Positions 1 through 64,000 of a stretch of DNA of 64,000 nucleotides are shown here, in pieces. Source of the stretch: Candidatus Latescibacterota bacterium (GTDB lineage Bacteria > Latescibacterota > UBA2968 > GCA-2709665); contig OZ244937.1 in NCBI GenBank assembly GCA_965222075.1, positions 3,456,001-3,520,000 of the forward strand. Reading direction: 5' to 3'. Each line of letters begins with the position of its first letter. Positions within the stretch are counted from its first letter, which is position 1. A program made the position numbers and the translations under genes. The notes beneath the pieces are model-generated. The model worked only from the letters and a program-made list of their open reading frames with translations, made no database searches and was not told the origin of the DNA.

Positions 1-1289
1 GCCAGTGCGGCGATGACCATGTAGGCCCAGTTGCTGATCAAGTCATACAAGGGCACGCGCAGGGCATTGACGCCGTTCTTAAGCTGTTCGATCACGTTTT
101 CCTGGTCACATCGTTTGTTGGCAGCAAAGACGACCTCGGCGGGAGTCAGGTCGTCGCGTGTGGTGATATAGAAGAAATATCGGATATCGTCGAAGAGGGT
201 CTGCTGGCCTTTGGTTTTACTGATGTTTTTGCGGAGGGCCACGACGCGGTAGGGGCGTTCGCACTTGCCCGGCTGGTAGTCAAACTCAGCCACGTCTTCG
301 AAGTTGAGCGCCAACTTGAGGTAGCCCCGCGCTTTGACGATACGCTGCTTCTCATTGTCCCGTCGCTGCCTTTTCTGGGGCGCGTGAGGCCGGTGCAGGC
401 GCTGCCAGTTGGCTTCGTCAAGGGCTTCGGCGCGTGTTCGTAAGGCGCTATTGCAGTCCATCCCGAAGATGAAATCGGTGTCCTTTGCCCAGCGATCAAA
501 GTGACCAGTGAGCGAAAAGTCTGTGTCGCCGCGTAGGCACAGGCGCTGCGCATGGGGCTTCACCAGGGCGATGGCCGCATCGATCCAGGGTGGGGCCCCC
601 TGGTGACTCGACGCGTTGCCCGGACGGTTGACCACATACAGCACCTCTTTGGTGTTGGCCAACGATACGATCAGGGGTGCATACCCCCACACGCCCTTGT
701 AGGAGATGTCCATACCGCCCTTCTTCTCCCCATACGTCGGCGCGGTCGTGCCATCCACATCGATGTAGGCGACCGGCTCCAGGAAACTGGCAGCGCGTGT
801 GCGCCACAACTTGGGGCGTACCGCGTTAATGCAGTCCATAAGCCCAATCACGTCCGCTTCCCTGAAGCGACGCGTGAAGTCGCCCGCGGTGGTCGGGTCC
901 GGGATCAGCTTCGCGTTCAAGGCATTCATGTAGGCCCCGTCATGTCGCAAACGCTCGATGTCTTCCAGACGCGTGCCACCGCACATAACGTTGTAGGTAA
1001 GGTTCAACACGTGATCCGACTCATGATAGGGCAGATGTACCTTCAACAACTTCAACGTCGTGTCTATCGCGTTGACCAATCCCAACTTGGTCACCAGACG
1101 ATGCACGGCCGCAATGCCACCGTAGCTCATCGCTTCTGGTTGCGCGCTGACCTCGTAATGCACACAGGTGCTGCCAAACATCGGCTTGGCTTGTGCACAA
1201 AAGCGACCGGCAAGCATCTGGCGAGCACGTACCTTGCGCCCACAATTAACACTGTTCCTGCGGCTCTCTTTTACCGATATTCTTTTCAC
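1..1289 (-). CDS. IS1380-family transposase, running off the window edge (missing from the ORF track)
   Basis: Manual translation from GTG at 1289 (AAGGAGG RBS): ...HLPYHESDHVLNLTYNVMCGGTRLEDIE...IPDPTTAGDF...IDVDGT...RGDTDF...RCDQENVIEQLKNGVNALRVP...NWAYMVIAAL, typical DDE_Tnp_1_4 motifs. Confidence 0.88.
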   Translation of the reverse strand, partial: MKRISVKESRRNSVNCGRKVRARQMLAGRFCAQAKPMFGSTCVHYEVSAQPEAMSYGGIAAVHRLVTKLGLVNAIDTTLKLLKVHLPYHESDHVLNLTYNVMCGGTRLEDIERLRHDGAYMNALNAKLIPDPTTAGDFTRRFREADVIGLMDCINAVRPKLWRTRAASFLEPVAYIDVDGTTAPTYGEKKGGMDISYKGVWGYAPLIVSLANTKEVLYVVNRPGNASSHQGAPPWIDAAIALVKPHAQRLCLRGDTDFSLTGHFDRWAKDTDFIFGMDCNSALRTRAEALDEANWQRLHRPHAPQKRQRRDNEKQRIVKARGYLKLALNFEDVAEFDYQPGKCERPYRVVALRKNISKTKGQQTLFDDIRYFFYITTRDDLTPAEVVFAANKRCDQENVIEQLKNGVNALRVPLYDLISNWAYMVIAAL

Positions 1290-1413
1290 CGGAAAGGCCT
1301 CCTTCGTTGGAGTAGCAATTTCTCGTCCGATACTGCTAACTCCATCTATGGTAAGTCTTTCCGGTACTTTTGTGCACAAAAATCTCAAAAAACCCGCTTA
1401 CTTGGGGATTAGG
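1..1413 (-). mobile_element. IS1380-family insertion sequence, partial; end at about 1413 (CCTAATCCCC...)
   Basis: Transposase plus abrupt interruption of a cassette ORF at 1413/1414; other end lies outside the window. Confidence 0.75.
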
Positions 1414-1485
1414 CCAACTCTCGAAGTGACTCCCAAGATTGTCGGGACGGATTCCCTCAAGGGTACTCTGGTATCTAATTGACAT
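1414..1485 (-). pseudogene. N-terminus of a GNAT-like cassette gene interrupted by IS1380
   Basis: MSIRYQSTLEGIRPDNLGSHFESW resembles the N-terminus of small GNAT acetyltransferases; starts about 45 bp after the attC1 crossover. Confidence 0.55.
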
Positions 1486-1525
1486 CGCGTCGTGTGCGTT
1501 CATGTGAATTTTTACTCGCCATGTC

Positions 1526-1606
1526 GTCTAACGTCCCCGCCGTGCCCGAACCGCGAAGCGGTTGCGCGAAGGGCGTAGCCCGAAGCCGGGCACGGACGTG
1601 TTAGAC
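1526..1606 (-). repeat. attC site 1
   Basis: GTCTAAC...GTGCCCG...CGGGCAC...GTTAGAC with branched internal hairpins. Confidence 0.9.
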
Positions 1607-1663
1607 GGCGTTGGCCAAATCGTCACCACGGAGGAGATTTTTGGGCACACGGTTGCAGAGCGT

Positions 1664-3025
1664 TCAAAATGCCTCTTTCCCAACGATCTCGTAAACCCTC
1701 GCCGGATGGCGGTGATCTTTGACCTTATTGAATAGCGCTTTGGCCTTTTCCAGCATCCCGGCCCGTCCATAGAAGTAGATGAGGTTGCCAGCCTCGTTTG
1801 GTCTCCCAGTGAGGTCCCATACCTTCTCCTGCACGACCACGGCCCTGCCCCAATCACCCCTGTGGAATGCCAAACAGGACCCCATTTGCCGAAGTGCAAC
1901 GTAGGCCCATACGGTCTTTTGGCCTAGTCCGTACATGGTCTCATACACCGGATAGGCCTCATCCCACCGGTTCTGTCGAGCCAGTGACAAAGCGAGGTAG
2001 TTCAGGCACTGCTGGTCTTCAGGGGCCAAAGTGACGGCATGGCGGGCAACTTCCTCCATCTCTTCAAAGTCGCGTTTCCACAAAAACATCTGCGCCTTGG
2101 CAGTGAGAGCAACTATGTCATCAGGGTCCTTTGCAAGCCGCAGACTGCATAGCTCCAGGCATTTCTCGATTGCCGTGGCCTGCTTTTGCTGGTCGCCCGC
2201 CCATAAAACGGTAAGCTCGAACGCAACATCGATGGAGTCCGGCGCCGCTTTCGCGGCTCGTTGAAGGGTTGCCGCCTCTTCCTCGGAGGGGCCCTTGATC
2301 GGGTCATATGTCCGTCCGAGCTCCATCAATGCCTCAGGATGGTCCGGGGACACCTCCAGTGCTTCCCTGAAGCGTGCGCGTGCCTCATCCATCCTCATGT
2401 ACAATCGATCCCTCTTGCCCTGTTCCAAGAGTCGGGCAATGGTCCGTGCTGCGAATCCTTCGGGCAGATCATGCTTGCTCCTGTCATCTCTTGCCATGCG
2501 GGTGACCTCCTCCTTAAGCTGCCTGCGCGCCCTGTATAGCCGCTGTTTCACACCTGCAGGGGTCGTTCGTACCAGAAGAGCCACATCCTGAATCGAATAC
2601 CCTTCCAGATAATGCAGTGTAAACGCCTGGACGCTTTTCGCAGGAAGCCTTGAAAACAGTTCCTGGAACGCTGCATTCCGGATAACAGGCTGCTCTGGAT
2701 GTTCTCTGAGATCCGTCACCTCGACAACTGACTTCGCCACGGCTTGGTGGCGGCGATTGTCCCTCAACCTGTTGAGGCAGATGTTGCGAAGTATCTGCCC
2801 CACCCAGGATGAGAATCGAGAGTGCTCCTTCAGAGCCTCAAGCTGTTTGAAGGCCTTCAAGAATGCGTCCTGAAGAGCATCCTGTGCCTCTTCCTTAGCG
2901 TGCACATAACTTAGCGCCTGCAGGTAGAGGCGATCCTGATGGCGTAACACCAGGGCTTCGAATGCAGAAAGGCTGCCAGAGAGTGCGGCGGCGACTAGCT
3001 GGGCATCTGTGGATAGGCTTTCCAT
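1664..3025 (-). CDS. ECF sigma-70 factor with C-terminal TPR domain (cassette, copy 1)
   Basis: Region 2 (AFEALVLRHQ..AQDALQDAFLKAF..FSSWVGQILRN), region 4 (HYLEGYSIQDVA..VKQRLYRARRQL), then TPR-like helices; start placed at MESLSTD. Confidence 0.88.
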   Translation of the reverse strand: MESLSTDAQLVAAALSGSLSAFEALVLRHQDRLYLQALSYVHAKEEAQDALQDAFLKAFKQLEALKEHSRFSSWVGQILRNICLNRLRDNRRHQAVAKSVVEVTDLREHPEQPVIRNAAFQELFSRLPAKSVQAFTLHYLEGYSIQDVALLVRTTPAGVKQRLYRARRQLKEEVTRMARDDRSKHDLPEGFAARTIARLLEQGKRDRLYMRMDEARARFREALEVSPDHPEALMELGRTYDPIKGPSEEEAATLQRAAKAAPDSIDVAFELTVLWAGDQQKQATAIEKCLELCSLRLAKDPDDIVALTAKAQMFLWKRDFEEMEEVARHAVTLAPEDQQCLNYLALSLARQNRWDEAYPVYETMYGLGQKTVWAYVALRQMGSCLAFHRGDWGRAVVVQEKVWDLTGRPNEAGNLIYFYGRAGMLEKAKALFNKVKDHRHPARVYEIVGKEAF

Positions 3026-3117
3026 CGCTCTACCATTACGACACCTCAGGAGAGAGGAAGGTAACGCCGAGGAAGGATTCTTGCAGTAATCTCCGCCCGT
3101 TCGTGAGGGCAAATGCC

Positions 3118-3196
3118 GTATAACGTTCTCGGCACCCCCGAAGCCGCGAAGCGGTTTTGTGCGGAGCGAAGCGAAGCCGGGGGTGCCGTGTTAACC
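3118..3196 (-). repeat. attC site 2
   Basis: GTATAAC..GGCACCCCCG...CGGGGGTGCC..GTTAACC. Confidence 0.9.
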
Positions 3197-3260
3197 GATG
3201 TGGAGGTTTGTCGGATCACCAAAAAGTTCAAGAGGCAACCATCACCCCTTGCTTTTTTGT

Positions 3261-3566
3261 TCATTCATTTCCTGCCAGTGCTTCTGACCAACGCCTGGCC
3301 ATTGTCCTCAATTCTTCCTCATGGGCTGGCCAATCGTGAAGCGTGGCAGGATCAAAATCAGCACCATTCGGCCAGACGAGTGTATGCACCTCAGGATCAA
3401 TACGCACCTCATTAAAAAGCAATATATCCATCAGAGGTCCGAACAACTCGCCCTCAAGAACTGGACGAAAATCGATAACTCGAGTCGTTTCATCGTTGAA
3501 TCTGACTTTGATCTGATAGGTCCCAACAATCTCAAATGAAACGACTCGATAGATTGGATGACTCAT
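3261..3566 (-). CDS. DUF2442-family protein (copy 1)
   Basis: YQIKVRFNDETTRVIDF..GELFGPL..TLVWPNGADFDPATL motif. Confidence 0.85.
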   Translation of the reverse strand: MSHPIYRVVSFEIVGTYQIKVRFNDETTRVIDFRPVLEGELFGPLMDILLFNEVRIDPEVHTLVWPNGADFDPATLHDWPAHEEELRTMARRWSEALAGNE

Positions 3567-3577
3567 TCTATCCTCCC

Positions 3578-3847
3578 TTAATGAAGCGGATCGATCGGCA
3601 AGGGAGGATGCCCAGATTGGAGCCGACCCCAATCTTCAAGGAGCTCCTCCTGATGCAACTCCGCCCAGGCTTCGACGAATCGTTGCTGACGGCGTGGCAA
3701 AGTCCCTGCGATCAATTCAATGGTATCCACAGCGTAAACGGCCACTTCATCTTGATAATAGGCGTGAAAATGAGGCCGATGGTGCTGTGTTCTCGGTTCG
3801 GCAAACATGCGAATGATGATTCCGAAAAACCGAGAAATTTCAGGCAT
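3578..3847 (-). CDS. DUF4160-family protein (copy 1)
   Basis: MPEISRFFGIIIRMF..HHRPHFHAYY..WAELHQEELLEDW..IDPL motif; paired with DUF2442. Confidence 0.88.
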   Translation of the reverse strand: MPEISRFFGIIIRMFAEPRTQHHRPHFHAYYQDEVAVYAVDTIELIAGTLPRRQQRFVEAWAELHQEELLEDWGRLQSGHPPLPIDPLH

Positions 3848-3997
3848 TTGTTTTCCTTGCGATATGGATTTTATCGATGAAACCCTGCGGGAAATAAACC
3901 GGATTATGCATGGGTAAGCAAAATCCAAATTGGGATGAATGGGAGTCTGTTTTTGCCCCTCAGAGCTTGACCAATTAGCCCTTAAAACCTCCATGTC

Positions 3998-4081
3998 GGT
4001 TAACGTTCATCTGCCCCTGAACCGGCACAGCCGGTTGGGCGAAGGCCCGAATGGGCCGAAGCCAGGGGCAGGGTGTTATGC
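3998..4081 (-). repeat. attC site 3
   Basis: GGTTAAC..CTGCCCCTG...CAGGGGCAG..GTTATGC. Confidence 0.9.
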
Positions 4082-4201
4082 GGCCCCGAAGGGCCGGAGC
4101 GCCCGCAGGGTGCGGAGGGTGTGCATTCTACGCCTTGAGGACAGAAGTGCTTGGACTCTCATGCGGTGAAAAGATAATTCCCAAAGAATGAATTGCATTG
4201 G

Positions 4202-4930
4202 CTATTTGGCTTTCTCGATGACAGCTATATATCTTGGCCCCTCAGAATCAATAAAAGTAGAGGCCCTCCAACCTGTGCCAGCCAAAATATCGTGCAACTC
4301 CGCTTTGGACACAAACAGGTAATCAATCCACGGCGTTCTATGGATCTTATAGCGAATGCGCATCTTCACCTGACCCCCCATCCGACCTTGCTGACGATTG
4401 GCTCTGTGATAGGCATGGTGAAGAGGGTTCGAAGTCTGATAGGGATCCAAGGTCTCTGCGATAATGCGTCCTTTGCCAGTAGTCATGTGATAGAACTTAC
4501 GCAACAGCCACCTTGCCCGTCTGTAATTGCTCATCAGACCAAAATTGTTGCCCATCATGAGGAGGGTATCGAAGTGACCCAGGCGGGCATTCAATTGAGT
4601 GATCGACAATCTACGCACCTGCTTCACACCCCTCAATCGGCAGACCTTCACCGCCAGAGAAGATACATCGATCCCTATCACATCGTGTCCTTGATCCTGC
4701 AAATAGAGGGACATCCTCCCCGCGCCGCAGCCAATGTCTAAGGTACGCCCTATGACGTATCTCATGGCCTCCTGTTTCTGAGAGGGCCACTCTTCATAAG
4801 AAGAAAAATAGGCACTGGCCAAACTAGCGACATCAACGTACCCGTCGCTGCGCTCCACAATTTCGTATCTGTCATCCCCGCCTAAGAAATCGTAGAGTAG
4901 TTGACCGAATGCATCTGCATGTTGTTTCAT
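4202..4930 (-). CDS. Class I SAM-dependent methyltransferase (cassette)
   Basis: LDIGCGAGR motif I, VIGIDVS, FDTLLMMGNNFG. Confidence 0.88.
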   Translation of the reverse strand: MKQHADAFGQLLYDFLGGDDRYEIVERSDGYVDVASLASAYFSSYEEWPSQKQEAMRYVIGRTLDIGCGAGRMSLYLQDQGHDVIGIDVSSLAVKVCRLRGVKQVRRLSITQLNARLGHFDTLLMMGNNFGLMSNYRRARWLLRKFYHMTTGKGRIIAETLDPYQTSNPLHHAYHRANRQQGRMGGQVKMRIRYKIHRTPWIDYLFVSKAELHDILAGTGWRASTFIDSEGPRYIAVIEKAK

Positions 4931-5038
4931 GAGTTCACCGAAGATAGCCTCTTATTGGGGACATCTTGCATGGGGAATTCACTATCGGAATTTGAAGTAG
5001 GTAAAGCGTGGGGACAAATTTATCTTATTGCACATGCC

Positions 5039-5137
5039 GCATAACGTTCTCGCGGGCTGCGAACCTGCCGTAGCGAAGCGGAGGCAGGTTGGGTCGGAGG
5101 CGCGAATGCGCCGAAGCCGCAGCCCGTCGTGTTATGC
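5039..5137 (-). repeat. attC site 4
   Basis: GCATAAC..GGGCTGCG...CGCAGCCC..GTTATGC. Confidence 0.88.
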
Positions 5138-5298
5138 ATTGCTGGGGCAGGCCTCCGTCACCAAGAACCGTTCAGGGCCAACATACAGCGCACAACATTG
5201 TGTATGTTGCATCTTCCGACTCAGGTTCAATTTTCGATGGGTCTTGTAGCGGGGCGATGGGTAAACGAACAGAGGACTCTGCTTGCAAGGGGTCTCCG

Positions 5299-6291
5299 CT
5301 ATCCCAGTATAACAGCTATTCGGTTGTTCATATATTCGGTGATTTCCTTCAACTCCTGTTTGTTGTACGCCTCTTCAATGAGCCCCCAGCAGGTCAGGTA
5401 CCCAAGCGGATAGCGTAAACGATAGTACTCCAGGTGCAGCTCGTGGTCCTTATGAAGAGGGGCATCGTAGGATTTCCAAAAAGCCTCAAGACAGGAAGCC
5501 ATCAGATCCTCCCGATCGAATCCTAGATCATAGACCTCGTGGGAGAAGTGGTTGTACAATCTAGAAATATCCTGAATCCCGTACCCCGGCCCAACGCCCT
5601 CGAAGTCCAGCAGTCCCGTTACGGTATCTCGCGAAATCATGATGTTGGTTGCAGAGAAATCCCCGTGGGTTAGACAAGGCTGGACGTCTTCGCTAAAGAC
5701 CTCAATCCCTTTCCGGACCCAGCCCTCCAAGCGAGAACCCCATTTGGCAAAAGGGGTTTGAAAACTGGCTTTCACAATCTCTAATCCACGCTGTAGCTCA
5801 TATTCACGAGCTGTATGGCTGGTGTCGATTCCCTCCCGGGGTTTGACCCTGACCTCACCGTCTTTATATGCCAATCCTCCACCAAAGTGAGAGAAAGCAC
5901 TGATTTGGTGGAACGAAGAAAGTATTGTTCCAATCTGGGAATAGACAGCAACGGCTTCCTGGCGGGATAAACTCTCGCCCGCGTCTCCGAGGTTCTGCCC
6001 GTTGATGTACTCTTTGGTTACAAACTCCCCGGGCATGAGGCCAGCACGTAACCCTGTTTCGAGCACTTTGGGAACAGGAAGCTCAGTCTTGTCCTCCAGT
6101 ACGTTGATGACGAGGAGCTCGTGCTCAAGAGCATTAAGTTGACCGGGCGGGACATATTGGACCACAAATGGAGCAGTGTCCCTTGGGTGCACGAGATAAG
6201 TGGGTTTGCAGATGCCGCCTTCCAATTGCTCGAAATGCGCAATCGGTCTCCGGATAACCTCCTCAATGACATCAAGAGTCACTTCAGCCAT
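5299..6291 (-). CDS. APH/choline-kinase-like phosphotransferase (two-gene cassette)
   Basis: LPVPKVL, HGDFSATNIM, GLLDFE motifs. Confidence 0.85.
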   Translation of the reverse strand: MAEVTLDVIEEVIRRPIAHFEQLEGGICKPTYLVHPRDTAPFVVQYVPPGQLNALEHELLVINVLEDKTELPVPKVLETGLRAGLMPGEFVTKEYINGQNLGDAGESLSRQEAVAVYSQIGTILSSFHQISAFSHFGGGLAYKDGEVRVKPREGIDTSHTAREYELQRGLEIVKASFQTPFAKWGSRLEGWVRKGIEVFSEDVQPCLTHGDFSATNIMISRDTVTGLLDFEGVGPGYGIQDISRLYNHFSHEVYDLGFDREDLMASCLEAFWKSYDAPLHKDHELHLEYYRLRYPLGYLTCWGLIEEAYNKQELKEITEYMNNRIAVILG

Positions 6292-6321
6292 TTAGCCCCG
6301 TGTTGAGTTTGTTGTGCGGGA

Positions 6322-7113
6322 TCAGGATATCAGCTGCTTGGCCAAATCAATACCAGGATCATATCCCTCCAAAGCTGGTTCACCCTGAGAAACAGCAATG
6401 GTCGTGACCATTCGGTAGACCAGCGCGCGGATCAGTAGCTGGGGGAAGTGTTCAACGTGAGAGACATGCTCAATTAGACCTGACGGATCTGCATCCCGCC
6501 AACACACGGCATCCGCTACAACGATAGCAGACGCAAACCCAACTGGACGCCAATAGGGCGAAAAATCGATCACGGCCGGGGAAAGTCCTTCAGCGAAGAG
6601 GATATTCTCCGTAAGGTCACCGTGAATAAGCTGCGATGTGGTTACCATCGGGGAGCGCATGCGGAGTAACTCGGTGAGCCGCTTGTTTGCGAATGGCGGC
6701 TCTATCTCCTCCCAAGCTACAAAATCACCAAGTGACCAAGGATCATCTGAGCGATCGTCCAGGAATGGCGCCCGAGGCAGGTGCTCAATTGCCTTATGGA
6801 ATCGGTCTCCGGTGAGAATTACTTCTGCCCATCTTTCCTGCTCAGGGTGTTCGCCCTCAACCGCTTCTTGGGCACACCACCCGTCAACAACCCATCGTCC
6901 ATCGAAGGCCCGTACGGGAAGTGGCAGCCTAAAGCCTTCTGCTTTAACTGTTGATAGATGGTCGGCGAACCAACGCCAAACGTCAGGACTTTCGTCCGGT
7001 TTGAGGATAAGGTCTCCTGCCAGCCAGCAGCAACCCTCCCCGCCAGCTAGTTGTACCAAATCTGCGGTAACATTGAACGCTTGAATTACCCTATCAGGGG
7101 GCCGGGGGCTCAT
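6322..7113 (-). CDS. APH-like phosphotransferase (two-gene cassette)
   Basis: QLIHGDLTENILF, AVIDFSPYWRP motifs. Confidence 0.85.
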   Translation of the reverse strand: MSPRPPDRVIQAFNVTADLVQLAGGEGCCWLAGDLILKPDESPDVWRWFADHLSTVKAEGFRLPLPVRAFDGRWVVDGWCAQEAVEGEHPEQERWAEVILTGDRFHKAIEHLPRAPFLDDRSDDPWSLGDFVAWEEIEPPFANKRLTELLRMRSPMVTTSQLIHGDLTENILFAEGLSPAVIDFSPYWRPVGFASAIVVADAVCWRDADPSGLIEHVSHVEHFPQLLIRALVYRMVTTIAVSQGEPALEGYDPGIDLAKQLIS

Positions 7114-7184
7114 CTGTTATGATTCGGCAAGAGGTGGACATTCTTAGTTTGTGCGCAACTGTGGTGCTGTCTTGCCCCAGTTTT

Positions 7185-7301
7185 GCATAACGTTCTCGGC
7201 ACTCCCGACCTGCCGGCCTGTCCTCCGGAGCTGCGTAGCAGCGAAGGAGGGAGGCAGGTTTCTGCGGAGCGTCAGCGAAGCTCGGGAGTGCCGTGTTAAG
7301 C
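7185..7301 (-). repeat. attC site 5 (117 bp, nested palindromes in loop)
   Basis: GCATAAC..GGCACTCCCGA...TCGGGAGTGCC..GTTAAGC. Confidence 0.88.
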
Positions 7302-8344
7302 GCATGTGCTGGTTTTGGTGTCAGGAAATCGACTGGCGGTGCCGATCAATGGATCTTAACGAGCGAAATTCGTCCCAATGTTTAATCGAGGAAATATCAC
7401 CTGATGTCTTTATGGATCCGGGCCGATCATCTGATCTGTCGAAGTAGACCGCTTGCATACCGAGCTGCTTTGGTGCAGTATAATCGTTCTGTAGGCTGTC
7501 ACCGATGAATAAGACTCTATTGGCTTGATCAGCTTGCACATTCGCAAGCCCCTGTTGATAAATCTGTTTACCTGGCTTTTTCCATCCGAAGTCCGAGCGG
7601 GCGCGGTCCCATAGTGTGACAAAAAAGATAGCATAACATCCTCAATAATTTCTTATGGTTAGAGGAAAGTTTGGGAAATTTACTTCTAACCAACAAGAAT
7701 CAGAAAGGACGTTATGCTGGATCATATCATAGATCAAGTGACAGAAAAAGTCAACCAAAAGTTGCCTAAGATGGTGAGCGACTTGCAAGAGAGTCTTTCG
7801 TTTGCCGACTTGGAGCATGGCTTGATCGGTTTGCTCCAGGAGGTGGTGGGCATCGTCGTGAGTCCGGTGTTGAATCAGGTTTTTCAGGATGAGGCCTTGC
7901 TGTTTGGGCTGCGTCAGGCAGCCGGTAGTATGGGCTACAGATATAAGGAACATCGGCCTTTGACCGTACGGATTTTGGAAGGTGTAGAAGTTGAAGTCTC
8001 TTCGCCCTATTTCGTTAAGCGGGGTCGCAAACGGGGCAGGAAGAAGCGGGGTCCCAATGGTCGAGGGTGTCATCTGTTATTGGATGTGCTTGGGTTTATC
8101 GGTCAGTGCAGTCCGGAGTTTGTAGATGAAGCTGTGAAGTTGGCCTTGTTATGCCCCTCCTTTGAGGTGGCCACTCAGGTGTTGGATGCCCGTCAGATAA
8201 AGCTGGACAAAAAAACCCTTCGAAGATTGTGCAAAGCTTTAGGCGAATTGGGTCTGGAGCAGAGAGCCACGATTGCTCTAAAAGATGAGCTCTCCTTTTC
8301 AGGTCGCACGGTGTATATCGGCATCGATGGGGGTCGGATGCGGA

Positions 8345-8371
8345 CCTGCCCGCGCGCAGCGCGCAGGCGGG
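8345..8371. repeat. Micro-palindrome insertion 1 (27 bp, in frame)
   Basis: CCTGCCCGCGCGCAGCGCGCAGGCGGG between A|T. Confidence 0.8.
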
Positions 8372-8534
8372 TGCGTGAGCCCAAGCGGGGTCGAAAGCCG
8401 AAGGGAAAGAAATATCCCCGATATGATACACCTTGGAGAGAACCCAAGTTGTTTACCATCTACATGTTGGACGAAAAAGGTCGCGTCGAAAAATCGTGGA
8501 CGCCTATCCACGATGCGACTCGGGGCAATGCCGA

Positions 8535-8561
8535 CCTGCCTGTGCGGTGCACGCAGACAGG
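8535..8561. repeat. Micro-palindrome insertion 2 (27 bp, in frame)
   Basis: CCTGCCTGTGCGGTGCACGCAGACAGG between A|T. Confidence 0.88.
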
Positions 8562-8853
8562 TTTGATGTTTGAGATGCTGGAAGCTACCCTTTTGGAACT
8601 GCCCCTGCAACAGGCCGATCGGGTCGTGTTTATCGCCGATGGGGCAGAATGGATCTGGCCGAGGGTAGAGCGTCTGATCTGGAGGTTGGGGGTGCCTCCA
8701 AGCAAGGCGATCCAGATCCTCGACTATTACCATAATAGTGAAACCCTCTTTGAACTGGTGCAACTCCAACCGAAGCTTAAAGAAAAGGCACAACGTGCCC
8801 TGTATGAGACGTGGAAGACCTGGATGTGGAATGGGGAGCTTTTAAAACTCCGA

Positions 8854-8889
8854 CCTGCCTGTGCGTGCTGTCTCACGCACGCAGACAGG
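8854..8889. repeat. Micro-palindrome insertion 3 (36 bp, in frame)
   Basis: CCTGCCTGTGCGTGCTGTCTCACGCACGCAGACAGG between A|A. Confidence 0.88.
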
Positions 8890-8969
8890 AAAGAAGTGCT
8901 CCAGCAGCTTCGCGGGAAAAAACGAAAACAGGCCATCACATCCCTGAACCATTTCGACCGTCATGCGCA

Positions 8970-8994
8970 CCTGCCTGTGCCGATGGCAGACAGG
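8970..8994. repeat. Micro-palindrome insertion 4 (25 bp, frameshifting)
   Basis: CCTGCCTGTGCCGATGGCAGACAGG between A|T; removal restores HAHRMRYPTFK. Confidence 0.9.
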
Positions 8995-9035
8995 TCGAAT
9001 GCGCTATCCTACCTTCAAAGAACAGGGCCTTCCCA

Positions 9036-9062
9036 CCTGTCTGCGTGCCACGCACAGGCAGG
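9036..9062. repeat. Micro-palindrome insertion 5 (27 bp, reverse orientation)
   Basis: CCTGTCTGCGTGCCACGCACAGGCAGG between A|T; removal restores GLPIGSG. Confidence 0.9.
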
Positions 9063-9300
9063 TCGGAAGTGGACACGTCGAAAGCGCCATCCGTCGTGTC
9101 ATCAATCTTCGGATCAAAGCACCAGGCACGTTCTGGAAAAAAGACATGGGCGAATACTTCCTGTTTCTGCGCTCACAGTTGATCTGTGGAAGATGGCCTA
9201 TCTTCTTCCAGAATGTCACAGGACGATACCGAACGGGTGAGTTTGCCCAACATCTCTTTCCCTCTTCTCCGAAAATGGGTTTGCTCAAGACAGGGACAGA

Positions 9301-9325
9301 CCTGCCTGTGCCGCCGGCAGACAGG
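9301..9325. repeat. Micro-palindrome insertion 6 (25 bp)
   Basis: CCTGCCTGTGCCGCCGGCAGACAGG between A|T. Confidence 0.88.
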
Positions 9326-9935
9326 TGATCACTAACGCAATTAACCGCTTATTCAACAACTTAACACGACTTTCTATATGTCATACTTTGGGACTGCACC
9401 CAGTCCGAGCTGCCTAACATAAATTCAAAATATTTCCCAAGACCGGACTTTTGGATGCTCCGAGAAGGACCATCTGGAAGAAAGAAGTTCGACACGACAG
9501 CCAATCGGCACTTATCTATCCAGAAGTCGAGCATTTGCACAACGCCGGGTGTAAGTCTAAGGGTCTTGGGAAATTCCTGTTCGAAGTGCTCAATCATTTC
9601 ACAAACCAAACCTTCGATTTCACCTCTTCTCTCAGGGGCCTTCTCCTCAAGAACTGCACGGAAACGTTCCGGCAACGTAACTTCGCGCCAGGTCCCGTCG
9701 GACCACTGGTTCTCCCGCCACCTATCATAATCTTGCCTGAAATCAGTTGAAGAAGAATAGAACCCCGCCTCTACTGGCATGTGAGTGAGAAACCCGATCC
9801 CGGATTCATCTCCTGTGTCATCGAAATTGTCAATCAGTGTATTGAAGCAGTCGAAGAATATCCAATCAAACGAGCTCATTTTCCGGTATTTTGCACCCTT
9901 TGTCTTTTCGTTGAGCTAGCCAAAACCAACATTGC

Positions 9936-10014
9936 ACTTAACGTTCTCGGCACCCCCGAAGCCGCGAAGCGGTTTTGTGCGGAGCGAAGCGAAGCCGGGG
10001 GTGCCGTGTTAACC
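9936..10014 (-). repeat. attC site 6 (same body as attC2)
   Basis: ACTTAAC...GTTAACC; part of the duplicated cassette. Confidence 0.9.
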
Positions 10015-10078
10015 GATGTGGAGGTTTGTCGGATCACCAAAAAGTTCAAGAGGCAACCATCACCCCTTGCTTTTTTGT

Positions 10079-10384
10079 TCATTCATTTCCTGCCAGTGCT
10101 TCTGACCAACGCCTGGCCATTGTCCTCAATTCTTCCTCATGGGCTGGCCAATCGTGAAGCGTGGCAGGATCAAAATCAGCACCATTCGGCCAGACGAGTG
10201 TATGCACCTCAGGATCAATACGCACCTCATTAAAAAGCAATATATCCATCAGAGGTCCGAACAACTCGCCCTCAAGAACTGGACGAAAATCGATAACTCG
10301 AGTCGTTTCATCGTTGAATCTGACTTTGATCTGATAGGTCCCAACAATCTCAAATGAAACGACTCGATAGATTGGATGACTCAT
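10079..10384 (-). CDS. DUF2442-family protein (copy 2)
   Basis: Identical translation to 3261-3566. Confidence 0.85.
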   Translation of the reverse strand: MSHPIYRVVSFEIVGTYQIKVRFNDETTRVIDFRPVLEGELFGPLMDILLFNEVRIDPEVHTLVWPNGADFDPATLHDWPAHEEELRTMARRWSEALAGNE

Positions 10385-10395
10385 TCTATCCTCCC

Positions 10396-10665
10396 TTAAT
10401 GAAGCGGATCGATCGGCAAGGGAGGATGCCCAGATTGGAGCCGACCCCAATCTTCAAGGAGCTCCTCCTGATGCAACTCCGCCCAGGCTTCGACGAATCG
10501 TTGCTGACGGCGTGGCAAAGTCCCTGCGATCAATTCAATGGTATCCACAGCGTAAACGGCCACTTCATCTTGATAATAGGCGTGAAAATGAGGCCGATGG
10601 TGCTGTGTTCTCGGTTCGGCAAACATGCGAATGATGATTCCGAAAAACCGAGAAATTTCAGGCAT
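10396..10665 (-). CDS. DUF4160-family protein (copy 2)
   Basis: Identical translation to 3578-3847. Confidence 0.88.
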   Translation of the reverse strand: MPEISRFFGIIIRMFAEPRTQHHRPHFHAYYQDEVAVYAVDTIELIAGTLPRRQQRFVEAWAELHQEELLEDWGRLQSGHPPLPIDPLH

Positions 10666-10815
10666 TTGTTTTCCTTGCGATATGGATTTTATCGATGAAA
10701 TCCTGCGGGAAATAAACCGGATTATGCATGGGTAAGCAAAATCCAAATTGGGATGAATGGGAGTCTGTTTTTGCCCCTCAGAGCTTGACCAATTAGCCCT
10801 TAAAACCTCCATGTC

Positions 10816-10905
10816 GGTTAACGTTCTACCGATTGCCGAACCTGCGAAGCAGGTTGCCGAAGGCCAAGCGCCGAATGGCGCGCAGCGGCAAACGAGTTGT
10901 TAGAT
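10816..10905 (-). repeat. attC site 7
   Basis: GGTTAAC..TTGCCG...CGGCAA..GTTAGAT. Confidence 0.85.
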
Positions 10906-10945
10906 GAAGTGGGATCTAATTCGTATTCCAATATCAAACCACCTG

Positions 10946-11005
10946 GATTAAGGCTACAGCTCAGCCGCGGTGCTTGTCACCGTCGGCTGCAGTGCCTTGT
11001 TGGCC
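10946..11005 (-). repeat. Degenerate classical 60-bp attC inside the GNAT cassette
   Basis: Minus strand GGCCAACAAGGCACTGCAGCCGACGG...CCGCGGCTGAGCTGTAGCCTTAATC; R' mutated GTT to CTT; matching GTTGGCC upstream of the gene (11491-11497). Confidence 0.7.
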
Positions 11006-11476
11006 GTTTATTCCTTTGTCCAGGTCCAGTCTGTACCGGCATGTCGGCCCGAGTTCTCCTGGCTCCCGTTCGGTTTCGATGGTGTCGACGTATGTCGCCC
11101 CGATCAACTCACAGGTCCTTCTGGATGCGTCGTTATCGGGACGGCAAGTGATCAACAGCGAGTTCAGTCCATGGCTAAGAGCAAGGGGGAACAGGAGGCG
11201 GCAACTGCGGGCAGCACATCTGTTCCCACGGTATTCCTCCTGAACATCGTAGCTCAGGTTGCCTCCATACTGTTCGAGCCTTTCCGTGCACCGGGTCCTG
11301 AGGCAGATGCTGCCGATCGTCGCCCCGCTGCTAATAAGCCGCATCTCGAAACGGTACTCGGGCACCCGTCCCTTCTCAGAATCGGACGGAAGCGTCTCGG
11401 TGAGGACAAGCTCAAGATCTCCGTCGACCAAGTGTCCTGGATCGTGGAATTCACATTCGGGATTCTTCCGGGTCAT
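10961..11476 (-). CDS. GNAT-family acetyltransferase (cassette)
   Basis: GNLSYDVQEEYRGNRCA, LLITCRPDNDASRRTCELIGA. Confidence 0.85.
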   Translation of the reverse strand: MTRKNPECEFHDPGHLVDGDLELVLTETLPSDSEKGRVPEYRFEMRLISSGATIGSICLRTRCTERLEQYGGNLSYDVQEEYRGNRCAARSCRLLFPLALSHGLNSLLITCRPDNDASRRTCELIGATYVDTIETEREPGELGPTCRYRLDLDKGINGQQGTAADGDKHRG

Positions 11477-11579
11477 CCGGTATTCTCTGCGGCCAACTAG
11501 TGATTGAGCGGTGAATATGCAGAATATCTCCCGCTATCTGGAGATATTCTGCAATGATCTGATTTTACGTTTCCATTTC

Positions 11580-11667
11580 ATCTAACGTTCTCGGCACCCA
11601 CGAACCTGCCGGAGGTAGGTTGGGCGGAAGCCCGAACGGGCTGGAGCCGTGGGTGCTCGTGTTACGC
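11580..11667 (-). repeat. attC site 8
   Basis: ATCTAAC..GCACCCACG...CGTGGGTGC..GTTACGC. Confidence 0.88.
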
Positions 11668-11717
11668 GCCGTGTCTGTCCTGAGTACACACCAAAACAGT
11701 TCGGCCAAGTTCAAACT

Positions 11718-12359
11718 TCACGAGTACATCGACAGGTCATCCCAGTCCGAGGACAGCGTCGGTCGAGGTAGCTTCGGATCGGGGTGCCAGCCTTCCCACC
11801 CGGCGGAGAAGGGACCTACGTTCCGCTCAATCTCCTCGACCGCACGCTGCCCCTCTGCACGAATCGCAATGGCATCCTCGAGACTCACTCTCCCGTCCTG
11901 CACGCATATGTCGAGTTCGTCCTTGTCTTTCCATCTCCACTCTCGGTTTGGTTCAACGAGGATGTCAAGCTGATGGTCCCTCAAATCGAAGCCCAGCGGT
12001 GTGCGTGTTAGTCTGCTCTGCATGTTCACATACCACCCAGAGAACTCCCGATCTCTTGACCATATGACGCAAGTTGCCCGATGCTGATCGGGTCTGATGA
12101 CGATCAAGAGCTCGCCCCACTGCCAAGTCGAATCCTGAAGCGTCCAGTTGTCCTCGGTCCACCGCCGTGGCGTTCCTGGCGTATGGTTTAGCAGCACCGG
12201 ATTCTTTGTAGGTGTATCCATTGGGAGCCAGAGGACGATCTGGGTCTCAGAATCTTCGACTACGGTGACGGGCTTCACATCGATAATTTGGCCATGCTCA
12301 TCAGTTTCTCGATAGAGTATGCAATCACCACATCGGAACCTGTCAGCTCCTTCTCCCAT
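11718..12359 (-). CDS. DUF402-domain protein (cassette)
   Basis: FSGWYVNMQ..FDLRDHQLDILV..WRWKDKDEL motif. Confidence 0.85.
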   Translation of the reverse strand: MGEGADRFRCGDCILYRETDEHGQIIDVKPVTVVEDSETQIVLWLPMDTPTKNPVLLNHTPGTPRRWTEDNWTLQDSTWQWGELLIVIRPDQHRATCVIWSRDREFSGWYVNMQSRLTRTPLGFDLRDHQLDILVEPNREWRWKDKDELDICVQDGRVSLEDAIAIRAEGQRAVEEIERNVGPFSAGWEGWHPDPKLPRPTLSSDWDDLSMYS

Positions 12360-12416
12360 CTAGATTCTTCTCCTCCGAAAAATCAACCAGCCTGGCAAGA
12401 ATTCCTAAGGCATGGC

Positions 12417-12497
12417 GCGTAACGTCCCCGCCGTGCCCGAACCGCGAAGCGGTTGCGCGAAGGGCGTAGCCCGAAGCCGGGCACGGACGTGTTAGAC
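12417..12497 (-). repeat. attC site 9 (same body as attC1)
   Basis: GCGTAAC...GTTAGAC. Confidence 0.9.
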
Positions 12498-12554
12498 GGC
12501 GTTGGCCAAATCGTCACCACGGAGGAGATTTTTGGGCACACGGTTGCAGAGCGT

Positions 12555-13916
12555 TCAAAATGCCTCTTTCCCAACGATCTCGTAAACCCTCGCCGGATGG
12601 CGGTGATCTTTGACCTTATTGAATAGCGCTTTGGCCTTTTCCAGCATCCCGGCCCGTCCATAGAAGTAGATGAGGTTGCCAGCCTCGTTTGGTCTCCCAG
12701 TGAGGTCCCATACCTTCTCCTGCACGACCACGGCCCTGCCCCAATCACCCCTGTGGAATGCCAAACAGGACCCCATTTGCCGAAGTGCAACGTAGGCCCA
12801 TACGGTCTTTTGGCCTAGTCCGTACATGGTCTCATACACCGGATAGGCCTCATCCCACCGGTTCTGTCGAGCCAGTGACAAAGCGAGGTAGTTCAGGCAC
12901 TGCTGGTCTTCAGGGGCCAAAGTGACGGCATGGCGGGCAACTTCCTCCATCTCTTCAAAGTCGCGTTTCCACAAAAACATCTGCGCCTTGGCAGTGAGAG
13001 CAACTATGTCATCAGGGTCCTTTGCAAGCCGCAGACTGCATAGCTCCAGGCATTTCTCGATTGCCGTGGCCTGCTTTTGCTGGTCGCCCGCCCATAAAAC
13101 GGTAAGCTCGAACGCAACATCGATGGAGTCCGGCGCCGCTTTCGCGGCTCGTTGAAGGGTTGCCGCCTCTTCCTCGGAGGGGCCCTTGATCGGGTCATAT
13201 GTCCGTCCGAGCTCCATCAATGCCTCAGGATGGTCCGGGGACACCTCCAGTGCTTCCCTGAAGCGTGCGCGTGCCTCATCCATCCTCATGTACAATCGAT
13301 CCCTCTTGCCCTGTTCCAAGAGTCGGGCAATGGTCCGTGCTGCGAATCCTTCGGGCAGATCATGCTTGCTCCTGTCATCTCTTGCCATGCGGGTGACCTC
13401 CTCCTTAAGCTGCCTGCGCGCCCTGTATAGCCGCTGTTTCACACCTGCAGGGGTCGTTCGTACCAGAAGAGCCACATCCTGAATCGAATACCCTTCCAGA
13501 TAATGCAGTGTAAACGCCTGGACGCTTTTCGCAGGAAGCCTTGAAAACAGTTCCTGGAACGCTGCATTCCGGATAACAGGCTGCTCTGGATGTTCTCTGA
13601 GATCCGTCACCTCGACAACTGACTTCGCCACGGCTTGGTGGCGGCGATTGTCCCTCAACCTGTTGAGGCAGATGTTGCGAAGTATCTGCCCCACCCAGGA
13701 TGAGAATCGAGAGTGCTCCTTCAGAGCCTCAAGCTGTTTGAAGGCCTTCAAGAATGCGTCCTGAAGAGCATCCTGTGCCTCTTCCTTAGCGTGCACATAA
13801 CTTAGCGCCTGCAGGTAGAGGCGATCCTGATGGCGTAACACCAGGGCTTCGAATGCAGAAAGGCTGCCAGAGAGTGCGGCGGCGACTAGCTGGGCATCTG
13901 TGGATAGGCTTTCCAT
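12555..13916 (-). CDS. ECF sigma-70 factor with TPR domain (cassette, copy 2)
   Basis: Identical translation to 1664-3025. Confidence 0.88.
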   Translation of the reverse strand: MESLSTDAQLVAAALSGSLSAFEALVLRHQDRLYLQALSYVHAKEEAQDALQDAFLKAFKQLEALKEHSRFSSWVGQILRNICLNRLRDNRRHQAVAKSVVEVTDLREHPEQPVIRNAAFQELFSRLPAKSVQAFTLHYLEGYSIQDVALLVRTTPAGVKQRLYRARRQLKEEVTRMARDDRSKHDLPEGFAARTIARLLEQGKRDRLYMRMDEARARFREALEVSPDHPEALMELGRTYDPIKGPSEEEAATLQRAAKAAPDSIDVAFELTVLWAGDQQKQATAIEKCLELCSLRLAKDPDDIVALTAKAQMFLWKRDFEEMEEVARHAVTLAPEDQQCLNYLALSLARQNRWDEAYPVYETMYGLGQKTVWAYVALRQMGSCLAFHRGDWGRAVVVQEKVWDLTGRPNEAGNLIYFYGRAGMLEKAKALFNKVKDHRHPARVYEIVGKEAF

Positions 13917-14008
13917 CGCTCTACCATTACGACACCTCAGGAGAGAGGAAGGTAACGCCGAGGAAGGATTCTTGCAGTAATCTCCGCCCGTTCGTGAGGG
14001 CAAATGCC

Positions 14009-14103
14009 GTCTAACGTCTCACGGTTTGCGAACCCCGAGCTTGTCGAGGGGTTGCCGGAGGCCAAGGCGCGACAGCGCCGCAGCGAAAACCGCTGTGTTA
14101 TGT
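14009..14103 (-). repeat. attC site 10
   Basis: GTCTAAC..CGGTTTGCG...CGAAAACCG..GTTATGT. Confidence 0.85.
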
Positions 14104-14126
14104 GCTGTGCAATTCAAACGCAGTCA

Positions 14127-14951
14127 CTACCATGCCTCCGAGCGAGCAGGTTGCAGAGCAAATTGCGTGATTGTGTCGTGAGCCCGCCCCGTGCAGTCAT
14201 GATGCACATACACCGTGTCGTTGATGACGATTCGGCGATTGTCTGGATACTTGGCGACCAAGTCCCGGTCGCGGAAAAACCTCCCATCGTATCGCCGGAA
14301 GAAGACAGTCCTTCCACCTGCTTCAACGAAGGCTTCCACCAACTCGCCACCGTTTGGTGCGGAGAGTCCTGGAATGGCATCGAATACACGTAGACAGTGG
14401 AACCTGTGATCGCCGATAGTCACGTCGTAGGTTCCAGCACCAATCCCTTCCCCGTCTGTTGTTTTGTAGGATCCATCGCTCTGCCGCTCGTATTGGCCTC
14501 CGTCGATCATTCGACGGTTCATAACACCGCCCCAGTTGGCCTCGAAGTGCCTGTCGCCCTGCACCTCGACCAAGCGTTTGCCGTCTACGCTCCTCGTGAC
14601 ACCAACCCAACGCGCACCGACGTCATCCAACAGTGCGTACATATAGCCAGGATCGAATTCCAACGGGATGTCTTCACGCTTCACATGTTGTTCCACTCGA
14701 AGTTCGATACAATCGATGTCTCGGAGTGTAGCCGATCCTACGGACACGATTTTAACGACCTCTGTCAGCTCAAGTGTATCCGCTTCATACACGGCCCACT
14801 TGCAGTGTTCACCCAACCTGGGAACGGCAAACCACCACTGCAGTTCCGGGCAATTGACCTCTTGCAATCGCGCACTGCTTTCCTGGATCGTGACCTGTGG
14901 TCGGGTCAATGGAAAACCATCAACCATCTCGCTGCCGATTTCAGTGTTCAT
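14127..14951 (-). CDS. Hypothetical protein (cassette); start uncertain
   Basis: ORF fills the space between attC10 and attC11. Confidence 0.75.
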   Translation of the reverse strand: MNTEIGSEMVDGFPLTRPQVTIQESSARLQEVNCPELQWWFAVPRLGEHCKWAVYEADTLELTEVVKIVSVGSATLRDIDCIELRVEQHVKREDIPLEFDPGYMYALLDDVGARWVGVTRSVDGKRLVEVQGDRHFEANWGGVMNRRMIDGGQYERQSDGSYKTTDGEGIGAGTYDVTIGDHRFHCLRVFDAIPGLSAPNGGELVEAFVEAGGRTVFFRRYDGRFFRDRDLVAKYPDNRRIVINDTVYVHHDCTGRAHDTITQFALQPARSEAW

Positions 14952-14994
14952 AAGGACTGTAGGAGAGCGGCGCGGTCTTTGTCTTTTGCATGGC

Positions 14995-15092
14995 ACATAA
15001 CGATTTGACGGTTTGCGAACCCCGAGCTTGCCGAGGGGTTGCCCGAAGGGCCAAGGCGCGTAGCGGCGCAGCGCAACACCGTGCTGTTAGAG
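14995..15092 (-). repeat. attC site 11
   Basis: ACATAAC..CGGTTTGCG...CGCAACACCG..GTTAGAG. Confidence 0.85.
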
Positions 15093-15116
15093 GACGTGCA
15101 GGTAATCTCCCCGATC

Positions 15117-16151
15117 TCAGAGCGCTACCGTCGTCTCGTTCAATGTCCGAAGAAGCCTTCTCACTTCGGATTCATATGATGGTCCACCGTGCCCGATGGC
15201 CTTTCGTGCAGTCATTGTCCAAATGAGTTCCTGTAGGCTGTAAAGGAGATGAACCGACTCCCACGACGGCCCATGAAGTCCCCTTGTGTGCAGGTACTCA
15301 CTCCAAAGAGCCTTTCGAAACGCTGAAAAATCGTCTCGGTAGCGCCAAAGCTCTCCTCCCCACTCGCCGAAGTTAAACTCGAGGACGGGATTTCCCACAC
15401 CAGCGTTTCCCCAATCCAGGATCCCGGTTACTTCTAGGTCTCGATCTGACCGGACCAAGATCTGGTCTTCGTGGACATCACCGTGAAGAAGCACATTGTC
15501 CATCTTGGCAAGCTCTGAAAGGGCCTGTTGCCACTTGCCGATACTGGTTTCAGAAGTCAGCTCTTTGAATTCGTCCTCCGCGATATTGGTAGCGTGGTCC
15601 CGGACTAATGATGCAATTAAACTCAGCACTTCCCCCAAGGAACTCAATTGGAGCGCCTTGTACATCCATCGATACGAGTCGGCATGATCACCGGCGAGAT
15701 CCTGTGACAATGGTTTCAGGAAGTCTGTTTCCGGCCCCAATTGAAGGTTGTGCCAAAATCCCGCAAGCCGTCCAACTGTGCGGAGAACTTCTTCATAACC
15801 TTCCGAACGTAAGGATCGTTCGATCGTGCCAAGCAGCACCCCATGTAGGCGCGTGACAACTCCAAACCGGTAAAGGCTCAACTCGTAATTTTCGACCGAT
15901 CTGACGAGCTTGGAGACCGGCAACCCGTCCAGTTCATTGAACAGTTCATAAAGCTCAAGTTCGGTACTCAGTGAACACTGGTACTTGGGATGCCTTGGAA
16001 ATAGAAAGACGAGATCCGGGGACTTGATAATGTGCTTGGACCAGCCGGTAAAATCGGGTTCAAGCTCTCCGAGCGTCAGTCCGAACTCTTCACAGAAACG
16101 ATTGAGGTGAGGCCTGATCAAAATGGCTTCGATTGCCGCAGAGTTTTTCAT
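15117..16151 (-). CDS. APH-like phosphotransferase (cassette)
   Basis: LLHGDVHEDQILV, GILDWGNAGVGNP. Confidence 0.85.
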   Translation of the reverse strand: MKNSAAIEAILIRPHLNRFCEEFGLTLGELEPDFTGWSKHIIKSPDLVFLFPRHPKYQCSLSTELELYELFNELDGLPVSKLVRSVENYELSLYRFGVVTRLHGVLLGTIERSLRSEGYEEVLRTVGRLAGFWHNLQLGPETDFLKPLSQDLAGDHADSYRWMYKALQLSSLGEVLSLIASLVRDHATNIAEDEFKELTSETSIGKWQQALSELAKMDNVLLHGDVHEDQILVRSDRDLEVTGILDWGNAGVGNPVLEFNFGEWGGELWRYRDDFSAFRKALWSEYLHTRGLHGPSWESVHLLYSLQELIWTMTARKAIGHGGPSYESEVRRLLRTLNETTVAL

Positions 16152-16177
16152 GTCTTTGTGATCCGAACCTGCATGTC

Positions 16178-16307
16178 CTCTAACGTCCTCCGGGTTGCCG
16201 AAGTGGCCGTGCATAGGGAAAGGAACCAGTGGTTTTACAATCAGTCAAGCATAAACTCACGGCCATTTAGGCGTAGCGAAACGGAGCCGGTCAACCCGGT
16301 GTTAACC
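16178..16307 (-). repeat. attC site 12 (130 bp, AT-rich loop)
   Basis: CTCTAAC..CCGGGTTG..TGGCCGTG...CACGGCCA..CAACCCGG..GTTAACC. Confidence 0.82.
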
Positions 16308-16404
16308 GAAGGTGGCTCTTAGTGGGGCGCCTCCATCAGGATACATTCGGGGCGGACATAAAGCACGCGACATAATCTGGTTTTGCTTTTTGTTTTTCTC
16401 TCAG

Positions 16405-18753
16405 CTATTCATACCTCAAAGCATCTACTGGATTTGCAGTTGCGGCTTTGAACGCTTGGGAAGTAACTGTCAACAACACAATGACCAATGTTAAGAATCC
16501 TCCTAACACAAATACCTGTGGTCCAATATTTATACGATATGCAAAATCTTGAAGCCATCGGCTCATAGTGTAGTAGGCCATCGGCCAGCCGATTAGATTA
16601 GCCAGGACCACTAACTTCATGAAATCTTTCGAGAACAGCAGGACGATGTTGAAGACTGAAGCACCCAAGGCCTTCCTAATACCCACCTCTTTTGCACGTC
16701 GAGCCACCGCAAGGGCTGTCAACCCAAACGCGCCGAGAGAGGCGATAAAGATTGCAAAAAGGGAAGAATATCCTATAATTCGTCCCCATCGCTGGTCCGA
16801 CCTGTATAGTCTATCTACATGGTCATCTAAGAAAGAAAAGTCGAAAGGCAGATTCGGGATGACCTGATGCCACTTGCCTTTCAGAAGCTCAATGGTTGCC
16901 GGAATTTTGTCTGCACGAATCTTGACAAAGAGGTAAGATGGAGTCGATGTAAGAGAAAACATCAGGGGTTCGATTGGATGATGTAGGGATTGATAATGGA
17001 AATCCTTCACCACACCGATGATGGGTCGATCCTTAAATACGCCCTTCATATGTTCAGAGGCATCCAAACCAATTGTATTCATCCATGTCTCATTAACCAT
17101 TACCCCCTCGACACCGAATGCCTCTGAAAAACCCCTCCCTGAGACCAGTTCAATCCCCATAAATTCGAAGTAATTATAACCGACTTCGAACACCACAAAA
17201 CTTACTTTTCTATCCTTGTACATACCTGTATATCTGGCCAGCCCCCGGCCAAAGAGATCGGAGGCACCGAAAATCCCCAGGATATCCTCGTGGTGGGCCA
17301 ATCCATCCTTGAAAGCGTCTATAATCCGCGCCCTCTCCAGATTCCATAAGGGCATAACGAGGACATGCTCACTGTGAGACCCTAAGCTTTTCACCTTCAA
17401 ATAGTCGATCTGTTTAAACATAAGGAGGGTACTGATAATAAGAAATATGGACAAGGCATATTGAATAACCATAAGCGTCTGGCCCAAGAGGTCCCTCCCG
17501 CCGATCCGCAATGATCTTTTCAGTACGTCTACGGGTTGGAACCTCGATAAAAAAGCAGCCGGATACCCCCCGGCGGCCAGACTCACCAGGAACATCAGTC
17601 CGGCCAGGATTCCTAGAGCCCATCCATCCAGATGGAACTCAATCGGCGGTCTTTTCTGGACCAGATCATTGAACTTTGGCAGAAACAATTCGGCTATCCC
17701 AAATCCCAGCAACAGTGCTAGAAAACTCAGTATGAAGAATTCACCCCAAAACTGCACCACGATCTGAGTTCTTCTAGCGCCTATTACTTTGCGCACACCC
17801 ACTTCTTTGGCACGAGCCACAGACAGGCTAATGGATAAGTTCGCGAAATTGATGCAGGCGATCAATAGGACCAGGAGTGCAATCCCAGTCAGAACGTAGG
17901 AATAGACAGGGTTACTCACCGGCTCTGGACCATGGAGAACATGGTTTGCATAGTGAACGTCCGTAAGTCTCTGAAGATGCAACGTCCATCTGTCAGGGTT
18001 CCCCATGAATTTTTTCACTATTGATGGAAATTTCGCTTCAATCTCAGAGGACAGGGTCTTCTCCGCCAAGCGTACATAAACTGTATGGCCGCCGATATGC
18101 GACTTCCAACTGTGGATGTCCATCTCCAAAAGGTCTATCAGCCGTTCATATGGTAGCAGACAATCGAATCGAATGCTGGAGTTCTCCGGAATGCGATGGG
18201 CCACACCTGTCACAAGAAAATCGTAAAACTGGTTGCCCGAGCCAAGAATCGAAATCTGTTTACCCACCGGATTTGCGTTGCCAAAAAATCTCTTTGCCAC
18301 CTCCTCGCTCAGTACGACTGAACTCTTATCCCGAAGGGCCGTTCTTTCATCGCCCATCCTGAGCGGAAAGCTAAAAATATTGAAAAGGGACGCATCAGCA
18401 AAGAGAAGATCCTGCTCAAGCATCTTCTCCCCGACCATAATCCATTTCCTGCTTGTCTTCAGCCTGACCGTATGGGCTATTTCCGGGATATTCTCTGCTA
18501 ATATGGGTGCTAAAGGTGGATTCTGGATAACAAAAAGCCGTCGATCACCATCCGGCTCCTTCCAACCTATATAAAGCCGGTAAATAGAATTAACGTGCTT
18601 GTGGAAGGTATCGTAGGACCATTCGTGCCGAACATAGAGGAACGTCAGGATGCAGAAGGCAAACCCGATGGCCAGACCGGTGATGTTGATCAGGGAATAG
18701 GCTTTGTGTCTGAGTAAATTCCGAACCGCAACTGTCAAATAGTTCCTAAGCAC
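16405..18753 (-). CDS. ABC transporter permease, MacB/FtsX type with duplicated domains
   Basis: MLRNYLTVAVRNL..LLIACINFANL..RAKEVGVRKVIGA..ANPVDALRYE. Confidence 0.92.
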   Translation of the reverse strand: MLRNYLTVAVRNLLRHKAYSLINITGLAIGFAFCILTFLYVRHEWSYDTFHKHVNSIYRLYIGWKEPDGDRRLFVIQNPPLAPILAENIPEIAHTVRLKTSRKWIMVGEKMLEQDLLFADASLFNIFSFPLRMGDERTALRDKSSVVLSEEVAKRFFGNANPVGKQISILGSGNQFYDFLVTGVAHRIPENSSIRFDCLLPYERLIDLLEMDIHSWKSHIGGHTVYVRLAEKTLSSEIEAKFPSIVKKFMGNPDRWTLHLQRLTDVHYANHVLHGPEPVSNPVYSYVLTGIALLVLLIACINFANLSISLSVARAKEVGVRKVIGARRTQIVVQFWGEFFILSFLALLLGFGIAELFLPKFNDLVQKRPPIEFHLDGWALGILAGLMFLVSLAAGGYPAAFLSRFQPVDVLKRSLRIGGRDLLGQTLMVIQYALSIFLIISTLLMFKQIDYLKVKSLGSHSEHVLVMPLWNLERARIIDAFKDGLAHHEDILGIFGASDLFGRGLARYTGMYKDRKVSFVVFEVGYNYFEFMGIELVSGRGFSEAFGVEGVMVNETWMNTIGLDASEHMKGVFKDRPIIGVVKDFHYQSLHHPIEPLMFSLTSTPSYLFVKIRADKIPATIELLKGKWHQVIPNLPFDFSFLDDHVDRLYRSDQRWGRIIGYSSLFAIFIASLGAFGLTALAVARRAKEVGIRKALGASVFNIVLLFSKDFMKLVVLANLIGWPMAYYTMSRWLQDFAYRINIGPQVFVLGGFLTLVIVLLTVTSQAFKAATANPVDALRYE

Positions 18754-18871
18754 GGTGCCCCTCTCCGTTTATAAGTTTACGAATCAAGAATATCTTGAAA
18801 CATAGGAGCAATATGTGTGCTATAGTCACACTTATGCAGGTTTTCCAGGCGTTTAGCGAAAAGTACAAGAA

Positions 18872-18915
18872 ATACAACTCAAGAGAAGTGTTCGCTGGAG
18901 ATACATAGGTGTTCG
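18872..18915 (-). other. Candidate attI site
   Basis: Minus strand has CGAACAC twice, 21 bp apart, followed by GA-GTTGTAT; lies between the recombinase remnant and the array. Confidence 0.35.
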
Positions 18916-18925
18916 ATAATGGACG

Positions 18926-19018
18926 GTTATACAGGTAGCGCAGTTGGGACAGCAGCGCGTCAAGGTTCTTGTGAGCGCGCCGGGAGATGTAAGCCGTCTT
19001 TGTTATCGTCCTGGTCAT
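18926..19018 (-). pseudogene. Possible N-terminal remnant of TnpB (IS605 OrfB HTH)
   Basis: MTRTITKTAYISRRAHKNLDALLSQLRYLYN resembles the TnpB start (..L..L...R.LYN); local GC jump. Confidence 0.4.
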
Positions 19019-19149
19019 AAGATAAATATAACAAAATCAGGATGTTAAAGCAATAAATACTGCCGAAAATACGATCTCTCTTTTCTTGTTCCTTCAACCT
19101 GTTAGCCAAGTATGTAATTCCCTTTTTTAACTTCATCTCTGAGACCGGA

Positions 19150-19458
19150 TCAATGGAACAGAGGTTCCATTTTTGTATCAACCATCCGGTTTGTTGAGTT
19201 TATTCGGGGAATCCCCTTCCCTGGCGACTGACCCGTCCTGGTCTTCAGAGGCCAGCGGTTTGTTGTCGCCGGCTGTTTTCCTTCATCGATCAGGTAGAGC
19301 AGGTGCCCTCGGATCTCTTCGCCTGTGACATCCTTTAAATTCTGACGTACGAGCCGAATAAATTGTTGCAAATGACGCAGATAGGTTCTGCGGGAACCCG
19401 GCGCCAGCTCCGCCTGCTCTTTGACACTCCCACGGATAAATCCATGGGATTCTCTCAC
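19150..19458 (-). pseudogene. Truncated tyrosine recombinase/integron-integrase, N-terminal SAM-like domain only
   Basis: SRRTYLRHLQQFIR..LKDVTGEEIRGHLLYLIDEGKQPATTN fits Phage_int_SAM_4; no catalytic domain follows. Confidence 0.72.
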
Positions 19459-19580
19459 CCCTCCGAGTTACATGCGAAGTGAGGGTGGTATCTCCAACCT
19501 CACAAAGGGAGTGCCATAACCCCAACTACAGGACGCTCTTCGGATACTTTTTCCGAATATTGATCGCACCTGCGGCATCT

Positions 19581-20567
19581 CTATGAGCCTGAACCCCGCT
19601 CCCGGATGAGCTTCCAGGCGTCGGGAAACATGTTGTTGCCCGCGACCATCCACAGGGCGTCGTCGTAGACAAATACGCTGGCGGCGTGTCGGGGCGCCCA
19701 GCGGGTGTCCGGCAGTTCGCGCCAATCGATGCCGTCTGAAGAGTACCACACATCGGCGCGATTGCCGCTTATCCGGTCGCATCCCTCCAGCACCCACATT
19801 TTGTCGTCAAAGGCGGCTACCTCGTGGTACTGGCGCGGGGCCCAGGGGGCGGACGCCAGGTGCTGCTGCCAGTTGACGCCGTCCGCCGAGCTCCACACGT
19901 CGTTGTAATACTTCCTGTCGGGCGTGGTGGGCGTATCGTAGGTGCCTCCGCCCAGTATCCACATCCGGTTCTCAAATACAACGCTGCCACCGATCATACC
20001 CCGGGGCGGCCAGGGGGCTTTTTCGGTTACCCGCGTCCAGGTCACACCGTCGGAAGAGTTCCAGACATCGCTGTAGAACACCTCGGTAGCCGGTGCGAAT
20101 TGCAGGATGGTCTGCCCTCCCATGATCCAGATTTTGTTGTCGAAGACGAGGGTGTAGTGAAGGACGCGGGGGCCCCAGGGCACGTTGTCGTTGACGAGGT
20201 CCCAGTGGATTCCGTCGGAACTGCTCCACACGTCATTCTGGTAGTGGCCCTGGTTGGCGTCTCCCCCCACAATCCACATTCTGTCGTTGTGCACGGCATA
20301 TCCGGCCGTGTGCCTTCCTTCCCAGGGCGCCTGAACGGTCTCCAGCGTCCATGAAGCTCCGTCGCCGGAAGACCATACTTCGCTGTTGCAGATGTGGGGG
20401 AAATGGACTTTGTCGTCAGGATTCCAGCCGCCCAGTAGCCACATTCTGTCTTTGAAGACCAGCGCACCGGCGCCGTCGCGGCCGGCGAAAGCGGCGTTTT
20501 CGGTGATGCAACACCACTGATAGTCGGGCGATTCCTGAGAAGGCCCTGCAGCGAAACCATCTCCCAT
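19581..20567 (-). CDS. Kelch/galactose-oxidase-like beta-propeller protein
   Basis: Repeats of MW(I/L)GG...NDVWSSxDGxxW...APWxxR; AGGAGG RBS before ATG 20567. Confidence 0.85.
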   Translation of the reverse strand: MGDGFAAGPSQESPDYQWCCITENAAFAGRDGAGALVFKDRMWLLGGWNPDDKVHFPHICNSEVWSSGDGASWTLETVQAPWEGRHTAGYAVHNDRMWIVGGDANQGHYQNDVWSSSDGIHWDLVNDNVPWGPRVLHYTLVFDNKIWIMGGQTILQFAPATEVFYSDVWNSSDGVTWTRVTEKAPWPPRGMIGGSVVFENRMWILGGGTYDTPTTPDRKYYNDVWSSADGVNWQQHLASAPWAPRQYHEVAAFDDKMWVLEGCDRISGNRADVWYSSDGIDWRELPDTRWAPRHAASVFVYDDALWMVAGNNMFPDAWKLIRERGSGS

Positions 20568-20825
20568 GGGTTGTCCTCCTATACCTTGCTTTCGCAGGTG
20601 CTCGATACAAAAGACGGCTGCCTCTTTCAACGTTGTATTGCGGCACAGCTTTACCGATTTGTCGGGTTAAACCCCAGGCGGATCTCTATATGGGTTCTCC
20701 TTCCACAAATAGTGTGCGTTTCCTACGATTTTTCACCTTGTCAAATGTACATGATTGTGGGGCGCTCCTGCAAGCAGAGATGCGCCTGCCCTTCTTCCAA
20801 CGAGAGATGCTCCGTCCAATTGCAC

Positions 20826-20854
20826 TTGACTTCGGTATGTCCACCTCCTATCTT
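20826..20854 (+). promoter_or_regulatory. Putative sigma70 promoter
   Basis: TTGACT-N17-TATCTT upstream of the operon starting at 20914. Confidence 0.5.
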
Positions 20855-20913
20855 GCCCCCTGGAAGATATTCTGTTACTTGGGCCGATTGTTTTTTGTGA
20901 GAGGATCAGGCAG

Positions 20914-22179
20914 ATGGCGGATAAACCGAGTTTTCGCAAGCCAGCGCCGGAAGGGGTGGTCGAGCAGGCCGGCATCGGTACCGGTTCAAGCAATGGGATG
21001 GTGGCGTTAGACGACGGCTCCCTGATGATGGTTGCGGGGAGCCGCTGCCATATCTCGACCGACGGCGGACAGACCTGGGGCAAGCCGCGGCCGCTGAACT
21101 GCGAGGCGATGGGAAGTCCGTCCAACCTGTCGTGCATAAAGCTGCAGTCGGGCAAGCTGGCGCTGGCGCACCGGGGCAGGGAGGAGGCGGGACAGGGGAC
21201 GGAGATGTTCAACTGGAATCCCTTTTATCTGTCGGTGTCTGAAGACGGCGGCCAGACCTGGGCGGGCGCGTGGCCGATGAAGCTGCTGGGCGGGCCGTAC
21301 CACGATGCGATGATTCAGCTGTCGAGCGGGCGGCTGCTGATGCCCAGCCGGATTTGCCACAGCAACAACCGGCACCCGGGTTTAGAATACGATCGGGTGA
21401 GCAGTTTCGGGACCTGGAAGGGGATGAGGTTGCAGGTGAGCGGGCACTATCACTATCCGGAGGTGGATATCGCCGCGGTGAGTTATTCGGACGACGAAGG
21501 ACGGAACTGGCAGCAGTGCCAGGGGCAGTTGATGGGCTGGTTCGACGCGGAGGGCATTCCCAACGGGCGTGGAGGGATCACGGCGGTGGATGAACCAGGT
21601 GTGGCCGAATGCGTGGACGGGCGGGTGATGCTGCTGGCGCGGTCTACGGTGGGGCGGCTGGTGCAGAGCGCCAGCGAAGACGGCGGGGAGACCTGGACGC
21701 CGATTTTGCCCACCGATCTGGCCAGTTCGTATTCGCCGCCGAGGCTGCGGCGGATTCCGAGCACGGGCGATTTACTGTGTGTGTGGAACCAGGTGTCGCG
21801 GGATGAGATCAAACGGGGCTACCGGCGGGGGCGGCTGTCGGCGGCGATTTCGAAGGATAGTGGAGCGAGTTGGGAGCGGTTCAGGACGATCGAGGTGAGC
21901 GACGGTATGGAGGACGTGGAGCGGGTGGTGCCTCAGGAGCCGATTACGCCGGTGGTCGGGCTACCCGAAGTGGGCACGCTGCCGGAGGGTTTCGCTACCT
22001 TCGATTACCCCAATGTGTGGTTTGCGGGCGATAAGGTGTACCTGACCTACCACCGGAGCTGGATCGAAGCGGACGAGGACGCCCGGGAAGCGGTGACGCT
22101 GGGGGAACGGAAGGGGAAGGCGAGGAAGCCGGGCGAGATGGTGCTGCGCATTTATTCGCTGGCGGAGTTTTACCGCTGA
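20914..22179 (+). CDS. Sialidase-like BNR/Asp-box protein
   Basis: Five SxDxGxxW Asp boxes; C-terminal DYP. Confidence 0.85.
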   Translation: MADKPSFRKPAPEGVVEQAGIGTGSSNGMVALDDGSLMMVAGSRCHISTDGGQTWGKPRPLNCEAMGSPSNLSCIKLQSGKLALAHRGREEAGQGTEMFNWNPFYLSVSEDGGQTWAGAWPMKLLGGPYHDAMIQLSSGRLLMPSRICHSNNRHPGLEYDRVSSFGTWKGMRLQVSGHYHYPEVDIAAVSYSDDEGRNWQQCQGQLMGWFDAEGIPNGRGGITAVDEPGVAECVDGRVMLLARSTVGRLVQSASEDGGETWTPILPTDLASSYSPPRLRRIPSTGDLLCVWNQVSRDEIKRGYRRGRLSAAISKDSGASWERFRTIEVSDGMEDVERVVPQEPITPVVGLPEVGTLPEGFATFDYPNVWFAGDKVYLTYHRSWIEADEDAREAVTLGERKGKARKPGEMVLRIYSLAEFYR

Positions 22180-22190
22180 GGAGCCGAACG

Positions 22191-23102
22191 ATGGACCGGG
22201 ACGAAGTTCGAGCGCATCTGACAGGCCCCATTTCTTCGATTGCGACGCCGTTTAACGAAGACGGCAGCGTGGACTACGACGGGCTACGGAACCAGATCGA
22301 CTTTGTGCTGTCCGCCGGGAGCAGGACGGCGTTGCTGACGGTTGGGGACAGCCACTATACCTGCCTTTCGGAGCAGGAGATTGCCCAGGTGACGCGGGTA
22401 ACCTGCGAGCACACGGCCGGGCGGGGGATGGTTGTGGCGGCGGATCGGTGGCACAGTACGGCGCGGTCGATTGAATTTGCCGGGTTCGCCAGAGGGCTGG
22501 GCGCGGATGTGCTGATGGTGCTTCCGCCGAACTGGGGGCCGTCCTGTACGCCGGAGACGATTGCCGAGCACTACGGGGCGGTGGCGCAACAGATGCCGGT
22601 GATGATCGTGACCGGGGTGTTCGTTGCCCAGGGGGCGGAGTTCGGGCTGGAGGCGATTGAACGGACGCTGGATCAGTATGAGAATGTAGTGGCGATCAAG
22701 GACGATATGTGCGGGGATTTCGCGCGGCGGCTGTGCCTGCTGGCCCACGAGCGGGTTGCGGTTTTTGCGGGAGGGCAGAAGGTGAACCATATAAATATGT
22801 GGCCCTATGGGTGCGACGGGTATATGTCCACGTATATTGCGCTCAAGCCGGAGATCGCCCACGATTACTGGAGCGCGATCCAGGCGGTGGACCTGGAGGC
22901 CGTGCGGGGGATTATCCGGGACTACGACATGCCGTTTTTCGACACGATAATGAAGCTGACGGGCGGGTGGAATGCGGGGGTACACGGGGCGATGGAGGTG
23001 TTCGGAGTTGCGAAGCGGTGGCGGCGGAAGCCGTATTATTCGTTGAATGACGAGGAGATGGAGGGGCTGGCGGGGTTTTTCAGTGGGAAAGGGATACTAT
23101 GA
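22191..23102 (+). CDS. Dihydrodipicolinate synthase (DapA/NAL) family aldolase
   Basis: TPFNEDGSVDYDGLR, NVVAIKDD Schiff-base Lys. Confidence 0.85.
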   Translation: MDRDEVRAHLTGPISSIATPFNEDGSVDYDGLRNQIDFVLSAGSRTALLTVGDSHYTCLSEQEIAQVTRVTCEHTAGRGMVVAADRWHSTARSIEFAGFARGLGADVLMVLPPNWGPSCTPETIAEHYGAVAQQMPVMIVTGVFVAQGAEFGLEAIERTLDQYENVVAIKDDMCGDFARRLCLLAHERVAVFAGGQKVNHINMWPYGCDGYMSTYIALKPEIAHDYWSAIQAVDLEAVRGIIRDYDMPFFDTIMKLTGGWNAGVHGAMEVFGVAKRWRRKPYYSLNDEEMEGLAGFFSGKGIL

Positions 23103-23145
23103 ATCGTCCGCTGCTGGAGATCCTGATGGGGAGGGGTCAGGTGAT

Positions 23146-23406
23146 ATGTCCGACAGATTCGACGTGATCGTGGTGGGCGGGGGCGCGATGGGGCTTTCGG
23201 CGGCCTATTCCTGCGCCAGGACGGGAAAGCGGGTGCTGGTTCTGGAGCAGTTCAGGTTTTTCAACGAACGGGGCAGTTCCAAGGGGCTGTCCCGGTTTTT
23301 TCGGATTGTGTATTCAGATGCGCTGCTGTGCCTTCTGGCGCGGTCGGCGTATCCGCTGTGGCAGGAGCTGGAAAGGGAGTCGGGCGAGACGCTGATTGCG
23401 AAATAA
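23146..23406 (+). pseudogene. Truncated FAD-dependent oxidoreductase (sarcosine oxidase/SolA-like N-terminus)
   Basis: DVIVVGGGAMG..VLEQF..GSSKGLSR; ends after 86 aa. Confidence 0.8.
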
Positions 23407-23452
23407 AAGCCTTTCAACCCGAAATCCGCACATTTGCAGGGGGGTATAAGCC

Positions 23453-24217
23453 ATGCGAATTGATCCGATTGAGATGACGGTTCAAAGCAGGGAGGGGTCC
23501 GGGAGGCGGTCGTTTTCTGTCGGTTCTGTGTGCGGGACCAGGTATTCCTCCCGCGATGTGGAGGGAATGCGCAGGCAGCTGGACGAGATGCTGGAACGGG
23601 ACGGGCATTTTACGAGTGGAACGCGGACCAATCCGTCCATTTACCACATCGGGCGCTATTTGCTGACGCAAGCGTCGACGTTCGAAGTTCAGGGGCCGCT
23701 GACGGGAGGGGAGGCGGAGGCTGTGGCGATCCGAGAGGGGGAGGAGGTGTTCGTTTCGGTGGGCAGCGATCAGTGTGATCGCGAACTGGACCCGCTGTTC
23801 CCGGATAAGCCGAAGCAGATGTGCCCGCATCCGATCGCATCAACGGCGTGGCCTTACAGCGAGATCCGGGACCACTGGGACGACCTGCGGATTTACAGCC
23901 AGGTGGTGGTTGGGGGGCACACGGTGCCGCTGCAGGACAGTGCGCTGTCTGCGCTGGTCAATCTTGAGTTTCTGCTGGGGATGGATGCGGTGAAGAGGCT
24001 GGCCGATCCGATGGTTTTATTCTGCGGGGCCTCGCCGGTTCTGAATTCCGCTGCCGAGACGGTGAAGGAGCACGGTCTGCCGGAAGAGACGGTCAAGGGG
24101 GTCGGGGAGGCGTTTACCATGCGGCTGCACGATCCCGTGCTCGATCGGACGATTGAACACCGGTACCGCGCCCTGCCGCTTGGGGATGACCTGGCCGAGC
24201 GACGTGACGTGGGATGA
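23453..24217 (+). CDS. DUF2848-like protein (FAH-fold related)
   Basis: TGGEAE..VSVGSDQCDRELD..KQMCPHP..HWDDL..LHDPVLDRTIEHRY. Confidence 0.7.
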   Translation: MRIDPIEMTVQSREGSGRRSFSVGSVCGTRYSSRDVEGMRRQLDEMLERDGHFTSGTRTNPSIYHIGRYLLTQASTFEVQGPLTGGEAEAVAIREGEEVFVSVGSDQCDRELDPLFPDKPKQMCPHPIASTAWPYSEIRDHWDDLRIYSQVVVGGHTVPLQDSALSALVNLEFLLGMDAVKRLADPMVLFCGASPVLNSAAETVKEHGLPEETVKGVGEAFTMRLHDPVLDRTIEHRYRALPLGDDLAERRDVG

Positions 24218-24311
24218 GAGGTCAGGACCGATCTCCGACTTGCGTTTACAGACCAGCAGTTCGCGGAGCCACGGGGACGGGCTGAGATATTTTAGAAGAG
24301 GTGAGCGCGGG

Positions 24312-25643
24312 ATGACGATCAACCCTGTTGTCGATGTCGAAGAGGAGATCTATTCGTTCGAGCCGGCGAACAACGGCGCCGGGCCGCTATGGTGTCACGG
24401 GTCGACGATTGTCATCCGCACCGGGGAGGATGTGTATGTGACGACGCTGGAGACGCTGCCGGATGAAGCGCCGCTGAACAACTGCCGCTGGGTACTCTAT
24501 GCGCGTGGGGCCAACGGCTGGCGGGTTGTACACCAAGATGAGACCGGCCGCACGCGGGAACCCTGTCCGATCGCCGCGCTATACAACGGTGCCCTCCTGG
24601 TTACCGACAATCCGACCCTCACGGAGTCTGGACAGGAGAGGGGTCCTGCACAGCCGGTGGTGTTTCGCTTCAACACGAAGGACATCCAGGCCGGGTGTAC
24701 ACGGGAACTGCCCGTGTGGAAGGGGGAGCCGGGGTTTACCGAGCACTCTTATCGCACGGTGACGGCCGACGGGGAGAAGAACGAGGTGCTTTACATGCAG
24801 AATGTGGGTATGGACGTGTCGCACATGTCGCTGCTGGGACGCGACGGCGTGTGGGTGGGGGTGGGCACGCTCGCCTGGCCGTGGGGGAGCGAGTATCCGG
24901 TCCCCCAGCCGCTTCGCCTCTGTTATCCCAACGTTGTGATGCGAGACCGGGAGGCGCATTTTTTCGGTGTCGGAGATATTGTCGAGCCGATCGAGGCCTG
25001 GAGGAAGACCAAGTTTGAGATCACCGGGCGCCATTGGGACTACGTTTTCCGGCGGTTGTTCTACGCGTATACACCGGATGTGGCCCGGGAGCCTTTCTGT
25101 GAATGGATCGAAGTGGCCAACCGGGATGCCACGGCCGGGACGATGCGCAACAACGACATCTGGCTGGCTCCGGACGGTGCCGCGCATTTGATCTGGAGTG
25201 AGACGACTGTGGACGAACGCCTTCGGGACCGGTTCTTTCCGGATGAGACGGTCGCGCATTCGTTTGAATATGCAGCGGTCCACAACGGGGAGGTCCAGGC
25301 GCGGCGGACCCTTGCCAGGGTCACAGAGGACGCGCCGGGCGACCGGCCGCACCTGACGCGGTTTCAGGTTATGGAGAATGGGACGCCGGTCCTGCTGGCG
25401 TCGTTTGTGTGCGACGCGCCATCGGCGCCAACTCACGTCTATCGGCTGGCTGCGATGTTTCCCGACGGGAGCCTGTCGGACTGGGTGGATGTGCCGTTTG
25501 AAGATCCGATTGCCGGGACGTTTCTCACCAGTACCGTGCGCGGAGGGTCACGGCCCGCCTCTACGATCGATGTGGTCGGGATGGCCGCCGGGGCGCCGCA
25601 GACTCTGCGTTACGCGCGGGTTCGCCTCGATGAAGGGGGCTGA
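24312..25643 (+). CDS. Conserved hypothetical protein
   Basis: Long ORF with host codon bias and GAGGTG RBS. Confidence 0.75.
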   Translation: MTINPVVDVEEEIYSFEPANNGAGPLWCHGSTIVIRTGEDVYVTTLETLPDEAPLNNCRWVLYARGANGWRVVHQDETGRTREPCPIAALYNGALLVTDNPTLTESGQERGPAQPVVFRFNTKDIQAGCTRELPVWKGEPGFTEHSYRTVTADGEKNEVLYMQNVGMDVSHMSLLGRDGVWVGVGTLAWPWGSEYPVPQPLRLCYPNVVMRDREAHFFGVGDIVEPIEAWRKTKFEITGRHWDYVFRRLFYAYTPDVAREPFCEWIEVANRDATAGTMRNNDIWLAPDGAAHLIWSETTVDERLRDRFFPDETVAHSFEYAAVHNGEVQARRTLARVTEDAPGDRPHLTRFQVMENGTPVLLASFVCDAPSAPTHVYRLAAMFPDGSLSDWVDVPFEDPIAGTFLTSTVRGGSRPASTIDVVGMAAGAPQTLRYARVRLDEGG

Positions 25644-25655
25644 AGAGGAGTCGCT

Positions 25656-26852
25656 ATGCGAGAGCCGAAGAGGTGCACATTGCGGTCATTCATCCTTTCC
25701 GCACTCATTCTGGCTACGGTCAGCTGCAGCGTTTCCGCGCAAGAATATCGCATCGGCTGGCGAACCGATGGTAGCGGACGGTATCTGGAGGCCGACCCGC
25801 CAATCAAGTGGTCACCGGGTGAGAGCGTGGCGTGGAAGACGGCGATGCCGTCGTGGTCGAATGCGTCGCCGGTGCTGTGGACCGGTTCGCTGATGATCGT
25901 GTGCAGCGAGCCGGACCAGGTTCTGGGGGTTGATCCACACAAGGGGAGCATCGTGTGGAAGCAGTCGCTGGGCGACGTAAGTCCCACAGATAAGGTTAAG
26001 ACGCATGGGTCCAACGGATACACGTCCCAAACGCCGGTGGCCGATAGCCAGCGCATCTACACATTGTTCGGATCGGGTGTGGTGGCGGCGCACACGCTGG
26101 AGGGCAAGCGTGTGTGGGCGCGCGTGGTGGAGCGACCTCAGCACGGGTGGGGGCACAGCGCGTCGCCGACACTGGGCGGTGGGCGGCTGATCGTGCATAT
26201 TACCGACCTCATCGCGCTGGATCCGGCGACCGGCAAGGAGGTGTGGAGGCGACCTGCGAAAGAGAAGTTCGGCTCCCCGGTGGTCACGCGGATCAGCGGT
26301 GAGGAGATCGTGATCACGCCGGCAGGTGACGTGTTTCGCGCGGTGGACGGGAAGCCTCTGGCCCGGGGAATCGGGAAGCTGGAATACGCAACGCCCGTGG
26401 TTCAAGAAGGTGTGGTGTACTTCATTGAGAAGAAGGCGACGGCGGTCAAACTGCCCGAGAAGATCAACGGCGCATTCGAAACCGTGTGGACCACACGTGT
26501 GAAGGGGTCGCGGCACTATTCGTCGCCGGTGATTCACAACGGCTTGATTTACGCCATTTCGCGTGAGGAGAAGTTCTCGATCCTGGACGCGAAGACGGGC
26601 AAGCTGGTTTTTGAGAAGGACCTGTATCTTGGCGAGGGGACGAACAGCGCGTACACGTCCATCACGCTGGCTGGCGATAAGCTGTTCGTCGGCGCCGAGA
26701 GCGGTACGACGGTAGTCATCGAACCAGGCGGGACCTACAAGGAGATCGCGCGAAATGTGGTGGAAGGGTTCCGTTCCTCGCCCGTATTCGTCGGAAACCG
26801 GATGTATCTGCGCGCCTTCGACCACCTCTATTGCTTCGAGAAGAAGAGGTGA
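25656..26852 (+). CDS. PQQ-like/BamB-type beta-propeller protein with signal peptide
   Basis: GWRTDGSG, repeated SP/TP + ALDxxTGKxVW motifs. Confidence 0.85.
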   Translation: MREPKRCTLRSFILSALILATVSCSVSAQEYRIGWRTDGSGRYLEADPPIKWSPGESVAWKTAMPSWSNASPVLWTGSLMIVCSEPDQVLGVDPHKGSIVWKQSLGDVSPTDKVKTHGSNGYTSQTPVADSQRIYTLFGSGVVAAHTLEGKRVWARVVERPQHGWGHSASPTLGGGRLIVHITDLIALDPATGKEVWRRPAKEKFGSPVVTRISGEEIVITPAGDVFRAVDGKPLARGIGKLEYATPVVQEGVVYFIEKKATAVKLPEKINGAFETVWTTRVKGSRHYSSPVIHNGLIYAISREEKFSILDAKTGKLVFEKDLYLGEGTNSAYTSITLAGDKLFVGAESGTTVVIEPGGTYKEIARNVVEGFRSSPVFVGNRMYLRAFDHLYCFEKKR

Positions 26853-26963
26853 CCGGGATCCACGATCGCACCGGCCGCGAACCATCCTGCCGCTTCACGA
26901 AGGTCGGGCGGCCAGGCGCCTACTTTCGGATCGCCCCAATACCACGAGAGAAAGGAGTGCTTT

Positions 26964-27956
26964 ATGCACCGAGTCACAAAAGCGTTTGAGACTGCGGCTG
27001 TCTTCACAATCGCCCTGTGTATCGGGTGCGGCGCTCCCCGGGATCAGGCTGAAAAATCCACTTCGGATCGCCAGTTCTTCAGTGTGGGCACGGCCCCACC
27101 CGGGGGGGCCTTCTTTGTTGTTGGAGGGGCCATCGCTCAGGTCGTCAACGATCACAGAGAGGATCTGTCCTGGGATGTGTCCGCCGAAGCCACCCAGGGC
27201 ACCCAGGAAAACATCCGCCGTCTCGTAAGCGGCGAACTGGACTTTGCCCTGGCCAACGCGGCCATCTCCTACTTCGCAGTTCGCGGAGAGGGCGCCTGGG
27301 AACAAAAGCAGGGGATCAACACCGTGATGACCCTGGCGCCCAATATTGCCCTCTTCATCACTCCGAAAAGCTCGGGCGTCAAAACCATAGCGGACCTCAA
27401 GGGCAAGCGGGTTGTTGTGGGCCCGGCCGGCGCTGGCTTCGAATACTTTCTGCAGCCCATCCTGAAGGCCCACGGCATGACCTATGACGACTTCACCCCG
27501 CTGCACAACCCCCAGGCCGGGGCTGTTGACATGCTTGCGGATGGATCTACAGCCGCCGCCTTTCTGGGCGGAGCCGTACCCACCGCCTCCATCACCCAGG
27601 CCAGCGCCTCACTGGACATTCACTTCATTCCCTTTGACGCATCCGCCAAAGAGACCCTGTTCCGGAATTACCCCTTCTTTTTCCCCGCCACCATCCCGGC
27701 CGATACGTATCGAGGTCAGTCCGAAGCCTTCGAAGGCATGAACGTGGGCTCGATGCACCTCATCACCCGATCCAGCCTGGATGCGGACACCGTCTACCGG
27801 TTCACCAAAATTCTCTACGAACACCGGGCGGATGTGGTAAAAAAACACCCGGCCGGCAGAGCCATCAACTCCAAGAATGTCATCCGGGATACCGGCGCCC
27901 CTTTTCATCCGGGCGCTGTGAAGTACTTCAAAAAAATCGGAATCTGGCCCAATTGA
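26964..27956 (+). CDS. TAXI-family TRAP solute-binding lipoprotein
   Basis: GTAPPGGAFF, EATQGTQENI, PFHPGAVKYFK. Confidence 0.92.
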   Translation: MHRVTKAFETAAVFTIALCIGCGAPRDQAEKSTSDRQFFSVGTAPPGGAFFVVGGAIAQVVNDHREDLSWDVSAEATQGTQENIRRLVSGELDFALANAAISYFAVRGEGAWEQKQGINTVMTLAPNIALFITPKSSGVKTIADLKGKRVVVGPAGAGFEYFLQPILKAHGMTYDDFTPLHNPQAGAVDMLADGSTAAAFLGGAVPTASITQASASLDIHFIPFDASAKETLFRNYPFFFPATIPADTYRGQSEAFEGMNVGSMHLITRSSLDADTVYRFTKILYEHRADVVKKHPAGRAINSKNVIRDTGAPFHPGAVKYFKKIGIWPN

Positions 27957-27957
27957 C

Positions 27958-29898
27958 ATGCCCCGGCTCAAGTCCCGACTCTTCCGCATCCTGGCCACCT
28001 TCCTCAGCCTCTTCATCCTGGTCGAGGTCAACTATCCGCAGCTCACGCCCCAGGCCCAGTTGGCCATTTTTGCCCTGCTGGGCTTGAGCCTTGTGTTTCT
28101 CAAGTACCCTGTCCACCGAAGCGCCGCCAAGAACACCCCTTTCCAGATTCTGGACCTCTTCCTTGCCCTCGCCGTTGTCTTCTGCTTTGGCTACATCCTG
28201 ATTCAGACCGACCCTATTTTTCAAACCTACTGGCTGAACGGCCGGTCTCTGGGCAACCGCGCCGGTCTGGAACACCCGCTCGATCACATCGTGGGCCTGG
28301 TGGGCCTCCTTCTGGTTCTGGAAGCCACCCGCCGGGCCATCGGCTTCATCCTGCCCCTGCTCGCCCTGGCCTTCCTGACCTACGCCGCCTGTGGGTATGC
28401 GATGCCCGACTGGCTCTTCCCCCACAGGGGATACCCCTGGGACCGCATTGTCTCCCAGGTCTTCCTGCATTCCCAGGGTGTCTTTGGCATTGCCCTGAAG
28501 GTCATGTTCACCTATGTCTTCCTCTTTGTCCTCTTCGGCACTGTCCTGGAACAGACCGGCGCCACGGGCTACGTCCTGGACACGGCCCGCCGGCTTTTTC
28601 GCAGCAGCACCGGGGGGCCTGCCAAAGTCGCCGTGATCTCCTCGGGCCTGATGGGCTCGCTCTCCGGCAGCGCCGTGGCCAACACTGCCACGACCGGCAC
28701 CTTCACCATCCCTATGATGCGCTCGGCCGGATTCCGCCCCGCCGTTGCCGGGGGCATCGAAGCCGCCGCCAGTTCGGGCGGAGCCCTTGTACCGCCCATC
28801 ATGGGCGCGGGGGCGTACATGATGCTTGAAATGGTCCAACCGGCCGTTACCTACCTGGAAATCATCAAAGCCGCGCTTGTTCCGGCGCTGCTTTACTACA
28901 CCGCCCTCCTCCTGGTTGTACACTTCTACGCCCGGCGAATCGGGGTGGCCGTGCAGGACGAAGACCCGCTCAAGCGTCCCCCCAAAGTCCGGGGGCTCAT
29001 CTTCCTGGTGGCCTTCTTCAGCCTGGTCTTCTTCCTCGTGCTGGGCTATACACCCTTCCGGGCCGTGAGCATTTCCCTGCTCTGTGTCCTGATCAGCAGC
29101 GCCTCCAGCCCGCTGACCCGCGTGGGGGGCCGCGCCCTTTCACGCGCCCTGGAAGGCGCGGCCCACAGCGGCGTCTCGCTGATCGCGGCCGCCTCCTGCG
29201 TGGGCATCATCATCGGCATCGTCACCCTCACCGGCATCGGCGCCAAGCTCCCCAGCGTTCTCATGCCTCTGGCGAAAGACAACCTCATCCTGGCGCTACT
29301 CCTCCTCATGGTCTCCACCATTATCTTAGGGATAGGCCTGCCCTCGGCCGTCTGCTACCTCCTCATGGCCACCCTCGTGGGTTCCGTCCTGGGCGAATTG
29401 GGCGTTGTCCCTCTGGCCGCCCACTTCTTTATCTTCTACTTCGGCATGATGTCCATGGTCACGCCCCCCGTCGCCCTGGCGGCTTACACGGCCGCCGCCA
29501 TCGCAAAGGCCGGTATCATGCGAACCGGGGTCGCCGCCTTCCGCTTCGCCCTGGTCGGCTTCACACTTCCCTACGCCTTCGTCCTCCATCCCGAGCTGCT
29601 CCTCCTCTCCCCCGACCTTCCAGCCACCCTGGTCAACATCCTCACCGCCCTTCTGGGCATCCTTCCCCTGGCCGCCGCCATCGCAGGCTACGGCTTCGCT
29701 CCCCTGAACACCTGGCAGCGTTCCGTCCTCCTCGCTGCCGCCCTTCTCCTATTCCTTTCTCCTTCCGGAAGCGTCCGCCCCTGGCTACAGGGATTGGCCT
29801 TGCTTATTACCGGGATCATCGCCATCTTAAACCGGAGGAACTCCACGAACCCATGTTCACCACCACCCTCATCCTCCCCGGCGAAACCGGGCCGATGA
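27958..29898 (+). CDS. TRAP transporter fused 4TM/12TM permease
   Basis: GGPAKVAV, GSAVANTATTG, PPIMGAGA, TPPVALAAY. Confidence 0.92.
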   Translation: MPRLKSRLFRILATFLSLFILVEVNYPQLTPQAQLAIFALLGLSLVFLKYPVHRSAAKNTPFQILDLFLALAVVFCFGYILIQTDPIFQTYWLNGRSLGNRAGLEHPLDHIVGLVGLLLVLEATRRAIGFILPLLALAFLTYAACGYAMPDWLFPHRGYPWDRIVSQVFLHSQGVFGIALKVMFTYVFLFVLFGTVLEQTGATGYVLDTARRLFRSSTGGPAKVAVISSGLMGSLSGSAVANTATTGTFTIPMMRSAGFRPAVAGGIEAAASSGGALVPPIMGAGAYMMLEMVQPAVTYLEIIKAALVPALLYYTALLLVVHFYARRIGVAVQDEDPLKRPPKVRGLIFLVAFFSLVFFLVLGYTPFRAVSISLLCVLISSASSPLTRVGGRALSRALEGAAHSGVSLIAAASCVGIIIGIVTLTGIGAKLPSVLMPLAKDNLILALLLLMVSTIILGIGLPSAVCYLLMATLVGSVLGELGVVPLAAHFFIFYFGMMSMVTPPVALAAYTAAAIAKAGIMRTGVAAFRFALVGFTLPYAFVLHPELLLLSPDLPATLVNILTALLGILPLAAAIAGYGFAPLNTWQRSVLLAAALLLFLSPSGSVRPWLQGLALLITGIIAILNRRNSTNPCSPPPSSSPAKPGR

Positions 29899-30035
29899 TC
29901 GATCCGAAGGCCATTTGGGAGGGCCTGGAGAACCCGGTTGACCTCGTGATCGACAGCGGTTATGGCGACCTGGACTCCACCACCATCGATTGATATGCTG
30001 AACAACGAGCCCGAGATCGTACGCGAGGCCGAGGC
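29895..30035 (+). pseudogene. Frameshifted C-terminal remnant of a Sua5/YciO (TsaC-like) gene
   Basis: MIDPKAIWEGLENPVDLVIDSGYGDLDSTTI then shifted DMLNNEPEIVRE resembles the YciO C-terminus. Confidence 0.55.
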
Positions 30036-30134
30036 GTTGTGGAAGGAAGAACCGGAACGCCTGCCGGACGCGCCCAGGACCATGCGGGCTTTTCGCAAGC
30101 TGGTCAAGATTCAATACTTTTAGGAGGTCGTATC

Positions 30135-31505
30135 GTGTTTCACGCTGTCCGTTTTGAAGACGACATTGAGCCGCTTGTCCGCTTTGTGGAGGAGACCTCG
30201 CCCGAGGCCATTGTGGAGGAGACGGTGAAGAGGCTGTGCGAGGGGGCTTCCGTAGAGCAGATGATGAAGGCGCTGGCCTTAGCGGTGATCCGTTCCACGG
30301 AGATGCCTTTTGTGCATCACGGCGGCCCACTGCACCCGGTGGCTGCGCTCCACGCCATTGGGGAGACGATGGGGCGGCTGCCCGAGGAGGCGCGCTGGCT
30401 GCCACTTATCCAGGACATGGCGCTGGCGAATGCGCACATCCATGACCCGGTTTCGGGACCTTATGTGATGCCCGAGATTGCGCCTGTGGGCGAGGGGAGC
30501 GTGAAGGCCACACGGGAGGCGTTCCTTGGTTGCATGAAGCGTAACTATTCTAACGCAGCGGAGCACTACTTCCTCTGGCTGCTGGAACATGCTCCGCGAG
30601 AGGTGGCCACAGAGGCGCTGCTGCAGGTGGGTGTGGCGAATTACCGCTACGATGAGCACAAGCTGATTGCCGCGGTCAATGGGATTCGTCTGCTGGATGC
30701 GGTGGGCTGGTCGCTGGCGCCTGTTGTGCTGCGGTCCATTGTGCGCTATAACTTCATGCCCTCTATCTGGGCGGATGCGCCGGCGGCGGGGGAGGTGGAG
30801 GCGCTCCTGGAGCGGTATGGGCTTTTGCAGGGGGTGGCCCAGGAGGGGAAGAACGAGGAGGGTGAGGTCGAGGCGCTGCGGGGGGAGCTGCTGGCGCATT
30901 CGCTTGAGGATCTGCCCGAGGTTATTGCCCGGGCGCTGGCAGGCGGACTGTCTTTGCGCGGCGCAGGGGAGGCGATCTCCCTGGCGGCTTCGGCGCTGTT
31001 TTTGCAGAGTGCGTCGGCAAACTCCATGGGCATCCACTTTATGACGGGTGCGAACGCGCTGCGCTGGGTCTGCGGGGCGTTTCCGTCCCTGGGAGCAAGG
31101 GGGCTGCTGCTCTGGGCGCTGGGGCCCGAGACGCGGGGGGTGAAGGGTTCGGTCGCACCTGTTGAAGAGATGACGCCGGTTTCGGCGTCGCTGGAGGCCA
31201 TCTCGGAGGCGATCTCGGAAAATGATCCTGTACGCACCGCTGCCTGTACTCAGGCTTACTGCCGGGCCGAGGGAGACGTGCCGGCCCTGCTTCAGAGGCT
31301 GGGGGAGTGGGCAGCGAAGGACAGCGCCACTGAGATGCACGGGATGAAGCATCACCAGGCTATGGTGGAGGAGTTCTCCAACACGCACGCATCCTCTGCG
31401 TGGGTGCATCTGGCGGCGCAGGCCAAGGAGGCTGCGTTACACGCCGGAAAGGGGACAGCGGTGTACGAGCGGGCAGCGGAAGCTTTGAGGAGAAGTGGGC
31501 GCTGA
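30135..31505 (+). CDS. Hypothetical helical protein with His-rich motifs
   Basis: AGGAGG RBS before GTG 30135; HHGGPLH, DEHK, GIHF, EMHGMKHH. Confidence 0.75.
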   Translation: MFHAVRFEDDIEPLVRFVEETSPEAIVEETVKRLCEGASVEQMMKALALAVIRSTEMPFVHHGGPLHPVAALHAIGETMGRLPEEARWLPLIQDMALANAHIHDPVSGPYVMPEIAPVGEGSVKATREAFLGCMKRNYSNAAEHYFLWLLEHAPREVATEALLQVGVANYRYDEHKLIAAVNGIRLLDAVGWSLAPVVLRSIVRYNFMPSIWADAPAAGEVEALLERYGLLQGVAQEGKNEEGEVEALRGELLAHSLEDLPEVIARALAGGLSLRGAGEAISLAASALFLQSASANSMGIHFMTGANALRWVCGAFPSLGARGLLLWALGPETRGVKGSVAPVEEMTPVSASLEAISEAISENDPVRTAACTQAYCRAEGDVPALLQRLGEWAAKDSATEMHGMKHHQAMVEEFSNTHASSAWVHLAAQAKEAALHAGKGTAVYERAAEALRRSGR

Positions 31506-31654
31506 AAGGGGCATGTCTGAGTCCAGACAGGGACAGATGGTCTGCGAGCGGGTGCAGAATGAGGGGGCATTTCCCGGTGGTTGATGGAGGAGGACCACTC
31601 GGGAAATAGCATTATAGGAAAAACGCCCGAATCCTGAGCCTTGAAAGGGTATGA

Positions 31655-32801
31655 GTGATGACTGTTTTGAACGCCGTTGTGATCGGACCGGGCGGTAGAG
31701 GGAGAGCGCACCTGGCCGTTGTTCCGAAACTGTCCGACAGGTATCGGTTGGTGGGGGTGTGCGATGTTGATGGGGAGCGGGCAAGGACGGTTGGTTCCGA
31801 GATGGGCGTCAATGCGTACACAGATCTGGAAGCGATGCTGGACAAAGAGAAGCCGGATGTGGGTTTGATTACCGTTCAACCGGAGATCCACCACGCCGTC
31901 GCCCGGGTCTTAGCTGAAAAAAAGGTCCACATTCTGACGGAGACTCCCATTGCCCTCACCGTGCCCTGTGCGGACGCGATGATACAGGCGACTGCGGAGA
32001 ACGGTGTTTTTCTGGAAGTATCCGAGAACGTCCGCAGATGGCCCCACGAGAGGGTGAAGCGGAAGATCGTGGAAAGGGGGCTTATCGGTGAGGTCAGGGC
32101 GTTCTACCTTTCTTACACTTCCGGCTCCTATCACGGGGTGAGTGCAGTCAGGGCCATACTCGGCACAGAGGCCCGGGGCGTTACGGGTGAGTTCCCGGAT
32201 AGAGAAGAGATCAGGGAACGGGGGATGATCGAGTGGTCGGGTGGGATCCGGGGAACATACGAATACAATATGAAGCGGAAGAATTACTGGGAGATTATTG
32301 GGACCGAGGGGGCCATTCGGGGGAGAGAACTGCACCTGTATGAGGGGGACAGGAAGCTGGATCTTGTGACCGAGACTATCGGTGAGGCCCCCCAGAAGAC
32401 TGTGCGGAGAGCCTACGTGGGAACAGAATCGGAAGTGTCCTGGGAAAGTCACCTGCAGGCTTATGCCCTTGCCGAGGCCGATAGCGTCGCAATCGCTGAC
32501 GCCTGGTGCAGTCTGTACGATGCTATCGTCCACGGAAAGGCGCTCGACTACGGGGGGGAAAAACGGCAGGAGGGATATCGAACTGCTGATGGGGGTCCGG
32601 GAATCGGCCTTGAAGCACGGAGAAAAGATCGCTCTGCCTCTGGCAGGGATTACCGAATACGAGACGCGGGTTCACTCGGCGTTTGAGGAGGTCTACGGGG
32701 CTGACATCCTGGATTTGAAGCCCCGGCACCTGAAGCAGAAGTATTCGCTGCCGGGTCACTTACGGGAACTGGTCCTTTATGGAAGCGTGTTGGGGAAATA
32801 G
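31655..32801 (+). pseudogene. Gfo/Idh/MocA oxidoreductase with a frameshift at the G7A5 run (32552-32563)
   Basis: IGPGGRG, HILTETP; natural C-terminus (NGRRDIELLMGVRES..) continues in the +1 frame to 32801. Confidence 0.75.
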
Positions 32802-32846
32802 CTGAGGACACCGGATCGGTGATGTGGTATCAACAAGGAGAAGCAG

Positions 32847-33422
32847 GTGACACAATTCGATGAGGTTTTACAGGAAGTCGAAAGCCGTTGTCGAGAGCAA
32901 CGCTTTCCGATGCTGGGACGTGAGAAGGCGGAATTTCTCGGGAGACTTGTCTTAAAAACACAGCCGTCGTTGATCGTCGAATGCGGTACAGCGATCGGCT
33001 ATTCTGGGTTGTGGATGGCATCCCGGTTGAGAGCGGCGGGTAAGGGACGCATCATTACACTTGAGATCGATCCCGACCGTGCTGGCGAGGCACAGGAGAA
33101 TTTCACACGCGCAGGGGTCGGTGATCTGGTGGATTCGCGGGATGGGGATGCGAAAGGACTGCTCAAAGCCATCCATGAACCGGTCGATTTTCTTCTGCTC
33201 GACAACGGCTATGCAAACTACTTTCCCTGCTTCCGGGCAATCGAATCCCGCCTGGTCAACGGCGCTACGGTCGTCGCCGATAATGTGGGAATCGGCGCAG
33301 AGGCGATGGCGGATTACCTGGATCACGTGCGTGCCCGCTACGAGAGCGAGACACACTGGTTTGATGTGGATCTGCCGTGGGTCAAGAGGGATGCGATGGA
33401 AGTGACGATCTATCAAAAGTGA
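32847..33422 (+). CDS. O-methyltransferase (COMT/YrrM-like)
   Basis: VECGTAIGYSG, TLEID, VVADNV. Confidence 0.88.
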   Translation: MTQFDEVLQEVESRCREQRFPMLGREKAEFLGRLVLKTQPSLIVECGTAIGYSGLWMASRLRAAGKGRIITLEIDPDRAGEAQENFTRAGVGDLVDSRDGDAKGLLKAIHEPVDFLLLDNGYANYFPCFRAIESRLVNGATVVADNVGIGAEAMADYLDHVRARYESETHWFDVDLPWVKRDAMEVTIYQK

Positions 33423-33572
33423 CGGGGACTCGTTGTAACCCCTTGATTGATGTGAACCCATACGCAGAAAAACGGTTCAACGTATTGCTATTTGAAGCTC
33501 GTGCTGCACGATCAAATACTGATCCGACGATCAAAACTCGCTTATTTTAGGATTAAAAGGAGGAGGTTGCTT

Positions 33573-34637
33573 ATGTCTGTATCTGTAACGCGTGAGCGTT
33601 TGCGGGCAGCGCTGGACCGGCTGCCGCGCGTGACGCTGGCGGACCTGCCCACGCCGCTGCACGATTGTCCCCGGTTTTCGGAGGCGGTGGGCAGCGAGGT
33701 GCGGATTCTGGTTAAACGGGACGATTTGACCGGCCTGGCCTTTGGGGGAAACAAGACGCGGAAGTTTGATTTTGCCTTGGGAGACGCAAAGGCGCAGGGG
33801 GCCACGGCGGTGATTACGGGCGCGGCGTCGCAGTCGAACCACGCCCGGCAGGCGGCTGCGGCTGCGGCCCGTCTGGGGATGAAGTGTGTGCTGGTGAACC
33901 GGCACGACCACCGCAGTCAGATGGGAATTCAGGGCAACCTGTTGCTGGATTACGTGCTGGGGGCGGAGGTGCGGCTTGTGGAGAGCGGGGATCAGAACGG
34001 GGTGAAGGAGCAGGTGGCGGAGGAGCTGCGGGGGCAGGGGGAGGTTCCGTACATTATCGGTGGCCGGGCGAGGGCGCTGGGTACGGCGGCTTATGTGGGG
34101 TGTCTTCTGGAGATCTTAGATCAGCTCGATGCGCTGGATGCGACGACGGATTTTATCTGCACGGCGTCGGGGCACGGGACGCACGCGGGGCTGGCGCTTG
34201 GGGTAAAGGCGCTCGGGCTGCCGATTCGGGTGCAGGGGTATACGCCCAGCCGGGGGGATGAACAGCGGCGGAAGGAGGGGGTGGCGGGCGCCGGCAACGA
34301 GGCGGCGGAGGCGCTGGGGGTGGAGGCGCGGCTGGAGGCGGCGGAGATGGAGAGTACGGATGCGTATGTGGGCGAGAATTACGGGATTGTCACACAGGCG
34401 GGGCTAGACGCGGTTCAATGCTTAGCGAGGACGGAGGGGATTTTGCTGGATCCAGTCTATACCGGGAAGGCGGTATCGGGGGTGATCGACCGGATTCAAA
34501 AGGGAGAGATCCCTGCGGGGGCCACAGTGGTCTACGTGCATACGGGGGGGACGCCTGCGCTGTTTGCCTATGCGCCGGAACTGGTGGCGCACGGGGATTA
34601 CAGTCAGAAGATTGTGTCAGGTCCTGAAACCGTCTAA
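33573..34637 (+). CDS. D-cysteine desulfhydrase/ACC deaminase family PLP enzyme
   Basis: KRDDLTGLAFGGNKTRK, QSNHAR, LLDPVYTGKA, HTGG. Confidence 0.92.
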   Translation: MSVSVTRERLRAALDRLPRVTLADLPTPLHDCPRFSEAVGSEVRILVKRDDLTGLAFGGNKTRKFDFALGDAKAQGATAVITGAASQSNHARQAAAAAARLGMKCVLVNRHDHRSQMGIQGNLLLDYVLGAEVRLVESGDQNGVKEQVAEELRGQGEVPYIIGGRARALGTAAYVGCLLEILDQLDALDATTDFICTASGHGTHAGLALGVKALGLPIRVQGYTPSRGDEQRRKEGVAGAGNEAAEALGVEARLEAAEMESTDAYVGENYGIVTQAGLDAVQCLARTEGILLDPVYTGKAVSGVIDRIQKGEIPAGATVVYVHTGGTPALFAYAPELVAHGDYSQKIVSGPETV

Positions 34638-34651
34638 GGAGGGAGAACCGC

Positions 34652-35593
34652 ATGGAATATCGAATTCTTGGAAAGACGGGGCTGAAGGTTCCAGCGGTCG
34701 GGGTTGGATGCTGGCAGATGGGGGGCACGCGGGGGGGGCTGGGGTGGACCGGCACGACGGATGAGGAGTCGATTGCGACTATTCACCGGGCCGAGGAACT
34801 CGGAGTGAACCTGCTCGATACGGCCCCGACCTACGGCGACGGGCACAGCGAAGAGGTCATCGGAAAGGCACTTAAGGGACGGCGTGACCGGTTTGTTCTG
34901 GCGACCAAGGCCAGGCCGATTACCGATGACCCGGATGAGGATAAGGCTCGACGGCAGATCCTGGAGCTCTGTGAGGGCAGCCTCCAGAGGCTGCAGACCG
35001 ATGTGATCGACGTGTATCAACTGCACGCTGTGCCGCACGAGGCGACGATGCCGACTGTGATGGAGACACTGGCGGACCTGAAGCAGCAGGGGAAGATCCG
35101 CTGGTTCGGGATTTCGACCAACGATACGGACGCGATCCGCAAGCTGCTGGCGCTGGGAGACCTGGCCGTGGTGCAGGTGGGTTACAACCTGTTGAGCCGG
35201 AGCGGGGAGGAGGCGCTGCGGCTGGCCAGGGAGGAAAATCTGGGCAGTTTGATCCGGGTGCCGCTCGCCTCAGGGGCGCTGTCGGGTAAGTACTTCGAGG
35301 CTCAGCAGCTGGATGAAGAGGACCGGCGGCGGGAGCGCTTCACCTCCGACAGGGCGGTGGCCACGTTTAAGAAGCTGTCGGAGCTTCTTTTTCTGACCGG
35401 GGGCGGCAGGCGAACGATGGTCCGGGCGGCGCTGCGCTTCATTCTGGATACCGAAGGGGTGACTTCGGCGATTCCGGGCGCCAGGAACCGGCGGCAGCTC
35501 GAGGAGAACGTGGGGGCGATGGATGCGCCACCCCTGACCGAGGAGGAACGCGCCCGCGCGATCGCCATTGCGGATGCGGTCGAGGGGTTTTGA
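34652..35593 (+). CDS. Aldo/keto reductase
   Basis: GVGCWQMGG, DTAPTYG, SLQRLQTDVIDVYQLH. Confidence 0.93.
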   Translation: MEYRILGKTGLKVPAVGVGCWQMGGTRGGLGWTGTTDEESIATIHRAEELGVNLLDTAPTYGDGHSEEVIGKALKGRRDRFVLATKARPITDDPDEDKARRQILELCEGSLQRLQTDVIDVYQLHAVPHEATMPTVMETLADLKQQGKIRWFGISTNDTDAIRKLLALGDLAVVQVGYNLLSRSGEEALRLAREENLGSLIRVPLASGALSGKYFEAQQLDEEDRRRERFTSDRAVATFKKLSELLFLTGGGRRTMVRAALRFILDTEGVTSAIPGARNRRQLEENVGAMDAPPLTEEERARAIAIADAVEGF

Positions 35594-35623
35594 GAACAGG
35601 CCACAGAAGAGAAGGGACAGGGT

Positions 35624-36802
35624 ATGAAATCGGGAGCGCTTGAATATGCCTTGTTTTCCAGAGGGGAGATGGAGCGTCGGTACGCCCGGGCCAGGGAGTT
35701 GATGGGACAGCGCGAGATCGATGCGCTTTTTATCACCGGGGAGGAGAATTTTCAGTATTTCGCCGGGACCGCCGTGAGCGTGGCGCTTCACTATTCTCTG
35801 ACCAGGCCGTCCGTTTTTATCCTGCCCGTAAACGGGGAGCCGATTGTCGTTACCCAGGGGAGGGATAACCTGACGCTGGGGTCCTATGTTAGCGATGTTC
35901 GGGATTATTCCGACCTGTTCAGTTTTCCCCATGACCTGGTTGTAGATGCCCTTCGAGACGCCGGGCTGAAGCACAACCGCGTGGGTGTGGAGTTGGGCCA
36001 GGAGCAGCGGATGGGGATGCCGGTGGGAGCCTATTTCGATCTGGTGACGGATCTGCCCGAGGTCGCGTTTGTGGATGCTGCGGATGTCATCATCAAGCTC
36101 CGGATGGTGAAGTCCGGCGAGGAGCTGGTGTATATGAAAAAGGCGGCGGATATTACCGGCAGGGCGCGGCAGCGGCTGTTCGATCAGGTCGTCCCGGGAA
36201 TGACGGAACGGGAGGTGGCCAGGCTGATGCGGCGGTTGATCTTAGAGGAGGGGGGCGACAGGACCGCGTTTGTCATTTTGCAGCTCGACCGCCCCGGGGC
36301 CGGCAATCCGTTCCATTACGACCGGCCGCTGGAGAAGGGGTGCGTGCTTGCGGTGGATACGGGCGCCTATGTGGGGATGTATACCATCGACTATCCACGC
36401 ATGGCCGTTCTGGGTAAGGCCACGGATGAGCAGAAGAGGGTGCACAGCGCGGTACTGGAGGTGAACGGGAAGATGGCGAACGCCCTGAGGCCCGGGGTGA
36501 CGTGCGCGGAGTTATACCGGGTCGGGGCCGGGGCTATTGAGGAGGCGGGCGCCAGAGTTGACGGACTGGAGCAATTCGGGTCGGCCAGGATGGGGCACGG
36601 GCAGGGGATGCTGGTGACCGAACCGCCGAGTGTCAGTCCGGATGATCACACGGTGCTGGAGCCGGGTGTGGTGCTCAGCACCGAACCGGGCGTGAGGGCC
36701 AGGGACGTGCAGTTTCTGTGGGAGGATGTCCATGTCGTTATGGAGGAAGGGCATGAGCAGCTTACGGTGGAGAGCAGTGAGCTGAGGGAGATTTCTTTTT
36801 AG
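35624..36802 (+). CDS. M24 Xaa-Pro peptidase family protein
   Basis: LRMVKS, GHGQG, EPP, STEPG, EDV. Confidence 0.9.
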   Translation: MKSGALEYALFSRGEMERRYARARELMGQREIDALFITGEENFQYFAGTAVSVALHYSLTRPSVFILPVNGEPIVVTQGRDNLTLGSYVSDVRDYSDLFSFPHDLVVDALRDAGLKHNRVGVELGQEQRMGMPVGAYFDLVTDLPEVAFVDAADVIIKLRMVKSGEELVYMKKAADITGRARQRLFDQVVPGMTEREVARLMRRLILEEGGDRTAFVILQLDRPGAGNPFHYDRPLEKGCVLAVDTGAYVGMYTIDYPRMAVLGKATDEQKRVHSAVLEVNGKMANALRPGVTCAELYRVGAGAIEEAGARVDGLEQFGSARMGHGQGMLVTEPPSVSPDDHTVLEPGVVLSTEPGVRARDVQFLWEDVHVVMEEGHEQLTVESSELREISF

Positions 36803-36998
36803 TTTCCAGTGGTCCCGGAGAAGTGGCGTGAAGCCGATGGATGACGCCGAAACAATCACGAGTCTTGGTTATAGACGATGAGGGCGCCGAACCGGGCTGG
36901 TATCAGTTGTCACAGACGACTGTTAGAAGGTACTTCAGGCAACGACTTTATCCCGGGCCTACTTTTCTGCCTGGGATGTAGGGTGATCGCGAGGGACT

Positions 36999-38219
36999 AT
37001 GGAAATTCGGGAGGTTCGCGAATCGGAATTGCAGGAGATGATCGACCTGCTGTGCTTGGTGTTCCGGCCGGCCGGGCAGGAGCGGTATAGGCAGTATATC
37101 CGGGGGGATTCGAGTTACAGGCTGGATCAGACCCGCGTTGTGGCCGCTGACGGGCGGATCGTTTCGACGCTGCGCGTCTGGGACCGCAGGATGCGGGTCG
37201 GCGCGTGTGTCGTGCGGATGGGGGGGATCGGGGGGGTGGGCACGCATCCCGATTATCGAGGCAGAGGATATGCCACGGCGTTGATGCGGGATGCGGTCGA
37301 CTACATGGAGGCCGCAGGTTACGATGTGGGCCTGCTGTTTTCGGAGATTCCGTGCGCGTTTTACCGCAGGCTGGGGTGGGCGAGTCTGCCGCTGGCAGGG
37401 TTTCGGGTGAAGCGAAGGGGAAGCATCGAGTTGGGGGATACGGACTGGGAGGTTGAGGCGTTCGACGAGGGACGGGACTTAGAGCAGGTGGCTGCGCTTT
37501 ACGATGCGTACAACGCAGGCCAGAGCGGGCCAATTGTGCGACCGAGGGCCCACTGGGATACGGCGCCCGCGCGGATACGGGGCATCCTGCCCACGGTGGT
37601 CGCCCGCCGTGGACATACACTGGGCGGATATCTCAATTTTCACGTCGGGGGAAAGGCTGCGACGGTGCTCGAGGTGGCGTATGGTCGAGACGACCCGACC
37701 GCCTTGACGGCGCTGGTCGGCCACCTGCTCCGGGTGTGTGAAGAGAAAGGAGTTGAGGAGGTATGCGGCGAGATTCCGCACCGGCATCCACTGGTTGATC
37801 TGGTTGTGGAGGGCAACGCAGGGGATCTGAGCCTGACCGGGAGTACGTCAACGATGCTCTATGCCGTGAATCTCCCCGCGCTGCTGCGGCGGGTGCTGCC
37901 CGACCTGCAATCCCGGCTGGATGCATCCGATCAGAGGTTCGGTCCGCTGTCGGTCTGCTTTGAGGTTAACGATCAACAGAGCGTGCTGAGGCTGCGCGAT
38001 TCGGGGGCGCTTGAGGTGGGTGACACGGATCCGGGTGCGGAGTGGGTGAGGATGCCGGGGGCGTTCTTCTGGCGGGCGCTGCTGGGTGAATCGAGCTGGG
38101 GGCAGCTTGAGCCGGTTTTGCAAGCACGGGGGATTTCAGCGGGACCGGAGATTTCCGGTTTGTTGAGCGTCCTGTTTCCGCACCAGGAGGTGATTCTCTG
38201 GGGGCCGGATCACTTCTGA
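36999..38219 (+). CDS. Eis-like tandem GNAT acetyltransferase
   Basis: GGIGGVGTHPDYRGRGYAT, FYRRLGW. Confidence 0.85.
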   Translation: MEIREVRESELQEMIDLLCLVFRPAGQERYRQYIRGDSSYRLDQTRVVAADGRIVSTLRVWDRRMRVGACVVRMGGIGGVGTHPDYRGRGYATALMRDAVDYMEAAGYDVGLLFSEIPCAFYRRLGWASLPLAGFRVKRRGSIELGDTDWEVEAFDEGRDLEQVAALYDAYNAGQSGPIVRPRAHWDTAPARIRGILPTVVARRGHTLGGYLNFHVGGKAATVLEVAYGRDDPTALTALVGHLLRVCEEKGVEEVCGEIPHRHPLVDLVVEGNAGDLSLTGSTSTMLYAVNLPALLRRVLPDLQSRLDASDQRFGPLSVCFEVNDQQSVLRLRDSGALEVGDTDPGAEWVRMPGAFFWRALLGESSWGQLEPVLQARGISAGPEISGLLSVLFPHQEVILWGPDHF

Positions 38220-38326
38220 GGTGAACATACCAGACAGGAGCGCTGCGTTGTACTGCTCTCACTTGATTTCCAGGTCCGGCCCGTTGAAGCAGAGGCCGTT
38301 GTTTTTCATGTTTGGCCCTGGATGGG

Positions 38327-39640
38327 TCAGTCTGCTTTTTTTCCGATACAGTAGAGGTGGGTCGCGGTCCGGATAAAGAGCCAGGACCCGGAAACCGCAA
38401 GGGACGACAGGGTATAGGTGCCGTCCAGTTCGTTCGTAGCCAGGAGCTTGAACTCCGGCCCGGCCGCCAGTACCGTAGAGACGGCCATTTCGTTGAGGAT
38501 GTAGAGCTTCCCGTCGGCCAGCACCGGGGAGGAACTCACAATGCCCTGGGCGGTGCGCTCCGGCCCCCAGATCACCTCGCCGCTTTTGGCATCCAGACAG
38601 GTCGCCCGCCCCCTGTCGTCCACCATGTAGAAGTAGCTGCCGTCACACACAGGCGTGGGCACGTCCGGCGCGCCCGCCCCGGTCCATCTCCAGACAATGT
38701 TGTCTGTGACATCGCCCACGCCTCCGGCGCGCAGGGCCAGCAGGGGCCGCTTGCGCGTAGGGGCATAGATCATGTCGTTTACCACCAGCGGCGAGGCGAC
38801 GACCCGGTAATTGCGCCGCTTCTCGGGGTTCAACCCGCCCGCCCGCCAGAGTTCTTTCCCGGTCTCAGGATCGTGTCCGGTGACGTAATCCCCGCCCGAA
38901 ATCACAACCTGGGTCACCTTGCCCTGTGTGAGCACGGCAGGCGTGGTGTAAGCATCGGGCGATTCCGCCCACGCGTCCGTGGGCCGTTCCCGGCGCCAGA
39001 GTTCCTTGCCGGTCATTGTGTCGAAGGCGACAATGTACGAAGGGTCGTCCGTGCGAAACCCATGGAGCACCTCGAGAATCAGCTTTCCGTCGTAAAGAAG
39101 CGGAGAAGAGGCATAGCCAAAGTTGAGACCAAAGTCGCCGTAGTCCTTCTGAAGATTACGCTTCCAGAGGACCTTCCCATCCATGTCCAGGGCCGTTACC
39201 TGGCCCGTGCCGGTCACGACCCAGACGTGCTTCCCGTCGGTAACGGGAGAAGGCGACGTATTGTTCTGCTTTCGATAAAGCCAGTTGCCTTCGTGGAGTT
39301 TGTGCCTCCAGAGTTCCTTGCCGTTCACCCTGGAAATGCAGAGCAGGAGCAGCTCTTTGCCGCCCGGCTCCTTTTCCTCCTCGGACGCCGCCGGCGAGGG
39401 GGATGTCACGAAGATCCGATCTCCCCAGATGATCGGAGTGCTCGCGCTCCAGGAGGGCAGTGCGGTCTTCCACACGATATTCTTTGTCAGGCTCCAGGTG
39501 GTGGGCAGCTCCGTGGCAGCGGAAACCCCGTTCTGATCGGGTCCGCGCCACTGCGGCCAGTTGTCCTGTGCATGGACTTTGTAAACAGGAGCGAGCAGCG
39601 CAGCGAGCAACAATACAACACAAACACGTTTTCGGATCAC
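38327..39640 (-). CDS. PQQ-like/BamB-type beta-propeller protein with signal peptide
   Basis: DNWPQWRGP, SSP repeats, TGKELW. Confidence 0.88.
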   Translation of the reverse strand: MIRKRVCVVLLLAALLAPVYKVHAQDNWPQWRGPDQNGVSAATELPTTWSLTKNIVWKTALPSWSASTPIIWGDRIFVTSPSPAASEEEKEPGGKELLLLCISRVNGKELWRHKLHEGNWLYRKQNNTSPSPVTDGKHVWVVTGTGQVTALDMDGKVLWKRNLQKDYGDFGLNFGYASSPLLYDGKLILEVLHGFRTDDPSYIVAFDTMTGKELWRRERPTDAWAESPDAYTTPAVLTQGKVTQVVISGGDYVTGHDPETGKELWRAGGLNPEKRRNYRVVASPLVVNDMIYAPTRKRPLLALRAGGVGDVTDNIVWRWTGAGAPDVPTPVCDGSYFYMVDDRGRATCLDAKSGEVIWGPERTAQGIVSSSPVLADGKLYILNEMAVSTVLAAGPEFKLLATNELDGTYTLSSLAVSGSWLFIRTATHLYCIGKKAD

Positions 39641-39732
39641 GGGATGGCTCCCTTATGGAAATGCAGGTTTTTCTGCTTGATTTATCAATACCGCTTCTGA
39701 ATGTCAAACTGCTCCCTGGAAAGTCCTCTGTC

Positions 39733-40377
39733 CTATCGGCTGGCCCAGAGCATGCCCCGTCTCTGGATCTCCTTTGCCTGGGGCACGTCGAAGTCTTTTG
39801 CCACGTGGCCCAGGGAGGAGTAGAATACCCGGCCCTCTCCCCACATTCGTTTCCATACGATGGGCATGACGCAGCCGTTGACCCAGGGCGCGACATCGGT
39901 CTGGAAAGTTGTGGTGGCCAGGACTTCGTTGGAGGGATCGACGTGCATGTAGTACTGCTCCGAATGCATGTTGAAGGTTTCGATTCCCTGTGTGATGGGG
40001 TCATCATGATCGAGGATATTGACTTCGTAGTCCACGATGCCGCCCGGATGGGCCACCCACTGGCCGCCGACCATCCACTGGTAGGTTGTGTTGTTGCGGA
40101 ACGCATCGGCCATGCCGCCGTGCCACCCGGCAACGCCCACACCGCTTTTGACCGCGTCCAGCAGGCCCTGCTCCTGCTCCTTTTCGATGGTTCCCATCGT
40201 CCAGATCGGGACAATCAGGCTGAGCGCATGCATCCTGTCCCGGTCTAAGTAGGCATCTAAGGTGTCCGACAGGTCTATGTCGAACCCGCCGTCTGCGAGG
40301 AGGGGGGCAAAGATGTCGACGCACTGCCCGGGTTCGTGACCTTCCCATCCGCCGTAGACGATCAGTGCTTTTTTCAT
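39733..40377 (-). CDS. ThuA-domain protein
   Basis: [40 protein letters not shown]. Confidence 0.9.
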
Positions 40378-40389
40378 TTCTCGCCTCCA

Positions 40390-40548
40390 GAACGAGTTAT
40401 TGATCCAGTGACCCCCATCGGCAGCGGAGTCGGTACTGGGACAGGTGCTCTTGATCTCAACGTGCCGCCCAGTTGTTGACGCCTCTTCAAACGCGCACAT
40501 CACATCCAGGACGTGGAAGGCCAGGCCCCCGCTGTCCCGGGGTCCGCA
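40390..40548 (-). pseudogene. C-terminal remnant of a Gfo/Idh/MocA oxidoreductase
   Basis: [31 protein letters not shown]; such genes commonly precede ThuA genes. Confidence 0.6.
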
Positions 40549-40550
40549 CA

Positions 40551-40579
40551 AATGTAAGGCGTCCGCACCGGGCTGTCAA
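40551..40579 (-). promoter_or_regulatory. Putative sigma70 promoter toward the ThuA gene
   Basis: TTGACA-N17-TACATT on the minus strand. Confidence 0.55.
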
Positions 40580-40639
40580 GGCGATACAGAAGGCTTGCGC
40601 TGCAAGATCCCGGCGGTGGTCGGCCTCGTAAAATTTGGG

Positions 40640-40668
40640 TTGACAGGTGGAGTTTTACTTTGTAGGGT
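40640..40668 (+). promoter_or_regulatory. Putative sigma70 promoter, divergent
   Basis: TTGACA-N17-TAGGGT. Confidence 0.45.
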
Positions 40669-40966
40669 TCAGTTTGGATAAGGAAAAGGCGTCTATGCTG
40701 TTCAAAGAGGCGCTGGAGCAGGTGCTCAACCGCCTGTGGGTGGTGCTGCCGGCAGATCGGGAGCCGAAACCGCCGCGGTGGACGTTCTGGGCGCGGGGGA
40801 GGGCGCAGTAGGGTCTTGTTGGGATATGGAGACAGGTTCTGTATTTCCGGTCATCGGGCGCGTGAATGAATATCGCCTGATGCAAAAGAAATATGACCGT
40901 GGCGTCAGTATAAGACAAGGGGATGTCCATAGCGCATCTTCACATCCGGGTGGAAAGAGGCAATCC

Positions 40967-42238
40967 ATGATTCAGGCGGGATTTGGTCAAAACGTGATCA
41001 CGCCGGAGGTCGGGGCGGAGATGCCCGGGCAGATTCAGAAACAGATCTCCCAGGGCGTCCACGACGATCTCCTGGCAAATGCGATGGTGCTGGACGACGG
41101 CACCACGCAGCTTGTTCTGGCGGGGATCGATGCGTTATCCATCAAACGTTCGACCGTGCTGGAGGCGCGGAAACAGATCGAAGCCGCAACGGGAATTCCC
41201 GCCGGGCATGTACTTATCTCGGCAAGCCACACCCACCACGGCGGTCCCACCGCAGACGTTTTTATGAGCGAATCAGATCCGGCCTACTGCGATTGGGTTG
41301 CCGAACAGGTCGCGCAGGCGGCGGTTGAGGCATACGAGAAACGTGACGAAGTCAGGTTGATTGTGGGAGCAGGGCAGGAGGGCAGCGTGGCGTTTAACCG
41401 GCGGTTTCGTATGAAGGACGGAAAGGAGCAGACCCATCCGGGCAAGGGCAACCCGGATATTGTCCGGGTCGCAGGTCCCATCGACCCGATGGTTGGCGTT
41501 ATCGGGGCGGTTACCAAGACCTGCACATTTCTCGGGTGCTGGGTTAACTACTGCTGCCATGCCACGCTCGGGGTTGGCGGGAACGGTTTTTCGGCCGATT
41601 ATATTTACTATCTCAGGCAGACGGTTCGGCGCGCGATGGGGGTCAATGATGCAATTGTGGTTTTCGCAAACGGCGCATCGGCCGATGTGACGCAGGTTGA
41701 CAACCTCAGAGATCGGGGGCGCGAGTCCGGAGAGCACTGGGGGTGGCACGTGGGCGCCACCGTGGGCGCAGAAGCGGTCAAGGTGCTGGCACGAATGAAT
41801 TATACAGATGAGGCCCCTCTGAGGTGTGCGAACGAGGTGCTCACATTGCCTTTTCGGGACCTGGGCGATGCGCCGTCCGGGCAGGCCCAGGGATGGGGCA
41901 AGCAGGAGGCCTGGGAGCGAGAATTCGAATTGCTCAAGGAGATCAAGAAGGTTGAACCAGACGTTACGGCGGAAATCCAGATGATGCGGATTGGGCGGGC
42001 GGGGCTGGTTGCGGTGCCTGCGGAGTATTTCTGTTATTACGGGTTGGAGATCAAAGCCAATTCTCCTTTCACTCCCACATTCGCTGTCTCACTGGCCAAC
42101 GGCTGTGTGGGATATGTTCCAACGCCACAGGCATTTATTGGGGGCGGCTATGAGCCTCATACGGCCCGGTCGAGTAAATTGTGTCCCGATGCGGGAGATC
42201 GGATCGCAGAAGCAGCAATCCGGCTGCTCAATTTATAG
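40967..42238 (+). CDS. Neutral-ceramidase-like hydrolase
   Basis: ITP..GVHDDL, SASHTHHGGP, FNRR, NYCCH, ANGCVGYVPT..GGYE. Confidence 0.8.
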   Translation: MIQAGFGQNVITPEVGAEMPGQIQKQISQGVHDDLLANAMVLDDGTTQLVLAGIDALSIKRSTVLEARKQIEAATGIPAGHVLISASHTHHGGPTADVFMSESDPAYCDWVAEQVAQAAVEAYEKRDEVRLIVGAGQEGSVAFNRRFRMKDGKEQTHPGKGNPDIVRVAGPIDPMVGVIGAVTKTCTFLGCWVNYCCHATLGVGGNGFSADYIYYLRQTVRRAMGVNDAIVVFANGASADVTQVDNLRDRGRESGEHWGWHVGATVGAEAVKVLARMNYTDEAPLRCANEVLTLPFRDLGDAPSGQAQGWGKQEAWEREFELLKEIKKVEPDVTAEIQMMRIGRAGLVAVPAEYFCYYGLEIKANSPFTPTFAVSLANGCVGYVPTPQAFIGGGYEPHTARSSKLCPDAGDRIAEAAIRLLNL

Positions 42239-42290
42239 ACGACAGCTGAGGTGTCGGACTGTGTGAGGGGTAAAAAGGAGGAGCGTTCCA

Positions 42291-44486
42291 ATGGCCAATC
42301 CAGTTGGAGTCGGTGGACTGCAAGTCGATGAGCGGTTGTATCGGCTGGTGAAAGACGAAATTGCGTCCGACACGGGCGTAGATGCGGACGCCTTCTGGAT
42401 GTCGCTGGGCAGGATCGTGGAAGACCTGGGGCCCAGGAACCGGGAACTGCTGGAAAAACGGGATGCCCTGCAGCAGGAGATCGACGCGTGGCACCTGGCC
42501 CGAAAAGGACAGCCGGTTGACCGGGAAGCATACCGGACATTTCTGGCAGAGATCGGTTACCTGGTTCCCGAAGGCGATCACTTTCAGGCGTTGACGGCGA
42601 ATGTGGACCCCGAAATCGCGGACGTATCCGGCCCGCAGCTGGTGGTACCGGTGGACAATGCCCGGTATGCGCTGAACGCCGCCAATGCCCGCTGGGGGAG
42701 CCTGTACGATGCGCTGTACGGTACGGATGTGATCCCCGAAGAAGAGGGGCCCCAGAAAGGTGAGGCCTATAATCCCGTACGCGGCGCAAAGGTTATCGCA
42801 CGGGCCGAGGCGTTCTTAAATGAGGTGGTGGGCCTGGAGCAGGGCACATTCCCGGATGTCACGCAGTTCTCGCTGGGGGATGTTGACGGGACAAAACATC
42901 TGGTTGCAAGGCTCAAGGATGGGAGCGAAGCGGGCCTGGCGGACCCCGGCAAATTTGCGGGGTATGCTGAGACGAGGGGGCGTCTCAGCAGTATTTTGCT
43001 GAAGAACAACGGACTGCACATCGAAATCCGGATCGATCGGGACCACCCCGTGGGTAACGCCCACCCGGCGGGGGTGAAGGACGTGCTGCTGGAAGCCGCC
43101 ATCACGACCATTCAGGACTGCGAAGATTCCGTTGCTGCTGTGGACGCCGCCGACAAGACCAGGGTCTACAGCAACTGGAACGGCATGATGAAGGGCACGC
43201 TTGAGGCAACGTTTGAAAAGAACGGCCGGCAGGTGACGCGAAGGCTGAATCCGGATAAGACGTTTGTTGCTCCAGGTGGAGAGCGGTTCATACTGCCGGG
43301 CAGGAGCTTGCTGCTCATCCGCAACGTAGGCATCCACATGTATACCGATTGCGTGACCACCGCAGAGGGGGAGGAAATCCCGGAAGGGTTCCTCGACGCC
43401 ATGGTCACCACGCTGGCTGCGATCCACGATCTCAAGGGGGGCAGGGAATACACCAACAGCAAAACGGGCAGTATCTACATCGTCAAACCCAAGCTCCACG
43501 GCCCGGAGGAAGTGGCGGCTACGGTGGAGTTGTTCGACAGGGTGGAGCAGGCCCTGGGGCTTGAACGGAATACCCTCAAGATCGGCATTATGGACGAAGA
43601 GCGCCGCACTACGGTGAACCTGAAGGAAGCCATAGGGATGACAAAAGAGCGCGTGGTTTTTATCAATACGGGCTTCCTGGACCGGACAGGCGATGAGATT
43701 CACACCAGCATGGAAGGGGGCCCCATGCTGCCCAAGATGGAGATCAGAAATCAGCCGTGGCTTTCGGCCTATGAAGACTGGAATGTGGATATCGGCATTG
43801 AGACGGGACTGACTGGCAGGGCACAGACCGGCAAGGGGATGTGGACCATGCCCGATGCGATGCGGGAGATGGTCGAAACGAAGATTGCCCATCCATTGGC
43901 GGGTGCCACGACGGCCTGGGTGCCCTCGCCGGCGGCTGCCACGCTCCATGCCATGCATTATCATCAGGTGGATGTGGCGAAGCGGCAGGCAGAGCTTGCC
44001 GGCAGGGGCCGCGCCAGCCTGGACGATATTCTGACGCCTCCGATGCTGGACCGGGAATTGACACCGGAGGAAATTCAACAGGAACTGGACAACAACGCCC
44101 AAGGCATCCTGGGATATGTTGTGCGCTGGGTTGACCAGGGGGTTGGCTGTTCAAAAGTCCCGGATATTCACGATGTCGGGTTGATGGAGGACAGAGCAAC
44201 GCTGCGGATCTCAAGCCAGCATATCGCCAACTGGCTGCACCACGGGATTGTGACCGAGCAGCAGGTCGGTGAGACGTTTGAAAAGATGGCAGAGGTGGTA
44301 GACGGGCAGAACAGCGGCGATCCCAACTATCGCAATATGGCGCCCGAGTTTGACAGGAGTATTGCGTTTCAGGCGGCGCTGGATCTGGTCTTCAGGGGAA
44401 GAGAGGTAGCCAACGGGTACACCGAACCCGTGCTCCACGCCCGCAGAAGAGAGGTCAAGGCGGCTATCATGCATATTCTTTTCTGA
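42291..44486 (+). CDS. glcB: Malate synthase G
   Basis: [60 protein letters not shown]. Confidence 0.97.
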
Positions 44487-44499
44487 CGATGGGGGGAGA

Positions 44500-45486
44500 A
44501 TGACTCCTTCATTTATTTTTCTATTTCCGGGACAGGGGTCCCAATATGTGAGGATGGGTTTGGAATTATGCCAGACCTATCCGCAGGCGAAAGCGATTTT
44601 TGAGCGGGCCGATGAGCTGCTGGGTAGGAAGATTTCTTCCTTGATCTTTGAGGGGCCAGAAGAGGAACTGACCCGTACAGACAACCTTCAGCCTGCCGTA
44701 ACCATTGTGAATGTTGCCTGTCTTACTTTGCTCCAGGAGTACGATTGTCGCCCCGTGGCAGTAGCCGGTCACAGCCTGGGAGAATATACGGCACACTACG
44801 CTGCCGGTGTATTCGACTTTTCGGCGTTGTTGAGGTTGGTCCAGGCCCGTGGCTCGCTGATGCAGGAGGCTGCAGAAGCGCATCCAGGCAGTATGCTTGT
44901 TGTTATTGGCCTTGACCAGGAGAGCCTTTTTCAGATCACGGAAGAGGCATCTGCTTACGGTACCATCTGCATTGCCAACTACAATACCCCCGAACAGATG
45001 GTCCTCTCAGGCGCGTCTTCCGCCCTTGAGAGGGCAAGCGACGCGGCCAAATCGGCCGGTGCGAAGCGTACCTTGATGCTCCAGGTCAGCGGCGCCTGGC
45101 ACAGTCCGCTGATGGGCTCGATCACGGAAAAATTCGAGGCGGAACTTGCGCAGGTCACATTTCGAGACGCCCATACCCAAGTCTACTGCAACGTTACTGC
45201 AAAACCCGAAAGGGATGCGTCGAAAATTCGACAGCTTCTGGGCCAGCAGATCTGTTCTCCTGTTCGATGGTCTGAAACGATGCTGCAGATGACGGAGCGT
45301 TATCCTGATGCCGTATTTACAGAGGTAGGACCGGGCCGTGTGTTGAAGGGCATAATGCTGGTTATGGATCGCAGGCGAAAGGTGTACAATATCGAAAATC
45401 CCGGATCGCTGGAGACCTGGGCAAATACCTTAAAGAAAACTCAGCCCTCGCCCCGGCCCGACCTTGACAAACAAAAAAGGATTTGA
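44500..45486 (+). CDS. fabD: Malonyl-CoA:ACP transacylase
   Basis: FPGQGSQ, GHSLGEY, VSGAWHS, EVGPG. Confidence 0.95.
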   Translation: MTPSFIFLFPGQGSQYVRMGLELCQTYPQAKAIFERADELLGRKISSLIFEGPEEELTRTDNLQPAVTIVNVACLTLLQEYDCRPVAVAGHSLGEYTAHYAAGVFDFSALLRLVQARGSLMQEAAEAHPGSMLVVIGLDQESLFQITEEASAYGTICIANYNTPEQMVLSGASSALERASDAAKSAGAKRTLMLQVSGAWHSPLMGSITEKFEAELAQVTFRDAHTQVYCNVTAKPERDASKIRQLLGQQICSPVRWSETMLQMTERYPDAVFTEVGPGRVLKGIMLVMDRRRKVYNIENPGSLETWANTLKKTQPSPRPDLDKQKRI

Positions 45487-45492
45487 TATATT
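45464..45492 (+). promoter_or_regulatory. sigma70 promoter for tRNA-Leu
   Basis: TTGACA-N17-TATATT. Confidence 0.7.
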
Positions 45493-45531
45493 AGCCTTGC
45501 CCGGACGTTCAGACCACACAGGATTTAACGT

Positions 45532-45619
45532 GCCGAAGTGGTGGAACTGGTAGACGCGCGGCGTTCAGGGCGCCGTGAGCCTTGCGCTCGTGTGGGTTCG
45601 AATCCCACCTTCGGCACCA
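45532..45619 (+). tRNA. tRNA-Leu(CAG)
   Basis: GCCGAAG/CTTCGGC acceptor, anticodon arm CGGCG-TTCAGGG-CGCCG, long variable arm, GGTTCGAATCC, ACCA. Confidence 0.96.
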
Positions 45620-45628
45620 GGGAAAACA

Positions 45629-45655
45629 AGGGGTTACGCTCATAGTGTAACCCCT
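45629..45655. terminator. Hairpin between convergent tRNA and transporter genes
   Basis: AGGGGTTAC..GTAACCCCT. Confidence 0.65.
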
Positions 45656-45760
45656 ATTCTTCTACCCCAAAGCGGCCTGAAACACGTGCAGGTTCAACGC
45701 CTCCAGCTCGTGCTCTCGCACCAGCCGCCCCAGAACACCCTCCGGTCCCCGGCCTCCGCA

Positions 45761-47182
45761 TTACATCCGACCAAACTCCCAGATCACGCATGCCACCGCA
45801 AATGTGATGTAAACCAGAGAACCAATCACCATCATCACCGTACACACCCCGCCCGGCCTGGCGACTTTAGGGAGGTACCGGTGGTTGATATAAAGCGTCA
45901 ACGGCACGTAGAGCGCCATCGCAAACCCCCCGATATAGGCTGCGTTAAACAGAAACCCCAGTTCGCTCACACCCCTCTGCTCCATCACATAAGTAATCAC
46001 GCAGCCCGCCACAATCCAGACCGCCGCCACCAGCAGATACCACCAGCTCTGGTCCCGTTTCCGGGCCCCCTTGAAATTGGTGTACACAATATCGGCAATC
46101 GACCGCGACACCCCGTCCACCAGCGCAAGCTGCGTGCCGAACAGCGTGGCCAGGCCCACCAGCAGAAAAATATAACGCCCCGGCTCGCCCCATACCTCGG
46201 CCAGCACCTGCGCCTCGTCCCAGATCAGCGTGCCTTTGGCGGGCACAATGCCCTTGGGATGCAGCACGGCCAGCGCCCCCAGAATAAAAAGCAGGATGGT
46301 TACCGAATTCAAAATCCAGAAAAACAGAATCTGATCCTTCTTCACATAGTCCCACCACCCCATAAAACGCCGGGTATTCTCCCCGGTCTCCTCAAACCGG
46401 AATCCGGTCGAGGGAATCGCCTCGGTCCGCCCCCGCAGCGGGTTCAGCATCGTGGGCAGGTGCACGCCCATCCCGATATGTTTGTCGCGCAGGTAGAAGG
46501 TATAAAACAAATTGGCTGTACCGCCCGCCCCGGCGAACACAATCGCAATAAACATTGCCTTCACGCTCATCCCGGGATCTATATACCCCACATTCACCAT
46601 GCCCTTGCCCAGCACTGCCCAGGTCTCCGTGGAGCCAACCGCAAAAGCCACGATAATCAGGCCAACCGTCACAATCACCACCAGCAGCTCAACCGTCCGC
46701 TCCACCGACTGGTAAATCAGCTTCGGGCCAAAAAGAATCAGGGCCACACCCGCAAACGTGATCACCGTCCACGCCGTGTCCGATCCCCACCCCCCCGGCC
46801 CCACCAGCAGCGCCTTCAGCGCAAGCCCCGACGCCCGTCCCCAGCCCGGCGCAATCCAGCTAAACAGCGTCAGCAGAATAAAAACAGGGGCGAAACCGCG
46901 CCACACCCTGCAGTACCCGGTATAAACCGTCTCGCCCGTTGCAACCGTCCAGCGCCCCACCTCAAAATTGATCCAGAGCTGCAGAAAAATGCCCAGCCCG
47001 GCCGCCCACACCATACTCGCCCCGAACTCCGCCACAATCCGCGGCCACACAATAATCTCTCCCGCCCCAATCGAAAGCCCCACCAGAACCGCCCCCGGCC
47101 CGGCCATCTTCCAGAACGGCAGCTTCCGCTCGGGCAGATCCTGGACTTTAAAGTCGTCCAGCGGTTCGTACAGGTCGGCCAT
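45761..47182 (-). CDS. Nramp-superfamily membrane transporter
   Basis: AGPGAVLVGLSIGAGEIIVWP, GRWTVATGE; about 11 TM segments. Confidence 0.8.
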   Translation of the reverse strand: MADLYEPLDDFKVQDLPERKLPFWKMAGPGAVLVGLSIGAGEIIVWPRIVAEFGASMVWAAGLGIFLQLWINFEVGRWTVATGETVYTGYCRVWRGFAPVFILLTLFSWIAPGWGRASGLALKALLVGPGGWGSDTAWTVITFAGVALILFGPKLIYQSVERTVELLVVIVTVGLIIVAFAVGSTETWAVLGKGMVNVGYIDPGMSVKAMFIAIVFAGAGGTANLFYTFYLRDKHIGMGVHLPTMLNPLRGRTEAIPSTGFRFEETGENTRRFMGWWDYVKKDQILFFWILNSVTILLFILGALAVLHPKGIVPAKGTLIWDEAQVLAEVWGEPGRYIFLLVGLATLFGTQLALVDGVSRSIADIVYTNFKGARKRDQSWWYLLVAAVWIVAGCVITYVMEQRGVSELGFLFNAAYIGGFAMALYVPLTLYINHRYLPKVARPGGVCTVMMVIGSLVYITFAVACVIWEFGRM

Positions 47183-47198
47183 AGAGTCCCCCCTCTCT

Positions 47199-47259
47199 AA
47201 TTGCGGATTGGGGATTAGAGATTTCGGAATAAAAGCCTTTCAATCCGCATTCCGCAATT
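47199..47259. repeat. Inverted arrays of a 7-bp AATCCGC-type repeat
   Basis: AATTGCGGATTGGGGATT...AATCCGCATTCCGCAATT. Confidence 0.75.
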
Positions 47260-47274
47260 CCATTGTCCGCTCCT

Positions 47275-48555
47275 TTAACCAGACACAGCCGAATCAGTCT
47301 TTAGCAACACCTCGTTCGCCACGACCTGCTCCAGCCTCTGCCGCTTGCGAATCAGATGAAGGCCCCCATCGCGGGCCAGCAGGACCTCCGCAGCCTCCGG
47401 AAAAGAGTTGTAATTCTTGGACGACATCCCCGAACAGTAAGCACCGACCCCCCCAACCACCACCGCATCGCCAATTTTGGTCTCCGTAAGCAGCCGGGGT
47501 GCCAGTCCCTCCGGATTCCCCGGCTCCGGGGTCAGCACATCCCCGCTTTCACAGCAGTGCCCGGAAACCAGATAGTCTTTCTTTCCCCGCACTTCCGGCT
47601 CCCTGGGCACCACCACGATCGGGTGCTGGGCGCCGTATAAACTGATCCGGAGAACCTCGGTCATCCCCCCATCAACCTTGATAAATGTATACCCGTCTTT
47701 GCCCGTATCCACACTATCGATCGCCGTACAAATAAGCGCCCCGGCATTGGCCACCAGATAGGCCCCCGGCTCCACCTCTAATGTCAGCTTGCGACCGTAT
47801 TGTCCGTAAAACGCCTGGAACGCCTCTACCACATGGAGCCCGATCTTCTGAAGATCCGCCGAAGATTCGCCCGCCATGCGCCCCACCTTGAACCCGCCCC
47901 CCAGGCTCAGCGTCTCCACCTCGGGCAGCTGGGAAGCGATGCGCAGCGAGATCAGCGCGCAGTGTTCCCAGACCTCCGGATCGCCTCCGGACCCGATGTG
48001 CGTATGTAGGCGTCCGATCTTCAGATCGTATTTCCGCTTGATCTCCCGGACCTGGCCTAAGTGTTCGTACCAGATGCCAAAACTGGCGGACGGCCCCCCC
48101 ACATTGGTCCGGTTGCTGTGCCCCGAACCCAGCCCCGGGTTCACGCGGATACACGCCTTCCGGCCCGGATGACGCTCCCCAAAAAGGCGCAGCTGCTGAA
48201 GGGAGCAGGCGTTGAAGATCACCCCCCGGTCCACCAGGGCCTTCAAATTCGCGGGCGCTTCCTGCGCGGTGAGCAGGATGTGCGCGGGCGGCACCCCCGC
48301 CCGCATCGCCCGTTCTGCTTCAAAACCGCTGCTGGCGTCAATATGCAGCCCGGCCCGGTTCATAATCTGAAGGATGGCTGCCGTGGGCAGGGCCTTCATC
48401 GCATAACGCGCAGTAAGGCCGAAGGCATTTGGAAAATTGAGCGCCTCCTCTGCCCGGACCTCAAGCGTTTTCTGGTCGTACACAAAAACGGGCGTCCCGA
48501 ATTCGCGCTGTATATCCCGCACCTGGGCTTCGGTTAAAAACGCAAGCTGCTCCAT
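47275..48555 (-). CDS. lysA: Diaminopimelate decarboxylase
   Basis: GTPVFVYD, YAMKA, HTHIGS, LGGG, EPG, GHCCESGD, GAYC. Confidence 0.92.
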   Translation of the reverse strand: MEQLAFLTEAQVRDIQREFGTPVFVYDQKTLEVRAEEALNFPNAFGLTARYAMKALPTAAILQIMNRAGLHIDASSGFEAERAMRAGVPPAHILLTAQEAPANLKALVDRGVIFNACSLQQLRLFGERHPGRKACIRVNPGLGSGHSNRTNVGGPSASFGIWYEHLGQVREIKRKYDLKIGRLHTHIGSGGDPEVWEHCALISLRIASQLPEVETLSLGGGFKVGRMAGESSADLQKIGLHVVEAFQAFYGQYGRKLTLEVEPGAYLVANAGALICTAIDSVDTGKDGYTFIKVDGGMTEVLRISLYGAQHPIVVVPREPEVRGKKDYLVSGHCCESGDVLTPEPGNPEGLAPRLLTETKIGDAVVVGGVGAYCSGMSSKNYNSFPEAAEVLLARDGGLHLIRKRQRLEQVVANEVLLKTDSAVSG

Positions 48556-48668
48556 CACACCCCTCGCAGTGAATGGTGTTTTCAACTGAATGGACGAAGC
48601 GGTTGAATAATCCTCGAATTTTTCGTATGCTTAAAGAGTGGAAGAGGGGTCCTGCCGCCTGAATGAAC

Positions 48669-48696
48669 AAAAAAACGGCTCCCATGAGGAAGCCGT
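48669..48696 (-). terminator. Rho-independent terminator after tRNA-Leu(TAG)
   Basis: ACGGCTTCC..GGGAGCCGT followed by T-run on the minus strand. Confidence 0.75.
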
Positions 48697-48715
48697 GACA
48701 ACGATCTGATTGGGG

Positions 48716-48800
48716 TGCGAACGGGGGGATTCGAACCCCCACGGGCGCCAAACCCACCAGATCCTAAATCTGGCGTGTCTACCAGTTCCACCACGTTCGC
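48716..48800 (-). tRNA. tRNA-Leu(TAG)
   Basis: GCGAACG/CGTTCGC acceptor, CCAGA-TTTAGGA-TCTGG anticodon arm, GGTTCGAATCC; CCA not encoded directly (ACCCCA). Confidence 0.95.
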
Positions 48801-49009
48801 TTTTCCGGTCCCTCCGCGTCGGCAGGAAAAATAAAATTAACCCTTTAACCCCGTCTTTGCAAGGGAAAAAAAGCGCCAGTCGTAACCGACTGGCGCTCAG
48901 CGTATTCAATCTAAAAAAACAAATCCGATCTCCGCAGCCATCTGCCCTGCCATCGCCAGTTTTTCCGCCTGAATGAGCTGGATCTCCAAGGCCTTGTTTA
49001 TGGAAAAGT

Positions 49010-51376
49010 ATGAATATTTTCTCTAAAAAACAAGTGCTTACTGACCGAAAACGGCGAGAATGTCACCGGATCTGCCACTCCGCGGCCCTCCTCTGCCTCC
49101 TCTGGACCGCCCCGTCCGCGGCCCAGACCGGGGCAGTCTCCTCCCCCATCGGCCCTGCTGCAGCCTCCGATTCGGTCCACTACGAATACGAGGCGGACCG
49201 GGTCGAATACGACTTTCAAACCCGGCGGGTCGTCCTTATCGGAAATGCGGTCTTCCGCTACCGGGAGATGGAACTCAGCGCCGGGCGAATCGTAGTCGAT
49301 CGCAGGGCACAGCGCCTGGAGGCCGAAGCCCTCCCCGATTCGACCGGAGAAAAGCGCATCGGTCTGCCCCACTTTACCCGGGGCAGAGAGTACTTCTCCG
49401 GATCTGAGATGGTCTACGGCCTGGAAACCGGCCACGGCAGGGTACGGGGCGGTCGGGCCGTCCACCAGAGGAAATACTACCATGGGGAGGATATTTTACT
49501 AAACAACCAGCGGGAACTGCACGCCCGGGACCTCTCCATATCCACCTGCGAAAAGGACCACGTCCACTACGACTTCCTCTGCGGGGACCTGAAAGTCTTG
49601 GAAAATGACAAAGCCATCGCCCGTTCCGTCACCTTCCGCATCGGCCCGTTGCCCGTCGCCTGGATGCCCTTCTATGTCTTTCCCATCAAGGCGTCGGGAC
49701 GGCAGTCCGGCCTGCTGACCCCCAGCGTGGGCAGCAACAGCCGCTACGGCGTCCATGTCGGAAACCTGGGCTACTACCTCGCCCCCAGTGAATACTGGGA
49801 TGCCACCTTGCGGGCAACCCTCCGGGAACGGGGGGGATTTCTCCTCGACTCCCGGTTCGTCTACGCCGTGCGCAGCCGCCTCAGGGGCTCCGTCGATTTT
49901 TCTTTCGAAAATGGTAGCCTCTCGGGAACCTCCATCCGCAACTGGCGCTTAAACCTCTACCACCAGCAGCGCCTCAACCCCACGCTCAACATCCGGGGCA
50001 GCGGGAACTTCACCAGCAGCGCAAGCTTCGACCGGCGCAACAGCAACAACCTCTACCAGTTCCTCAACCAGCAGCTTCGCTCCAGCTTCTCCTTGGACAA
50101 ACAGTGGACCGAATCCAACCGCAGCCTCGACGCCAGCTTGACTTACTACCGGGATCAGGATAACAACCGGAACAGCTTTCAGGGGTTTCCGCGCCTTTCG
50201 TTTCGCCAGGGCCGGCGGGCCATCTTGGGGGGACCTTCAGGGACCTTCGGAGTGGACCGCCCCTGGTATCAATCCATCTACTACAGCTTTTCCGGAGACC
50301 TCGACACCGACTTTACCCGAACCCCCAACCCGGTGAACAACACCCACAATCTCACCCTTGGCACCCGCCTCTTTCTCAACAGCCAGCACCGCCCGTTCGG
50401 ATGGCTCGATTTCACCCCGTCCCTTGCCATCGGCCAGACCTCCTCCAGAAACAATCAGGACCGCCCCACCCGCCGGGAGTCCTACATCGCCAGCGTCTCT
50501 TCCAGCACGACCCTCTACGGCATCTTCCGCCCCCGTATCGGCCGCATCCGGGGCATCCGGCACCGGATGCAGCCCCAGGTCGATTTCCGCTACAGCCAGT
50601 TGGCCCGGGTGGAGGGAGGCACCCTTGGCTTTGGAGGAAAAAGGATCTGGGGAGACCCCAGGCGGAGCCTCAATATGGCCCTTGGCAACACCTTCGAAAT
50701 CAAAACCGAAACAGAAGGAAAAGAGCGCCGCTCGACCTTCGCCACTGCGAGACTCTCCACCGGTTACGACTTCGACCTCCCCGGCCAGAAGTGGCAGCCC
50801 CTCCGCACCACCGTCTCGGTCAAACCCAACCGCCGCGTCGACATCCGGATGCGCATGGCGCACGAACTCTACAACGATCAGGGGCGCTTCTCCCTCCTGA
50901 GCCCTCGGCTCCGCAGCTTCTCCGTCACCTCCAACTTCCGGTTCCGGGGTCGTACAGAAAGGGCGGCCCCCGATACGGAGCGTAGGCCCGGTTTCCCCAC
51001 GCGCACGACCGACTTCGGGTTCGAGCGCGACCTCTACGGCGAATTCGATGACGTCACCCAACCCTGGCGCTTTACCCTGGCCCACTATTTTGACCTCCAA
51101 AAACGGTTCGGCACCACCCAGAAACGCTCCTGGATAAAGGCCAGTTACGGGTTCAATCCCACCCAAAGCTGGCGCTTCGATTACGCCATCAACTACGACA
51201 TGGTCCGCCGCGACATCACCGCACAGAACCTCTCCATCTACCGCAGCCTCCACTGCTGGGAAGCCCGCTTCTCCTGGTATCCCACCGGCTTCAACAGGGG
51301 ATTTTACTTCAAAATCAACATCAAAGATATCCCCCAGATCAAATTCGAACACCGCCGGGGCGGGTTCGGCGTCTGA
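49010..51376 (+). CDS. lptD: LPS-assembly protein LptD-like outer-membrane beta-barrel; start uncertain
   Basis: OstA-like N-terminus, STC..HY, RQSGLLTP, YRSLHCWE C-terminal motif. Confidence 0.8.
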   Translation: MNIFSKKQVLTDRKRRECHRICHSAALLCLLWTAPSAAQTGAVSSPIGPAAASDSVHYEYEADRVEYDFQTRRVVLIGNAVFRYREMELSAGRIVVDRRAQRLEAEALPDSTGEKRIGLPHFTRGREYFSGSEMVYGLETGHGRVRGGRAVHQRKYYHGEDILLNNQRELHARDLSISTCEKDHVHYDFLCGDLKVLENDKAIARSVTFRIGPLPVAWMPFYVFPIKASGRQSGLLTPSVGSNSRYGVHVGNLGYYLAPSEYWDATLRATLRERGGFLLDSRFVYAVRSRLRGSVDFSFENGSLSGTSIRNWRLNLYHQQRLNPTLNIRGSGNFTSSASFDRRNSNNLYQFLNQQLRSSFSLDKQWTESNRSLDASLTYYRDQDNNRNSFQGFPRLSFRQGRRAILGGPSGTFGVDRPWYQSIYYSFSGDLDTDFTRTPNPVNNTHNLTLGTRLFLNSQHRPFGWLDFTPSLAIGQTSSRNNQDRPTRRESYIASVSSSTTLYGIFRPRIGRIRGIRHRMQPQVDFRYSQLARVEGGTLGFGGKRIWGDPRRSLNMALGNTFEIKTETEGKERRSTFATARLSTGYDFDLPGQKWQPLRTTVSVKPNRRVDIRMRMAHELYNDQGRFSLLSPRLRSFSVTSNFRFRGRTERAAPDTERRPGFPTRTTDFGFERDLYGEFDDVTQPWRFTLAHYFDLQKRFGTTQKRSWIKASYGFNPTQSWRFDYAINYDMVRRDITAQNLSIYRSLHCWEARFSWYPTGFNRGFYFKINIKDIPQIKFEHRRGGFGV

Positions 51377-51383
51377 GTCTATT

Positions 51384-51454
51384 TTGGAGTTGGGATTGCG
51401 GACTGAACCTCCTTTAATCCGCAATCCGCAATCCGCAATCCACAATCCACAATC
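51384..51454. repeat. 7-bp tandem/inverted repeat (AATCCGC/AATCCAC)
   Basis: GGATTGCGGA...(AATCCRC)x5. Confidence 0.8.
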
Positions 51455-51518
51455 TTTACCTTGCATCCCTGCTCTAAATAGACTAAATTAAAATAGATTA
51501 TCCATCTTTATCCTCCGA

Positions 51519-51546
51519 TTTTCACTTTTCACTTTTCACTTTTCAC
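51519..51546. repeat. (TTTTCAC)x4 heptamer tandem repeat
   Basis: Directly visible upstream of dtd. Confidence 0.85.
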
Positions 51547-51553
51547 GTCAACT

Positions 51554-51997
51554 ATGCGGGCGCTTGTGCAGCGGGTCAGCCGGTCTGTTGTCTACGTAGA
51601 GTGCACCTCCCCGGCTGCCCAAATTGGCAGCGGCATGCTCATTCTCCTGGGTGTCGGCCGGGGAGACACCCAGGACGACCTGCGGTTTGTGGCCGAAAAA
51701 TGCGCCCACCTCCGGATCTTCGAAGACGATCGGGGGAAGATGAATCGGTCTCTCCTGGAAACCGGAGGCGAGGCCCTGGTGGTCTCCCAGTTCACCCTTT
51801 ACGGCGACACCCGAAAGGGACGCCGCCCCGGTTTTTCCGACGCTGCTCCCCCCGAGGTCGCCCGGGTGTTCTACGAGCGCTTCGTCGAGGCCCTCCAGGG
51901 CCTGGGCGTGTCGGTGCGCACGGGGGTCTTTGGCGCCCATATGCACGTAGAAATTCACAACGACGGGCCGGTCACGTTGATGGTGGAAAGCCCTTAG
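51554..51997 (+). CDS. dtd: D-aminoacyl-tRNA deacylase
   Basis: [19 protein letters not shown]. Confidence 0.96.
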
Positions 51998-52045
51998 CGT
52001 TGAAAATTGCCAGAATTGAATATTGGGAATATTTGTCACGCTCCA

Positions 52046-52684
52046 ATGCAAAAATTAATCCTCGCATCTGCATCGCCCCGCAGGGCAGACCTCCTGCGGA
52101 TGTTGGGGCTTCCCTTCCAGGTCGTGCCCAGTGGCGTTTCAGAGGCCCTCGAAACGCCACTGGAGCCGGCCGACCACGTCCTGAAGATTTCCCGACGAAA
52201 GGCCCGGGCCGTGGCCCGGAATTTTCGGGGCGAACTCGTTTTGGGCGCAGATACCGTGGTCGTCCTGGAGGGCAATATCCTCGAAAAACCGGCAGACTCC
52301 AACGATGCGGCCCGGATGCTCACCCGGCTTTCCGGGAAAACCCATCAAGTCTTCACGGCCCTGACCCTGATCGATACCGCCAGTGGATCTACCCTTTCCG
52401 ACGTGGCCGTCACCGATGTGACCATAAGGCGCCTCTCTCCCGAAGATATCCGCCGCTATGTGGAGACAGGGGAGTCTTCGGACAAGGCTGGAGCCTATGC
52501 GGCCCAGGGCAGGGCGGTGGTATTCATCGAATCGGTCTCCGGCTGCTTCTACAATGTGGTCGGGTTGCCGCTGGCCTGTCTGTGGGGCCTGATCGGCCGC
52601 ATACTTGCCCGCTCCCCCTGGTCCCTGATTCCAAAGGGAGCCTCCGTGCCCAACCTGATCTCATCCGGGCGGTCAGAATCGTGA
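52046..52684 (+). CDS. maf: Maf-family nucleotide pyrophosphatase
   Basis: LILASASPRR, GADTVV, EKP, DKAGAY, NVVGLP. Confidence 0.94.
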   Translation: MQKLILASASPRRADLLRMLGLPFQVVPSGVSEALETPLEPADHVLKISRRKARAVARNFRGELVLGADTVVVLEGNILEKPADSNDAARMLTRLSGKTHQVFTALTLIDTASGSTLSDVAVTDVTIRRLSPEDIRRYVETGESSDKAGAYAAQGRAVVFIESVSGCFYNVVGLPLACLWGLIGRILARSPWSLIPKGASVPNLISSGRSES

Positions 52685-52708
52685 CCGCGCTGTTCTGAGA
52701 GTTAGACA

Positions 52709-53680
52709 ATGGACGATTTCTGTGCAGAACTCAAGGCCCAGCGGGAGGCCTCCGGCCTTTCGGTGGATGACCTTTTCGAACGCACCCGGATCAACCCCAC
52801 CTTTCTGGACGCCCTCGAAGCCGGGAATTTTGACATCCTCCCCGAGGCCTACACCCGGCTCTTTCTGAAAAAATACGCCCAGGAGATCGGGCTCAACCCC
52901 CGCGAGATTCTGGGCCGATACGAGGCGCTCAGGCGTCCCTCGGATGCATCAGACAGCCAGTCCCCACCACCAAAGCGCGCACGCGTGCCGTCCACAGGGC
53001 TAATGCTGGTCATCGCCTTCGGGCTGGTCCTGGCGGTGGGCATCGGCACGATGGCCCTCAAGAACCGGGACCGGTCTGCTTCCTCCAAAGCGACCTCAAA
53101 AGGGAACGCCCGCACCGCCGTTCAACTACCCTCGCCCCCCGGGGAGGCCGCACGCGGTGAAACGAGCGATTCTGTTTCACCCTCCAACGATGTTCCCTCC
53201 GGTGCGCCGTTCACCCAACGGGAGATCCCGCAAACGCCCGTTGGGGAGGCCCGGCCACCAAGCGTCCGGGTGGAGGCTCCATCCCCAGGGAATTCCCTCA
53301 CCGCAACAGGGCCCACAACCCTTCCCACCGAACGGGTCGTTGTGGCCTATTCCCTCTCCATCCCGCTTCCCTCCATCGGCACGGACAGCCTCCTGATCCT
53401 CGCAGGTCGCGCCCTTCAAACCACCCGGGTAACCGTGTTGGCCGACGGCGAACCGATATTCGACGGCACCCTGTCCGCCGGTCAAAAGCGTCTCTGGAAC
53501 GCCCGCAGCCGATTCCGGATCGAGGTCGAAAACGCCCCCGGCGTGGCCTTCTCCCTGCAAGGACACGCCTTCAATCTCCTGGGCAAACCGGGCCGTAAAC
53601 TCCGCCTTTCTATCTCCCGGTCCTCCATCTGGGTGGAAGAGGTCGAGCCCTCCCCTTCCAGCGCCGCCGTGGACTTCTGA
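52709..53680 (+). CDS. rodZ: RodZ-like HTH membrane protein
   Basis: TRINPTFLDALEAGNFDILP..FLKKYA HTH, one TM helix, DUF4115-like C-terminus. Confidence 0.78.
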   Translation: MDDFCAELKAQREASGLSVDDLFERTRINPTFLDALEAGNFDILPEAYTRLFLKKYAQEIGLNPREILGRYEALRRPSDASDSQSPPPKRARVPSTGLMLVIAFGLVLAVGIGTMALKNRDRSASSKATSKGNARTAVQLPSPPGEAARGETSDSVSPSNDVPSGAPFTQREIPQTPVGEARPPSVRVEAPSPGNSLTATGPTTLPTERVVVAYSLSIPLPSIGTDSLLILAGRALQTTRVTVLADGEPIFDGTLSAGQKRLWNARSRFRIEVENAPGVAFSLQGHAFNLLGKPGRKLRLSISRSSIWVEEVEPSPSSAAVDF

Positions 53681-53684
53681 CCCG

Positions 53685-56129
53685 ATGACGCCCCCCCCCT
53701 ACGCACAGATCGTCCCCCTTGGCGCACCTATAGACCAGGACATGACCTACTATGTGCCCGATGACCTGCACGCCCACATCCGGGTCGGCAGCCGGGCGCT
53801 TATCCCCCTGGGCGCGCGATGGACCACCGGCATCGTCGTCGGCTTCCAGGATCGGTATGACCTGGAAGGGGTCAAATCGGTGGGCATCCTCCTTGACCCC
53901 TATCCGGTGCTTTCGGAGGACATGCTCGACCTCTGTCGCTGGGTGGCCAACTATTACCTCTGCACCCTGTCGGAGGTCCTCAAGACCGCCCTGCCCGCGG
54001 GCATCCATACCCACAGCGGCCAGCGCATCGCCCTCCAAGATTTCGACCGGATGCCGGACGGCCTCGTCTCCCCCCGGCAGCAGGCCGTGCTGGACCACCT
54101 CCGCAGCAGCGGATCGGCCACGCTCCGCCAGATCGAACGCCGCCTCGGAGGGGGAGGCGTCCGCGGTGCGGTCTACGGCCTCCTGCGGCGCGGCCTGATC
54201 AGCGTAGATCAGGAGATAAACACGCCCAGGGTCAAGCCGAAGCGGGAACGGATCGTGGAACTGGTTCCCCAGGATGCCCGCTGGATCGACGTGGAACTCC
54301 CACAGCTGGAGCGACGCGCGCCCATGCAGGCCGAGTGCATCCGCCGCCTCTGGCGGTCGGGCGGGCGCCTTCCCTCCACAGAACTGACCTCGGCCGGCAT
54401 CGGCGCGGGCGTGCTGAGGGCGCTGGCAGACCGGAAGGTCGTCCGCTTCGGCTTCCGGGAGGTTCTCCGGGACCCCTATGCCAACCTCAACGTTCCCCCT
54501 CCTCAAGACCTGGCGCCCACAACCCACCAGCAAAAGGCCATAGAGGAGATCTGCCAAAGCCTCGACGCCGGGACCTTCCAGGCCCACCTCCTCCACGGCG
54601 TCACCGGCTCGGGCAAAACCCTCATCTACATCTGCGCCGCCGCCCACGCCCTCAAAGCCGGGCGGGGGGCGCTCATCCTGGTCCCGGAGATCTCGCTGAC
54701 CCCCCAGACCGTCCGCAGCTTTCGGGCGCACTTTGGCAACCGCGTCGCCGTGCTCCACAGCGCTCTCTCCGAAGGGGAACGCTACGACGCCTGGCGGGAA
54801 GTCCGCGAAGGCAAACGGACCATCGTCATCGGCGCCCGGTCTGCGGTCTTTGCCCCCGTCCAAAACCTTGGACTGATCGTGGTAGACGAAGAACACGACG
54901 GCTCGTACAAACAGGCCGACCCCGCCCCCCGCTACAACGCCCGGGATGTGGCGATCGTGCGCGCCAAAATGGAAGGGAGTGCCGCCGTCCTCGGGTCGGC
55001 GACCCCCTCCCTTGAATCTTACCACAACGCCGGCATCCACAAATTCAACCTCCTCTGCATCCCCGAACGGATCGACGCGCGCCCCCTGCCCGAAGTCATC
55101 CTTGTCGACATGAAAAGAGAGGGCGGCGGCATCTTCTCCAAACCCCTGCGGGAAAAGATGGTGGACCGACTTCGGAAAAAGGAGCGCATCATCCTGCTGC
55201 AGAACCGCAGGGGCTATGCCCCCTTTGTCCAGTGTACCGACTGCGGCCGCTCCATTGAATGCCCCAACTGTCAGGTCACCTTCACCTACCACGCCACCGG
55301 CCGCCGCATGGTCTGTCACTACTGCGCGCGCAACGTCCCGGCCCCTTCTTGCTGTGATGCCTGCGACGGGGCCAACCTCCAGCTTTTTGGCGTGGGCACG
55401 CAGCGCGTGGAAGAGGCCCTCAAAGCGCAGTTTCCAGAGGCCCGGATGCTGCGCATGGACATGGATACCACAAGGCGTAAAGGCGCCCACGACCGGATCT
55501 TAGAGTCCTTTCGCAGAGGGGATGCGGACCTCCTCCTGGGCACCCAGATGGTGGCCAAGGGGCTCGACTTCCCCGGCGTCACCCTCGTGGGCGTCATCTC
55601 GGCCGATACCAGCATCCACCTACCCGACTTCCGCGCCGGCGAGCGCACCTTCCAGCTGCTCACCCAGGTCAGCGGACGGGCCGGACGGGGAGCAACGCCG
55701 GGAGAGGTGGTCGTCCAGACCTACCTCCCCGACGGGGAGGCCGTCGGGTGCGCTCGCGAACATAACTTTCTCAAGTTTGCCCAACTCGAATTGGCCGCGA
55801 GGCAAAGCGTGGGCTACCCCCCCTTTGGCCGGATGGCCCTCTTCCTGTTCAAGGGAAAAGATGAGCACGAGGTCGCCCGCACGGCTGGCATCTGCGCTGA
55901 AGCCATGCGATCCGCAGCGCCCCCAAGCGTCAATGTCATGGGCCCGGTAGCTGCCCCGCTCGCCCGCATCCGGGGCAGCTACCGCTGGCAGGTCATCCTC
56001 AAAACCGCCTCGCCCCACAAGCTGAACGCCCTGGCCCGGGGGGCCCTGGACCAATTTGGCAACCGCAGCCGAAACCGCCGTTCGGGCGTCATCTTAGACA
56101 TCGACATTGACCCGATTTCCATACTATAA
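53685..56129 (+). CDS. priA: Primosomal protein N'
   Basis: HGVTGSGKT, DEEHD, GSATPS, NRRGY, Zn-finger CxxC pairs, GTQMVAKGLDF. Confidence 0.97.
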   Translation: MTPPPYAQIVPLGAPIDQDMTYYVPDDLHAHIRVGSRALIPLGARWTTGIVVGFQDRYDLEGVKSVGILLDPYPVLSEDMLDLCRWVANYYLCTLSEVLKTALPAGIHTHSGQRIALQDFDRMPDGLVSPRQQAVLDHLRSSGSATLRQIERRLGGGGVRGAVYGLLRRGLISVDQEINTPRVKPKRERIVELVPQDARWIDVELPQLERRAPMQAECIRRLWRSGGRLPSTELTSAGIGAGVLRALADRKVVRFGFREVLRDPYANLNVPPPQDLAPTTHQQKAIEEICQSLDAGTFQAHLLHGVTGSGKTLIYICAAAHALKAGRGALILVPEISLTPQTVRSFRAHFGNRVAVLHSALSEGERYDAWREVREGKRTIVIGARSAVFAPVQNLGLIVVDEEHDGSYKQADPAPRYNARDVAIVRAKMEGSAAVLGSATPSLESYHNAGIHKFNLLCIPERIDARPLPEVILVDMKREGGGIFSKPLREKMVDRLRKKERIILLQNRRGYAPFVQCTDCGRSIECPNCQVTFTYHATGRRMVCHYCARNVPAPSCCDACDGANLQLFGVGTQRVEEALKAQFPEARMLRMDMDTTRRKGAHDRILESFRRGDADLLLGTQMVAKGLDFPGVTLVGVISADTSIHLPDFRAGERTFQLLTQVSGRAGRGATPGEVVVQTYLPDGEAVGCAREHNFLKFAQLELAARQSVGYPPFGRMALFLFKGKDEHEVARTAGICAEAMRSAAPPSVNVMGPVAAPLARIRGSYRWQVILKTASPHKLNALARGALDQFGNRSRNRRSGVILDIDIDPISIL

Positions 56130-56164
56130 CTGTACGGGCGACCGGCCGGTCGCCCCTTCTGTCC

Positions 56165-57631
56165 ATGCTCTTCGACCGAATCAAATCCCTGTTCAAACAC
56201 ACCGCCATCTACGGCATCGGCGACCTGCTGGGGCGCGCCGTATCCGTCTTTCTGCTGCCCCTCTACGCCCGGATGCTCTCCACCGACGACAACGGCGTGA
56301 GGTCCCTCGCCTTCGTCTTTATCGGCTTCAGCACCATCTTCTACTCTCTGGGGCTGAACCAGGCTCTGGTTCGCTATCTCTCGGGAGAGGGCGACTCGGC
56401 GGTTCATCGCAACCGCTTCAGTTCCGCCTTCTGGACCCTCTTTGGCGTGGGCCTCACCTTCTCCGCCCTGCTCTGGGCAGGGGCAGTTCCGCTTGCGCAC
56501 TATTTCCTGGGAGTCGAGGCCTATGCCGACATCTTCCATCTGATGGCGGTGATTATCCTGCTGGATACCCTCAGCGAACCCCTCTTCACCGTCTGCCGGG
56601 CCCGGCAGCGCTCCGCCACCTACGCGGCGGTCAGACTCGTGCAGCACAGCCTGCAAATGGGCCTCACCGTCTACCTCATCGCCGGCCTTGGACAGGGTGT
56701 TCGAGCGATTTTCTGGAGCAACGTCGCCAGCTCGGCCTTCGCCTTTCTTGCGCTCTCTCCGGTCTGCTGGCAGAACCTCCGCCTGATCTATTCTCCCGCA
56801 GCCGTCCGAGAACTCCTTGCTTTTGGCATTCCCTTTGTTCCCTCCGCTCTGGCGCTTCTTGTCATCAACCTTTCCGACCGTTTCCTGATTAGAATTTTCC
56901 TCGGAATCGAAGAGGTGGGCATCTACGATATCGTCTACAAGTTCACCCTGCCCATGCTCATTGCGGTCCGTGTGCTCCGGGCCGCCTGGGCGCCGGCGAT
57001 CCTCTCAATTCCCGACCGGGAAGGTGCGCATGCCCTCTGTGCGCGGGTGACCACATACTTCAGCCTGACAGCGGTGTTTCTCTTCCTCTGCATCCTGAAC
57101 TTTTCCAGGGAACTGATCCTCCTGGTCGCCGGGTCCAACGCGCCTGTCTATCTCAAGGGTCAGGGTATTGTTGCCCCCATCCTGCTCGCGTTCCTCTTCT
57201 CCGGGATCTATGTTATCTTCACGGCCGGCGTCTATGCCGAGAGGCGCACCCGGGTGCTCCCGGCCATCGTCGGCGCAGGAGCGGTTGTAAATATCGGCAT
57301 CAACCTGCTTCTCATCCCCCGGATCGGATTTATCGCCGCAGCTTGGAGTACGCTGGCCGCCTACAGCCTTATGGTGCTGCTCCTCTACCTCCAAACACGC
57401 CGCTTCTACCCGGTGCCTTACGAATACCGGCGCCTCGCAAAGATCAGTGTGGCCGGAACAGTTGTCTTTCTCTTCACATCCGATTATATTCACCAGATCA
57501 CGCCCGGGGGCATCGCGCGGGGGATCTCCCTGCTGGCCTACCCCATCATCCTCTGGGGCTGGAACTTTTTCGACCCGCAGGAATGGCATAACCTCCGATC
57601 GATGGTCCGGTTCCCCTGGGTGCAAAGCTAA
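56165..57631 (+). CDS. Polysaccharide flippase (Wzx/MOP family)
   Basis: HTAIYGIG..LLPLYAR, SDRFLI, multiple TM helices. Confidence 0.85.
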   Translation: MLFDRIKSLFKHTAIYGIGDLLGRAVSVFLLPLYARMLSTDDNGVRSLAFVFIGFSTIFYSLGLNQALVRYLSGEGDSAVHRNRFSSAFWTLFGVGLTFSALLWAGAVPLAHYFLGVEAYADIFHLMAVIILLDTLSEPLFTVCRARQRSATYAAVRLVQHSLQMGLTVYLIAGLGQGVRAIFWSNVASSAFAFLALSPVCWQNLRLIYSPAAVRELLAFGIPFVPSALALLVINLSDRFLIRIFLGIEEVGIYDIVYKFTLPMLIAVRVLRAAWAPAILSIPDREGAHALCARVTTYFSLTAVFLFLCILNFSRELILLVAGSNAPVYLKGQGIVAPILLAFLFSGIYVIFTAGVYAERRTRVLPAIVGAGAVVNIGINLLLIPRIGFIAAAWSTLAAYSLMVLLLYLQTRRFYPVPYEYRRLAKISVAGTVVFLFTSDYIHQITPGGIARGISLLAYPIILWGWNFFDPQEWHNLRSMVRFPWVQS

Positions 57632-57666
57632 AAGAGTCCATACGAAAATTTGCTGAGCTGGGAGGA

Positions 57667-58041
57667 TTGATAGTGCTCAAATTTCGGCAGAAAGTCAAAC
57701 AGGTAACCGGAAAAGTCCGACGTTTTGTACTGGTCCACTTTCAGAAGAACTACGTAGACCGGCAGATGGTGCTCCGGCAGGGAGAGTGCAACCGATGCGG
57801 GAACTGCTGTGAAATTCTTTTTCGCTGTCCATTTCTCATTAAAGAAGACGGGATCTCCATGTGCAGCATTTACGAAGACCGACCCGGCCAGTGTGCGGCG
57901 TTTCCCATCGACGAGAAATGCCTGGCAGATGTCGACTTCGACTGCAGTTATACCTTCGGCGTCCCCGCTGTGCATCCCCAACAGCCCACTCTCTTTCAAA
58001 TCGCTTCTCCCGTTTCAAACCGCCGGGTCGCAAACCCCTAA
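57667..58041 (+). CDS. Small Cys-cluster protein (CxxCxxCC, YkgJ-like)
   Basis: GECNRCGNCC..CPFL..CSIYEDRPGQCAAFP. Confidence 0.72.
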   Translation: MIVLKFRQKVKQVTGKVRRFVLVHFQKNYVDRQMVLRQGECNRCGNCCEILFRCPFLIKEDGISMCSIYEDRPGQCAAFPIDEKCLADVDFDCSYTFGVPAVHPQQPTLFQIASPVSNRRVANP

Positions 58042-58060
58042 CTGGAACGGATCGGATAGA

Positions 58061-58774
58061 ATGGGAAGAACTTTGAAGTCAATTCACAGGCCAAACAGGT
58101 TACTGTCCACTCCTGCGCTGTGTCTGATCCTCTATCTGGGCCTTGTGGCCGAACCCTCCGCTCAGCTCCGGCAGCCCACCGCGGAATTCACCATTGCCAG
58201 GCTCAAATACGGCGGAGGTGGAGACTGGTACAACGGCCCCACCGAGATTCCGAACCTCCTGGCCTTTATCCGCAAACACACACCGGTTCGGACGGCAAAA
58301 GAAGAGGCCCAGGTCGAAATCATGGACGAAAACCTCTTCGCCTACCCCGTCCTTTATCTCACCGGCCACGGCAACCTCCGCTTCACCGAAGAGGAGGTCC
58401 GCCGGCTCCGAACCTATCTGGAACACGGAGGCTTTCTCTTCGCCAACGACGACTACGGCCTCGACCGCGCCTTCCGCAGGGAAATCGAACGGGTCTTCCC
58501 CGACAAGCAACTTGTAGAGCTTCCCCCCTCTTTCGGCATCTTTCAGACCCCCTTCAAGTTTCCGAACGGCCTGCCCAAAATTCACGAACACGACGGGGGC
58601 CCGCCGCAGACCTTGGGCATCTTTCACGAGGGACGGCTTGTGGTCCTCTACAATTTTGAGAGCGACATCGGGGACGGCTGGGACGACCCCGATGTCCACA
58701 ACGACCCCCCGGAGAAACGGGAAGCCGCCCTCAAGATGGGCGCCAACATCATCGTCTGGGCCCTAACGCATTAA
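58061..58774 (+). CDS. DUF4159-domain protein
   Basis: IARLKYGGGGDWY, YLTGHG, GGFLFAND, PKIHEHD, DIGDGW. Confidence 0.88.
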   Translation: MGRTLKSIHRPNRLLSTPALCLILYLGLVAEPSAQLRQPTAEFTIARLKYGGGGDWYNGPTEIPNLLAFIRKHTPVRTAKEEAQVEIMDENLFAYPVLYLTGHGNLRFTEEEVRRLRTYLEHGGFLFANDDYGLDRAFRREIERVFPDKQLVELPPSFGIFQTPFKFPNGLPKIHEHDGGPPQTLGIFHEGRLVVLYNFESDIGDGWDDPDVHNDPPEKREAALKMGANIIVWALTH

Positions 58775-58789
58775 GCAGGGGCGATCCTT

Positions 58790-61700
58790 GTGACCGTCCC
58801 TGTTACCACAACGTATTCAACCATGTCCAGCACCTCCGCCCATACCGCCTACCAGGACCTCCTGCAACGGCTCCGAAGGCTCCGGCGAAAGCATACCGCC
58901 GCCCGCTGCCTCACCGGCCTTTGCCTTACACTTGCCTGTGGCCTGGGCACCGGGCTGGTCCTGCTCCTCTTCGAAGCGGGGATCTACCTTTCGCCCACGG
59001 CCAAGCTCCTCCTCGAAGCGGTAGCAAGCCTCGGCCTGATCGGCCTTCTTGCCCGCTTCTGTCTCTATCCCCTCCTGGCCCCCCCGCCCCTGGAGGAGGT
59101 GGCCCTTTGTGTGGAACGCCACTTCGGCGGGCTAAAGCAGCGCCTCATCAGCGCCCTCCAACTCTGGAGGGACAGAGAAAGGGACAACCAGGGCGCCTCC
59201 CCCCACCTGATAGCCGCCGCCGTTGTGCAGGCCACACAAATTGCTGCCGACCTCGATCTCGATGCCACAGTCGACCGCGCCCGTCCCCTCCGCATGGCCG
59301 GCCTCTGCGGAGGGATGGCCCTGTTGGTCCTGGGGTGCTTCGGCCTCTGGACCGGACCCATAAGAGGCGCTGCCAGCCGCCTGGCCCACCCCCAAACGGC
59401 CTACGTCCGGCCGTCCGATACCCGGATTGAACTTCGGCCCGGAAATGCCGAAGTCATTGCGGGGGACCCCTTTGAAATCTACGCCGACCTCTCCGGGGTG
59501 GTCCCCCCGCAGGCCCGGTTGACCGTCCGGGAAGAGGGCGTAGACATCTGGACGCCTCTGGACCTGCCGGTCCGCCAGAACCGCGTGAAACATCGGTTCG
59601 GTACCCTCACCCGCTCATTGGCTTACCGTCTGCAGGCCAACGACGCCGAAACCCCCGCTTATACCCTCACGGTCCGTGCGCGCCCCATGGTCACCCAAAT
59701 CGTACGCCACTATCACTACCCGGACCATACCCGGCTGGGCGAACGCCGTGAAGTGGAAGGGGGAGATATCGTCGCACCCACCGGCACATCTGTCCGCCTC
59801 CAGATCCAGGCCAGTCTGCCTTTGGAGGAAGCCTGGCTGGACTTCGATAACAATACCCGATTGCCGACCCGCATCAACGACCGCACCGCACAGGCCGAAC
59901 TCACCGTCATCGATGACCGACGCTATACCATCGGTCTGCTTGACCCCCATATGATCCCCAACCGGGATCCCGTGGAATACCGGATCGTTGCCCTCCAGGA
60001 CCACCCCCCGGAAGTCCGCCTGCTCCGCCCCGGCGCCGATTCGGAATTGGGAGAAACCATGCAGGTGCCCCTCCTTGCCGAGGCCCACGATGACTTTGGG
60101 GTCTCCCGGATGGAAGTGCGCTACACCATCAACGACGGCGCCCCGGATCAGACCCTTCCGGTTGCCCTCGACACCGTCGGTGCAAAAGACCTGACTCAGG
60201 GCGTCCTCTGGGACCTTTCCGGCCTGGACCTCCTGCCCGGAGACCAGGTTACCTACCGGATGCGTGTCTACGACAACAACACCGTATCCGGACCGACCCA
60301 CGGCGAATCGACCAACTTTACGGTCCGCTTTCCTTCCCTCTTTGAAATCCACCAGGAGGCCCAGCTGGCCCAGCAGAAAGGCCTGGAGCAGATGGAATCG
60401 ATGTGGCAGGCGGGAAAGGAACTTCAGAAACGCCTTGGAAAAGTCGCCCACGAACTCCTCAAAGAAGGCGACCTGGAGTGGCAGGAGCGTAAGGAACTGG
60501 AAACCAGCCTTGAAGAGCAAACCCGGGCCGGCGAGCGCCTAAAACAGATCATGCAAAAGCTCAACGAAACCCTCGACCGGCTCGAAAGCAGTGGCCTGAT
60601 GGCTGCAGAAACCCTTCAGAAACTGGAGGAAATCCGGGAACTCTTCTCCCAAATCGAAACCCCCGAACTCAAACAGGCAATGGAAAAGCTCCAGGAGGCC
60701 CTCAAAGCGGTCGATCCCGATGCCGTTCAGGAGGCCCTCAATGCGTTCCGGGATGAACAGGAGGCGTTCCAGCAGACCCTCGACCGCAGCATTGCCCTCC
60801 TCAAACGGGTGCAGCACCAGCAGAACCTCGATGCTCTGGTCAAAGGGATGGAAGAACTGGCGGCCGAACAGCAAGAAGTCGTAGAGGACCTCCGGAAAGA
60901 GGCGCAACCCCAGACCCTGGCCGAACGGGAAGACCTGTTGGCGCACGATACCCAAAGGCTGCAGGACGAACTGGCCCGGGCCGCAGAGCAGATGCCCGAC
61001 CCCACGGGGGAAGACCTGCACCGGCTGGCCGATGAACTCGGCGAACGCCGGGTGGCCGGCCGCATAGCGCGAGTCGGTCAAATCCTCCGCGCCGGGCAGA
61101 TAGGGCCGGCCCGGCAGCAGGCACAGGCGGTTGCAAAAGACCTCCAGGAACTGACCCGGCAACTCAGACAAACCCGACAGGCCTTCGTACAGAACCAGAA
61201 AACCGGGATTACCCGGGAACTCAACCGGGCCTTGCACGACCTCCTCTCCCTCTCCCGGGATCAGGAACAGACCGCCCGGCAGGCCGAAGGGATCTCTCGC
61301 GATACGGACCCAACGCCTCTGGCCCTGGAACAGGCGCGCATCTTCTCCGGCGCCAATCGGATGGCCCAGCGCCTTTCGGAGGCCTCCCGGAAGACCTTTT
61401 TTATCACACCTCAAACCAGCGGCGCCCTGGGACAGGCCCTTCAGAAAATGGAGGAGGCTGCCAACCACATCCAGCGCGGAAATGCTTCTCGCGCGGCCCG
61501 AAGCGCCAAAGAGGCTATGGGTGGCCTCAACACCGCGGCCCTGTCGGTGCGCCAGGGCCTCACCGACCTTGCCTTCGCCGCTTCGGCACTTGGCTTTGAG
61601 GAAATGCTCCAGCGGATGCAGCAGCTTTCCGGCCAACAGGGCGAGCTCAACGCCCAGACCGAAGCCCTTTTTCAGCAGCAGAGGCCGGGGGAGGGTACAC

Positions 61701-62158
61701 AGATGAGCCTCAATCAGCTGGCCGCCCGGCAGCGGGGCATTGAGCAGGCCCTGGAAGAACTCCTGACCTCCCTGCGCCAGCAGCTGCTCGGCGACCTGAG
61801 ACATGTCGCTTCGGAAATGGAAGAGGTGGCTGAGGACCTCCAGCGGCGGCGGATCACACAGCAGACCCTGAAACGCCAGCGGCGCATCCTCTCCCGCCTG
61901 CTGGATGCCCAGCGCTCGGTGCGCCAGCGCGGATGGAGCAAACAGCGGAAAGCCCGACAGGGCAGAAAGGTCGCCTATCGCGGTCCCGGCTCCCTCCCAC
62001 CCGACCTGGGAGAGGCCGACAACCCCCTCCGGAGGCGGCTCCGTGATGCCCTAAGGGAGGGATACCCCGCTGAGTACCAGGGCCTCATCCGGCGCTATTT
62101 CGAAAGCCTTATGCAGGATGCCCTCGCAAAAGGCCAAAACAACCAGAATCCGAAATAA
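58790..62158 (+). CDS. Large membrane-anchored coiled-coil protein (DUF4175-like)
   Basis: N-terminal TMs, Ig-like region (AHDDFG, VYDNN), Q/E-rich coils, YPAEYQGLIRRYF. Confidence 0.78.
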   Translation: MTVPVTTTYSTMSSTSAHTAYQDLLQRLRRLRRKHTAARCLTGLCLTLACGLGTGLVLLLFEAGIYLSPTAKLLLEAVASLGLIGLLARFCLYPLLAPPPLEEVALCVERHFGGLKQRLISALQLWRDRERDNQGASPHLIAAAVVQATQIAADLDLDATVDRARPLRMAGLCGGMALLVLGCFGLWTGPIRGAASRLAHPQTAYVRPSDTRIELRPGNAEVIAGDPFEIYADLSGVVPPQARLTVREEGVDIWTPLDLPVRQNRVKHRFGTLTRSLAYRLQANDAETPAYTLTVRARPMVTQIVRHYHYPDHTRLGERREVEGGDIVAPTGTSVRLQIQASLPLEEAWLDFDNNTRLPTRINDRTAQAELTVIDDRRYTIGLLDPHMIPNRDPVEYRIVALQDHPPEVRLLRPGADSELGETMQVPLLAEAHDDFGVSRMEVRYTINDGAPDQTLPVALDTVGAKDLTQGVLWDLSGLDLLPGDQVTYRMRVYDNNTVSGPTHGESTNFTVRFPSLFEIHQEAQLAQQKGLEQMESMWQAGKELQKRLGKVAHELLKEGDLEWQERKELETSLEEQTRAGERLKQIMQKLNETLDRLESSGLMAAETLQKLEEIRELFSQIETPELKQAMEKLQEALKAVDPDAVQEALNAFRDEQEAFQQTLDRSIALLKRVQHQQNLDALVKGMEELAAEQQEVVEDLRKEAQPQTLAEREDLLAHDTQRLQDELARAAEQMPDPTGEDLHRLADELGERRVAGRIARVGQILRAGQIGPARQQAQAVAKDLQELTRQLRQTRQAFVQNQKTGITRELNRALHDLLSLSRDQEQTARQAEGISRDTDPTPLALEQARIFSGANRMAQRLSEASRKTFFITPQTSGALGQALQKMEEAANHIQRGNASRAARSAKEAMGGLNTAALSVRQGLTDLAFAASALGFEEMLQRMQQLSGQQGELNAQTEALFQQQRPGEGTQMSLNQLAARQRGIEQALEELLTSLRQQLLGDLRHVASEMEEVAEDLQRRRITQQTLKRQRRILSRLLDAQRSVRQRGWSKQRKARQGRKVAYRGPGSLPPDLGEADNPLRRRLRDALREGYPAEYQGLIRRYFESLMQDALAKGQNNQNPK

Positions 62159-62176
62159 CCATAACTGGTCATACTC

Positions 62177-63988
62177 ATGAGCAAGTATCTTACACTGATC
62201 TTCCTCATCCTGCTCCCTGGCTTCCTCCCTGCCAAAGTCCTGGGCATAAACGACACCCTCAAGCGCGCAGCAGCCCTGGAAGCCAGTGGCGACCTCGACA
62301 ACGCCCTGGGCCTCTACCGTGCCCTCTATGCGCACTATCCCAGACGCGTCGACATCCTCTTCCGCCTGCAGAACCTCCTCTCCCGGATGGGGCAGCACGA
62401 CCAGGTCGTGCCCCTGCTTAGAGCACGCCTCAAAAGGGTCCCCCGGGATATCACCGCCCTCCTCAGGCTGGGCGATGCCCTCTACGCCCTGAGGCGCCAG
62501 GACGAGGCCTTTGAAACCTGGGACCGCATCCCGGAGGGCGCCACCGCTTCGGGGCCTTACAGCCGGGCGGCCAGCCGTTATAAGGCGAACAACCTCTATG
62601 CACGGAGCGCAGCGACCTACCGAAAAGCGCGCGAGGCCCTCGGCCCCCCCCACCTCTTTGCCCGGGAACTGGCAGAACTGGCAGAACGCCAGGCCCAGTA
62701 CCCCGAAGCCGTTTCGGAATACCTCCTCTACCTCCAGGAAAAACCGAAATACCTCCCCCTCATCGCATCCCGTTTCCGGAAATTCGCCCGAGAGGGAGAC
62801 GACCAGGAAAAGATTGTGGACCTCCTCGCAGAGGAAGTTCGAAAACACCCCGATGACAACGTCCGGCTCACCCTCTTGACCGAATACGCCCTCTCGGCCG
62901 GATATGCCGGATACGCCCTGCAGGTCTTAACCGAGCATCTGGGAGAGACTCACCGCCATCGGATCCTCCTTTTCCAAATCGCCTCACATGCCCTGAAGGA
63001 GGGGGACTACACCACCGCAGCGGTGGCCTATCAGACCCTCATCGGCCGTTTTGACAGATCCAAACCTCAGCCCCGGGCCCTGCTCGGACTGGCCCGGGCC
63101 GAGGGTGGACGCGGCCGGCCAGACCAGGCCCGGCGCCTCTACCGGGACCTCATCGACCGCTACCCCAATCGCCTCGAGGCCGACGAGGCCCGATACCGCC
63201 TTGGTCGGCTCCTGCACGAAGCCTATCAGGATTCCGGCAGGGCCTTGCAGACCTTCCAGGCGCTGGTCGAAGCAGACCGCCGCACCCCCTGGCGCTACCG
63301 GGCCCTTTTCGACATCGCAGAGGCCATGCTCCTGTCGGACCGGTTTGCCGAGGCCAAAGCCGCCTGTGTCCTCATTGTCCAGGAACGCCGGGGACATCAG
63401 GAAGCCGACGACGCCCGGCTCCGGATCGCCGAATGCCACTTCCTCGCCGGTGACTTCGACGCGGCCGAGGATCTGCTCGACCGCCTCCTCTCGGGTTCAA
63501 CGGCCCGCTATGCCCTCAACGACGCCCTCGCCCTCTCGGTCCTGATTCAGGACGGACGCCAGGGTGACCCGAATGCCCTCAAAGCCTACGCTGCCGTGTT
63601 GAGACTCAAACGCCAGCAGAAGTCCGAACGCGCGCTGGGTGCCTTTCAGGACTGGCTCAAATCTCACCCCAAATCGGCCCTCTTAGACCGGGCGCTGGCC
63701 CAACAGGTTGAACTCTTAGAGGCGCTCGAACGCTACCCGGAGGCCATCGGGGCCTGCCGTCGGTTGATCTCCGATGTCCCCTGGAGTCCGCTGTGCCCCT
63801 GGGCGCAGATGGCCCTGGCCCGGATCTACGGGGAGCGACTGGGGCAGGTCTACGACGCGCTGAACGCCTACGAAACCCTCCTGATCGAATACCCCCAAAG
63901 CCTGGAGGCCGACACCGCCCGGGATCGCCTGAAAGCCTTGCAGAAAAAGATCGAAGCACGCGAAGCTTCTCAGAAGGAAACCGGCTGA
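62177..63988 (+). CDS. Secreted tetratricopeptide-repeat protein
   Basis: Signal peptide and many TPR-like repeats. Confidence 0.85.
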   Translation: MSKYLTLIFLILLPGFLPAKVLGINDTLKRAAALEASGDLDNALGLYRALYAHYPRRVDILFRLQNLLSRMGQHDQVVPLLRARLKRVPRDITALLRLGDALYALRRQDEAFETWDRIPEGATASGPYSRAASRYKANNLYARSAATYRKAREALGPPHLFARELAELAERQAQYPEAVSEYLLYLQEKPKYLPLIASRFRKFAREGDDQEKIVDLLAEEVRKHPDDNVRLTLLTEYALSAGYAGYALQVLTEHLGETHRHRILLFQIASHALKEGDYTTAAVAYQTLIGRFDRSKPQPRALLGLARAEGGRGRPDQARRLYRDLIDRYPNRLEADEARYRLGRLLHEAYQDSGRALQTFQALVEADRRTPWRYRALFDIAEAMLLSDRFAEAKAACVLIVQERRGHQEADDARLRIAECHFLAGDFDAAEDLLDRLLSGSTARYALNDALALSVLIQDGRQGDPNALKAYAAVLRLKRQQKSERALGAFQDWLKSHPKSALLDRALAQQVELLEALERYPEAIGACRRLISDVPWSPLCPWAQMALARIYGERLGQVYDALNAYETLLIEYPQSLEADTARDRLKALQKKIEAREASQKETG

Positions 63989-64000
63989 AATGAAAATAAA

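Follow-up and report, generated by a model that had tools for sequence, protein, structure and literature searches.

Clusters of attC sites that lack an integron integrase, known as CALINs, are regarded as degraded integrons (IntegronFinder 2.0 preprint). In the 'reverse' chromosomal integrons of Treponema, the intI gene points towards attI, in the direction of the cassettes (PMC3607928). A further related group, the 'integron-like' simple tyrosine recombinases, places IntI together with insertion-less recombinases of IS91 and IS3 elements and treats the insertion as specific to IntI (bioRxiv 10.1101/542381). The I2 helix, which in IntI4 docks extrahelical attC bases, is described as a requirement for capturing cassettes, and IntI1 loses its function when the helix is deleted; according to the current account, the gain of this helix turned an Xer-like enzyme into an integron integrase (eLife 2020, PMC7790495).

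The locus described below combines an extensive attC array, a co-oriented recombinase remnant and the lack of any intact integrase. Its relatives carry insertion-less recombinases at the heads of comparable arrays.

A gene-cassette array without an integrase

The minus strand of the 64-kb window, by which we mean the whole stretch of DNA analysed, carries a true integron gene-cassette array that lacks an integrase. Its 12 attC sites span positions 1526-16307 and are 79-130 nt long (Table 1). They are imperfect palindromes with R''...AAC and GTT...R' boxes, they separate single genes or small gene groups, and they fold with their R and L boxes paired, the pairing positions covarying. The R' box fits GTTRRRY in 4 of the 12 sites and breaks it in the other 8; the core CGTTA is invariant in all 12.

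A covariance model was trained on these 12 sites, with the R-box pairs entered by hand because the RNAalifold consensus gave the inner stem alone. Applied to the 64-kb window, the model returns just the 12 sites, which are its own training set. In the 20 kb to the left of the window, it finds 10 independent attC sites, every one on the minus strand, and the array therefore extends past the window. As a whole, the array comprises 22 attC sites over 25.6 kb, of which 9.3 kb lies outside the left edge, as far as genome position 3446744. The first-pass annotation, which had read 12 sites continuing past the left edge and several R boxes that depart from GTTRRRY, is borne out on both counts. A filter based on regular expressions and folding proved too strict, recovering 2-3 of the 12 sites, and an Rfam scan of positions 1-21000 gave no matches.

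Neighboring sites share a junction signature, in which the R'' flank of each site, once reverse-complemented, reads as the R' flank of the site before it. Of the 21 adjacent attC pairs, 20 show this signature with 8-10 of 10 bases matching, and the remaining pair matches at 9 of 10 by eye. Site-specific recombination, acting at G|TTA in every attC, put the cassettes together. In addition, two cassettes were recently copied as exact cassette units. The sigma-70/TPR pair is identical at 1595 of 1598 positions, with the identity stopping at the G|TTA junctions, and the DUF4160/DUF2442 pair is identical at 882 of 886, its ends coinciding with the cassette borders. Because both duplicates are near-identical and exact to these borders, the recombination is recent.

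Insertion sequences interrupt the array. Past the IS that crosses the left edge, the next attC is reached 826-973 bases to the left of position 1, and the two sites that flank the IS still show the junction signature (9/10). The 508-aa UPF0236 ORF between attC 7 and attC 8 is probably an IS transposase, presumably of the ISLre2 type. Overall, the cassettes encode kinases, methyltransferases, acetyltransferases, toxin-antitoxin-like pairs and a sigma factor. An ATG directly after R' was considered as a general cassette feature and rejected, a long frame opening there in the DUF4160 cassette only.

Table 1. Coordinates of the features in the window; attC coordinates run from R' to R''.
Feature	Position	Strand	Basis
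Recombinase relic: N-terminal (SAM-like, core-binding) domain of an integron-like tyrosine recombinase	19260..19458	-	HMM, alignment
MacB/FtsX-type permease gene, non-cassette, between array and relic	16405..18753	-	Pfam
attC 1 (most upstream in array)	16178..16307	-	R'' GGTTAAC, R' GTTAGAG; covariance model, 59 bits
APH-family phosphotransferase cassette ORF	15117..16174	-	Pfam PF01636, E 4e-17
attC 2	14995..15092	-	Covariance model; junction with attC 1, 10/10
Cassette ORF without Pfam family	14127..14996	-	Pfam search
attC 3	14009..14103	-	Covariance model and junction match
Sigma-70 r2/r4 + TPR cassette ORF, duplicate copy 2	12555..14003	-	Pfam on twin ORF
attC 4, near copy of attC 12	12417..12497	-	Covariance model and junction match
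DUF402 cassette ORF	11718..12359	-	Pfam
attC 5	11580..11667	-	Covariance model and junction match
GNAT acetyltransferase cassette ORF	10961..11476	-	Pfam
attC 6	10816..10905	-	Covariance model and junction match
DUF4160/DUF2442 gene-pair cassette, duplicate copy 2	10079..10812	-	Pfam
attC 7, copy of attC 11 apart from R' end	9936..10014	-	Covariance model
Cassette ORF, weak HAD-like match	9361..9879	-	Under Pfam cut-off
508-aa ORF in cassette between attC 7 and attC 8, antisense to cassettes	7714..9240	+	UPF0236, Pfam PF06782, 29.7 bits
attC 8	7185..7301	-	Covariance model
Two ORFs between attC 8 and attC 9: weak RIO1-like (6322-7113), APH family (5299-6291)	5299..7113	-	Pfam
attC 9	5039..5137	-	Covariance model
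SAM-dependent methyltransferase cassette ORF	4202..4930	-	Pfam
attC 10	3998..4081	-	Covariance model
DUF4160/DUF2442 gene-pair cassette, copy 1	3261..3994	-	Pfam
attC 11	3118..3196	-	Covariance model, 83.5 bits
Sigma-70/TPR cassette ORF, copy 1	1664..3112	-	Pfam
attC 12, leftmost of window	1526..1606	-	Covariance model; ten more attC further left
IS with DDE transposase (DDE_Tnp_1_4) in cassette after attC 12, crossing left edge	1..1400	-	PF13701, E 6e-30

The array head and the recombinase relic

Directly next to the array head stands an ordinary chromosomal gene of the MacB type, 2.35 kb long. It has an ortholog with 83% nucleotide identity in G002, a genome of a sister genus, where it is chromosomal and belongs to a tandem MacB cluster without attC matches. 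The window genome (G000) has its own MacB cluster 280 kb away. The gene was considered as a large first cassette, a candidate that was rejected because of the attC-free tandem setting of the G002 ortholog and because there is no 5' junction: the partner R' of the attC 1 R'' flank, TTCGGTTAAC, is absent upstream in the window. Moreover, no attI is present at the array head, the attI block of the lineage occurring at just two places in the genome, neither of them here. Given the intervening MacB-type gene and the missing attI, the head has therefore been lost, and the relic further upstream cannot be tied to the array. The 10-mer expected before attC 1, GTTAACCGAA, does occur at the tail attC of an array at 968 kb. 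An earlier contiguity between that array and the window array was not adopted; behind the 968 kb tail stands a motif that is shared with the end of the window array and with the stretch after attI in relatives, which makes this tail resemble a natural array end.

Upstream of this gene, and 2.84 kb from attC 1, a 102-aa ORF at 19150-19458 is co-oriented with the cassettes on the minus strand. Judged from its sequence, it is a real but very short recombinase relic. The first ~57 residues alone are recombinase-like and the remainder is unrelated sequence, with an approximate break point near 19260 taken from the alignment. The Pfam match of the relic reaches 25.5 bits, under the gathering score of 27, and none of 500 shuffles attains its N-terminal HMM score. 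Against such N-terminal HMMs, it scores 24.2 bits for 76 I2-less recombinases, 23.1 for IS91-type enzymes, 6.0 for IntI and 8.2 for Xer, although the contrast with IntI and Xer is weak because those two HMMs were built on 4 and 2 sequences. Its best pairwise match (39.5% over 43 aa) is the array-head recombinase of G060. No close homologue emerged when longer proteins were searched with a word index, and phmmer against 1.84 billion representatives gave no match at E<=0.001. Likewise, there is no paralogue in its own genome, no match to its DNA in G001-G003 and no further recombinase gene piece in 16300-19700. The relic would be placed as a divergent member of the I2-less IntI-like family that may or may not have had an earlier tie to this array.

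A different origin of the relic, which we consider rather doubtful, is the tyrosine recombinase of an IS91-family element (accompanied by a Y2 HUH transposase) that landed between the MacB-type gene and a Kelch gene and was never connected with the array, which would simply be a headless CALIN. The nearly equal IS91-type and I2-less HMM scores do not tell the two branches apart and agree with such an origin, as do the first resemblance detected for the relic, which was to a recombinase encoded by an IS91-like element of 2535 bp in G004, and the non-cassette gene that separates relic and array. However, neither a Y2 HUH transposase nor a Y2_Tnp remnant occurs near the relic, the sole PF04986 match of the genome lying far off at 3797653. 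In addition, no other piece of an IS91-like element is present in 16300-19700, and the G060 protein that gives the top pairwise match is a non-IS91 array-head recombinase.

The genome as a whole is without an intact integron-type recombinase. No TIGR02249 match exceeds the cut-off of 265 bits, and a search with PF00589 yields two full-length Xer-like genes only, together with partial pieces at four loci. The attC sites of the genome number about 63, in ~8 clusters. Four more relics, 77-94% identical to array-head I2-less recombinases of G018, G002 and G047, lie upstream of other arrays in the same orientation. One of the relics, at 697k, has about 16 residues opposite about 60 model positions in the I2 region. 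These results agree with the first-pass annotation in its N-terminal recombinase fragment upstream on the cassette strand and in its view of the array as now CALIN-like: no functional integrase stands at either end, no recombinase or ordinary intI was seen at the distal end, and an intact IntI is found nowhere in the genome. Its alternative proposal, that the array is served in trans, has no candidate enzyme in this genome.

Insertion-less recombinases in relatives and other phyla

At 13 of 20 loci in relatives, an I2-less recombinase lies upstream of co-oriented attC-model matches. The other loci include four without a match, one divergent and one with sites on both sides. Altogether, 45 of 60 attC-model matches in relatives fall in the downstream, same-strand quadrant, and none of the 13 co-oriented loci has an attC upstream of the recombinase. 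The same polarity is seen in 80 loci from many phyla, where matches are downstream on the recombinase strand in 16 of 16 cases with model R1 and in 43 of 43 (in 16 loci) with model R2; the absence of matches in 64 of the 80 distant loci is uninformative, because the attC models were trained on this lineage. Related genomes among the loci are non-independent samples.

In relatives with an intact gene, a conserved attI lies ~150 nt past the stop codon and ends in GTTA, after which co-oriented cassettes begin. This attI block is conserved to ...CCGTAGTTA, and divergent beyond it, in G018, G002, G047 and two G000 loci. The first-pass annotation proposed checking whether full-length homologues of the fragment lie upstream of arrays. 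At the level of the family, relatives of the fragment do so, co-oriented and I2-less; the fragment itself has no close homologue. Overall, the first-pass interpretation is partly supported; co-orientation as such is already known from Treponema (PMC3607928).

The recombinases carry the catalytic residues of tyrosine recombinases. In an alignment of 21 full or near-full proteins, the catalytic R, K, HxxR, H and Y columns are near-invariant; the window relic is devoid of the catalytic domain. In the I2 region, 31 + 10 columns are occupied by the 4 IntI only, and the insertion is absent in all 15 rows that are neither IntI nor Xer. Against TIGR02249 (cut-off 265), the IS91-type protein of G004 scores 212.6 bits, and the array-head proteins give two stretches of ~100-126 bits each. 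Among solved structures, VchIntIA/IntI4 (PDB 2a3v, E 4e-41) is closest to the G002 array-head recombinase, the match covering the N-terminal and catalytic parts; the segment between these stretches, which in IntI4 contains the I2 helix, has 27 residues in the G002 protein versus 69 in IntI4.

A canonical, I2-bearing IntI could instead have built the arrays and since been lost, or be located on other replicons. The I2-less recombinases would then be passengers, mobile elements that target array heads or attC sites in the manner of IS1111-attC elements and group IIC introns. This scenario is favoured by G007, where an IS91-like unit (recombinase and Y2) is present six times, five of the copies having co-oriented attC matches just downstream and one of these five lying inside an array. 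Canonical IntI genes are also known in the same family (G004) and class, and in G004 an IS91-like element lies 179 bp past the IntI stop. We nevertheless judge the scenario unlikely. Most array-head recombinases are placed outside the IS91-linked clade, and these have no transposase beside them in 11 of the 13 co-oriented loci of relatives; none adjoins the 16 R2-match loci of the survey either, although one of these, L107, shows a weak Y2 match on the opposite strand at a distance of about 5 kb. Two more features argue against passengers: the attI-like block is conserved and stops precisely at G|TTA, and attC sites are missing upstream of the recombinase at all 13 co-oriented loci. Finally, four of five checked genomes with such arrays, including a complete Desulfitobacterium chromosome, have no canonical IntI over the cut-off, and arrays with full junction signatures are present in those genomes. 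The fifth, a Gemmatimonadaceae MAG, has a canonical IntI elsewhere, as does G004, a genome of the same family as G000.

It is scarcely credible that the repeats are other intergenic palindromes, such as REP-like elements or terminators: they are indeed GC-rich and imperfect, but they carry R''/R' boxes with AAC...GTT on one strand throughout, their pairing positions covary, the swapped-flank signature recurs in 20 of 21 pairs, and the array has cassette-precise duplicates and genes typical of cassettes.

Interpretation and comparison with known integrons

The explanation that we regard as probable is that of a decayed sedentary array that lost its platform, with an I2-less enzyme as its builder and the relic as a divergent member of the same family. 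The window holds the upstream 15 kb of the 25.6-kb sedentary array, whose own integrase gene and attI would have been lost. The builder was presumably an I2-less, IntI-like tyrosine recombinase, degraded copies of which would be those now found upstream of four other G000 arrays. Unless an integrase comes from outside, the array would be static today, IS insertion and homologous recombination aside. The relatives suggest that arrays of this kind are operated by a recombinase without the domain thought to define integron integrases.

A broader reading, to which we give about even weight, is that I2-less IntI-like recombinases may be the working integrases of a widespread, overlooked integron class. 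In this class, the gene would point towards the cassettes, with attI ~150 nt past its stop and a GTTA end, and the attC sites would combine the CGTTA core with a one-sided 4-nt bulge. It would include phyla regarded as nearly integron-free, for example Bacillota. With canonical IntI nested in the radiation, the I2 helix would have been acquired later, and many 'CALINs' would be complete integrons invisible to current tools.

Detection tools define an integron by the I2 domain. If I2-less recombinases run cassette arrays, the origin story of integrons needs revision, surveys undercount complete integrons, Gram-positive bacteria included, and recognition of the folded attC strand without I2 becomes a directly testable question. 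In the full-text literature searched, as far as the excerpts extend, no description of attC arrays headed by insertion-less recombinases was found. Taken alone, the window has a more modest value, as a well-preserved example of decay in which the integrases are all broken, the arrays are scattered, the head is lost and cassette copying is recent.

Like a CALIN, the locus has a long one-strand attC array with IS insertions, accessory and toxin-antitoxin-like cassettes and no working integrase nearby. Unlike a CALIN, it belongs to a genome with ~8 clusters and several relics of recombinases other than canonical IntI, and its R' boxes share the core CGTTA in place of GTTRRRY. The IntI of Treponema, treated as a normal integrase, presumably carries the I2 insertion, whereas the recombinases considered here lack it and fall under the TIGR02249 cut-off. 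The layout is the one described for Treponema: the recombinase gene precedes the cassettes, is co-oriented with them and has attI past its 3' end (PMC3607928). The proteins also belong to the 'integron-like' subgroup of Smyshlyaev, Barabas and Bateman, and some adjoin a Y2 transposase. The excerpted text of that preprint gives no link to attC arrays for the insertion-less members (bioRxiv 10.1101/542381), whereas here insertion-less recombinases stand at array heads, most of them outside the IS91 clade.

Cassettes and extent of the array

The window carries 12 imperfect palindromes on the minus strand, each of 79-130 nt, in which R'' ends in TAAC and R' starts with GTTA. The folded bottom strand has an R stem, then a bulge, then a long L stem whose tip branches or varies, and RNAalifold places at least one compensatory change in each of nine inner pairs. 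A covariance model trained on these 12 sites (R1) detected nothing further within the 64 kb of the window and 10 additional sites in the 20 kb to its left, all on the minus strand; therefore, the array extends to 22 attC sites over 25.6 kb (genome 3446744-3472310). Its G+C content is about 52%, versus about 61% in the flank. The R' box fits GTTRRRY in only 4 of the 12 window sites, CGTTA being the invariant core. Among 120 folded sites (22 from this array and 98 from other arrays of the same genome, relatives and other phyla), R boxes are paired in the minimum-energy fold of 80, and 55 of these 80 have a bulge of 4-5 nt on one side only, beside the R stem.

Neighboring sites share exchanged flanks: the last 10 bases of R'' of one site are the reverse complement of the 10 bases from the R' start of the preceding site. 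For 20 of the 21 pairs, the match covers 8-10 bases out of 10 (9 of 10 in the remaining pair, read by eye), and it is kept across an insertion sequence that has split the cassette lying at the left edge of the window. Exchanged flanks are the trace of G|TT recombination between circular cassettes and the array, and the palindrome-bounded units are integron cassettes. With R1, the folds and this signature in agreement, the 12-site array of the first-pass annotation is confirmed, as are its continuation past the left edge and the departure of R boxes from GTTRRRY. Two cassettes occur twice, with identity ending inside the R boxes and unlike cassettes adjoining. They are cassette-precise copies, and a recombinase therefore acted recently on this array. 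The cassette genes (APH-family kinases, methyltransferases, GNAT, HAD, HIT, DUF402 and BrnT toxin) are ordinary for sedentary integrons. Two unlike transposase genes also lie inside array cassettes.

Features of the array and its surroundings (window coordinates)
Feature	Position	Strand	Remarks
DDE_Tnp_1_4 transposase gene	1-1400	minus	inside array cassette
attC sites (12)	1526-16307	minus	
Sigma-70/TPR cassette, two copies	1526-3123 and 12417-14014		1595/1598 identical
DUF4160/DUF2442 cassette, two copies	3118-4003 and 9936-10821		882/886 identical
UPF0236-type transposase gene	7714-9240	plus	inside array cassette
attC 1 (head of array)	16178-16307	minus	
MacB/FtsX permease gene, 782 aa	16405-18753		stop codon ~95 nt before attC 1
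Recombinase-fragment ORF, 102 aa	19150-19458	minus	Pfam phage-integrase N-terminal SAM-like domain, below gathering score (25.5 vs 27 bits)
Sugar-acid cluster	19581-23102		61% G+C

Recombinases and attI in the genome and its relatives

Canonical IntI (TIGR02249) scores over the cut-off in 6 of 61 genomes and is present in both the family (G004) and the class. A second set of recombinases matches this model only at positions 1-178 and 235-315. Aligned with four IntI and two Xer proteins, these sequences keep the catalytic residues and are without the 31 + 10 columns filled by IntI only. Among solved structures, IntI4 is the closest to them (2a3v; E 4e-41), and 27 of their residues stand opposite 69 in the region of I2, the IntI-specific insertion helix. 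Among 20 loci of such insertion-less recombinases examined with R1 in relatives, 13 have matches downstream on the same strand, the nearest site being 0.9-4.8 kb away; one shows the classical divergent layout, one has sites on both sides, four have no match and one lies at a contig end. A block of about 150 nt follows the recombinase stop codon in three relatives (G018, G002 and G047) and at 5301k and 3535k of the window's own genome. It is conserved to ...CCGTAGTTA, beyond which sequences diverge, and probably represents attI, with crossover at G|TTA.

The window's genome has no TIGR02249 match over the cut-off. Matches to PF00589 comprise two full-length Xer-like genes, along with partial pieces at 416k, 697k, 3408k and 5301k. 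These four relics share 77-94% protein identity with intact recombinases of G018, G002 and G047; three of these relics are located upstream of co-oriented arrays, as is a 3'-end remnant at 3535.6k. Because the relics overlap one another, at least four gene copies were once present, and all copies behind them are broken. An intact copy, such as would serve the array in trans, was sought in this genome and not found. R1 detects 63 attC sites in about eight clusters (the window and eleven other stretches), a lower bound, since 150 of 3726 first-look candidates were scored and more sites may exist.

Elements of IS91 type accompany some recombinases of the family. In G007, a relative in the same family, a unit of about 2.5 kb combining an insertion-less recombinase with a Y2 (IS91-type) transposase is present in six copies (L049, L054, L143-L146). 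Co-oriented attC matches lie 1-2 kb downstream in five of the six, L144 being within an array and L145 having no match. The right end, ...AATCGTTA in at least five copies, resembles the attI junction, and the sequence beyond differs from copy to copy; the unit may be a transposable integron platform. In G004 (L011/L032-L033), a 2535-bp IS91-like element lies 179 bp beyond the stop codon of a canonical IntI (464 bits), and the genome has a second, 100% identical copy of this element at another place; no array was detected downstream with R1.

Array head and recombinase fragment

The MacB/FtsX gene beside attC 1 is ruled out as a cassette. In G002, of the same family and another genus, its ortholog (83% nucleotide identity) is part of a run of tandem MacB paralogues where no attC was matched, and the window's genome has its own MacB cluster 280 kb from the array-side gene, which is therefore chromosomal. 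The expected R' flank before attC 1, GTTAACCGAA, was not found upstream, and the lineage's attI block occurs in this genome only at 5300931 and 3535501, so not at this array. The array head has been lost by rearrangement, and there are hints that the array-side MacB gene came from the MacB cluster in the same way. At the edge of that cluster, beyond the window at genome 3778875-3779499, a weak match to attC (28.5 bits) adjoins a MacB paralogue truncated to an N-terminal part.

The R'' flank of attC 1, TTCGGTTAAC (window 16301-16310), has its exact complement in the R' flank of the 968-kb array's final attC (genome 968039); we put the probability that one such 10-mer match arises by chance among about 63 sites at a few percent. 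A recurrent motif of about 65 nt, GCAAAACTGGCGCAA...CCCAACCACCCCACCC...ATCGCGCACAAA, follows a G|TTA junction where two arrays end distally (genome ~3446744 and ~968039), after attC 8 (window 7110-7181) and, in G047 and G002, immediately behind attI (L042/L047). It may be a common cassette, or else sequence that originally lay downstream of attI and was displaced to the end of the array. No recombinase was found at the distal (left) end of the window's array, and hence no ordinary intI, which would have spoken against the first-pass annotation.

In the recombinase-fragment ORF, the recombinase alignment covers only residues ~2-58, and the remainder is unrelated. The fragment scores 24.2 bits against an N-terminal HMM of insertion-less non-IS91 recombinases (76 sequences) and 23.1 bits against one of IS91-linked recombinases (14 sequences), versus at most 4.6 bits for 500 shuffles; canonical IntI (4 sequences) and Xer (2 sequences) models give 6.0 and 8.2 bits. 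On these scores, it is a genuine relic of the 'integron-like' recombinase family, of no assignable branch. No further recombinase pieces were detected in 16300-19700, and no protein or DNA search made, including those for full-length homologs, returned a close relative. The truncated recombinase is thus real and shares the minus strand with the cassettes, as first annotated, but its small size, its divergence and its distance from the array keep it from being demonstrably the integrase of this array. Beside it lie genes for a Kelch-repeat protein, a BNR/sialidase-like protein and a DHDPS-family (N-acetylneuraminate-lyase-like) protein, an ordinary chromosomal sugar-acid cluster.

Distribution and comparison with known integrons

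A profile search with one genome per species gave 80 loci in many phyla, although many E-values are weak singly and related genomes are not independent. All 16 R1 matches, and all 43 matches (in 16 loci) of a broader attC model built from 98 sites (R2), lie downstream of the recombinase on the same strand; both models were trained on the window's lineage, and loci without a match carry no meaning. Sites resembling attC occur in a complete Desulfitobacterium chromosome, where they carry the exchanged-flank signature, and in Saccharibacillus, two spirochaetes, Thermodesulfobacterium and a Gemmatimonadaceae MAG. No canonical IntI reaches the cut-off in four of five genomes with such sites. A Y2 transposase directly follows the recombinase at 10 loci; an eleventh locus has a weak match on the opposite strand. 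In a FastTree phylogeny, read for topology only with branch supports left aside, Y2-linked proteins form one clade; canonical IntI forms another, which is nested within the insertion-less proteins; and attC-linked proteins are scattered over the remaining clades.

Full-text literature searches brought up no description of arrays that have an insertion-less recombinase at their head. The under-described, decayed lineage proposed at first pass is partly supported: the array, its co-orientation and the insertion-less type in relatives stand; the fragment may or may not have belonged to the array. Co-oriented integrons are known in Treponema (PMC3607928), an 'integron-like' subgroup includes insertion-less IS91/IS3 recombinases (10.1101/542381), one complete integron and a few CALIN are reported from Firmicutes (10.1101/2022.02.28.482270), and I2 is regarded as a feature of IntI alone without which cassettes cannot be captured (PMC7790495). 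The window's array is, in part, supported as a decayed array of a co-oriented, insertion-less integron type.

Follow-up and report, generated by a model that had tools for sequence, protein, structure and literature searches.

Cassette-specific long stems and a fixed position-11 wobble in an attC family of the phylum Latescibacterota

Integrons are the closest described systems to the array reported here. Their canonical attC sites (class 1 and Vibrio-type) have RYYYAAC...GTTRRRY boxes, fold into an imperfect hairpin and follow the ORF of their cassette; the crossover lies inside the box, pairing runs a few bases past it, and a G follows AAC on the bottom strand. All of this is shared by the family described below and, because the crossover lies inside the box, each cassette begins with bases complementary to its own R'' box in both. 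Strand choice and site recognition in integrons are now explained by extrahelical bases, an unpaired spacer and a domain specific to the integrase IntI: classical IntI grips the extrahelical bases via its specific insertion. The duplex arms recognised by Xer-type enzymes are about 11 bp long. Bouvier (2009) gives self-pairing as reaching 9–11 consecutive complementary nucleotides in most cassettes. Clusters of attC sites without an integron integrase are called CALIN by Cury et al. (2016).

The window, a stretch of 64,000 nucleotides from a Candidatus Latescibacterota bacterium, contains between 1526 and 16306 an integron-type array of 12 attC sites and 11 cassettes (nine distinct). Read on the + strand, every cassette has GTTRRRY as its first and RYYYAAC as its last bases, and pairable RYYYAAC and GTTRRRY boxes are present at all 12 sites. 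No integrase was found in this array, no tyrosine recombinase match in or adjoining it, and no attI-like site; with its 12 attC sites it is the same as a CALIN (at least two attC sites, no integron integrase nearby). Further attC sites of the array lie upstream of the window (G000:3446747-3455171). The features are listed below; the arms are the two ends of a cassette, compared as left end versus reverse complement of right end.

3–1388, - strand: DDE transposase of the insertion sequence (IS) that cuts the array
1526–1606, + strand (here and below the bottom strand): attC site 1, of ECF cassette copy 1; R1 model match, fold, boxes GTCTAAC/GTTAGAC
1600–3124, - strand: ECF sigma/TPR cassette, copy 1; arms 1600–1616 and 3108–3124; G/A at position 11, extra mismatches at 5 and 14
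3118–3196, + strand: attC site 2; boxes, model match
3190–4004, - strand: DUF4160 + DUF2442 cassette, copy 1; arms 3190–3209 and 3985–4004; 20 positions with 2 mismatches (as in copy 2), at 10 (T/C) and 11 (G/A)
3998–4081, + strand: attC site 3; boxes, model match
4075–5045, - strand: methyltransferase (MTase) cassette; left arm 4075–4084 plus 4119–4127, right arm 5027–5045
5039–5137, + strand: attC site 4; boxes, model match, fold
5131–7191, - strand: APH1-2 cassette with two ORFs (APH-family kinase, 5302–6291; ORF without Pfam match, 6325–7113); arms 5131–5149 and 7173–7191; 19 positions, 3 mismatches (9, 10, 11)
7185–7301, + strand: attC site 5; boxes, model match
7295–9942, - strand: 'HAD' cassette, so named in the preliminary description; arms about 7295–7318 and 9920–9942
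9936–10014, + strand: attC site 6; boxes, model match
10008–10822, - strand: DUF4160 + DUF2442 cassette, copy 2; arms 10008–10027 and 10803–10822
10816–10905, + strand: attC site 7; boxes, model match
10899–11586, - strand: GNAT acetyltransferase cassette; arms 10899–10912 and 11573–11586; 14 positions, 1 mismatch
11580–11667, + strand: attC site 8; boxes, model match, fold
11661–12423, - strand: DUF402 cassette; arms 11661–11676 and 12408–12423; 16 positions, 2 mismatches
12417–12497, + strand: attC site 9; centre identical to site 1, travels with the ECF cassette
12491–14015, - strand: ECF sigma/TPR cassette, copy 2; arms 12491–12507 and 13999–14015; 17 positions, 2 mismatches (copy 1 has one more, at position 5)
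14009–14103, + strand: attC site 10; boxes, model match
14097–15001, - strand: hypothetical protein cassette; arms 14097–14112 and 14986–15001; 16 positions, 2 mismatches
14995–15092, + strand: attC site 11; boxes, model match, fold
15086–16184, - strand: APH-family kinase cassette ('APH3'); arms 15086–15103 and 16167–16184; 18 positions, sole mismatch at 11
16178–16306, + strand: attC site 12, last of the array; boxes, model match

The arm that follows attC site 12 (from 16300) is partnerless, and an ABC permease gene (16405–18753) comes next. Two cassettes have arms that do not align directly. The left arm of the MTase cassette is split by a 34-bp insert (4085–4118), and its arms fit only without this insert; those of the 'HAD' cassette pair only with a 1-nt shift. 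The latter cassette is interrupted by an IS (ORF 7714–9237, + strand, UPF0236 family), and its ORF 9364–9879 has no Pfam match, so the HAD label is not confirmed. Terminal inverted repeats of a transposon or MITE were considered and rejected: the arms vary among cassettes, match only within one cassette, and each adjoins an attC box. Duplications of flanking bases, looked for around the window cassettes as a transposon test, were not seen.

The crossover is placed at G|TT on the top strand and AA|C on the bottom strand, as the identity between duplicated window cassettes begins and stops within TAAC. The + strand is identified as the bottom strand because the duplicated ECF and DUF4160 cassettes carry their attC on the left, downstream of the gene, and because 129 of 140 cassettes have their longest ORF on the - (top) strand, with attC 3' of the ORF in one orientation.

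The preliminary description reported cassette ends complementary beyond the 7-bp R box. Its arm sequences are all present in the window where it placed them, and the window arms match over 14–20 positions. Over the outer positions 9, 10 and 12–18, the cognate ends of the nine distinct cassettes match at 6.1 of 9 positions on average, compared to 3.3 (sd 0.58) when ends are re-paired at random, and none of 10,000 permutations reaches the observed value. The same comparison in a lineage set of 143 unique cassettes from 11 genomes of three families (166 unique sites with both boxes anchored) gives 5.70 for cognate and 2.90 (sd 0.12) for re-paired ends, again reached by 0 of 10,000 permutations. 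Among the 96 of these cassettes whose cognate box is intact, the identity of the arms is 0.85 at position 9, 0.58 at 10 and 0.00 at 11, then 0.83, 0.81, 0.82, 0.75, 0.64, 0.51 and 0.47 at positions 12 to 18, and it is near chance from about position 19. Mutual information exceeds that of all 1000 shuffles at positions 9, 10 and 12–18 of the lineage cassettes, and all four pair types are found at positions 9 and 12–18. The arms had been called cassette-specific. This holds for positions 9, 10 and 12–18, which covary within cassettes, but not for positions 8 and 11–12, which are conserved across the attC family; 142 of 143 left arms have G at position 8.

Position 11 had been described as a constant G/A mismatch, with G on the left arm and A on the reverse complement of the right. 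Ungapped, it is so in seven of the nine distinct window cassettes, and the other two are the indel cases (MTase and 'HAD'). In the lineage, 114 of the 143 unique cassettes have G/A, as do 83 of the 96 with an intact box. The remaining 13 have other combinations, and the two arms differ in all 96, never being identical at this position. Taken arm by arm, G is found in 124 of 143 and A in 130 of 143. Taking the + strand as the bottom strand, the 5' arm has T and the 3' arm G, which can pair as G.T there, while the top strand has A.C, as had been proposed. The long stem with a fixed wobble is a trait of the whole attC family, whose sites occur in 62 of the 151 genomes sampled from the phylum.

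These data bear on whether the outer stem has a function. It is unlikely, although this is the alternative that survives best, that the stem is a neutral footprint of a long hairpin origin or of a copying step, its outer pairs being drifting relics without a role. Such an origin would agree with the gradual fading of the pairing from position 12 to 19, which has no fixed stop, with the stem length, which differs from one cassette to another, and with the finding of a single clear double (compensatory) change, at position 17, between homologous cassettes. The gradual decay would also be expected if the outermost pairs were under weak or no selection. On the other hand, plain copying would leave no fixed mismatch, whereas position 11 is non-identical throughout the intact-box set and position 8 is nearly invariant; covariation with four pair types extends over 11 genomes of three families; and the arms are better conserved than the cassette interiors (in homologous cassettes whose interiors are 77–91% identical, the left arms show no change in at least their first 16 positions). 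The earlier idea of a footprint of cassette genesis found no specific support.

The feature was compared with canonical cassettes, whose attC had been said to end at the R box. This is too strong, given the 9–11 nt of Bouvier (2009) and the pairing of the control cassettes to about position 12. The class 1 sample consists of only three cassettes. The controls were called in 33 of 76 scanned loci that carry a classical IntI and number 78 cassettes. In this set, which comes from our own structural scanner and has some misplaced site boundaries, arm identity is 0.81, 0.71, 0.62, 0.47 and 0.45 at positions 8 to 12, hence above chance to about 12, and 0.14–0.31, which is chance, from position 13. 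Pseudoalteromonas and Vibrio cassettes pair over 9–11 positions. An ordinary extension of R-box pairing, common to most integron cassettes, would account for this much of the stem; as an explanation of the whole it is improbable, since identity is still 0.81 to 0.47 at positions 13–18 in the present family, and since a bottom-strand wobble at position 11 occurs in only 4 of 62 oriented controls, compared to 83 of 96 here. Because the controls are at chance from position 13 and rarely have the wobble, the long stem and the fixed wobble look lineage-specific. The claim that the feature is undescribed has to be restricted in the same way: pairing to 9–11 nt was known from Bouvier (2009), while no description of the longer stem or of the fixed position-11 wobble was found in the literature. 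Unlike canonical attC, the present family pairs to about position 15–18 and has a fixed T.G wobble at 11 and a fixed C-G pair at 8.

To examine the folding, 90 lineage cassettes were circularised in silico and both strands were compared with the array context and with a non-cognate arm. The outer stem had been expected to form only in the excised circle, and the predictions agree: the median number of in-register outer pairs is 9 in the circle, 0 in the array and 2 with a non-cognate arm, and the mean fold energy is -41.4 kcal/mol in the circle versus -32.0 in the array. In 86 of the 90 circles the bottom strand folds more stably than the top. With the arms only it does so in 78 of 90, by a mean of -1.1 kcal/mol, and the contribution of the wobble to the bottom strand comes to about 1 kcal/mol; the total bias of -4.8 kcal/mol thus consists of -3.7 from the core attC and about -1.1 from the arms. 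A role of the arms and wobble as a strand determinant is plausible, with a small computed energetic weight. Of four window attC sites folded against shuffled sequences, three have z of -3.2 to -5.4 and the fourth (14995–15092) only -1.3. In the predicted hairpin, which ends in a three-way junction, four nucleotides bulge from the 5' arm and no more than single bases from the 3' arm; this differs from the textbook spacer plus two or three extrahelical bases. Of the 90 predicted folds, 53 have a one-sided first internal loop (5' arm, 4 nt; 3' arm, 0), and further unpaired 3'-arm bases number none in 32 and one in 42.

A mutational bias, in which cytosines of an exposed single strand are deaminated and G-C pairs become G.T on one of the strands, could produce such asymmetry: G.T is enriched on the bottom strand throughout the site (1.74 versus 0.40 per core), and wobble-type mismatches outnumber the opposite type at positions 9–10. 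It is nevertheless a very unlikely cause, since the asymmetry is tied to particular positions, both mismatch types occur about equally often at 12–18, and the conservation of both position-11 arms is a sign of selection. An expression signal, in which the A of position 11 is part of a conserved ATG start codon at the cassette's 5' end and the other arm is unable to follow, is hardly credible: ATG is the commonest top-strand triplet at 11–13 (51 of 140), and that of the DUF4160 cassette opens a frame running into the gene, but 89 of 140 have other triplets (ATT 21, AGC 19, ATC 10, others), only 7 of the 51 ATGs are in frame with the longest ORF (median open frame, 15 codons), and the G on the other arm is left unexplained.

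As for the enzyme, this genome has no TIGR02249 match above the cut-off, only fragments, and all its copies of the recombinase described here are fragments. In relatives, IntI-like recombinases without the IntI insertion lie 0.8–4.8 kb from the first attC at 12 loci in 11 genomes, so that arrays of this attC family in these genomes, unlike CALIN, are headed by such a gene. It points toward the array in 10 of the 12 loci; those of G003 and G057 are divergent, not co-directional. Around three other loci with such a recombinase (L131, L134, L135), the nearest 8 kb or so contain no attC of this family. The array-adjacent proteins score 197–241 bits on TIGR02249 (six full-length, always as two stretches; truncated ones score lower). 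Classical IntI requires 265 bits and an additional domain of about 35 residues, so they were rejected as classical integron integrases: they fall below the cut-off, and alignments show that the insertion is missing. Xer/XerA-type enzymes (NCBIfam NF040815, 'site-specific tyrosine recombinase/integron integrase') likewise have no IntI insertion, and on that model the array-adjacent proteins score 191–225 bits (cut-off 220), one of eight tested passing. They resemble IntI more closely (36% identity, E 1e-54) than do the genome's own Xer-like proteins (30–35%, about E 1e-23) and, in contrast to Xer, adjoin cassette arrays and an attI-like site, not a dif-like site. Five of the recombinase-headed loci share this conserved attI-like site; its junction with the first cassette falls exactly at AA|C in 5 genomes, the present one (G000:5300935) among them. 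Contrary to canonical integrons, arrays of the family have no adjoining classical IntI in the genomes examined: among relatives with many sites, 6 of 61 genomes have a classical IntI, and no attC of the present family lies within 16–20 kb of those in G004, G054 and G060.

We lean towards the explanation that the family consists of long-stem, wobble-marked attC hairpins recombined by an insertion-less IntI-like tyrosine recombinase, the enzyme that heads arrays of this family in relatives being the putative partner; binding, cleavage and strand choice are proposed from the analogy to IntI and Xer. The stem of the bottom-strand hairpin would run about 6–11 bp past the 7-bp R box with the crossover, AA|C on the bottom and G|TT on the top, inside it; half of the outer stem would therefore lie at the far end of the cassette. 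In the array, the cassette ends would thus resemble imperfect terminal inverted repeats, the full stem being expected only in the excised circle. Positions 8 (C-G) and 11–12 would be fixed family-wide, and 9, 10 and 12–18 free but matched within a cassette. The recombinase monomer responsible for cleavage at the R box may bind positions 1–13 as its duplex arm; an Xer-type arm of about 11 bp would fit a paired arm reaching positions 11–13. Because of the wobble, the two strands would no longer be equivalent by two-fold symmetry, a paired arm with T at 11 existing on the bottom strand alone, and the extra cassette-specific pairs would stabilise the hairpin of the free circle for integration. More tentatively, these systems might represent a separate integron-like branch, with an insertion-less recombinase, a conserved attI-like site made up of CCGAAC/GTTCGG palindromes, and attC sites marked for strand by fixed G.T wobbles in a long duplex R arm, not by bulged bases.

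The arms offer an in-sequence test of which two ends form one cassette, which helps to find insertions and rearrangements. Insertions detected in this way are the 34-bp insert and the IS in the window, and IS110-family insertions in relatives. In a large natural family with a long paired arm and a fixed wobble, the problem of strand choice and site recognition would have a second solution that can be tested. Because the definition based on classical IntI misses the heading recombinase, some 'CALIN' may be complete systems of another type. If the separate branch is real, many integrase-less 'CALIN' arrays would be complete or recently complete systems of its type, and the reading of integrase-less attC clusters in genome surveys would change.

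The array in the window comprises 12 repeats (1526-16306), each of which, read on the + strand, begins with an RYYYAAC-type box and ends with a GTTRRRY-type box. Eleven gene-bearing units separate them, and every ORF lies on the - strand, which is the top (coding) strand of the cassettes, the + strand being the bottom one. The units are the following:

1600-3124 and 12491-14015, - strand: ECF sigma factor with TPR repeats (two copies)
3190-4004 and 10008-10822, - strand: DUF4160 and DUF2442 pair (two copies)
4075-5045, - strand: methyltransferase cassette (one copy)
5131-7191, - strand: APH-family kinase and a second ORF without Pfam match, in one unit
7295-9942, - strand: cassette unit interrupted by an IS
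10899-11586, - strand: GNAT acetyltransferase cassette
11661-12423, - strand: DUF402 protein cassette
14097-15001, - strand: cassette encoding a protein without family
15086-16184, - strand: second APH-family kinase cassette, a separate unit

The two ECF copies have the left-hand repeat in common (1526-1606 and 12417-12497) while their right-hand repeats differ, and the identity between them starts and stops within TAAC. Each unit therefore consists of an ORF and, after it, the attC that belongs to it; the crossover falls in the box. This is the standard layout of integron cassettes. The interiors of the ECF copies are 100% identical and their arms (the cassette ends, with positions counted from GTT) differ at position 5 of the right arm only; the DUF4160/DUF2442 copies, compared over their end arms, are identical. 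Such twins in one array suggest that cassettes moved or were duplicated recently, in a genome now left with recombinase fragments only.

Neither an integrase nor an attI-like site was found in or beside the window array. Its left border is cut by an IS (DDE transposase of the DDE_Tnp_1_4 type, 3-1388, - strand), and the array resumes upstream of the window, where ten more attC sites are split off by this element (G000:3446747-3455171, G000 being the window's own genome). On the right, the array adjoins an ABC permease gene. The database match of a neighbouring permease and tblastn matches on plasmids tend toward Bacteroidota, though weakly. The IS that interrupts a cassette encodes a 508-aa protein of the UPF0236 family (7714-9237, + strand). 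Several palindromes of about 30 nt, of the type GACCTGCC...GGCAGGTC, were seen by eye within this reading frame (the places read are ~8341-8380, 8531-8565, 8855-8890, 8971-8995, 9040-9065 and 9300-9325), and they resemble small palindromic elements that were inserted without breaking the frame. The palindrome CGCTAGCG is strongly avoided in the whole genome (1 occurrence versus ~150 expected). HIP1 is not in excess.

The preliminary description stated that the two ends of each cassette are complementary well beyond the R box, with a constant mismatch at position 11, where the left arm has G and the right arm, read as its reverse complement, has A, hence G.T on the bottom strand and A.C on the top one. 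Every arm sequence that it quoted is present in the window, and the G/A combination is found without gaps in seven of the nine distinct cassettes. The methyltransferase cassette shows it only when a 34-bp insert (4085-4118) is removed, and the IS-bearing cassette requires a shift of 1 nt. The insert is G+C-rich and interrupts the left arm right after position 10, beside the wobble position. The pairing is not that of arbitrary ends: over nine variable outer positions, cognate arms match at 6.1 on average, a value not attained in any of 10,000 permutations, compared to 3.3 for re-paired ends. The observation is confirmed, and it is generalised below; the interpretation that accompanied it is partly supported.

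A covariance model trained on ten window sites without their flanks (R1) detects 52 sites in several arrays of G000. It has matches in 39 of 61 related genomes. In a sample of 151 genomes from the whole phylum, 62 have matches, and most of these belong to three families of one class. Cassettes were collected from G000 (42) and from the arrays of ten relatives (102 unique; 109 were called, and 17 whose box could not be anchored were skipped), which gives 143 unique cassettes when the sets are merged. Position 8 is G in 142 left arms and 133 right arms out of 143. At position 11, the left arm has G in 124 cassettes and the right arm A in 130, the two being combined in 114.

In a strict subset of 96 cassettes, whose 7-bp boxes match at 7 positions of 7, the identity between arms is 0.85 at position 9, 0.58 at position 10 and 0.00 at position 11, then 0.83, 0.81, 0.82, 0.75, 0.64, 0.51 and 0.47 from position 12 to position 18, and it is close to chance from about position 19. 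The G/A combination is present in 83 of these cassettes, and 61 have an unbroken pairing run of at least 14 if positions 10 and 11 are forgiven. The mutual information between arms exceeds that of all 1000 shuffles at positions 9, 10 and 12-18, and all four pair types occur at positions 9 and 12-18. Positions 8 and 11 are just conserved and give no such signal. The arms therefore have two components: a consensus shared by the whole family at positions 8, 11 and 12, and covariation particular to each cassette at positions 9, 10 and 12-18.

Is this extension peculiar to the lineage? R1 is so closely tied to this lineage that it cannot find attC sites in general (two weak matches on 60 loci with a classical IntI), and a fold-based scanner was therefore written. 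At the strict setting, this scanner recovered 10 of the 12 window sites and made 2 false calls; it is crude, and chose an inner hairpin for the oxa2 site of plasmid R46. Because of such boundary errors, only cassettes with a 7-of-7 box match were accepted, and the same filter was applied to the lineage set. The controls come from 80 loci encoding IntI relatives in many phyla, of which the 76 of at least 3 kb were scanned; 80 cassettes with 7-of-7 boxes were obtained, and 78, from 33 loci, were left after cleaning.

In these controls, the identity between arms is 0.81, 0.71, 0.62, 0.47 and 0.45 at positions 8-12, and stays at chance level (0.14-0.31) from position 13. At position 11, among the 62 controls that could be oriented by their ORF, the arms are identical in 31, the bottom-strand wobble occurs in 4 and the opposite type also in 4. 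Cassettes read by hand gave similar lengths: eight distinct ones from Pseudoalteromonas pair over 9-11 positions (an arm of a ninth is masked by N), two from Vibrio pair over 9 and 11 positions, and three distinct cassettes of the class 1 plasmid R46, a very small sample, have no pairing past position 12. The introduction of Bouvier et al. 2009 states that self-pairing exceeds the 7-nt boxes in most cassettes, with 9-11 consecutive nucleotides in total, and cites Rowe-Magnus 2003 and Sundstrom 1991 for this.

The controls and that statement together show that a short extension beyond the R box is ordinary and already published. Pairing up to positions ~15-18 and the fixed wobble at position 11 were seen neither in the 78 controls nor in the cassettes read by hand. 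The literature searches brought up no account of a fixed wobble, nor of arms as long as 15-18 bp.

The long stem is split by the crossover, and it was proposed to form fully only in the excised circle. Folding in silico agrees with this. When the right end of each of 90 unique cassettes was joined to its own attC and left arm, the median number of in-register outer pairs was 9, compared to 0 in the array context and 2 with the arm of another cassette, with mean folding energies of -41.4, -32.0 and -35.7 kcal/mol, respectively. In 86 of the 90 cassettes the fold of the bottom strand is the more stable one, by 4.8 kcal/mol on average, of which 3.7 come from the core attC and ~1.1 from the arms. 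The core has 1.74 G.T pairs per site on the bottom strand versus 0.40 on the top; the bottom strand is the richer one in 71 of 90 sites and the poorer one in 3. A G after AAC faces the T before GTT in 158 of 166 sites of this attC family, but it is also found in other integrons (53 of 63), so this G is not special to the family.

Could the arms simply drift? Homologous cassettes of different genomes, with 77-91% identity between interiors, show no change in at least the first 16 positions of the left arm, and one double change, at position 17, preserves the pair. This small sample favors constraint over drift. A deamination bias, which could turn pairs into transition mismatches, is rejected as the main cause of the asymmetry because the latter is position-specific. 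Both kinds of transition mismatch are about equally frequent outside positions 8-11, which argues against a general bias of this type. Nor does the A of position 11 serve to start translation: no triplet is more frequent than ATG at positions 11-13 of the top strand, yet it occurs in only 51 of 140 cassettes and reads into the main ORF in only 7 of these 51.

No integron integrase scores above the family cut-off in G000, whose only two full-length tyrosine recombinases are both far from the arrays. A classical IntI is encoded in 6 of the 61 related genomes; over the 131 kb covered, from G004, G054, G060 and three short contigs, no attC of this family lies near it, and the fold-based scanner found nothing convincing there.

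The attC family is associated, in the genomes, with an IntI-like recombinase devoid of the insertion of ~35 residues that characterizes classical IntI, and with an attI-like site. The first such protein (322 aa) is encoded within an array of G003. Aligned with IntI along its entire length, it has 36% identity (E 1e-54); it is nearer to IntI than the Xer-like proteins of the same genome are, and scores 241 bits, in two stretches, on the IntI profile TIGR02249 (cut-off 265 bits). Relatives with at least 44% identity occur in 16 of the 61 genomes, and five more full-length members score 197-228 bits, in two stretches each. At 12 loci in 11 genomes, a distance of 0.8-4.8 kb separates the gene from the nearest array of this attC family, measured to the first attC. 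It has the same orientation as the cassettes in G000 (fragment), G002, G004 (two loci), G018, G038 (broken), G044, G047, G058 (internal stop) and G060, and divergent in G003 and G057 (internal stop). Running counter to this association, three loci (L131, L134 and L135) have a recombinase gene of this type and no attC of this family. Three array-adjacent recombinases (L129:10101-11231, L130:8643-10004 and L132:8230-9447) carry a conserved N-terminal extension of ~90-150 residues, with the motif YPG..GR.LV...Y.P...IKT.PGR.W, which has no counterpart in IntI1.

The far arm of the first cassette was found, with matches at 10 or more of 14 outer positions, at 7 of 9 examinable array heads, and 6 of these 7 arms have the G/A combination at position 11. 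In G000, G002, G044, G047 and G058, which represent three families, this arm stops at AAC, and immediately after it comes an attI-like site, a conserved stretch with many CCGAAC/GTTCGG palindromes at ~40-145 bp from the recombinase gene. The only one in G000 is at G000:5300935-5300962; in this region, outside the window (L004, G000:5300935-5301393), an array of seven sites is headed by this attI-like site and, after it, a 148-aa recombinase fragment of the IntI-like type. Gene neighborhood and site together suggest that at least the insertion-less IntI-like clade works with the cassette arrays.

Other mobile elements are found near the arrays. A recurrent, non-matching right arm in "cassettes" of ~2.1 kb of G007, G057 and G044 was considered as a possible group II intron, but gave no Rfam match; Pfam identifies an IS110-family (DEDD) transposase (L007:8415-10527, with similar elements in L009 and L021 of G007, L014 of G057 and L024 of G044). 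The element lies at the 5' end of the cassette, beside an attC box, and its end sequence hardly differs between several arrays. It looks like an attC-targeting IS of the IS1111/IS110 kind. G007 also has six copies of a 314-aa IntI-like recombinase without insertion (L007:12370-15792, L124, L125 and three more), five of them in or beside attC arrays. This protein was rejected as the cassette recombinase: an IS91-family Y2 transposase comes after each of the three copies examined, which makes them part of another mobile element.

A role for the long arm can be proposed from these data. Positions 1-13 would form the duplex arm that is gripped by the recombinase monomer at the R box, and the T.G wobble would sit one helical turn from the cleavage point. 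With a Watson-Crick pair at position 11, the two strands would not differ in the base that their cleavable arms carry there; with the wobble, the bottom strand alone would offer a paired arm with T at this position. The cassette-specific outer pairs may, for their part, steady the hairpin of the free circle for its insertion at attI.

What the first reader, a model, noticed from the sequence alone, without database searches (positions are those of the whole stretch)
8345..9325. Six TSD-less CCTG...CAGG micro-palindromes inserted into one transposase
Seen: six 25-36 bp hairpins with arms CCTGCCTGTGC.../...GCAGACAGG and variable loops, in both orientations, five at A|T and one at A|A, with no target duplication. 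Exact removal restores conserved motifs (RMRYPTFKEQGLPIGSGHVES) and a continuous 484-aa ORF. Four are in frame, two frameshift. I saw none in the 44 kb of housekeeping DNA. Established: REP elements spread by RAYT/HUH nucleases and Rickettsia palindromic elements enter ORFs, but those are usually longer or intergenic. Inference: a minimal mobile element family, or a process that writes hairpins into mobile DNA and inactivates it; no mobilising enzyme is encoded in this window.
Basis: partly seen in the sequence, partly recalled or inferred. Interest (0 to 1): 0.85.

Follow-up and report, generated by a model that had tools for sequence, protein, structure and literature searches.

The report
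Tiny mobile hairpins peppering a genome
The six small hairpins in this transposase gene are real, clean insertions, but they belong to a genome-wide family of more than 200 REP-like mini-palindromes that also sit in frame inside ordinary housekeeping genes, so they are not a device aimed at mobile DNA.

Summary
Six 25-36 bp hairpins lie at the stated places in an ISKra4-family IS (window 7599-9401). A second IS copy in the same genome lacks four of them, exactly and with no target duplication. Homologous transposases are 484 aa long and lack all six segments.

The hairpins are not specific to mobile DNA. The 5.36 Mb Latescibacterota genome holds 216 strict copies. Most are non-coding, but at least 36 lie in frame in confident genes such as PurL, UvrA, UvrD, AcrB and Cas4-Cas1. 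Five such sites were checked and all are empty in close relatives.

Each element has a conserved 8-bp foot (CCTGCCTG/CAGRCAGG), a 2-nt bulge and a variable, always-paired top. They are singletons that insert at 5'-C-N-S-R|Y-3' in one orientation.

Copy number is patchy: at least 60 copies in 9 of 168 genomes of the phylum. It tracks two RAYT (Y1 HUH transposase) orthogroups, but no RAYT gene is flanked by these hairpins and there is no replication-strand bias.

Best reading: a new REP-like family of single-hairpin, non-autonomous elements, probably moved as single-stranded DNA by an HUH enzyme acting in trans. The enzyme is unproven.

The parts
7599..9401 (+). ISKra4-family insertion sequence (1803 bp with its six hairpins). 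Terminal inverted repeats lie at 7599-7620 and 9380-9401.
   Evidence: The alignment with the second copy starts and ends at these bases. NCBIfam NF033572 ISKra4 matches at E 8.5e-16 and Pfam UPF0236 also matches. The terminal repeats were read.
7590..7598 (.). Left copy of the IS's own 9-bp target duplication, AGTCCGAGC
   Evidence: The same 9 bases stand at 9402-9410. Copy B has a different 9-bp duplication, TCTTCGGTT.
9402..9410 (.). Right copy of the IS's 9-bp target duplication
7714..9335 (+). Transposase gene, interrupted. It reads as 484 aa once the six hairpins are removed. As it stands it is broken by the two 25-bp elements.
   Evidence: ORFs 7714-9240 and 8963-9328. Excision in a script gives 484 aa. 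Homologues are 484 aa.
8345..8371 (+). Hairpin 1: 27 bp, variant subfamily CCTGCCCG...CAGGCGGG, in frame. Empty site GCGGA|TGCG.
   Evidence: Absent from IS copy B. Exact 27-mers elsewhere in the genome. Left out in contigs of runs X1 and X4.
8535..8561 (+). Hairpin 2: 27 bp, type II (bulge TG, 3' end CAGACAGG), in frame. Empty site GCCGA|TTTG.
   Evidence: Absent from copy B. Present in the 493-aa homologue P0001, which lacks hairpins 3 and 5. The same 27-mer is the dominant copy in G027.
8854..8889 (+). Hairpin 3: 36 bp, type II, in frame, at TCCGA|AAAG
   Evidence: Shared by both IS copies. Absent from all seven aligned homologues.
8970..8994 (+). Hairpin 4: 25 bp, type II, shifts the frame. 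Empty site GCGCA|TCGA.
   Evidence: Absent from copy B.
9036..9062 (-). Hairpin 5: 27 bp, type II in the opposite orientation, in frame. It splits the conserved LP|IGSGHVES motif.
   Evidence: Shared by both IS copies. Absent from all seven aligned homologues.
9301..9325 (+). Hairpin 6: 25 bp, type II, 10 nt before the stop codon. Empty site ACAGA|TGAT.
   Evidence: Absent from copy B. Left out in contigs of runs X4 and X18.

Best explanation
The six hairpins belong to a genome-wide family of REP-like, non-autonomous, single-hairpin mobile elements of 21-36 bp, found in a clade of Candidatus Latescibacterota.

Each element is one imperfect palindrome. It has a conserved 8-bp foot (5' CCTGCCTG, 3' CAGGCAGG or CAGACAGG), a 2-nt bulge on the 5' side (CG or TG) and a variable but always-paired upper stem.

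Shown here:
- Single elements enter DNA exactly, with no target duplication.
- They insert in one orientation behind a loose tetranucleotide (C-N-S-R, most often CCGA) and before a pyrimidine.
- Selection then removes those that hurt. They pile up in non-coding DNA and dead or dispensable DNA such as this IS. In real genes almost only lengths that are multiples of 3 survive, as 7-12 extra residues.

Inferred, not shown:
- They move as folded single-stranded DNA.
- They are cut at the two feet and rejoined by a Y1 HUH transposase of the RAYT class acting in trans.
- The candidate in this genome is the RAYT-like gene at G000 3242105-3242865 (L148 1105-1865).
- The target tetranucleotide resembles the element's own 3' end, CAGG. 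That is what one would expect if a single recognition step serves both cuts.
For: The family is real and mobile:
- There are 241 strict pattern matches in the genome, and 0 for the reversed control pattern. That makes 216 non-nested copies.
- It is among the most abundant dispersed 12-mers in the genome.
- There are up to 22 identical copies of one 33-mer.
- The two IS copies differ by 4 exact hairpin gaps against 9 substitutions.
- 33 of 419 relaxed candidates have an uninterrupted paralogous empty site.
- Some elements are nested inside others.
- PurL (2 sites), UvrA (2) and the xanthine-dehydrogenase-like gene (1) are filled only in G000. PurL is empty in 11 of 11 relatives; the other three sites are empty in 5 of 5, including the same-genus genome at 94-97% identity.
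- Different genomes are dominated by different master sequences.

Target rule. In 22 distinct oriented sites with a known empty form, position -4 is C in 16, -1 is a purine in 19 and +1 is a pyrimidine in 20. Among all 96 type II copies, -4 is C in 76.

Selection. 35 of 36 copies in confident coding sequence have lengths that are multiples of 3, against 99 of 130 non-coding copies (Fisher p 0.003).

Structure. There are 22 different inner stems among 69 elements, all Watson-Crick paired. The bulge base and the 3'-arm base are perfectly linked (42 CG/G, 27 TG/A, none mixed).

Hints of an HUH enzyme:
- Insertion leaves no duplication, is oriented, and follows a tetranucleotide.
- The stem has conserved irregularities. 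E. coli TnpA-REP needs such irregularities and acts only on single strands (passages of PMC3333891).
- Of 41 related genomes, 8 of the 9 with at least 60 copies carry an orthologue of RAYT-A or RAYT-B. Only 2 of the 32 with at most 24 copies do.
- RAYT-A passes the NCBIfam RAYT cut-off at 104 bits against a threshold of 80.
- Presence patterns of hairpins 2, 3 and 5 across three IS versions show all four combinations. That needs precise loss, repeated gain at one site, or recombination.
Against: - No RAYT gene is flanked by these hairpins. The G000 gene and the RAYT-A genes are flanked by GTAG-tagged palindromes of other families. Only 1 of 6 RAYT-A loci has a single CCTG hairpin nearby.
- G015 has 107 copies but neither orthogroup. 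The hairpin-free genomes G006 and G010 do have RAYT-like genes.
- The two hairpin types do not sort with the two RAYT groups.
- There is no replication-strand bias (48:47 and 28:36). IS200/IS605 elements prefer the lagging-strand template (passage of PMC3333891).
- A single hairpin as the whole moving unit fits neither the two-ended IS608 model nor the REPIN doublet model.
- The G000 RAYT-like protein scores below the NCBIfam cut-off (55.6 bits against 80).
- Related genomes are not independent, so the co-occurrence overstates the link.
Confidence: 0.5

Rival explanations
1. The hairpins are a mobile family, but a different kind of enzyme moves them. It could be a recombinase or nuclease that reads the 25-36 bp palindrome in double-stranded or cruciform DNA, or an enzyme class not yet linked to such elements. 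On this view the RAYT co-occurrence only marks genomes that tolerate mobile DNA.
For: - There is no REPtron arrangement.
- G015 is rich in hairpins but has neither RAYT orthogroup.
- There is no replication-strand bias.
- The bases at -1 and +1 are complementary in 63 of 89 distinct type II copies, with G.T in 10 more. The insertion point therefore continues the stem symmetrically.
- The elements are single hairpins, not doublets.
Against: - No candidate gene emerged. The genes bracketed by hairpins look like a heptosyltransferase and a methyltransferase.
- The one-sided target motif at -4 and the conserved strand asymmetry of the stem (bulge, C.A mismatch) point to a strand-specific, single-strand reaction.
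Confidence: 0.3
2. The family is now immobile. The copies are relics of old bursts, and the differences between the IS copies arose by precise deletion of palindromes or by recombination between IS copies, not by new insertion.
For: - The four-combination pattern among IS versions is compatible with loss or recombination.
- G015 has many copies but no intact Y1 gene detected by Pfam.
- Palindromes are known to be unstable (recalled, from no call).
Against: - The IS is found in none of the 40 related genomes, yet it carries six resident-type hairpins. They must have entered after it arrived.
- The gene sites are empty in the same-genus genome.
- Slippage deletion needs flanking direct repeats, and the exact sites have none.
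Confidence: 0.1
3. One reading: a host or selfish process writes hairpins specifically into mobile DNA to inactivate it.
For: - Six hairpins lie in 1.8 kb of one IS.
- Repeated DNA makes up 2.9% of the genome but holds 43 of 216 copies.
- Several clusters lie in broken transposase genes: DDE_Tnp_4, DDE_5, DDE_Tnp_1, rve, IS1595.
Against: - 173 of 216 copies lie outside repeated DNA.
- Housekeeping genes are hit.
- Four of the six elements here, and both in copy B, are in frame. Copy B keeps an open 505-aa frame.
- The density in repeats is only about 1.6 times that in non-coding DNA.
- Duplication of already-filled repeats inflates the count.
Confidence: 0.05
4. Sequencing or assembly artefact.
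For: None was found. The genome is a single-contig metagenome assembly.
Against: - Contigs of four public runs from four studies support the elements and their empty forms.
- The same sequences occur in many other assemblies, fragmented ones included.
- Protein databases hold the hairpin-coded segments independently.
Confidence: 0.01

Closest known systems
REP sequences and their RAYT (TnpA-REP) transposases, as in E. coli and Pseudomonas
   Same: - Both are 20-40 bp imperfect palindromes with hundreds of dispersed copies, mostly extragenic.
- Copy number is patchy between close relatives.
- Both have conserved non-complementary bases in the stem.
- RAYT-class genes are present in the same genomes (passages of PMC3333891 and PMC3733652).
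   Different: - There is no GTAG tag. The 5' neighbour is a loose C-N-S-R that already exists in the target.
- The RAYT genes here are flanked by other, GTAG-tagged palindromes and not by these hairpins.
- The elements are not arranged as BIME or REPIN pairs.
Intragenic GTAG- and CGTC-tagged REPs (Di Nocera et al. 2013, PMC3733652)
   Same: That paper reports REPs lying wholly inside known genes, often uvrA, uvrB, uvrD, recBCD and polA. It also reports REP families (CGTC) with no dedicated transposase (passages read). Here UvrA carries two insertions and UvrD one.
   Different: - The terminal sequence is different, with neither tag.
- This is a new phylum for such elements.
- Here the insertions are single units of 7-12 residues, with exact empty sites both in paralogous DNA and in sister genomes.
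- I did not read that paper's Additional file 3, which lists the intragenic cases.
REPINs (Bertels and Rainey 2011)
   Same: Both are short, non-autonomous and present as a population of sequence variants within a genome. (I saw search listings and the starts of abstracts only.)
   Different: REPINs are doublets of two inverted REPs, and singlets are held to be remnants. Here singlets are the rule: only 32 of 215 neighbouring pairs lie within 300 nt, with no preferred spacing or orientation. Singlets are also what is seen inserted.
IS200/IS605 family (IS608, ISDra2) single-strand 'peel and paste' transposition
   Same: Neither has terminal inverted repeats of the classical kind or a target duplication. 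Both insert in one orientation behind a short specific sequence, and both have hairpins as the recognised structure (passage in PMC3333891).
   Different: - There is no transposase gene inside the element.
- One hairpin stands in place of separate left and right ends.
- Target specificity is looser.
- There is no lagging-strand bias.
- The resident IS200-type TnpA genes do not track hairpin numbers: G004 has 32 matches and 2 hairpins, G038 has 75 matches and 1 hairpin.
Rickettsia palindromic elements (RPE)
   Same: Both are palindromic repeats inserted in frame into genes that probably stay functional. (This is as cited in passages of PMC3733652; I did not read the original papers.)
   Different: As I recall, RPEs are about 100-150 bp. 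These are 21-36 bp, unrelated in sequence, and most copies are non-coding.

Membership tests
REP (repetitive extragenic palindrome) | Short (20-40 bp) imperfect palindrome that can fold as a hairpin | tested here: met
   Lengths are 21-36 bp. Of 517 candidates, 263 fold with closed ends at -8 kcal/mol or lower. All 69 elements with a scorable inner stem are Watson-Crick paired.
REP (repetitive extragenic palindrome) | High copy number, dispersed, mainly outside genes | tested here: met
   There are 216 strict copies. 130 lie in the 14% of the genome outside called ORFs, and 36 lie in the 66% that is confident coding interior. The gene calls are my own crude ORF model.
REP (repetitive extragenic palindrome) | Conserved GTAG (or CGTC) tag at one end | tested here: not met
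   The 5' flank consensus is C-N-S-R; CCGA is commonest, in 18 of 89. The flank is present in the empty sites, so it belongs to the target.
REP (repetitive extragenic palindrome) | Preference for spacers between convergent or same-direction genes | tested here: inconclusive
   Densities are 0.13 per kb (convergent), 0.19 (divergent) and 0.10-0.15 (tandem). The gene calls are crude, so I draw no conclusion.
REPtron (RAYT gene flanked by its own REPs) | A RAYT gene bracketed by copies of the same repeat | tested here: not met
   The G000 RAYT-like gene has no CCTG hairpin within 7 kb and is bracketed by GTAG-tagged palindromes of another family. Of 6 RAYT-A loci, 1 has one hairpin 7 bp after the stop. 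Of 5 RAYT-B loci, none has one.
REPtron (RAYT gene flanked by its own REPs) | Mobilisation by the RAYT protein | not testable with these tools
   There is only co-occurrence: 8 of 9 hairpin-rich genomes against 2 of 32 hairpin-poor genomes carry a RAYT-A or RAYT-B orthologue.
REPIN | Two REPs in inverted orientation at a set distance form the mobile unit | tested here: not met
   Only 32 of 215 neighbouring pairs lie within 300 nt, in all orientations and with no common spacing. Single units are what is inserted.
IS200/IS605-type transposition | No target duplication, exact junctions | tested here: met
   Four of 4 polymorphic IS sites, 2 of 2 PurL sites at DNA level, and 33 paralogous empty sites aligned across the junction with 0-2 gaps.
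IS200/IS605-type transposition | Oriented insertion 3' of a specific tetra- or pentanucleotide | tested here: met
   Position -4 is C in 16 of 22 and -1 is a purine in 19 of 22 verified oriented targets. This is looser than the fixed TTAC-type sites (recalled).
IS200/IS605-type transposition | Bias for the lagging-strand template | tested here: not met
   Type I 48:47 and type II 28:36 among unique-sequence copies. With repeats included the figure is 38:58, p 0.05.
IS200/IS605-type transposition | Element encodes TnpA and has distinct left and right subterminal hairpins | tested here: not met
   The elements are 21-36 bp, single hairpins, with no coding capacity.
MITE (moved by a DDE transposase) | Terminal inverted repeats plus a target-site duplication of fixed length | tested here: not met
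   No duplication at any verified site. By contrast the host IS itself has a 9-bp duplication.
Rickettsia palindromic elements | In-frame insertion into conserved protein genes | tested here: met
   Hits include AcrB, HsdR, a Mo-hydroxylase, UvrA, PurL, a hydantoinase, UvrD and Cas4-Cas1. Five sites were checked and all are absent from relatives.
Rickettsia palindromic elements | Element length of about 100-150 bp and RPE sequence families | tested here: not met
   Lengths are 21-36 bp. Sequence likeness to RPEs was not tested. The RPE length is recalled.

The most novel reading that the evidence does not exclude
These are the smallest self-contained mobile units yet documented. A single 21-36 nt hairpin is cut out and pasted as such. 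Its duplicated 5' CCTG acts once as the partner of its own 3' CAGG and once as the guide that picks CAGG-like (C-N-S-R) targets. The perfectly linked base change between the bulge and the 3' arm supports this second, slipped pairing.

The family may also be shaped for life inside genes. Lengths cluster at 27, 30, 33 and 36. There is no stop codon in any of the six frames in 196 of 216 copies, against 94 of 216 shuffles. The elements would then act as in-frame micro-transposons that add 7-12-residue loops to proteins, DNA-repair proteins included.

The enzyme may be a RAYT acting away from its own flanking repeats, or something not yet known.
Probability: 0.2. Interest if true: 0.8.

Novelty: new variant of a known kind. 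Interest (0 to 1): 0.55.

Why it matters
How REP-type palindromes spread is still argued. The leading view holds that doublets (REPINs or BIMEs) are the moving unit and that singlets are debris.

This genome offers unusually clean natural experiments:
- two near-identical IS copies that differ by four single-hairpin gaps;
- about thirty further filled and empty pairs;
- housekeeping genes filled in one species and empty in its sister.

Together they give an exact insertion rule for single hairpins: no duplication, one orientation, C-N-S-R|Y. They also give testable enzyme candidates.

The data show that a free-living-sized genome of an uncultured phylum tolerates dozens of 7-12-residue insertions in proteins such as PurL, UvrA, UvrD, AcrB and Cas4-Cas1. 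This bears on protein evolution and on gene annotation, because frameshifting 25-mers split genes.

For the scan itself, the lesson is that a striking local cluster can be the visible tip of a genome-wide repeat family.

Tried and rejected
- RAYT flanked by the hairpins. I looked at both Pfam Y1_Tnp loci of G000. One is an ordinary IS200 with its own end hairpins. The other is a decayed fragment that merely has one hairpin 150 bp away. I then looked at the RAYT-like gene found with a relative's protein. No REPtron-like arrangement turned up.
- IS200-type TnpA as the mover. Rejected: G004 has 32 matches and G038 has 75, with 2 and 1 hairpins.
- Type I with RAYT-A and type II with RAYT-B. Rejected.
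- Replication-strand, coding-strand and flank-GC effects. No replication-strand or coding-strand effect. Flank GC is 0.552 against 0.534 in non-coding DNA (p 0.02) and shows no difference in ORFs.
- Doublet structure. None.
- Genes bracketed by two hairpins as enzyme candidates. These are a heptosyltransferase-like gene, a methyltransferase-like gene, Glu-tRNA synthetase and a DDE transposase, so no lead. A third, 827-aa gene (L177) was never annotated because one search failed.
- Two of the few solo GTAG palindromes lie within 50 nt of a CCTG hairpin. This is too few to interpret.
- My first estimate, that half of the copies are in ORFs (152 of 317), used a lax catalogue and stop-to-stop ORFs. 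The strict figures replace it.
- A whole-genome self-BLAST gave no answer. A 24-mer count replaced it.
- Earlier notes of this scan: none for this genome.
- Laid contigs. A joint that skips 8854-8889 in X1 and X3 is marked 'between: not known', so I do not count it as an empty site for hairpin 3. The RNA run X18 covers parts of the IS only, and I make no claim about expression.
- The IS as a target because of low GC. The whole neighbourhood is at 47-55% GC against 59% for the genome, but hairpin flanks genome-wide are not GC-poor.
Full report
**1. The observation**

The region was read directly. Six short palindromes stand at 8345-8371, 8535-8561, 8854-8889, 8970-8994, 9036-9062 and 9301-9325. 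Their lengths are 27, 27, 36, 25, 27 and 25 bp.

Five share the ends CCTGCCTGTG...CAGACAGG, and one of these (9036) is in the opposite orientation. The first is a variant, CCTGCCCG...CAGGCGGG. Five sit between A and T and one between A and A.

The strict pattern matches 5 times in the window and never in 100 shuffles.

**2. The host of the six**

They lie in an insertion sequence of the ISKra4 family (NCBIfam NF033572, E 8.5e-16; Pfam UPF0236). It spans window 7599-9401, has 22-bp terminal inverted repeats and its own 9-bp target duplication, AGTCCGAGC.

A database search with the second copy's protein returns many homologues of exactly 484 aa. In an alignment of seven of them (55-99% identity), none has the segments coded by hairpins 3 and 5. 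Only one, P0001 at 493 aa, has the segment of hairpin 2. The refuting outcome 'homologues contain these segments natively' therefore did not occur.

**3. Real empty sites**

The genome in which the window lies is a single 5.36 Mb contig of 59% GC. It holds one more copy of the IS, at 2831294-2832990, with a different 9-bp duplication.

The two copies differ by 9 substitutions and by four gaps. The gaps coincide to the base with hairpins 1, 2, 4 and 6, and hairpins 3 and 5 are shared. The empty sites read GCGGA|TGCG, GCCGA|TTTG, GCGCA|TCGA and ACAGA|TGAT. Nothing is duplicated or lost.

Copy B keeps an open 505-aa frame with its two in-frame inserts.

Contigs of four public runs from four studies were laid on the IS:
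- One contig in X1 lacks hairpin 1.
- One in X4 lacks 54 bases, the summed length of hairpins 1 and 2.
- Contigs in X4 and X18 lack hairpin 6.
- One X1 contig runs through hairpins 4, 5 and 6 without a gap.

The elements are therefore not an assembly artefact.

**4. Not a property of this IS**

The same pattern occurs 241 times in the genome. Its 12-mers are among the most frequent dispersed words.

After removing nested matches there are 216 strict copies of 36 bp or less. With my own rough gene model they divide as follows:

| Location | Copies | Share of genome |
|---|---|---|
| Outside any called ORF | 130 | 14% |
| Weak ORFs or near ORF ends | 50 | not computed |
| Interior of confident coding frames | 36 | 66% |

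Pfam names many of the hosts: AcrB-type transporter, type I restriction R subunit, molybdenum hydroxylase, a double UvrA, PurL, hydantoinase, UvrD, Cas4-Cas1 and others.

I checked five such sites against relatives.
- In PurL, a 33-nt and a 21-nt hairpin are absent from all 11 relatives compared. At DNA level they are exact insertions relative to the same-genus genome.
- In UvrA (two sites) and the hydroxylase (one site), all 5 relatives compared lack the insert.

A further 33 of 419 loosely defined candidates have an uninterrupted paralogous empty site in the same genome. Most of these lie in other repeats, and one of the 33 is plainly spurious.

**5. Anatomy**

Each element has three parts:
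- an outer 8-bp stem, CCTGCCTG pairing with CAGGCAGG or CAGACAGG;
- two unpaired bases on the 5' side, CG or TG;
- an inner stem of 4-6 pairs with a loop of 2-8 nt.

Among 69 elements with a scorable inner stem there are 22 different inner stems, all Watson-Crick paired. The bulge base and the fifth base from the 3' end are perfectly linked: 42 are CG with G, 27 are TG with A, and none is mixed. This defines two lineages, which I call types I and II.

The two linked bases are complementary to each other. A second, slipped pairing of the repeated CCTG is therefore possible. Because only two states exist, this is a hint and not proof.

Lengths cluster at 33 (93 copies), 27 (50), 30 (19), 25 (17) and 36 (13). 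No stop codon occurs in any of the six frames in 196 of 216 copies, against 94 of 216 shuffled versions. The copies are related to each other, so this comparison overstates independence.

**6. Insertion rule**

For all 96 type II copies set in one orientation, the base four positions upstream is C in 76, the base just upstream is A or G in 93, and the base just downstream is T or C in 87. CCGA is the commonest upstream tetranucleotide, in 18 of 89 distinct copies. The two bases flanking the element are complementary in 63 of 89.

The same holds for the 22 distinct oriented sites whose empty form is known: C at -4 in 16, a purine at -1 in 19 and a pyrimidine at +1 in 20. The motif is therefore a preference for a target and not part of the element.

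The consensus C-N-S-R fits the element's own last four bases, CAGG.

The elements are singletons. Only 32 of 215 neighbouring pairs lie within 300 nt, with no preferred spacing or orientation.

**7. Selection**

In confident coding interiors 35 of 36 copies have a length divisible by three, against 99 of 130 in non-coding DNA (Fisher p 0.003). Frameshifting copies are thus removed from live genes. They persist in this IS copy, whose transposase gene the two 25-mers break.

Repeated DNA of 300 bp or more makes up 2.9% of the genome and holds 43 of 216 copies. That is 0.27 per kb, against 0.17 per kb in non-coding DNA overall. Several clusters lie in broken transposase genes.

This enrichment is what relaxed selection and the copying of already-filled repeats would give. 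It does not call for a process aimed at mobile DNA. Six in 1.8 kb is still about twelve times the repeat-DNA average, and I cannot explain that.

**8. Distribution**

PurL relatives place the genome in Candidatus Latescibacterota. Among 168 genomes of the phylum held, 73 have at least one match, but only 9 have 60 or more: 241, 243, 225, 140, 139, 107, 99, 88 and 66. All nine lie in one order. Eight are in the window's own family, and within one genus the counts range from 0 to 243.

Different genomes are dominated by different variants. A few exact copies occur in distant families such as G047. That could reflect transfer or mis-binned contigs.

The IS itself is found in none of the 40 relatives; only its hairpins match. 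The hairpins therefore entered it in this lineage.

**9. The enzyme**

Pfam Y1_Tnp finds two loci in G000: an ordinary IS200 with its own end hairpins, and a decayed fragment. IS200-type genes do not track hairpin numbers.

A 201-aa protein in relatives, which I call RAYT-A, passes NCBIfam's cut-off for REP-associated tyrosine transposase at 104 bits against 80. Orthologues of at least 77% identity occur in exactly six genomes, all hairpin-rich.

G000 has a different RAYT-like gene, RAYT-B, at 3242105-3242865. It has HUH and Tyr motifs and scores 55.6 bits, below the cut-off. Orthologues of at least 70% identity occur in G009, G027, G012 and, with a stop codon, G025.

Taken together, 8 of the 9 genomes with at least 60 copies carry RAYT-A or RAYT-B, against 2 of the 32 with at most 24 copies. 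Those two have 16 and 22 copies.

Results against the link:
- Both genes are bracketed by GTAG-tagged palindromes of other families and not by CCTG hairpins. The sole exception is one hairpin 7 bp after the RAYT-A stop in G029.
- G015 has 107 copies and neither orthogroup.
- Hairpin-free G006 and G010 have other RAYT-like genes.
- The hairpin types do not sort with the RAYT groups.
- There is no replication-strand bias: 48:47 and 28:36. Such a bias is described for IS200/IS605 in the passage of PMC3333891 that I read.

**10. Gain, loss or both**

Across three versions of the IS, hairpin 2 and hairpins 3 and 5 occur in all four combinations:
- the window copy has all three;
- copy B has 3 and 5;
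- P0001 has 2 only;
- the other homologues have none.

A single order of insertions cannot give this pattern. It needs precise loss, repeated insertion of the same sequence at the same site, or recombination between copies. The first two are what a cut-and-rejoin enzyme would do. I could not tell the three apart.

**11. Comparison with what is known**

REPs are 20-40 bp palindromes moved, it is thought, by RAYTs. E. coli TnpA-REP binds only single-stranded REPs, needs the GTAG tag and the mismatch in the stem, and cuts at C|T (passages of PMC3333891).

Di Nocera and colleagues described GTAG- and CGTC-tagged REPs in many phyla. They reported REPs inside known genes, notably uvrA, uvrB, uvrD, recBCD and polA, and CGTC families without a transposase of their own (abstract and passages of PMC3733652). 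That paper also mentions untagged REP-like families.

REPINs, as doublets, are held to be the mobile unit (search listing and abstract starts only).

My three literature searches found no description of such elements in Latescibacterota. That is a statement about those searches only.

The family here works like a REP but fails the tag test, the REPtron test and the doublet test. I therefore file it as a new variant of the REP kind and not as a member of the GTAG, CGTC or REPIN families.

**12. Verdict**

The 'minimal mobile element family' reading is right. The 'inactivation of mobile DNA' reading is not.

The mechanism I commit to is single-strand cut-and-paste by an HUH enzyme of the RAYT class acting in trans. 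I give it about even odds. The main rival is an enzyme of another kind, not yet identified.

Noticed in passing
L148 500-2010 (G000 3241500-3243010): The RAYT-like gene of this genome is bracketed by two direct copies of a roughly 130-bp block. Each block holds three GTAG/CTAC-tagged palindromes. Only about four further copies of these palindromes occur in the genome, and two of them lie within 50 nt of a CCTG hairpin.
   Followed up: partly
G000, whole genome; insertion sites listed: A second abundant repeat family exists (12-mers AAGAAAAAGGCC 105 times, GCGGAAAAGCCC 56 times). The 33-nt hairpin sits at one fixed site in several of its copies (gaagggcg|ccgctca), while other copies are empty.
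   Followed up: no
G000, whole genome; L021 for the cas gene: About 88-91 copies of a CRISPR-like repeat (words such as GTTTCAATCCTT and CTTCCACCAGAA) point to a large array. The Cas4-Cas1 fusion gene itself carries an in-frame 30-nt hairpin.
   Followed up: no
L007 (UvrA), around residue 1161: The second UvrA insert is 20 residues (60 nt), more than the 33-nt hairpin found there. A second, degenerate element probably lies beside it, as in PurL, where a 33-mer and a 21-mer sit 14 nt apart.
   Followed up: partly
G002, G003, G028, G029: A second RAYT-like paralogue (47-50% identical to RAYT-A) lies within open frames of 1203-1441 aa, 1.5-14 kb from RAYT-A. This is either a chance long frame in GC-rich DNA or a fused protein.
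   Followed up: no
G117: The control pattern (the hairpin pattern read backwards) occurs 55 times in this one genome and at most 9 times in any other. G117 probably has a different palindromic repeat family of its own.
   Followed up: no
G047, G064, G079: Exact copies of G000's commonest hairpins occur at low number in genomes of other families of the phylum. This is either horizontal spread or contigs binned into the wrong genome.
   Followed up: no
window 7630-7718: A 43-nt inverted repeat (72% complementary, 3 nt apart) lies inside the IS just upstream of, and overlapping, the transposase start codon. It may regulate transposase expression.
   Followed up: no
G000 whole genome: There is a very strong GC skew (about 0.1) with turning points near 1.376 Mb and 4.223 Mb. 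A segment at 4.6-4.8 Mb has the opposite sign, which suggests a recent inversion.
   Followed up: no
window 5600-11600: The whole neighbourhood of the IS is at 47-55% GC against 59% for the genome. The IS seems to sit in a larger low-GC island.
   Followed up: no

Follow-up and report, generated by a model that had tools for sequence, protein, structure and literature searches.

The first 16,300 bases of the window, by which we mean the whole 64-kb stretch of DNA that was analysed, are taken up by an integron-type cassette array read on the minus strand. One of its cassettes, 764 nt long, carries a GNAT acetyltransferase gene whose recombination signals lie inside those of the cassette itself. 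Its parts, together with the attC of the cassette that precedes it, are the following:

11580..11667, minus strand: local-format attC of the preceding DUF402 cassette, 88 nt, 82.8 bits with model R2
10822..11585, minus strand: composite cassette, 764 nt, comprising leader, GNAT gene, inner attC, spacer and outer local attC
11498..11586, minus strand: leader module A, 89 nt, with a conserved hairpin, ending ...CAATCACTA before G|TT
11518..11553, no strand assigned: palindrome TGCAGAATATCTCC / GGAGATATTCTGCA, perfect over 14 bp, with an 8-nt loop, forming the hairpin of leader A
11491..11497, minus strand: GTTGGCC, where leader A meets the inner cassette, whose R'-type start it forms
10961..11476, minus strand: GNAT gene, 171 aa, Acetyltransf_3
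10946..11005, minus strand: inner attC of class-1 type by sequence models R1 and R3 and by its fold, 60 bp
10906..10945, minus strand: spacer C, between the inner and outer attCs, ending in the extended R'' box GATCCCACTTC
10816..10905, minus strand: outer local-format attC, 90 nt, 79.6 bits with R2, fold z -3.3

Every element described in the first-pass annotation was found where it had been placed, and all of them are features of a minus-strand cassette. The composite cassette starts at the mark set by the R' G of the DUF402-cassette attC (11586) and is closed by the crossover G of the outer attC (10822), after which the next cassette begins GTTAACCGACATG. The palindrome arms occupy 11518-11531 and 11540-11553, and GTTGGCC, read from 11497 to 11491, lies 14 nt 5' of the ATG at 11476. 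At the other end of the gene, the R'' box of the inner attC (GGCCAAC, 11005 to 10999) starts 45 nt ahead of the GNAT stop, the final 15 codons being read from the attC, and the expected place of R' (10952 to 10946) is held by the relic CTTAATC. The GNAT reading frame matches PF13302 (E 1.7e-6), with no NCBIfam name and no solved relative for the protein. In the protein homologues P0002, P0005, P0010, P0014 and P0016 the tail is GQ...AD, which agrees with a gene end encoded by GGCCAA...GCCGAC. In metatranscriptome data, one contig covers positions 11815-12011 only, in the gene neighbouring the GNAT cassette.

The nearest relatives of the GNAT locus are metagenome-assembled genomes of Candidatus Latescibacterota, and the host genome has 59% G+C. 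A covariance model built from eight local attC sites of the window (R2) recovered 13 local sites of 79-130 nt in the window. Local-format attCs were recognised by a length of 79-117 nt, their TAAC...GAACGTTA ends and R2 score, and the 60-bp inner site falls outside this format, being absent from the R2 matches. An HMM made from the same eight-site alignment gave ~53 local attC matches in at least five clusters of the 5.36-Mb genome, while a profile search of that genome found no integron integrase above the TIGR02249 cut-off; an integrase was present in one of the 22 genomes of the family (G042). Such a setting resembles a CALIN, that is, an array of attC sites without integrase, although this concept covers the array only and not the nested GNAT unit. 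Elsewhere in the same genome (C1:5295088-5301384), seven local attC matches are clustered beside a 148-aa open frame whose match to the integron-integrase model is limited to positions 87-176 (69.5 bits), probably a decayed integrase next to its own array.

The inner site was scored with a covariance model (R1) of five intact short attCs, one from a plasmid class 1 integron and four from other genomes of the phylum, the window site being excluded. Over the 64 kb, R1 returned exactly 10946-11005 on the minus strand, at full length, with 49.9 bits and E 5e-11 (a rough value, as are all E-values given here for R1 and R3, which are small models of our own made from few and similar sequences, and not the IntegronFinder model); the next match reached 12.3 bits, and the best one overlapping a local attC 11.6 bits. 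Since the R1 members were partly picked by likeness to the window site, and L141 and L142 had been found through that very site, a further model (R3) was built only from plasmid class 1 attCs, namely those following aadA2, aadA16, aadB, catB3, aac(6')-IIa and an oxidoreductase cassette. R3 likewise placed the inner site first in the window (22.4 bits, E 0.0026), with unchanged coordinates, and the second match had 17.7 bits. The covariance scoring that the first-pass annotation had suggested therefore puts the site at the top of the window with both models, and not in the background. Homologues carry the site as well, and both parts of the refutation proposed in that annotation are thus contradicted. 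The second R3 match (19707-19782, plus strand, E 0.049; 10.7 bits with R1) lies outside the array, in a Kelch-repeat reading frame, and is probably due to chance.

The predicted fold agrees with these scores. The bottom strand of the inner site folds at -16.8 kcal/mol (z -4.05), none of 200 shuffles being as good, and its two single-base bulges sit as they do in the plasmid attC L147. When compared with the R'' consensus RYYYAAC, the GGCCAAC box, which aligns to model positions 1-7, has the AAC and fits at six of seven positions; the R' consensus GTTRRRY, with its invariant GTT, is broken by CTTAATC, so that the R' of the window copy is inactive, as had been claimed. Together with its preceding base, R'' (CGGCCAAC) is an exact complement of GTTGGCCG 5' of the GNAT gene (8/8). 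Counts in the 5.36-Mb genome are 517 for GTTGGCC and 542 for its complement, so that a matched pair flanking one gene is not expected by chance.

The link to class 1 integrons was reached through relatives. The inner 71 nt, when compared with plasmids by BLAST, returned noise only (E >= 2), and similarity to class 1 attCs emerged via the relative L142 (E 0.01) and via the models only. A DNA search across the phylum yielded L141 and L142, both of which resemble the inner site and have intact ends. Starting from one of them we arrived at a Citrobacter plasmid and there at the attC of a class 1 integron's first cassette, which lies beside intI1. The inner site aligns to the plasmid class 1 attC without gaps and at equal length; 4914 plasmid records matched this attC family. 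The gene family is found in cassettes elsewhere too, R1 matches adjoining the GNAT homolog in three other loci (L030, L034 and L036). As in the 60-bp attCs of the aadA2/aadB/catB3 type (the "59-base element"), the window site has this length, the order R'', two-bulge stem, small loop and R', and the AGCCGACG...CGCGGCT core. It differs from them in that its R' has CTT instead of GTT, one pair of the stem is broken, a different base is bulged at the second position, a reading frame enters the site for 45 nt, and its host is an uncultured Latescibacterota-like genome with no mobile integron. Judged by family membership, then, positions 10946-11005 are a true class-1-type attC, disabled in the window copy. 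The core-motif pattern was found in none of the 21 other genomes of the family, which indicates that a class-1-type 60-bp attC is foreign to the arrays of this family, as the first-pass annotation had proposed for the local ones. Across 168 genomes the same pattern showed no enrichment over a reversed control, the real sites being short-gap matches only.

In other samples the inner site still has its crossover triplet. The block from 10855/10858 to 11574 is present in contigs from three runs of three studies; where one contig covers all of it (X9 and X12), its ~720 nt differ from the window at 10-11 positions. In all three runs, as read from assembled contigs and not from reads, plus-strand position 10952 is C against G in the window, giving GTTAATC as R' on the cassette strand, and position 10993 is C against T in the window, restoring a G-C stem pair, the one marked as broken in the window by the models. 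The version with intact GTT that the first-pass annotation had recommended searching for does exist, and given the GTT in contigs of three other studies the window copy is a derived, disabled version of a unit that elsewhere apparently carries a complete inner attC.

Among related genomes the decay took other routes. The crossover triplet is CTT in the window, TTT in L079 and GGT in L081, and R'' lesions are also seen (GGCCACC in L079, GGCGAATC in L081). In L011 and L080 the whole 3' part was lost by a deletion that fuses the GNAT gene to the gene of the next cassette; this deletion (1940-1990 of these loci) starts near GNAT codon 153, ends in the 5' region of the following cassette and takes both attCs with it. 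Rearrangement breakpoints at the inner site or within ~25 nt of it were found in three of five GNAT-bearing genomes (L079, L082 and L080), which fits an active or fragile hairpin. Contig joints skipping 655-782 nt were considered as excision products and rejected, their sides matching over 20-22 letters only, in repeated attC sequence. The composite cassette of L081 has different neighbours from that of the window, and a copy of the gene from Planctomycetaceae (L083), with no visible array around it, retains GTTGGCC and GGCCAAT and is devoid of the leader.

The palindrome upstream of the gene had been taken as part of a foreign upstream att site that arrived with it. Our data indicate otherwise: it is the core of the 89-nt leader, and in the phylum search 12 other genomes had a match confined to the cassette's first ~50-104 nt and hold the leader without the GNAT gene. 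The host genome has a single leader copy. In the copies examined the leader is always the start of a cassette and follows the G|TT of a local attC, except for two cases in which an insertion sequence stands there instead (L134 and L136, with transposases upstream). In an alignment of 17 copies the hairpin is kept, two of its 12 predicted pairs being changed on both sides; since the paired columns hold both G-U and A-C cells, the folding strand is not settled, and the 89 nt of the window copy fold on either one (z -4.1 plus, -4.7 minus; 0/200 shuffles as good). The conserved end ...CAATCACTA GTT is found in 9 of 11 contexts without the GNAT gene. What follows the leader differs from context to context. 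None of the first reading frames in the ten contexts scanned matched the GNAT family, the payloads being a TehB-type methyltransferase, an ANT(6)-type adenylyltransferase, PIN_12, a weak DUF4037, TPR/S41 and five frames without Pfam match. A conserved leader thus recurs before at least ten unrelated cassette genes and is a separate local module and not foreign DNA.

Searches for a known function of the leader gave little. An attI was considered and rejected: no intI lies beside any leader copy examined, the 3' end has no recognisable attI or attC architecture, and neither leader-like sequence nor local attCs were found beside the only intI of the family (G042). Rfam returned for the leader nothing at gathering score, only a chance match to mir-216 (E 1.1), and scans of 10780-11720 with Rfam and for sigma-70 promoters and terminators gave nothing usable. 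A mini-ORF (MKWEK) with which the leader begins shows no conservation among the copies.

We propose that the locus is a nested, now fused, cassette, in which a foreign GNAT cassette was inserted by an integrase at an internal GTT of a local cassette, and we give this reading a probability of about 0.68. The first-pass annotation was right in that the inner unit is a former cassette with its own class-1-type 60-bp attC, embedded in a cassette with local-format ends. What is observed is the parts and the families they belong to, the sequences at the junctions and the intact-GTT version in other samples; from these we infer an order of events, a role for the integrase and a gene-less carrier. The starting point would have been a circularised acetyltransferase cassette whose attC was short and of class-1 type, and an integron integrase would have inserted the circle at the GTT that closes the 89-nt leader of a local cassette, probably one without a gene, made up of leader, spacer and 90-nt local attC. 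A circle cut at G|TTGGCC and entering a G|TTAATCC target would give exactly the two junctions seen, in the order leader...CACTAG|TTGGCC-GNAT-inner attC-G|TTAATCC-spacer-outer attC. The composite would then move only as one unit, via the outer local attC. In the host genome the GTT of the inner site would later have turned into CTT and one of its stem pairs would have been lost, locking the gene in, and the reading frame would have come to run 15 codons into the dead site.

Part of this sequence of events has experimental parallels. According to a preprint, integron integrases use bare GWT sites of the genome at high frequency in experiments, and cassettes left at such sites can decay in place (bioRxiv 10.1101/2022.09.11.507474).

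The same boundaries would also be produced by three cassettes in tandem without any nesting: a gene-less mini-cassette consisting of the 89-nt leader, a GNAT cassette whose short attC, the middle one, decayed, and a 124-nt cassette, also gene-less, of spacer and local attC. Both inner boundaries are indeed G|TT junctions, GTT stands on both sides of the leader in most copies, and the bases after the leader GTT resemble ordinary cassette starts (for example, GTTATGC and GTTAAGT). The leader, nonetheless, is structurally no attC, for it has no R'' box and no attC geometry, its hairpin lying 20 nt from the GTT. The matching of cassette ends points in the same direction. In all 11 cassettes of the array the start complements the R'' context of its own attC over 8-17 nt, with one mismatch allowed (mean 10.6 for own pairs against 5.1 for non-own pairs), a rule that shows which start belongs to which attC. 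The composite start GTTAGATGAAATGG pairs with the R'' context of its own attC, GATCCCACTTCATCTAAC, over 13 nt with one mismatch; with the 8/8 of the inner unit, the ends match at both nesting levels. The R'' context of the outer attC matches the start of the leader and not that of the spacer. Moreover, leader start and R'' covary, ATAGG occurring with CCTAC (L143), GTTAAAT with ATTTAAC (L173) and GAT with ATC (L130 and L177), and the nine leader cassettes that have a downstream attC comprise five with a clear extended match, two with a short covarying one and two with none. Based on this matching and covariation, and on a leader devoid of attC geometry, we take leader and outer attC as the two ends of one cassette with the GNAT unit inside, and we consider the tandem arrangement unlikely. 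In L130 (1499-1505 and 2557-2570) and L177 (140-150 and 1247-1253), the cassette starts with GAT for GTT and its own R'' has ATC for AAC, a compensating double change in crossover triplets that are supposedly invariant.

The nested reading gains from L139, in which the same leader, spacer C and outer attC subfamily surround a methyltransferase gene and homology stops at the same two points as in the GNAT composite. Homologues of spacer C were found in L081 and, with this different payload, in L139; a search with the spacer-C pattern retrieved only two genomes. Beyond the GNAT unit, evidence for an inner attC comes at best from remnants. The candidate inner attC of L139 was rejected (9.5 bits, z +0.95, no fold), as was that of L172, an 8-mer R'' match with no hairpin; no inner attC was found in L130, and R1 gave nothing below E 0.3 in the other leader cassettes. 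The search for a gene-less carrier made of leader and spacer found none, L143 having turned out to be merely a truncated look-alike. Other points also tell against the nested reading: the host genome has no integrase above the cut-off, the 3' end of the leader shows no att-like architecture that would account for the repeated use of its GTT, the leader start goes unmatched by the following R'' in two of the nine leader cassettes, and R1 also gives a high score to an intergenic hairpin lacking R boxes (L167).

A further explanation, close to what the first-pass annotation had in mind, is that we are seeing a cassette being formed de novo, with foreign integron DNA and part of its att site packed between new local ends. 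Genes of unrelated kinds are indeed flanked by the same leader and by similar local attCs, and some lack any inner attC (L130), a pattern that could mean a process adding standard ends to genes. This account is made improbable by the palindrome, which is local and did not arrive with the gene, and by the inner cassette, whose ends complement each other as in a finished cassette. Moreover, the two junctions, the second of them as read in the three other runs, fall exactly at G|TT, where integrase recombination normally crosses over; an ordinary insertion at a GTT target would yield them, and packaging between new ends need not be invoked.

It may also be asked if the hairpin at the end of the gene has been kept for a role in RNA, as terminator or as stabiliser of the mRNA 3' end, its likeness to an attC being secondary or exapted. 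In L079 and L081 the R boxes have decayed and the hairpin persists, and a very similar one without R boxes is found in the host genome (C1:4083040-4083070; L167:1488-1548, minus strand), between two housekeeping-type genes and followed by CTTTTCC. The latter scores 38.4 bits with R1, has neither R'' nor R' and resembles the intact site in L149; possibly it is what remains of an orphan attC and now serves as a terminator-like stem. At the GNAT gene, by contrast, there was no terminator-like call at 10946-11005, the tail is CCTTAATCC with no U tract, and the reading frame passes through the hairpin in the window copy. An RNA role would also leave unexplained the R'' box, its 8-nt match to the cassette start and the GTT in other samples, and we regard it as improbable. 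Chance resemblance, conceivable in that the two 7-mers are common in this genome of 59% G+C, is refuted by the R1 and R3 scores, the folds, the complementarity of the ends and the conserved GTT copies.

The nested arrangement has partial counterparts among known systems. Inactivated or truncated attCs are known to join cassettes into fused or "unusual" ones (types of Partridge et al. 2009, as presented in PMC12901181; see also PMC4670013). As in those, one attC is inactivated and two units travel together, but here the GNAT unit is nested between the parts of a single carrier instead of standing in tandem with it, the carrier parts contain no gene, and the two attCs belong to different structural types. 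The insertions at attG (GWT) sites reported in bioRxiv 10.1101/2022.09.11.507474 are similar in that a GTT outside canonical attI and attC sites is used and that later decay of the attC ("domestication") is expected. They differ in that the target here lies within another cassette, that the gene regains mobility through the attC of the carrier and that the same target position recurs with different payloads. Three features of our locus go beyond these accounts: a unit nested in a small carrier, an attC that changes type, and a target that is used again and again.

These features bear on how cassettes form and on how imported genes acquire the attC type of their host. Two stages occur in natural sequence, a GTT-bearing foreign cassette inside a local one (other samples) and the same unit with its inner site disabled (window). 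As both stages are found in nature, the "conversion" of a foreign cassette into a local one becomes testable with defined natural variants, the locus being a natural before-and-after pair for such "reformatting".

Sedentary chromosomal integrons have strikingly uniform attC sites. A more general reading, which we put forward only tentatively and which may well prove wrong, is that the 89-nt leader and a local attC make up an "adaptor cassette", a small mobile chassis whose internal GTT would be a preferred landing site. Cassettes with foreign attCs would be captured by it, gain an attC of host format and be mobilised again while losing their own site. If this holds, the adaptor would be a route by which chromosomal arrays import genes and yet keep their attCs uniform, and the leader would be a recombination site, or an expression module, of a kind new to integrons.

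Some features of the surrounding array may also be mentioned. Its local cassettes (1526-16307) have very long R boxes, and the complementarity of their first 8-17 nt to their own R'' context reaches 18/20 in one case. CATG is usual in the local R boxes, ~10 nt after the GTT, and several genes have their start codon inside the box. Parts of the array are duplicated, as seen when window positions 1520-3420 were compared with 9939-14003: the sigma-70/TPR gene at 1664-3112 recurs at 12555-14003 with 99-100% identity over the 300 nt compared, and a DUF2442/DUF4160 pair occurs twice with identical ORF lengths (3261-3994 and 10079-10812). A DDE transposase lies at the start of the window (3-1388). 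Two cassette genes belong to the APH phosphotransferase family (PF01636; 5299-6291 and 15117-16214, minus strand), and the same array has a methyltransferase cassette at 4202-4930.
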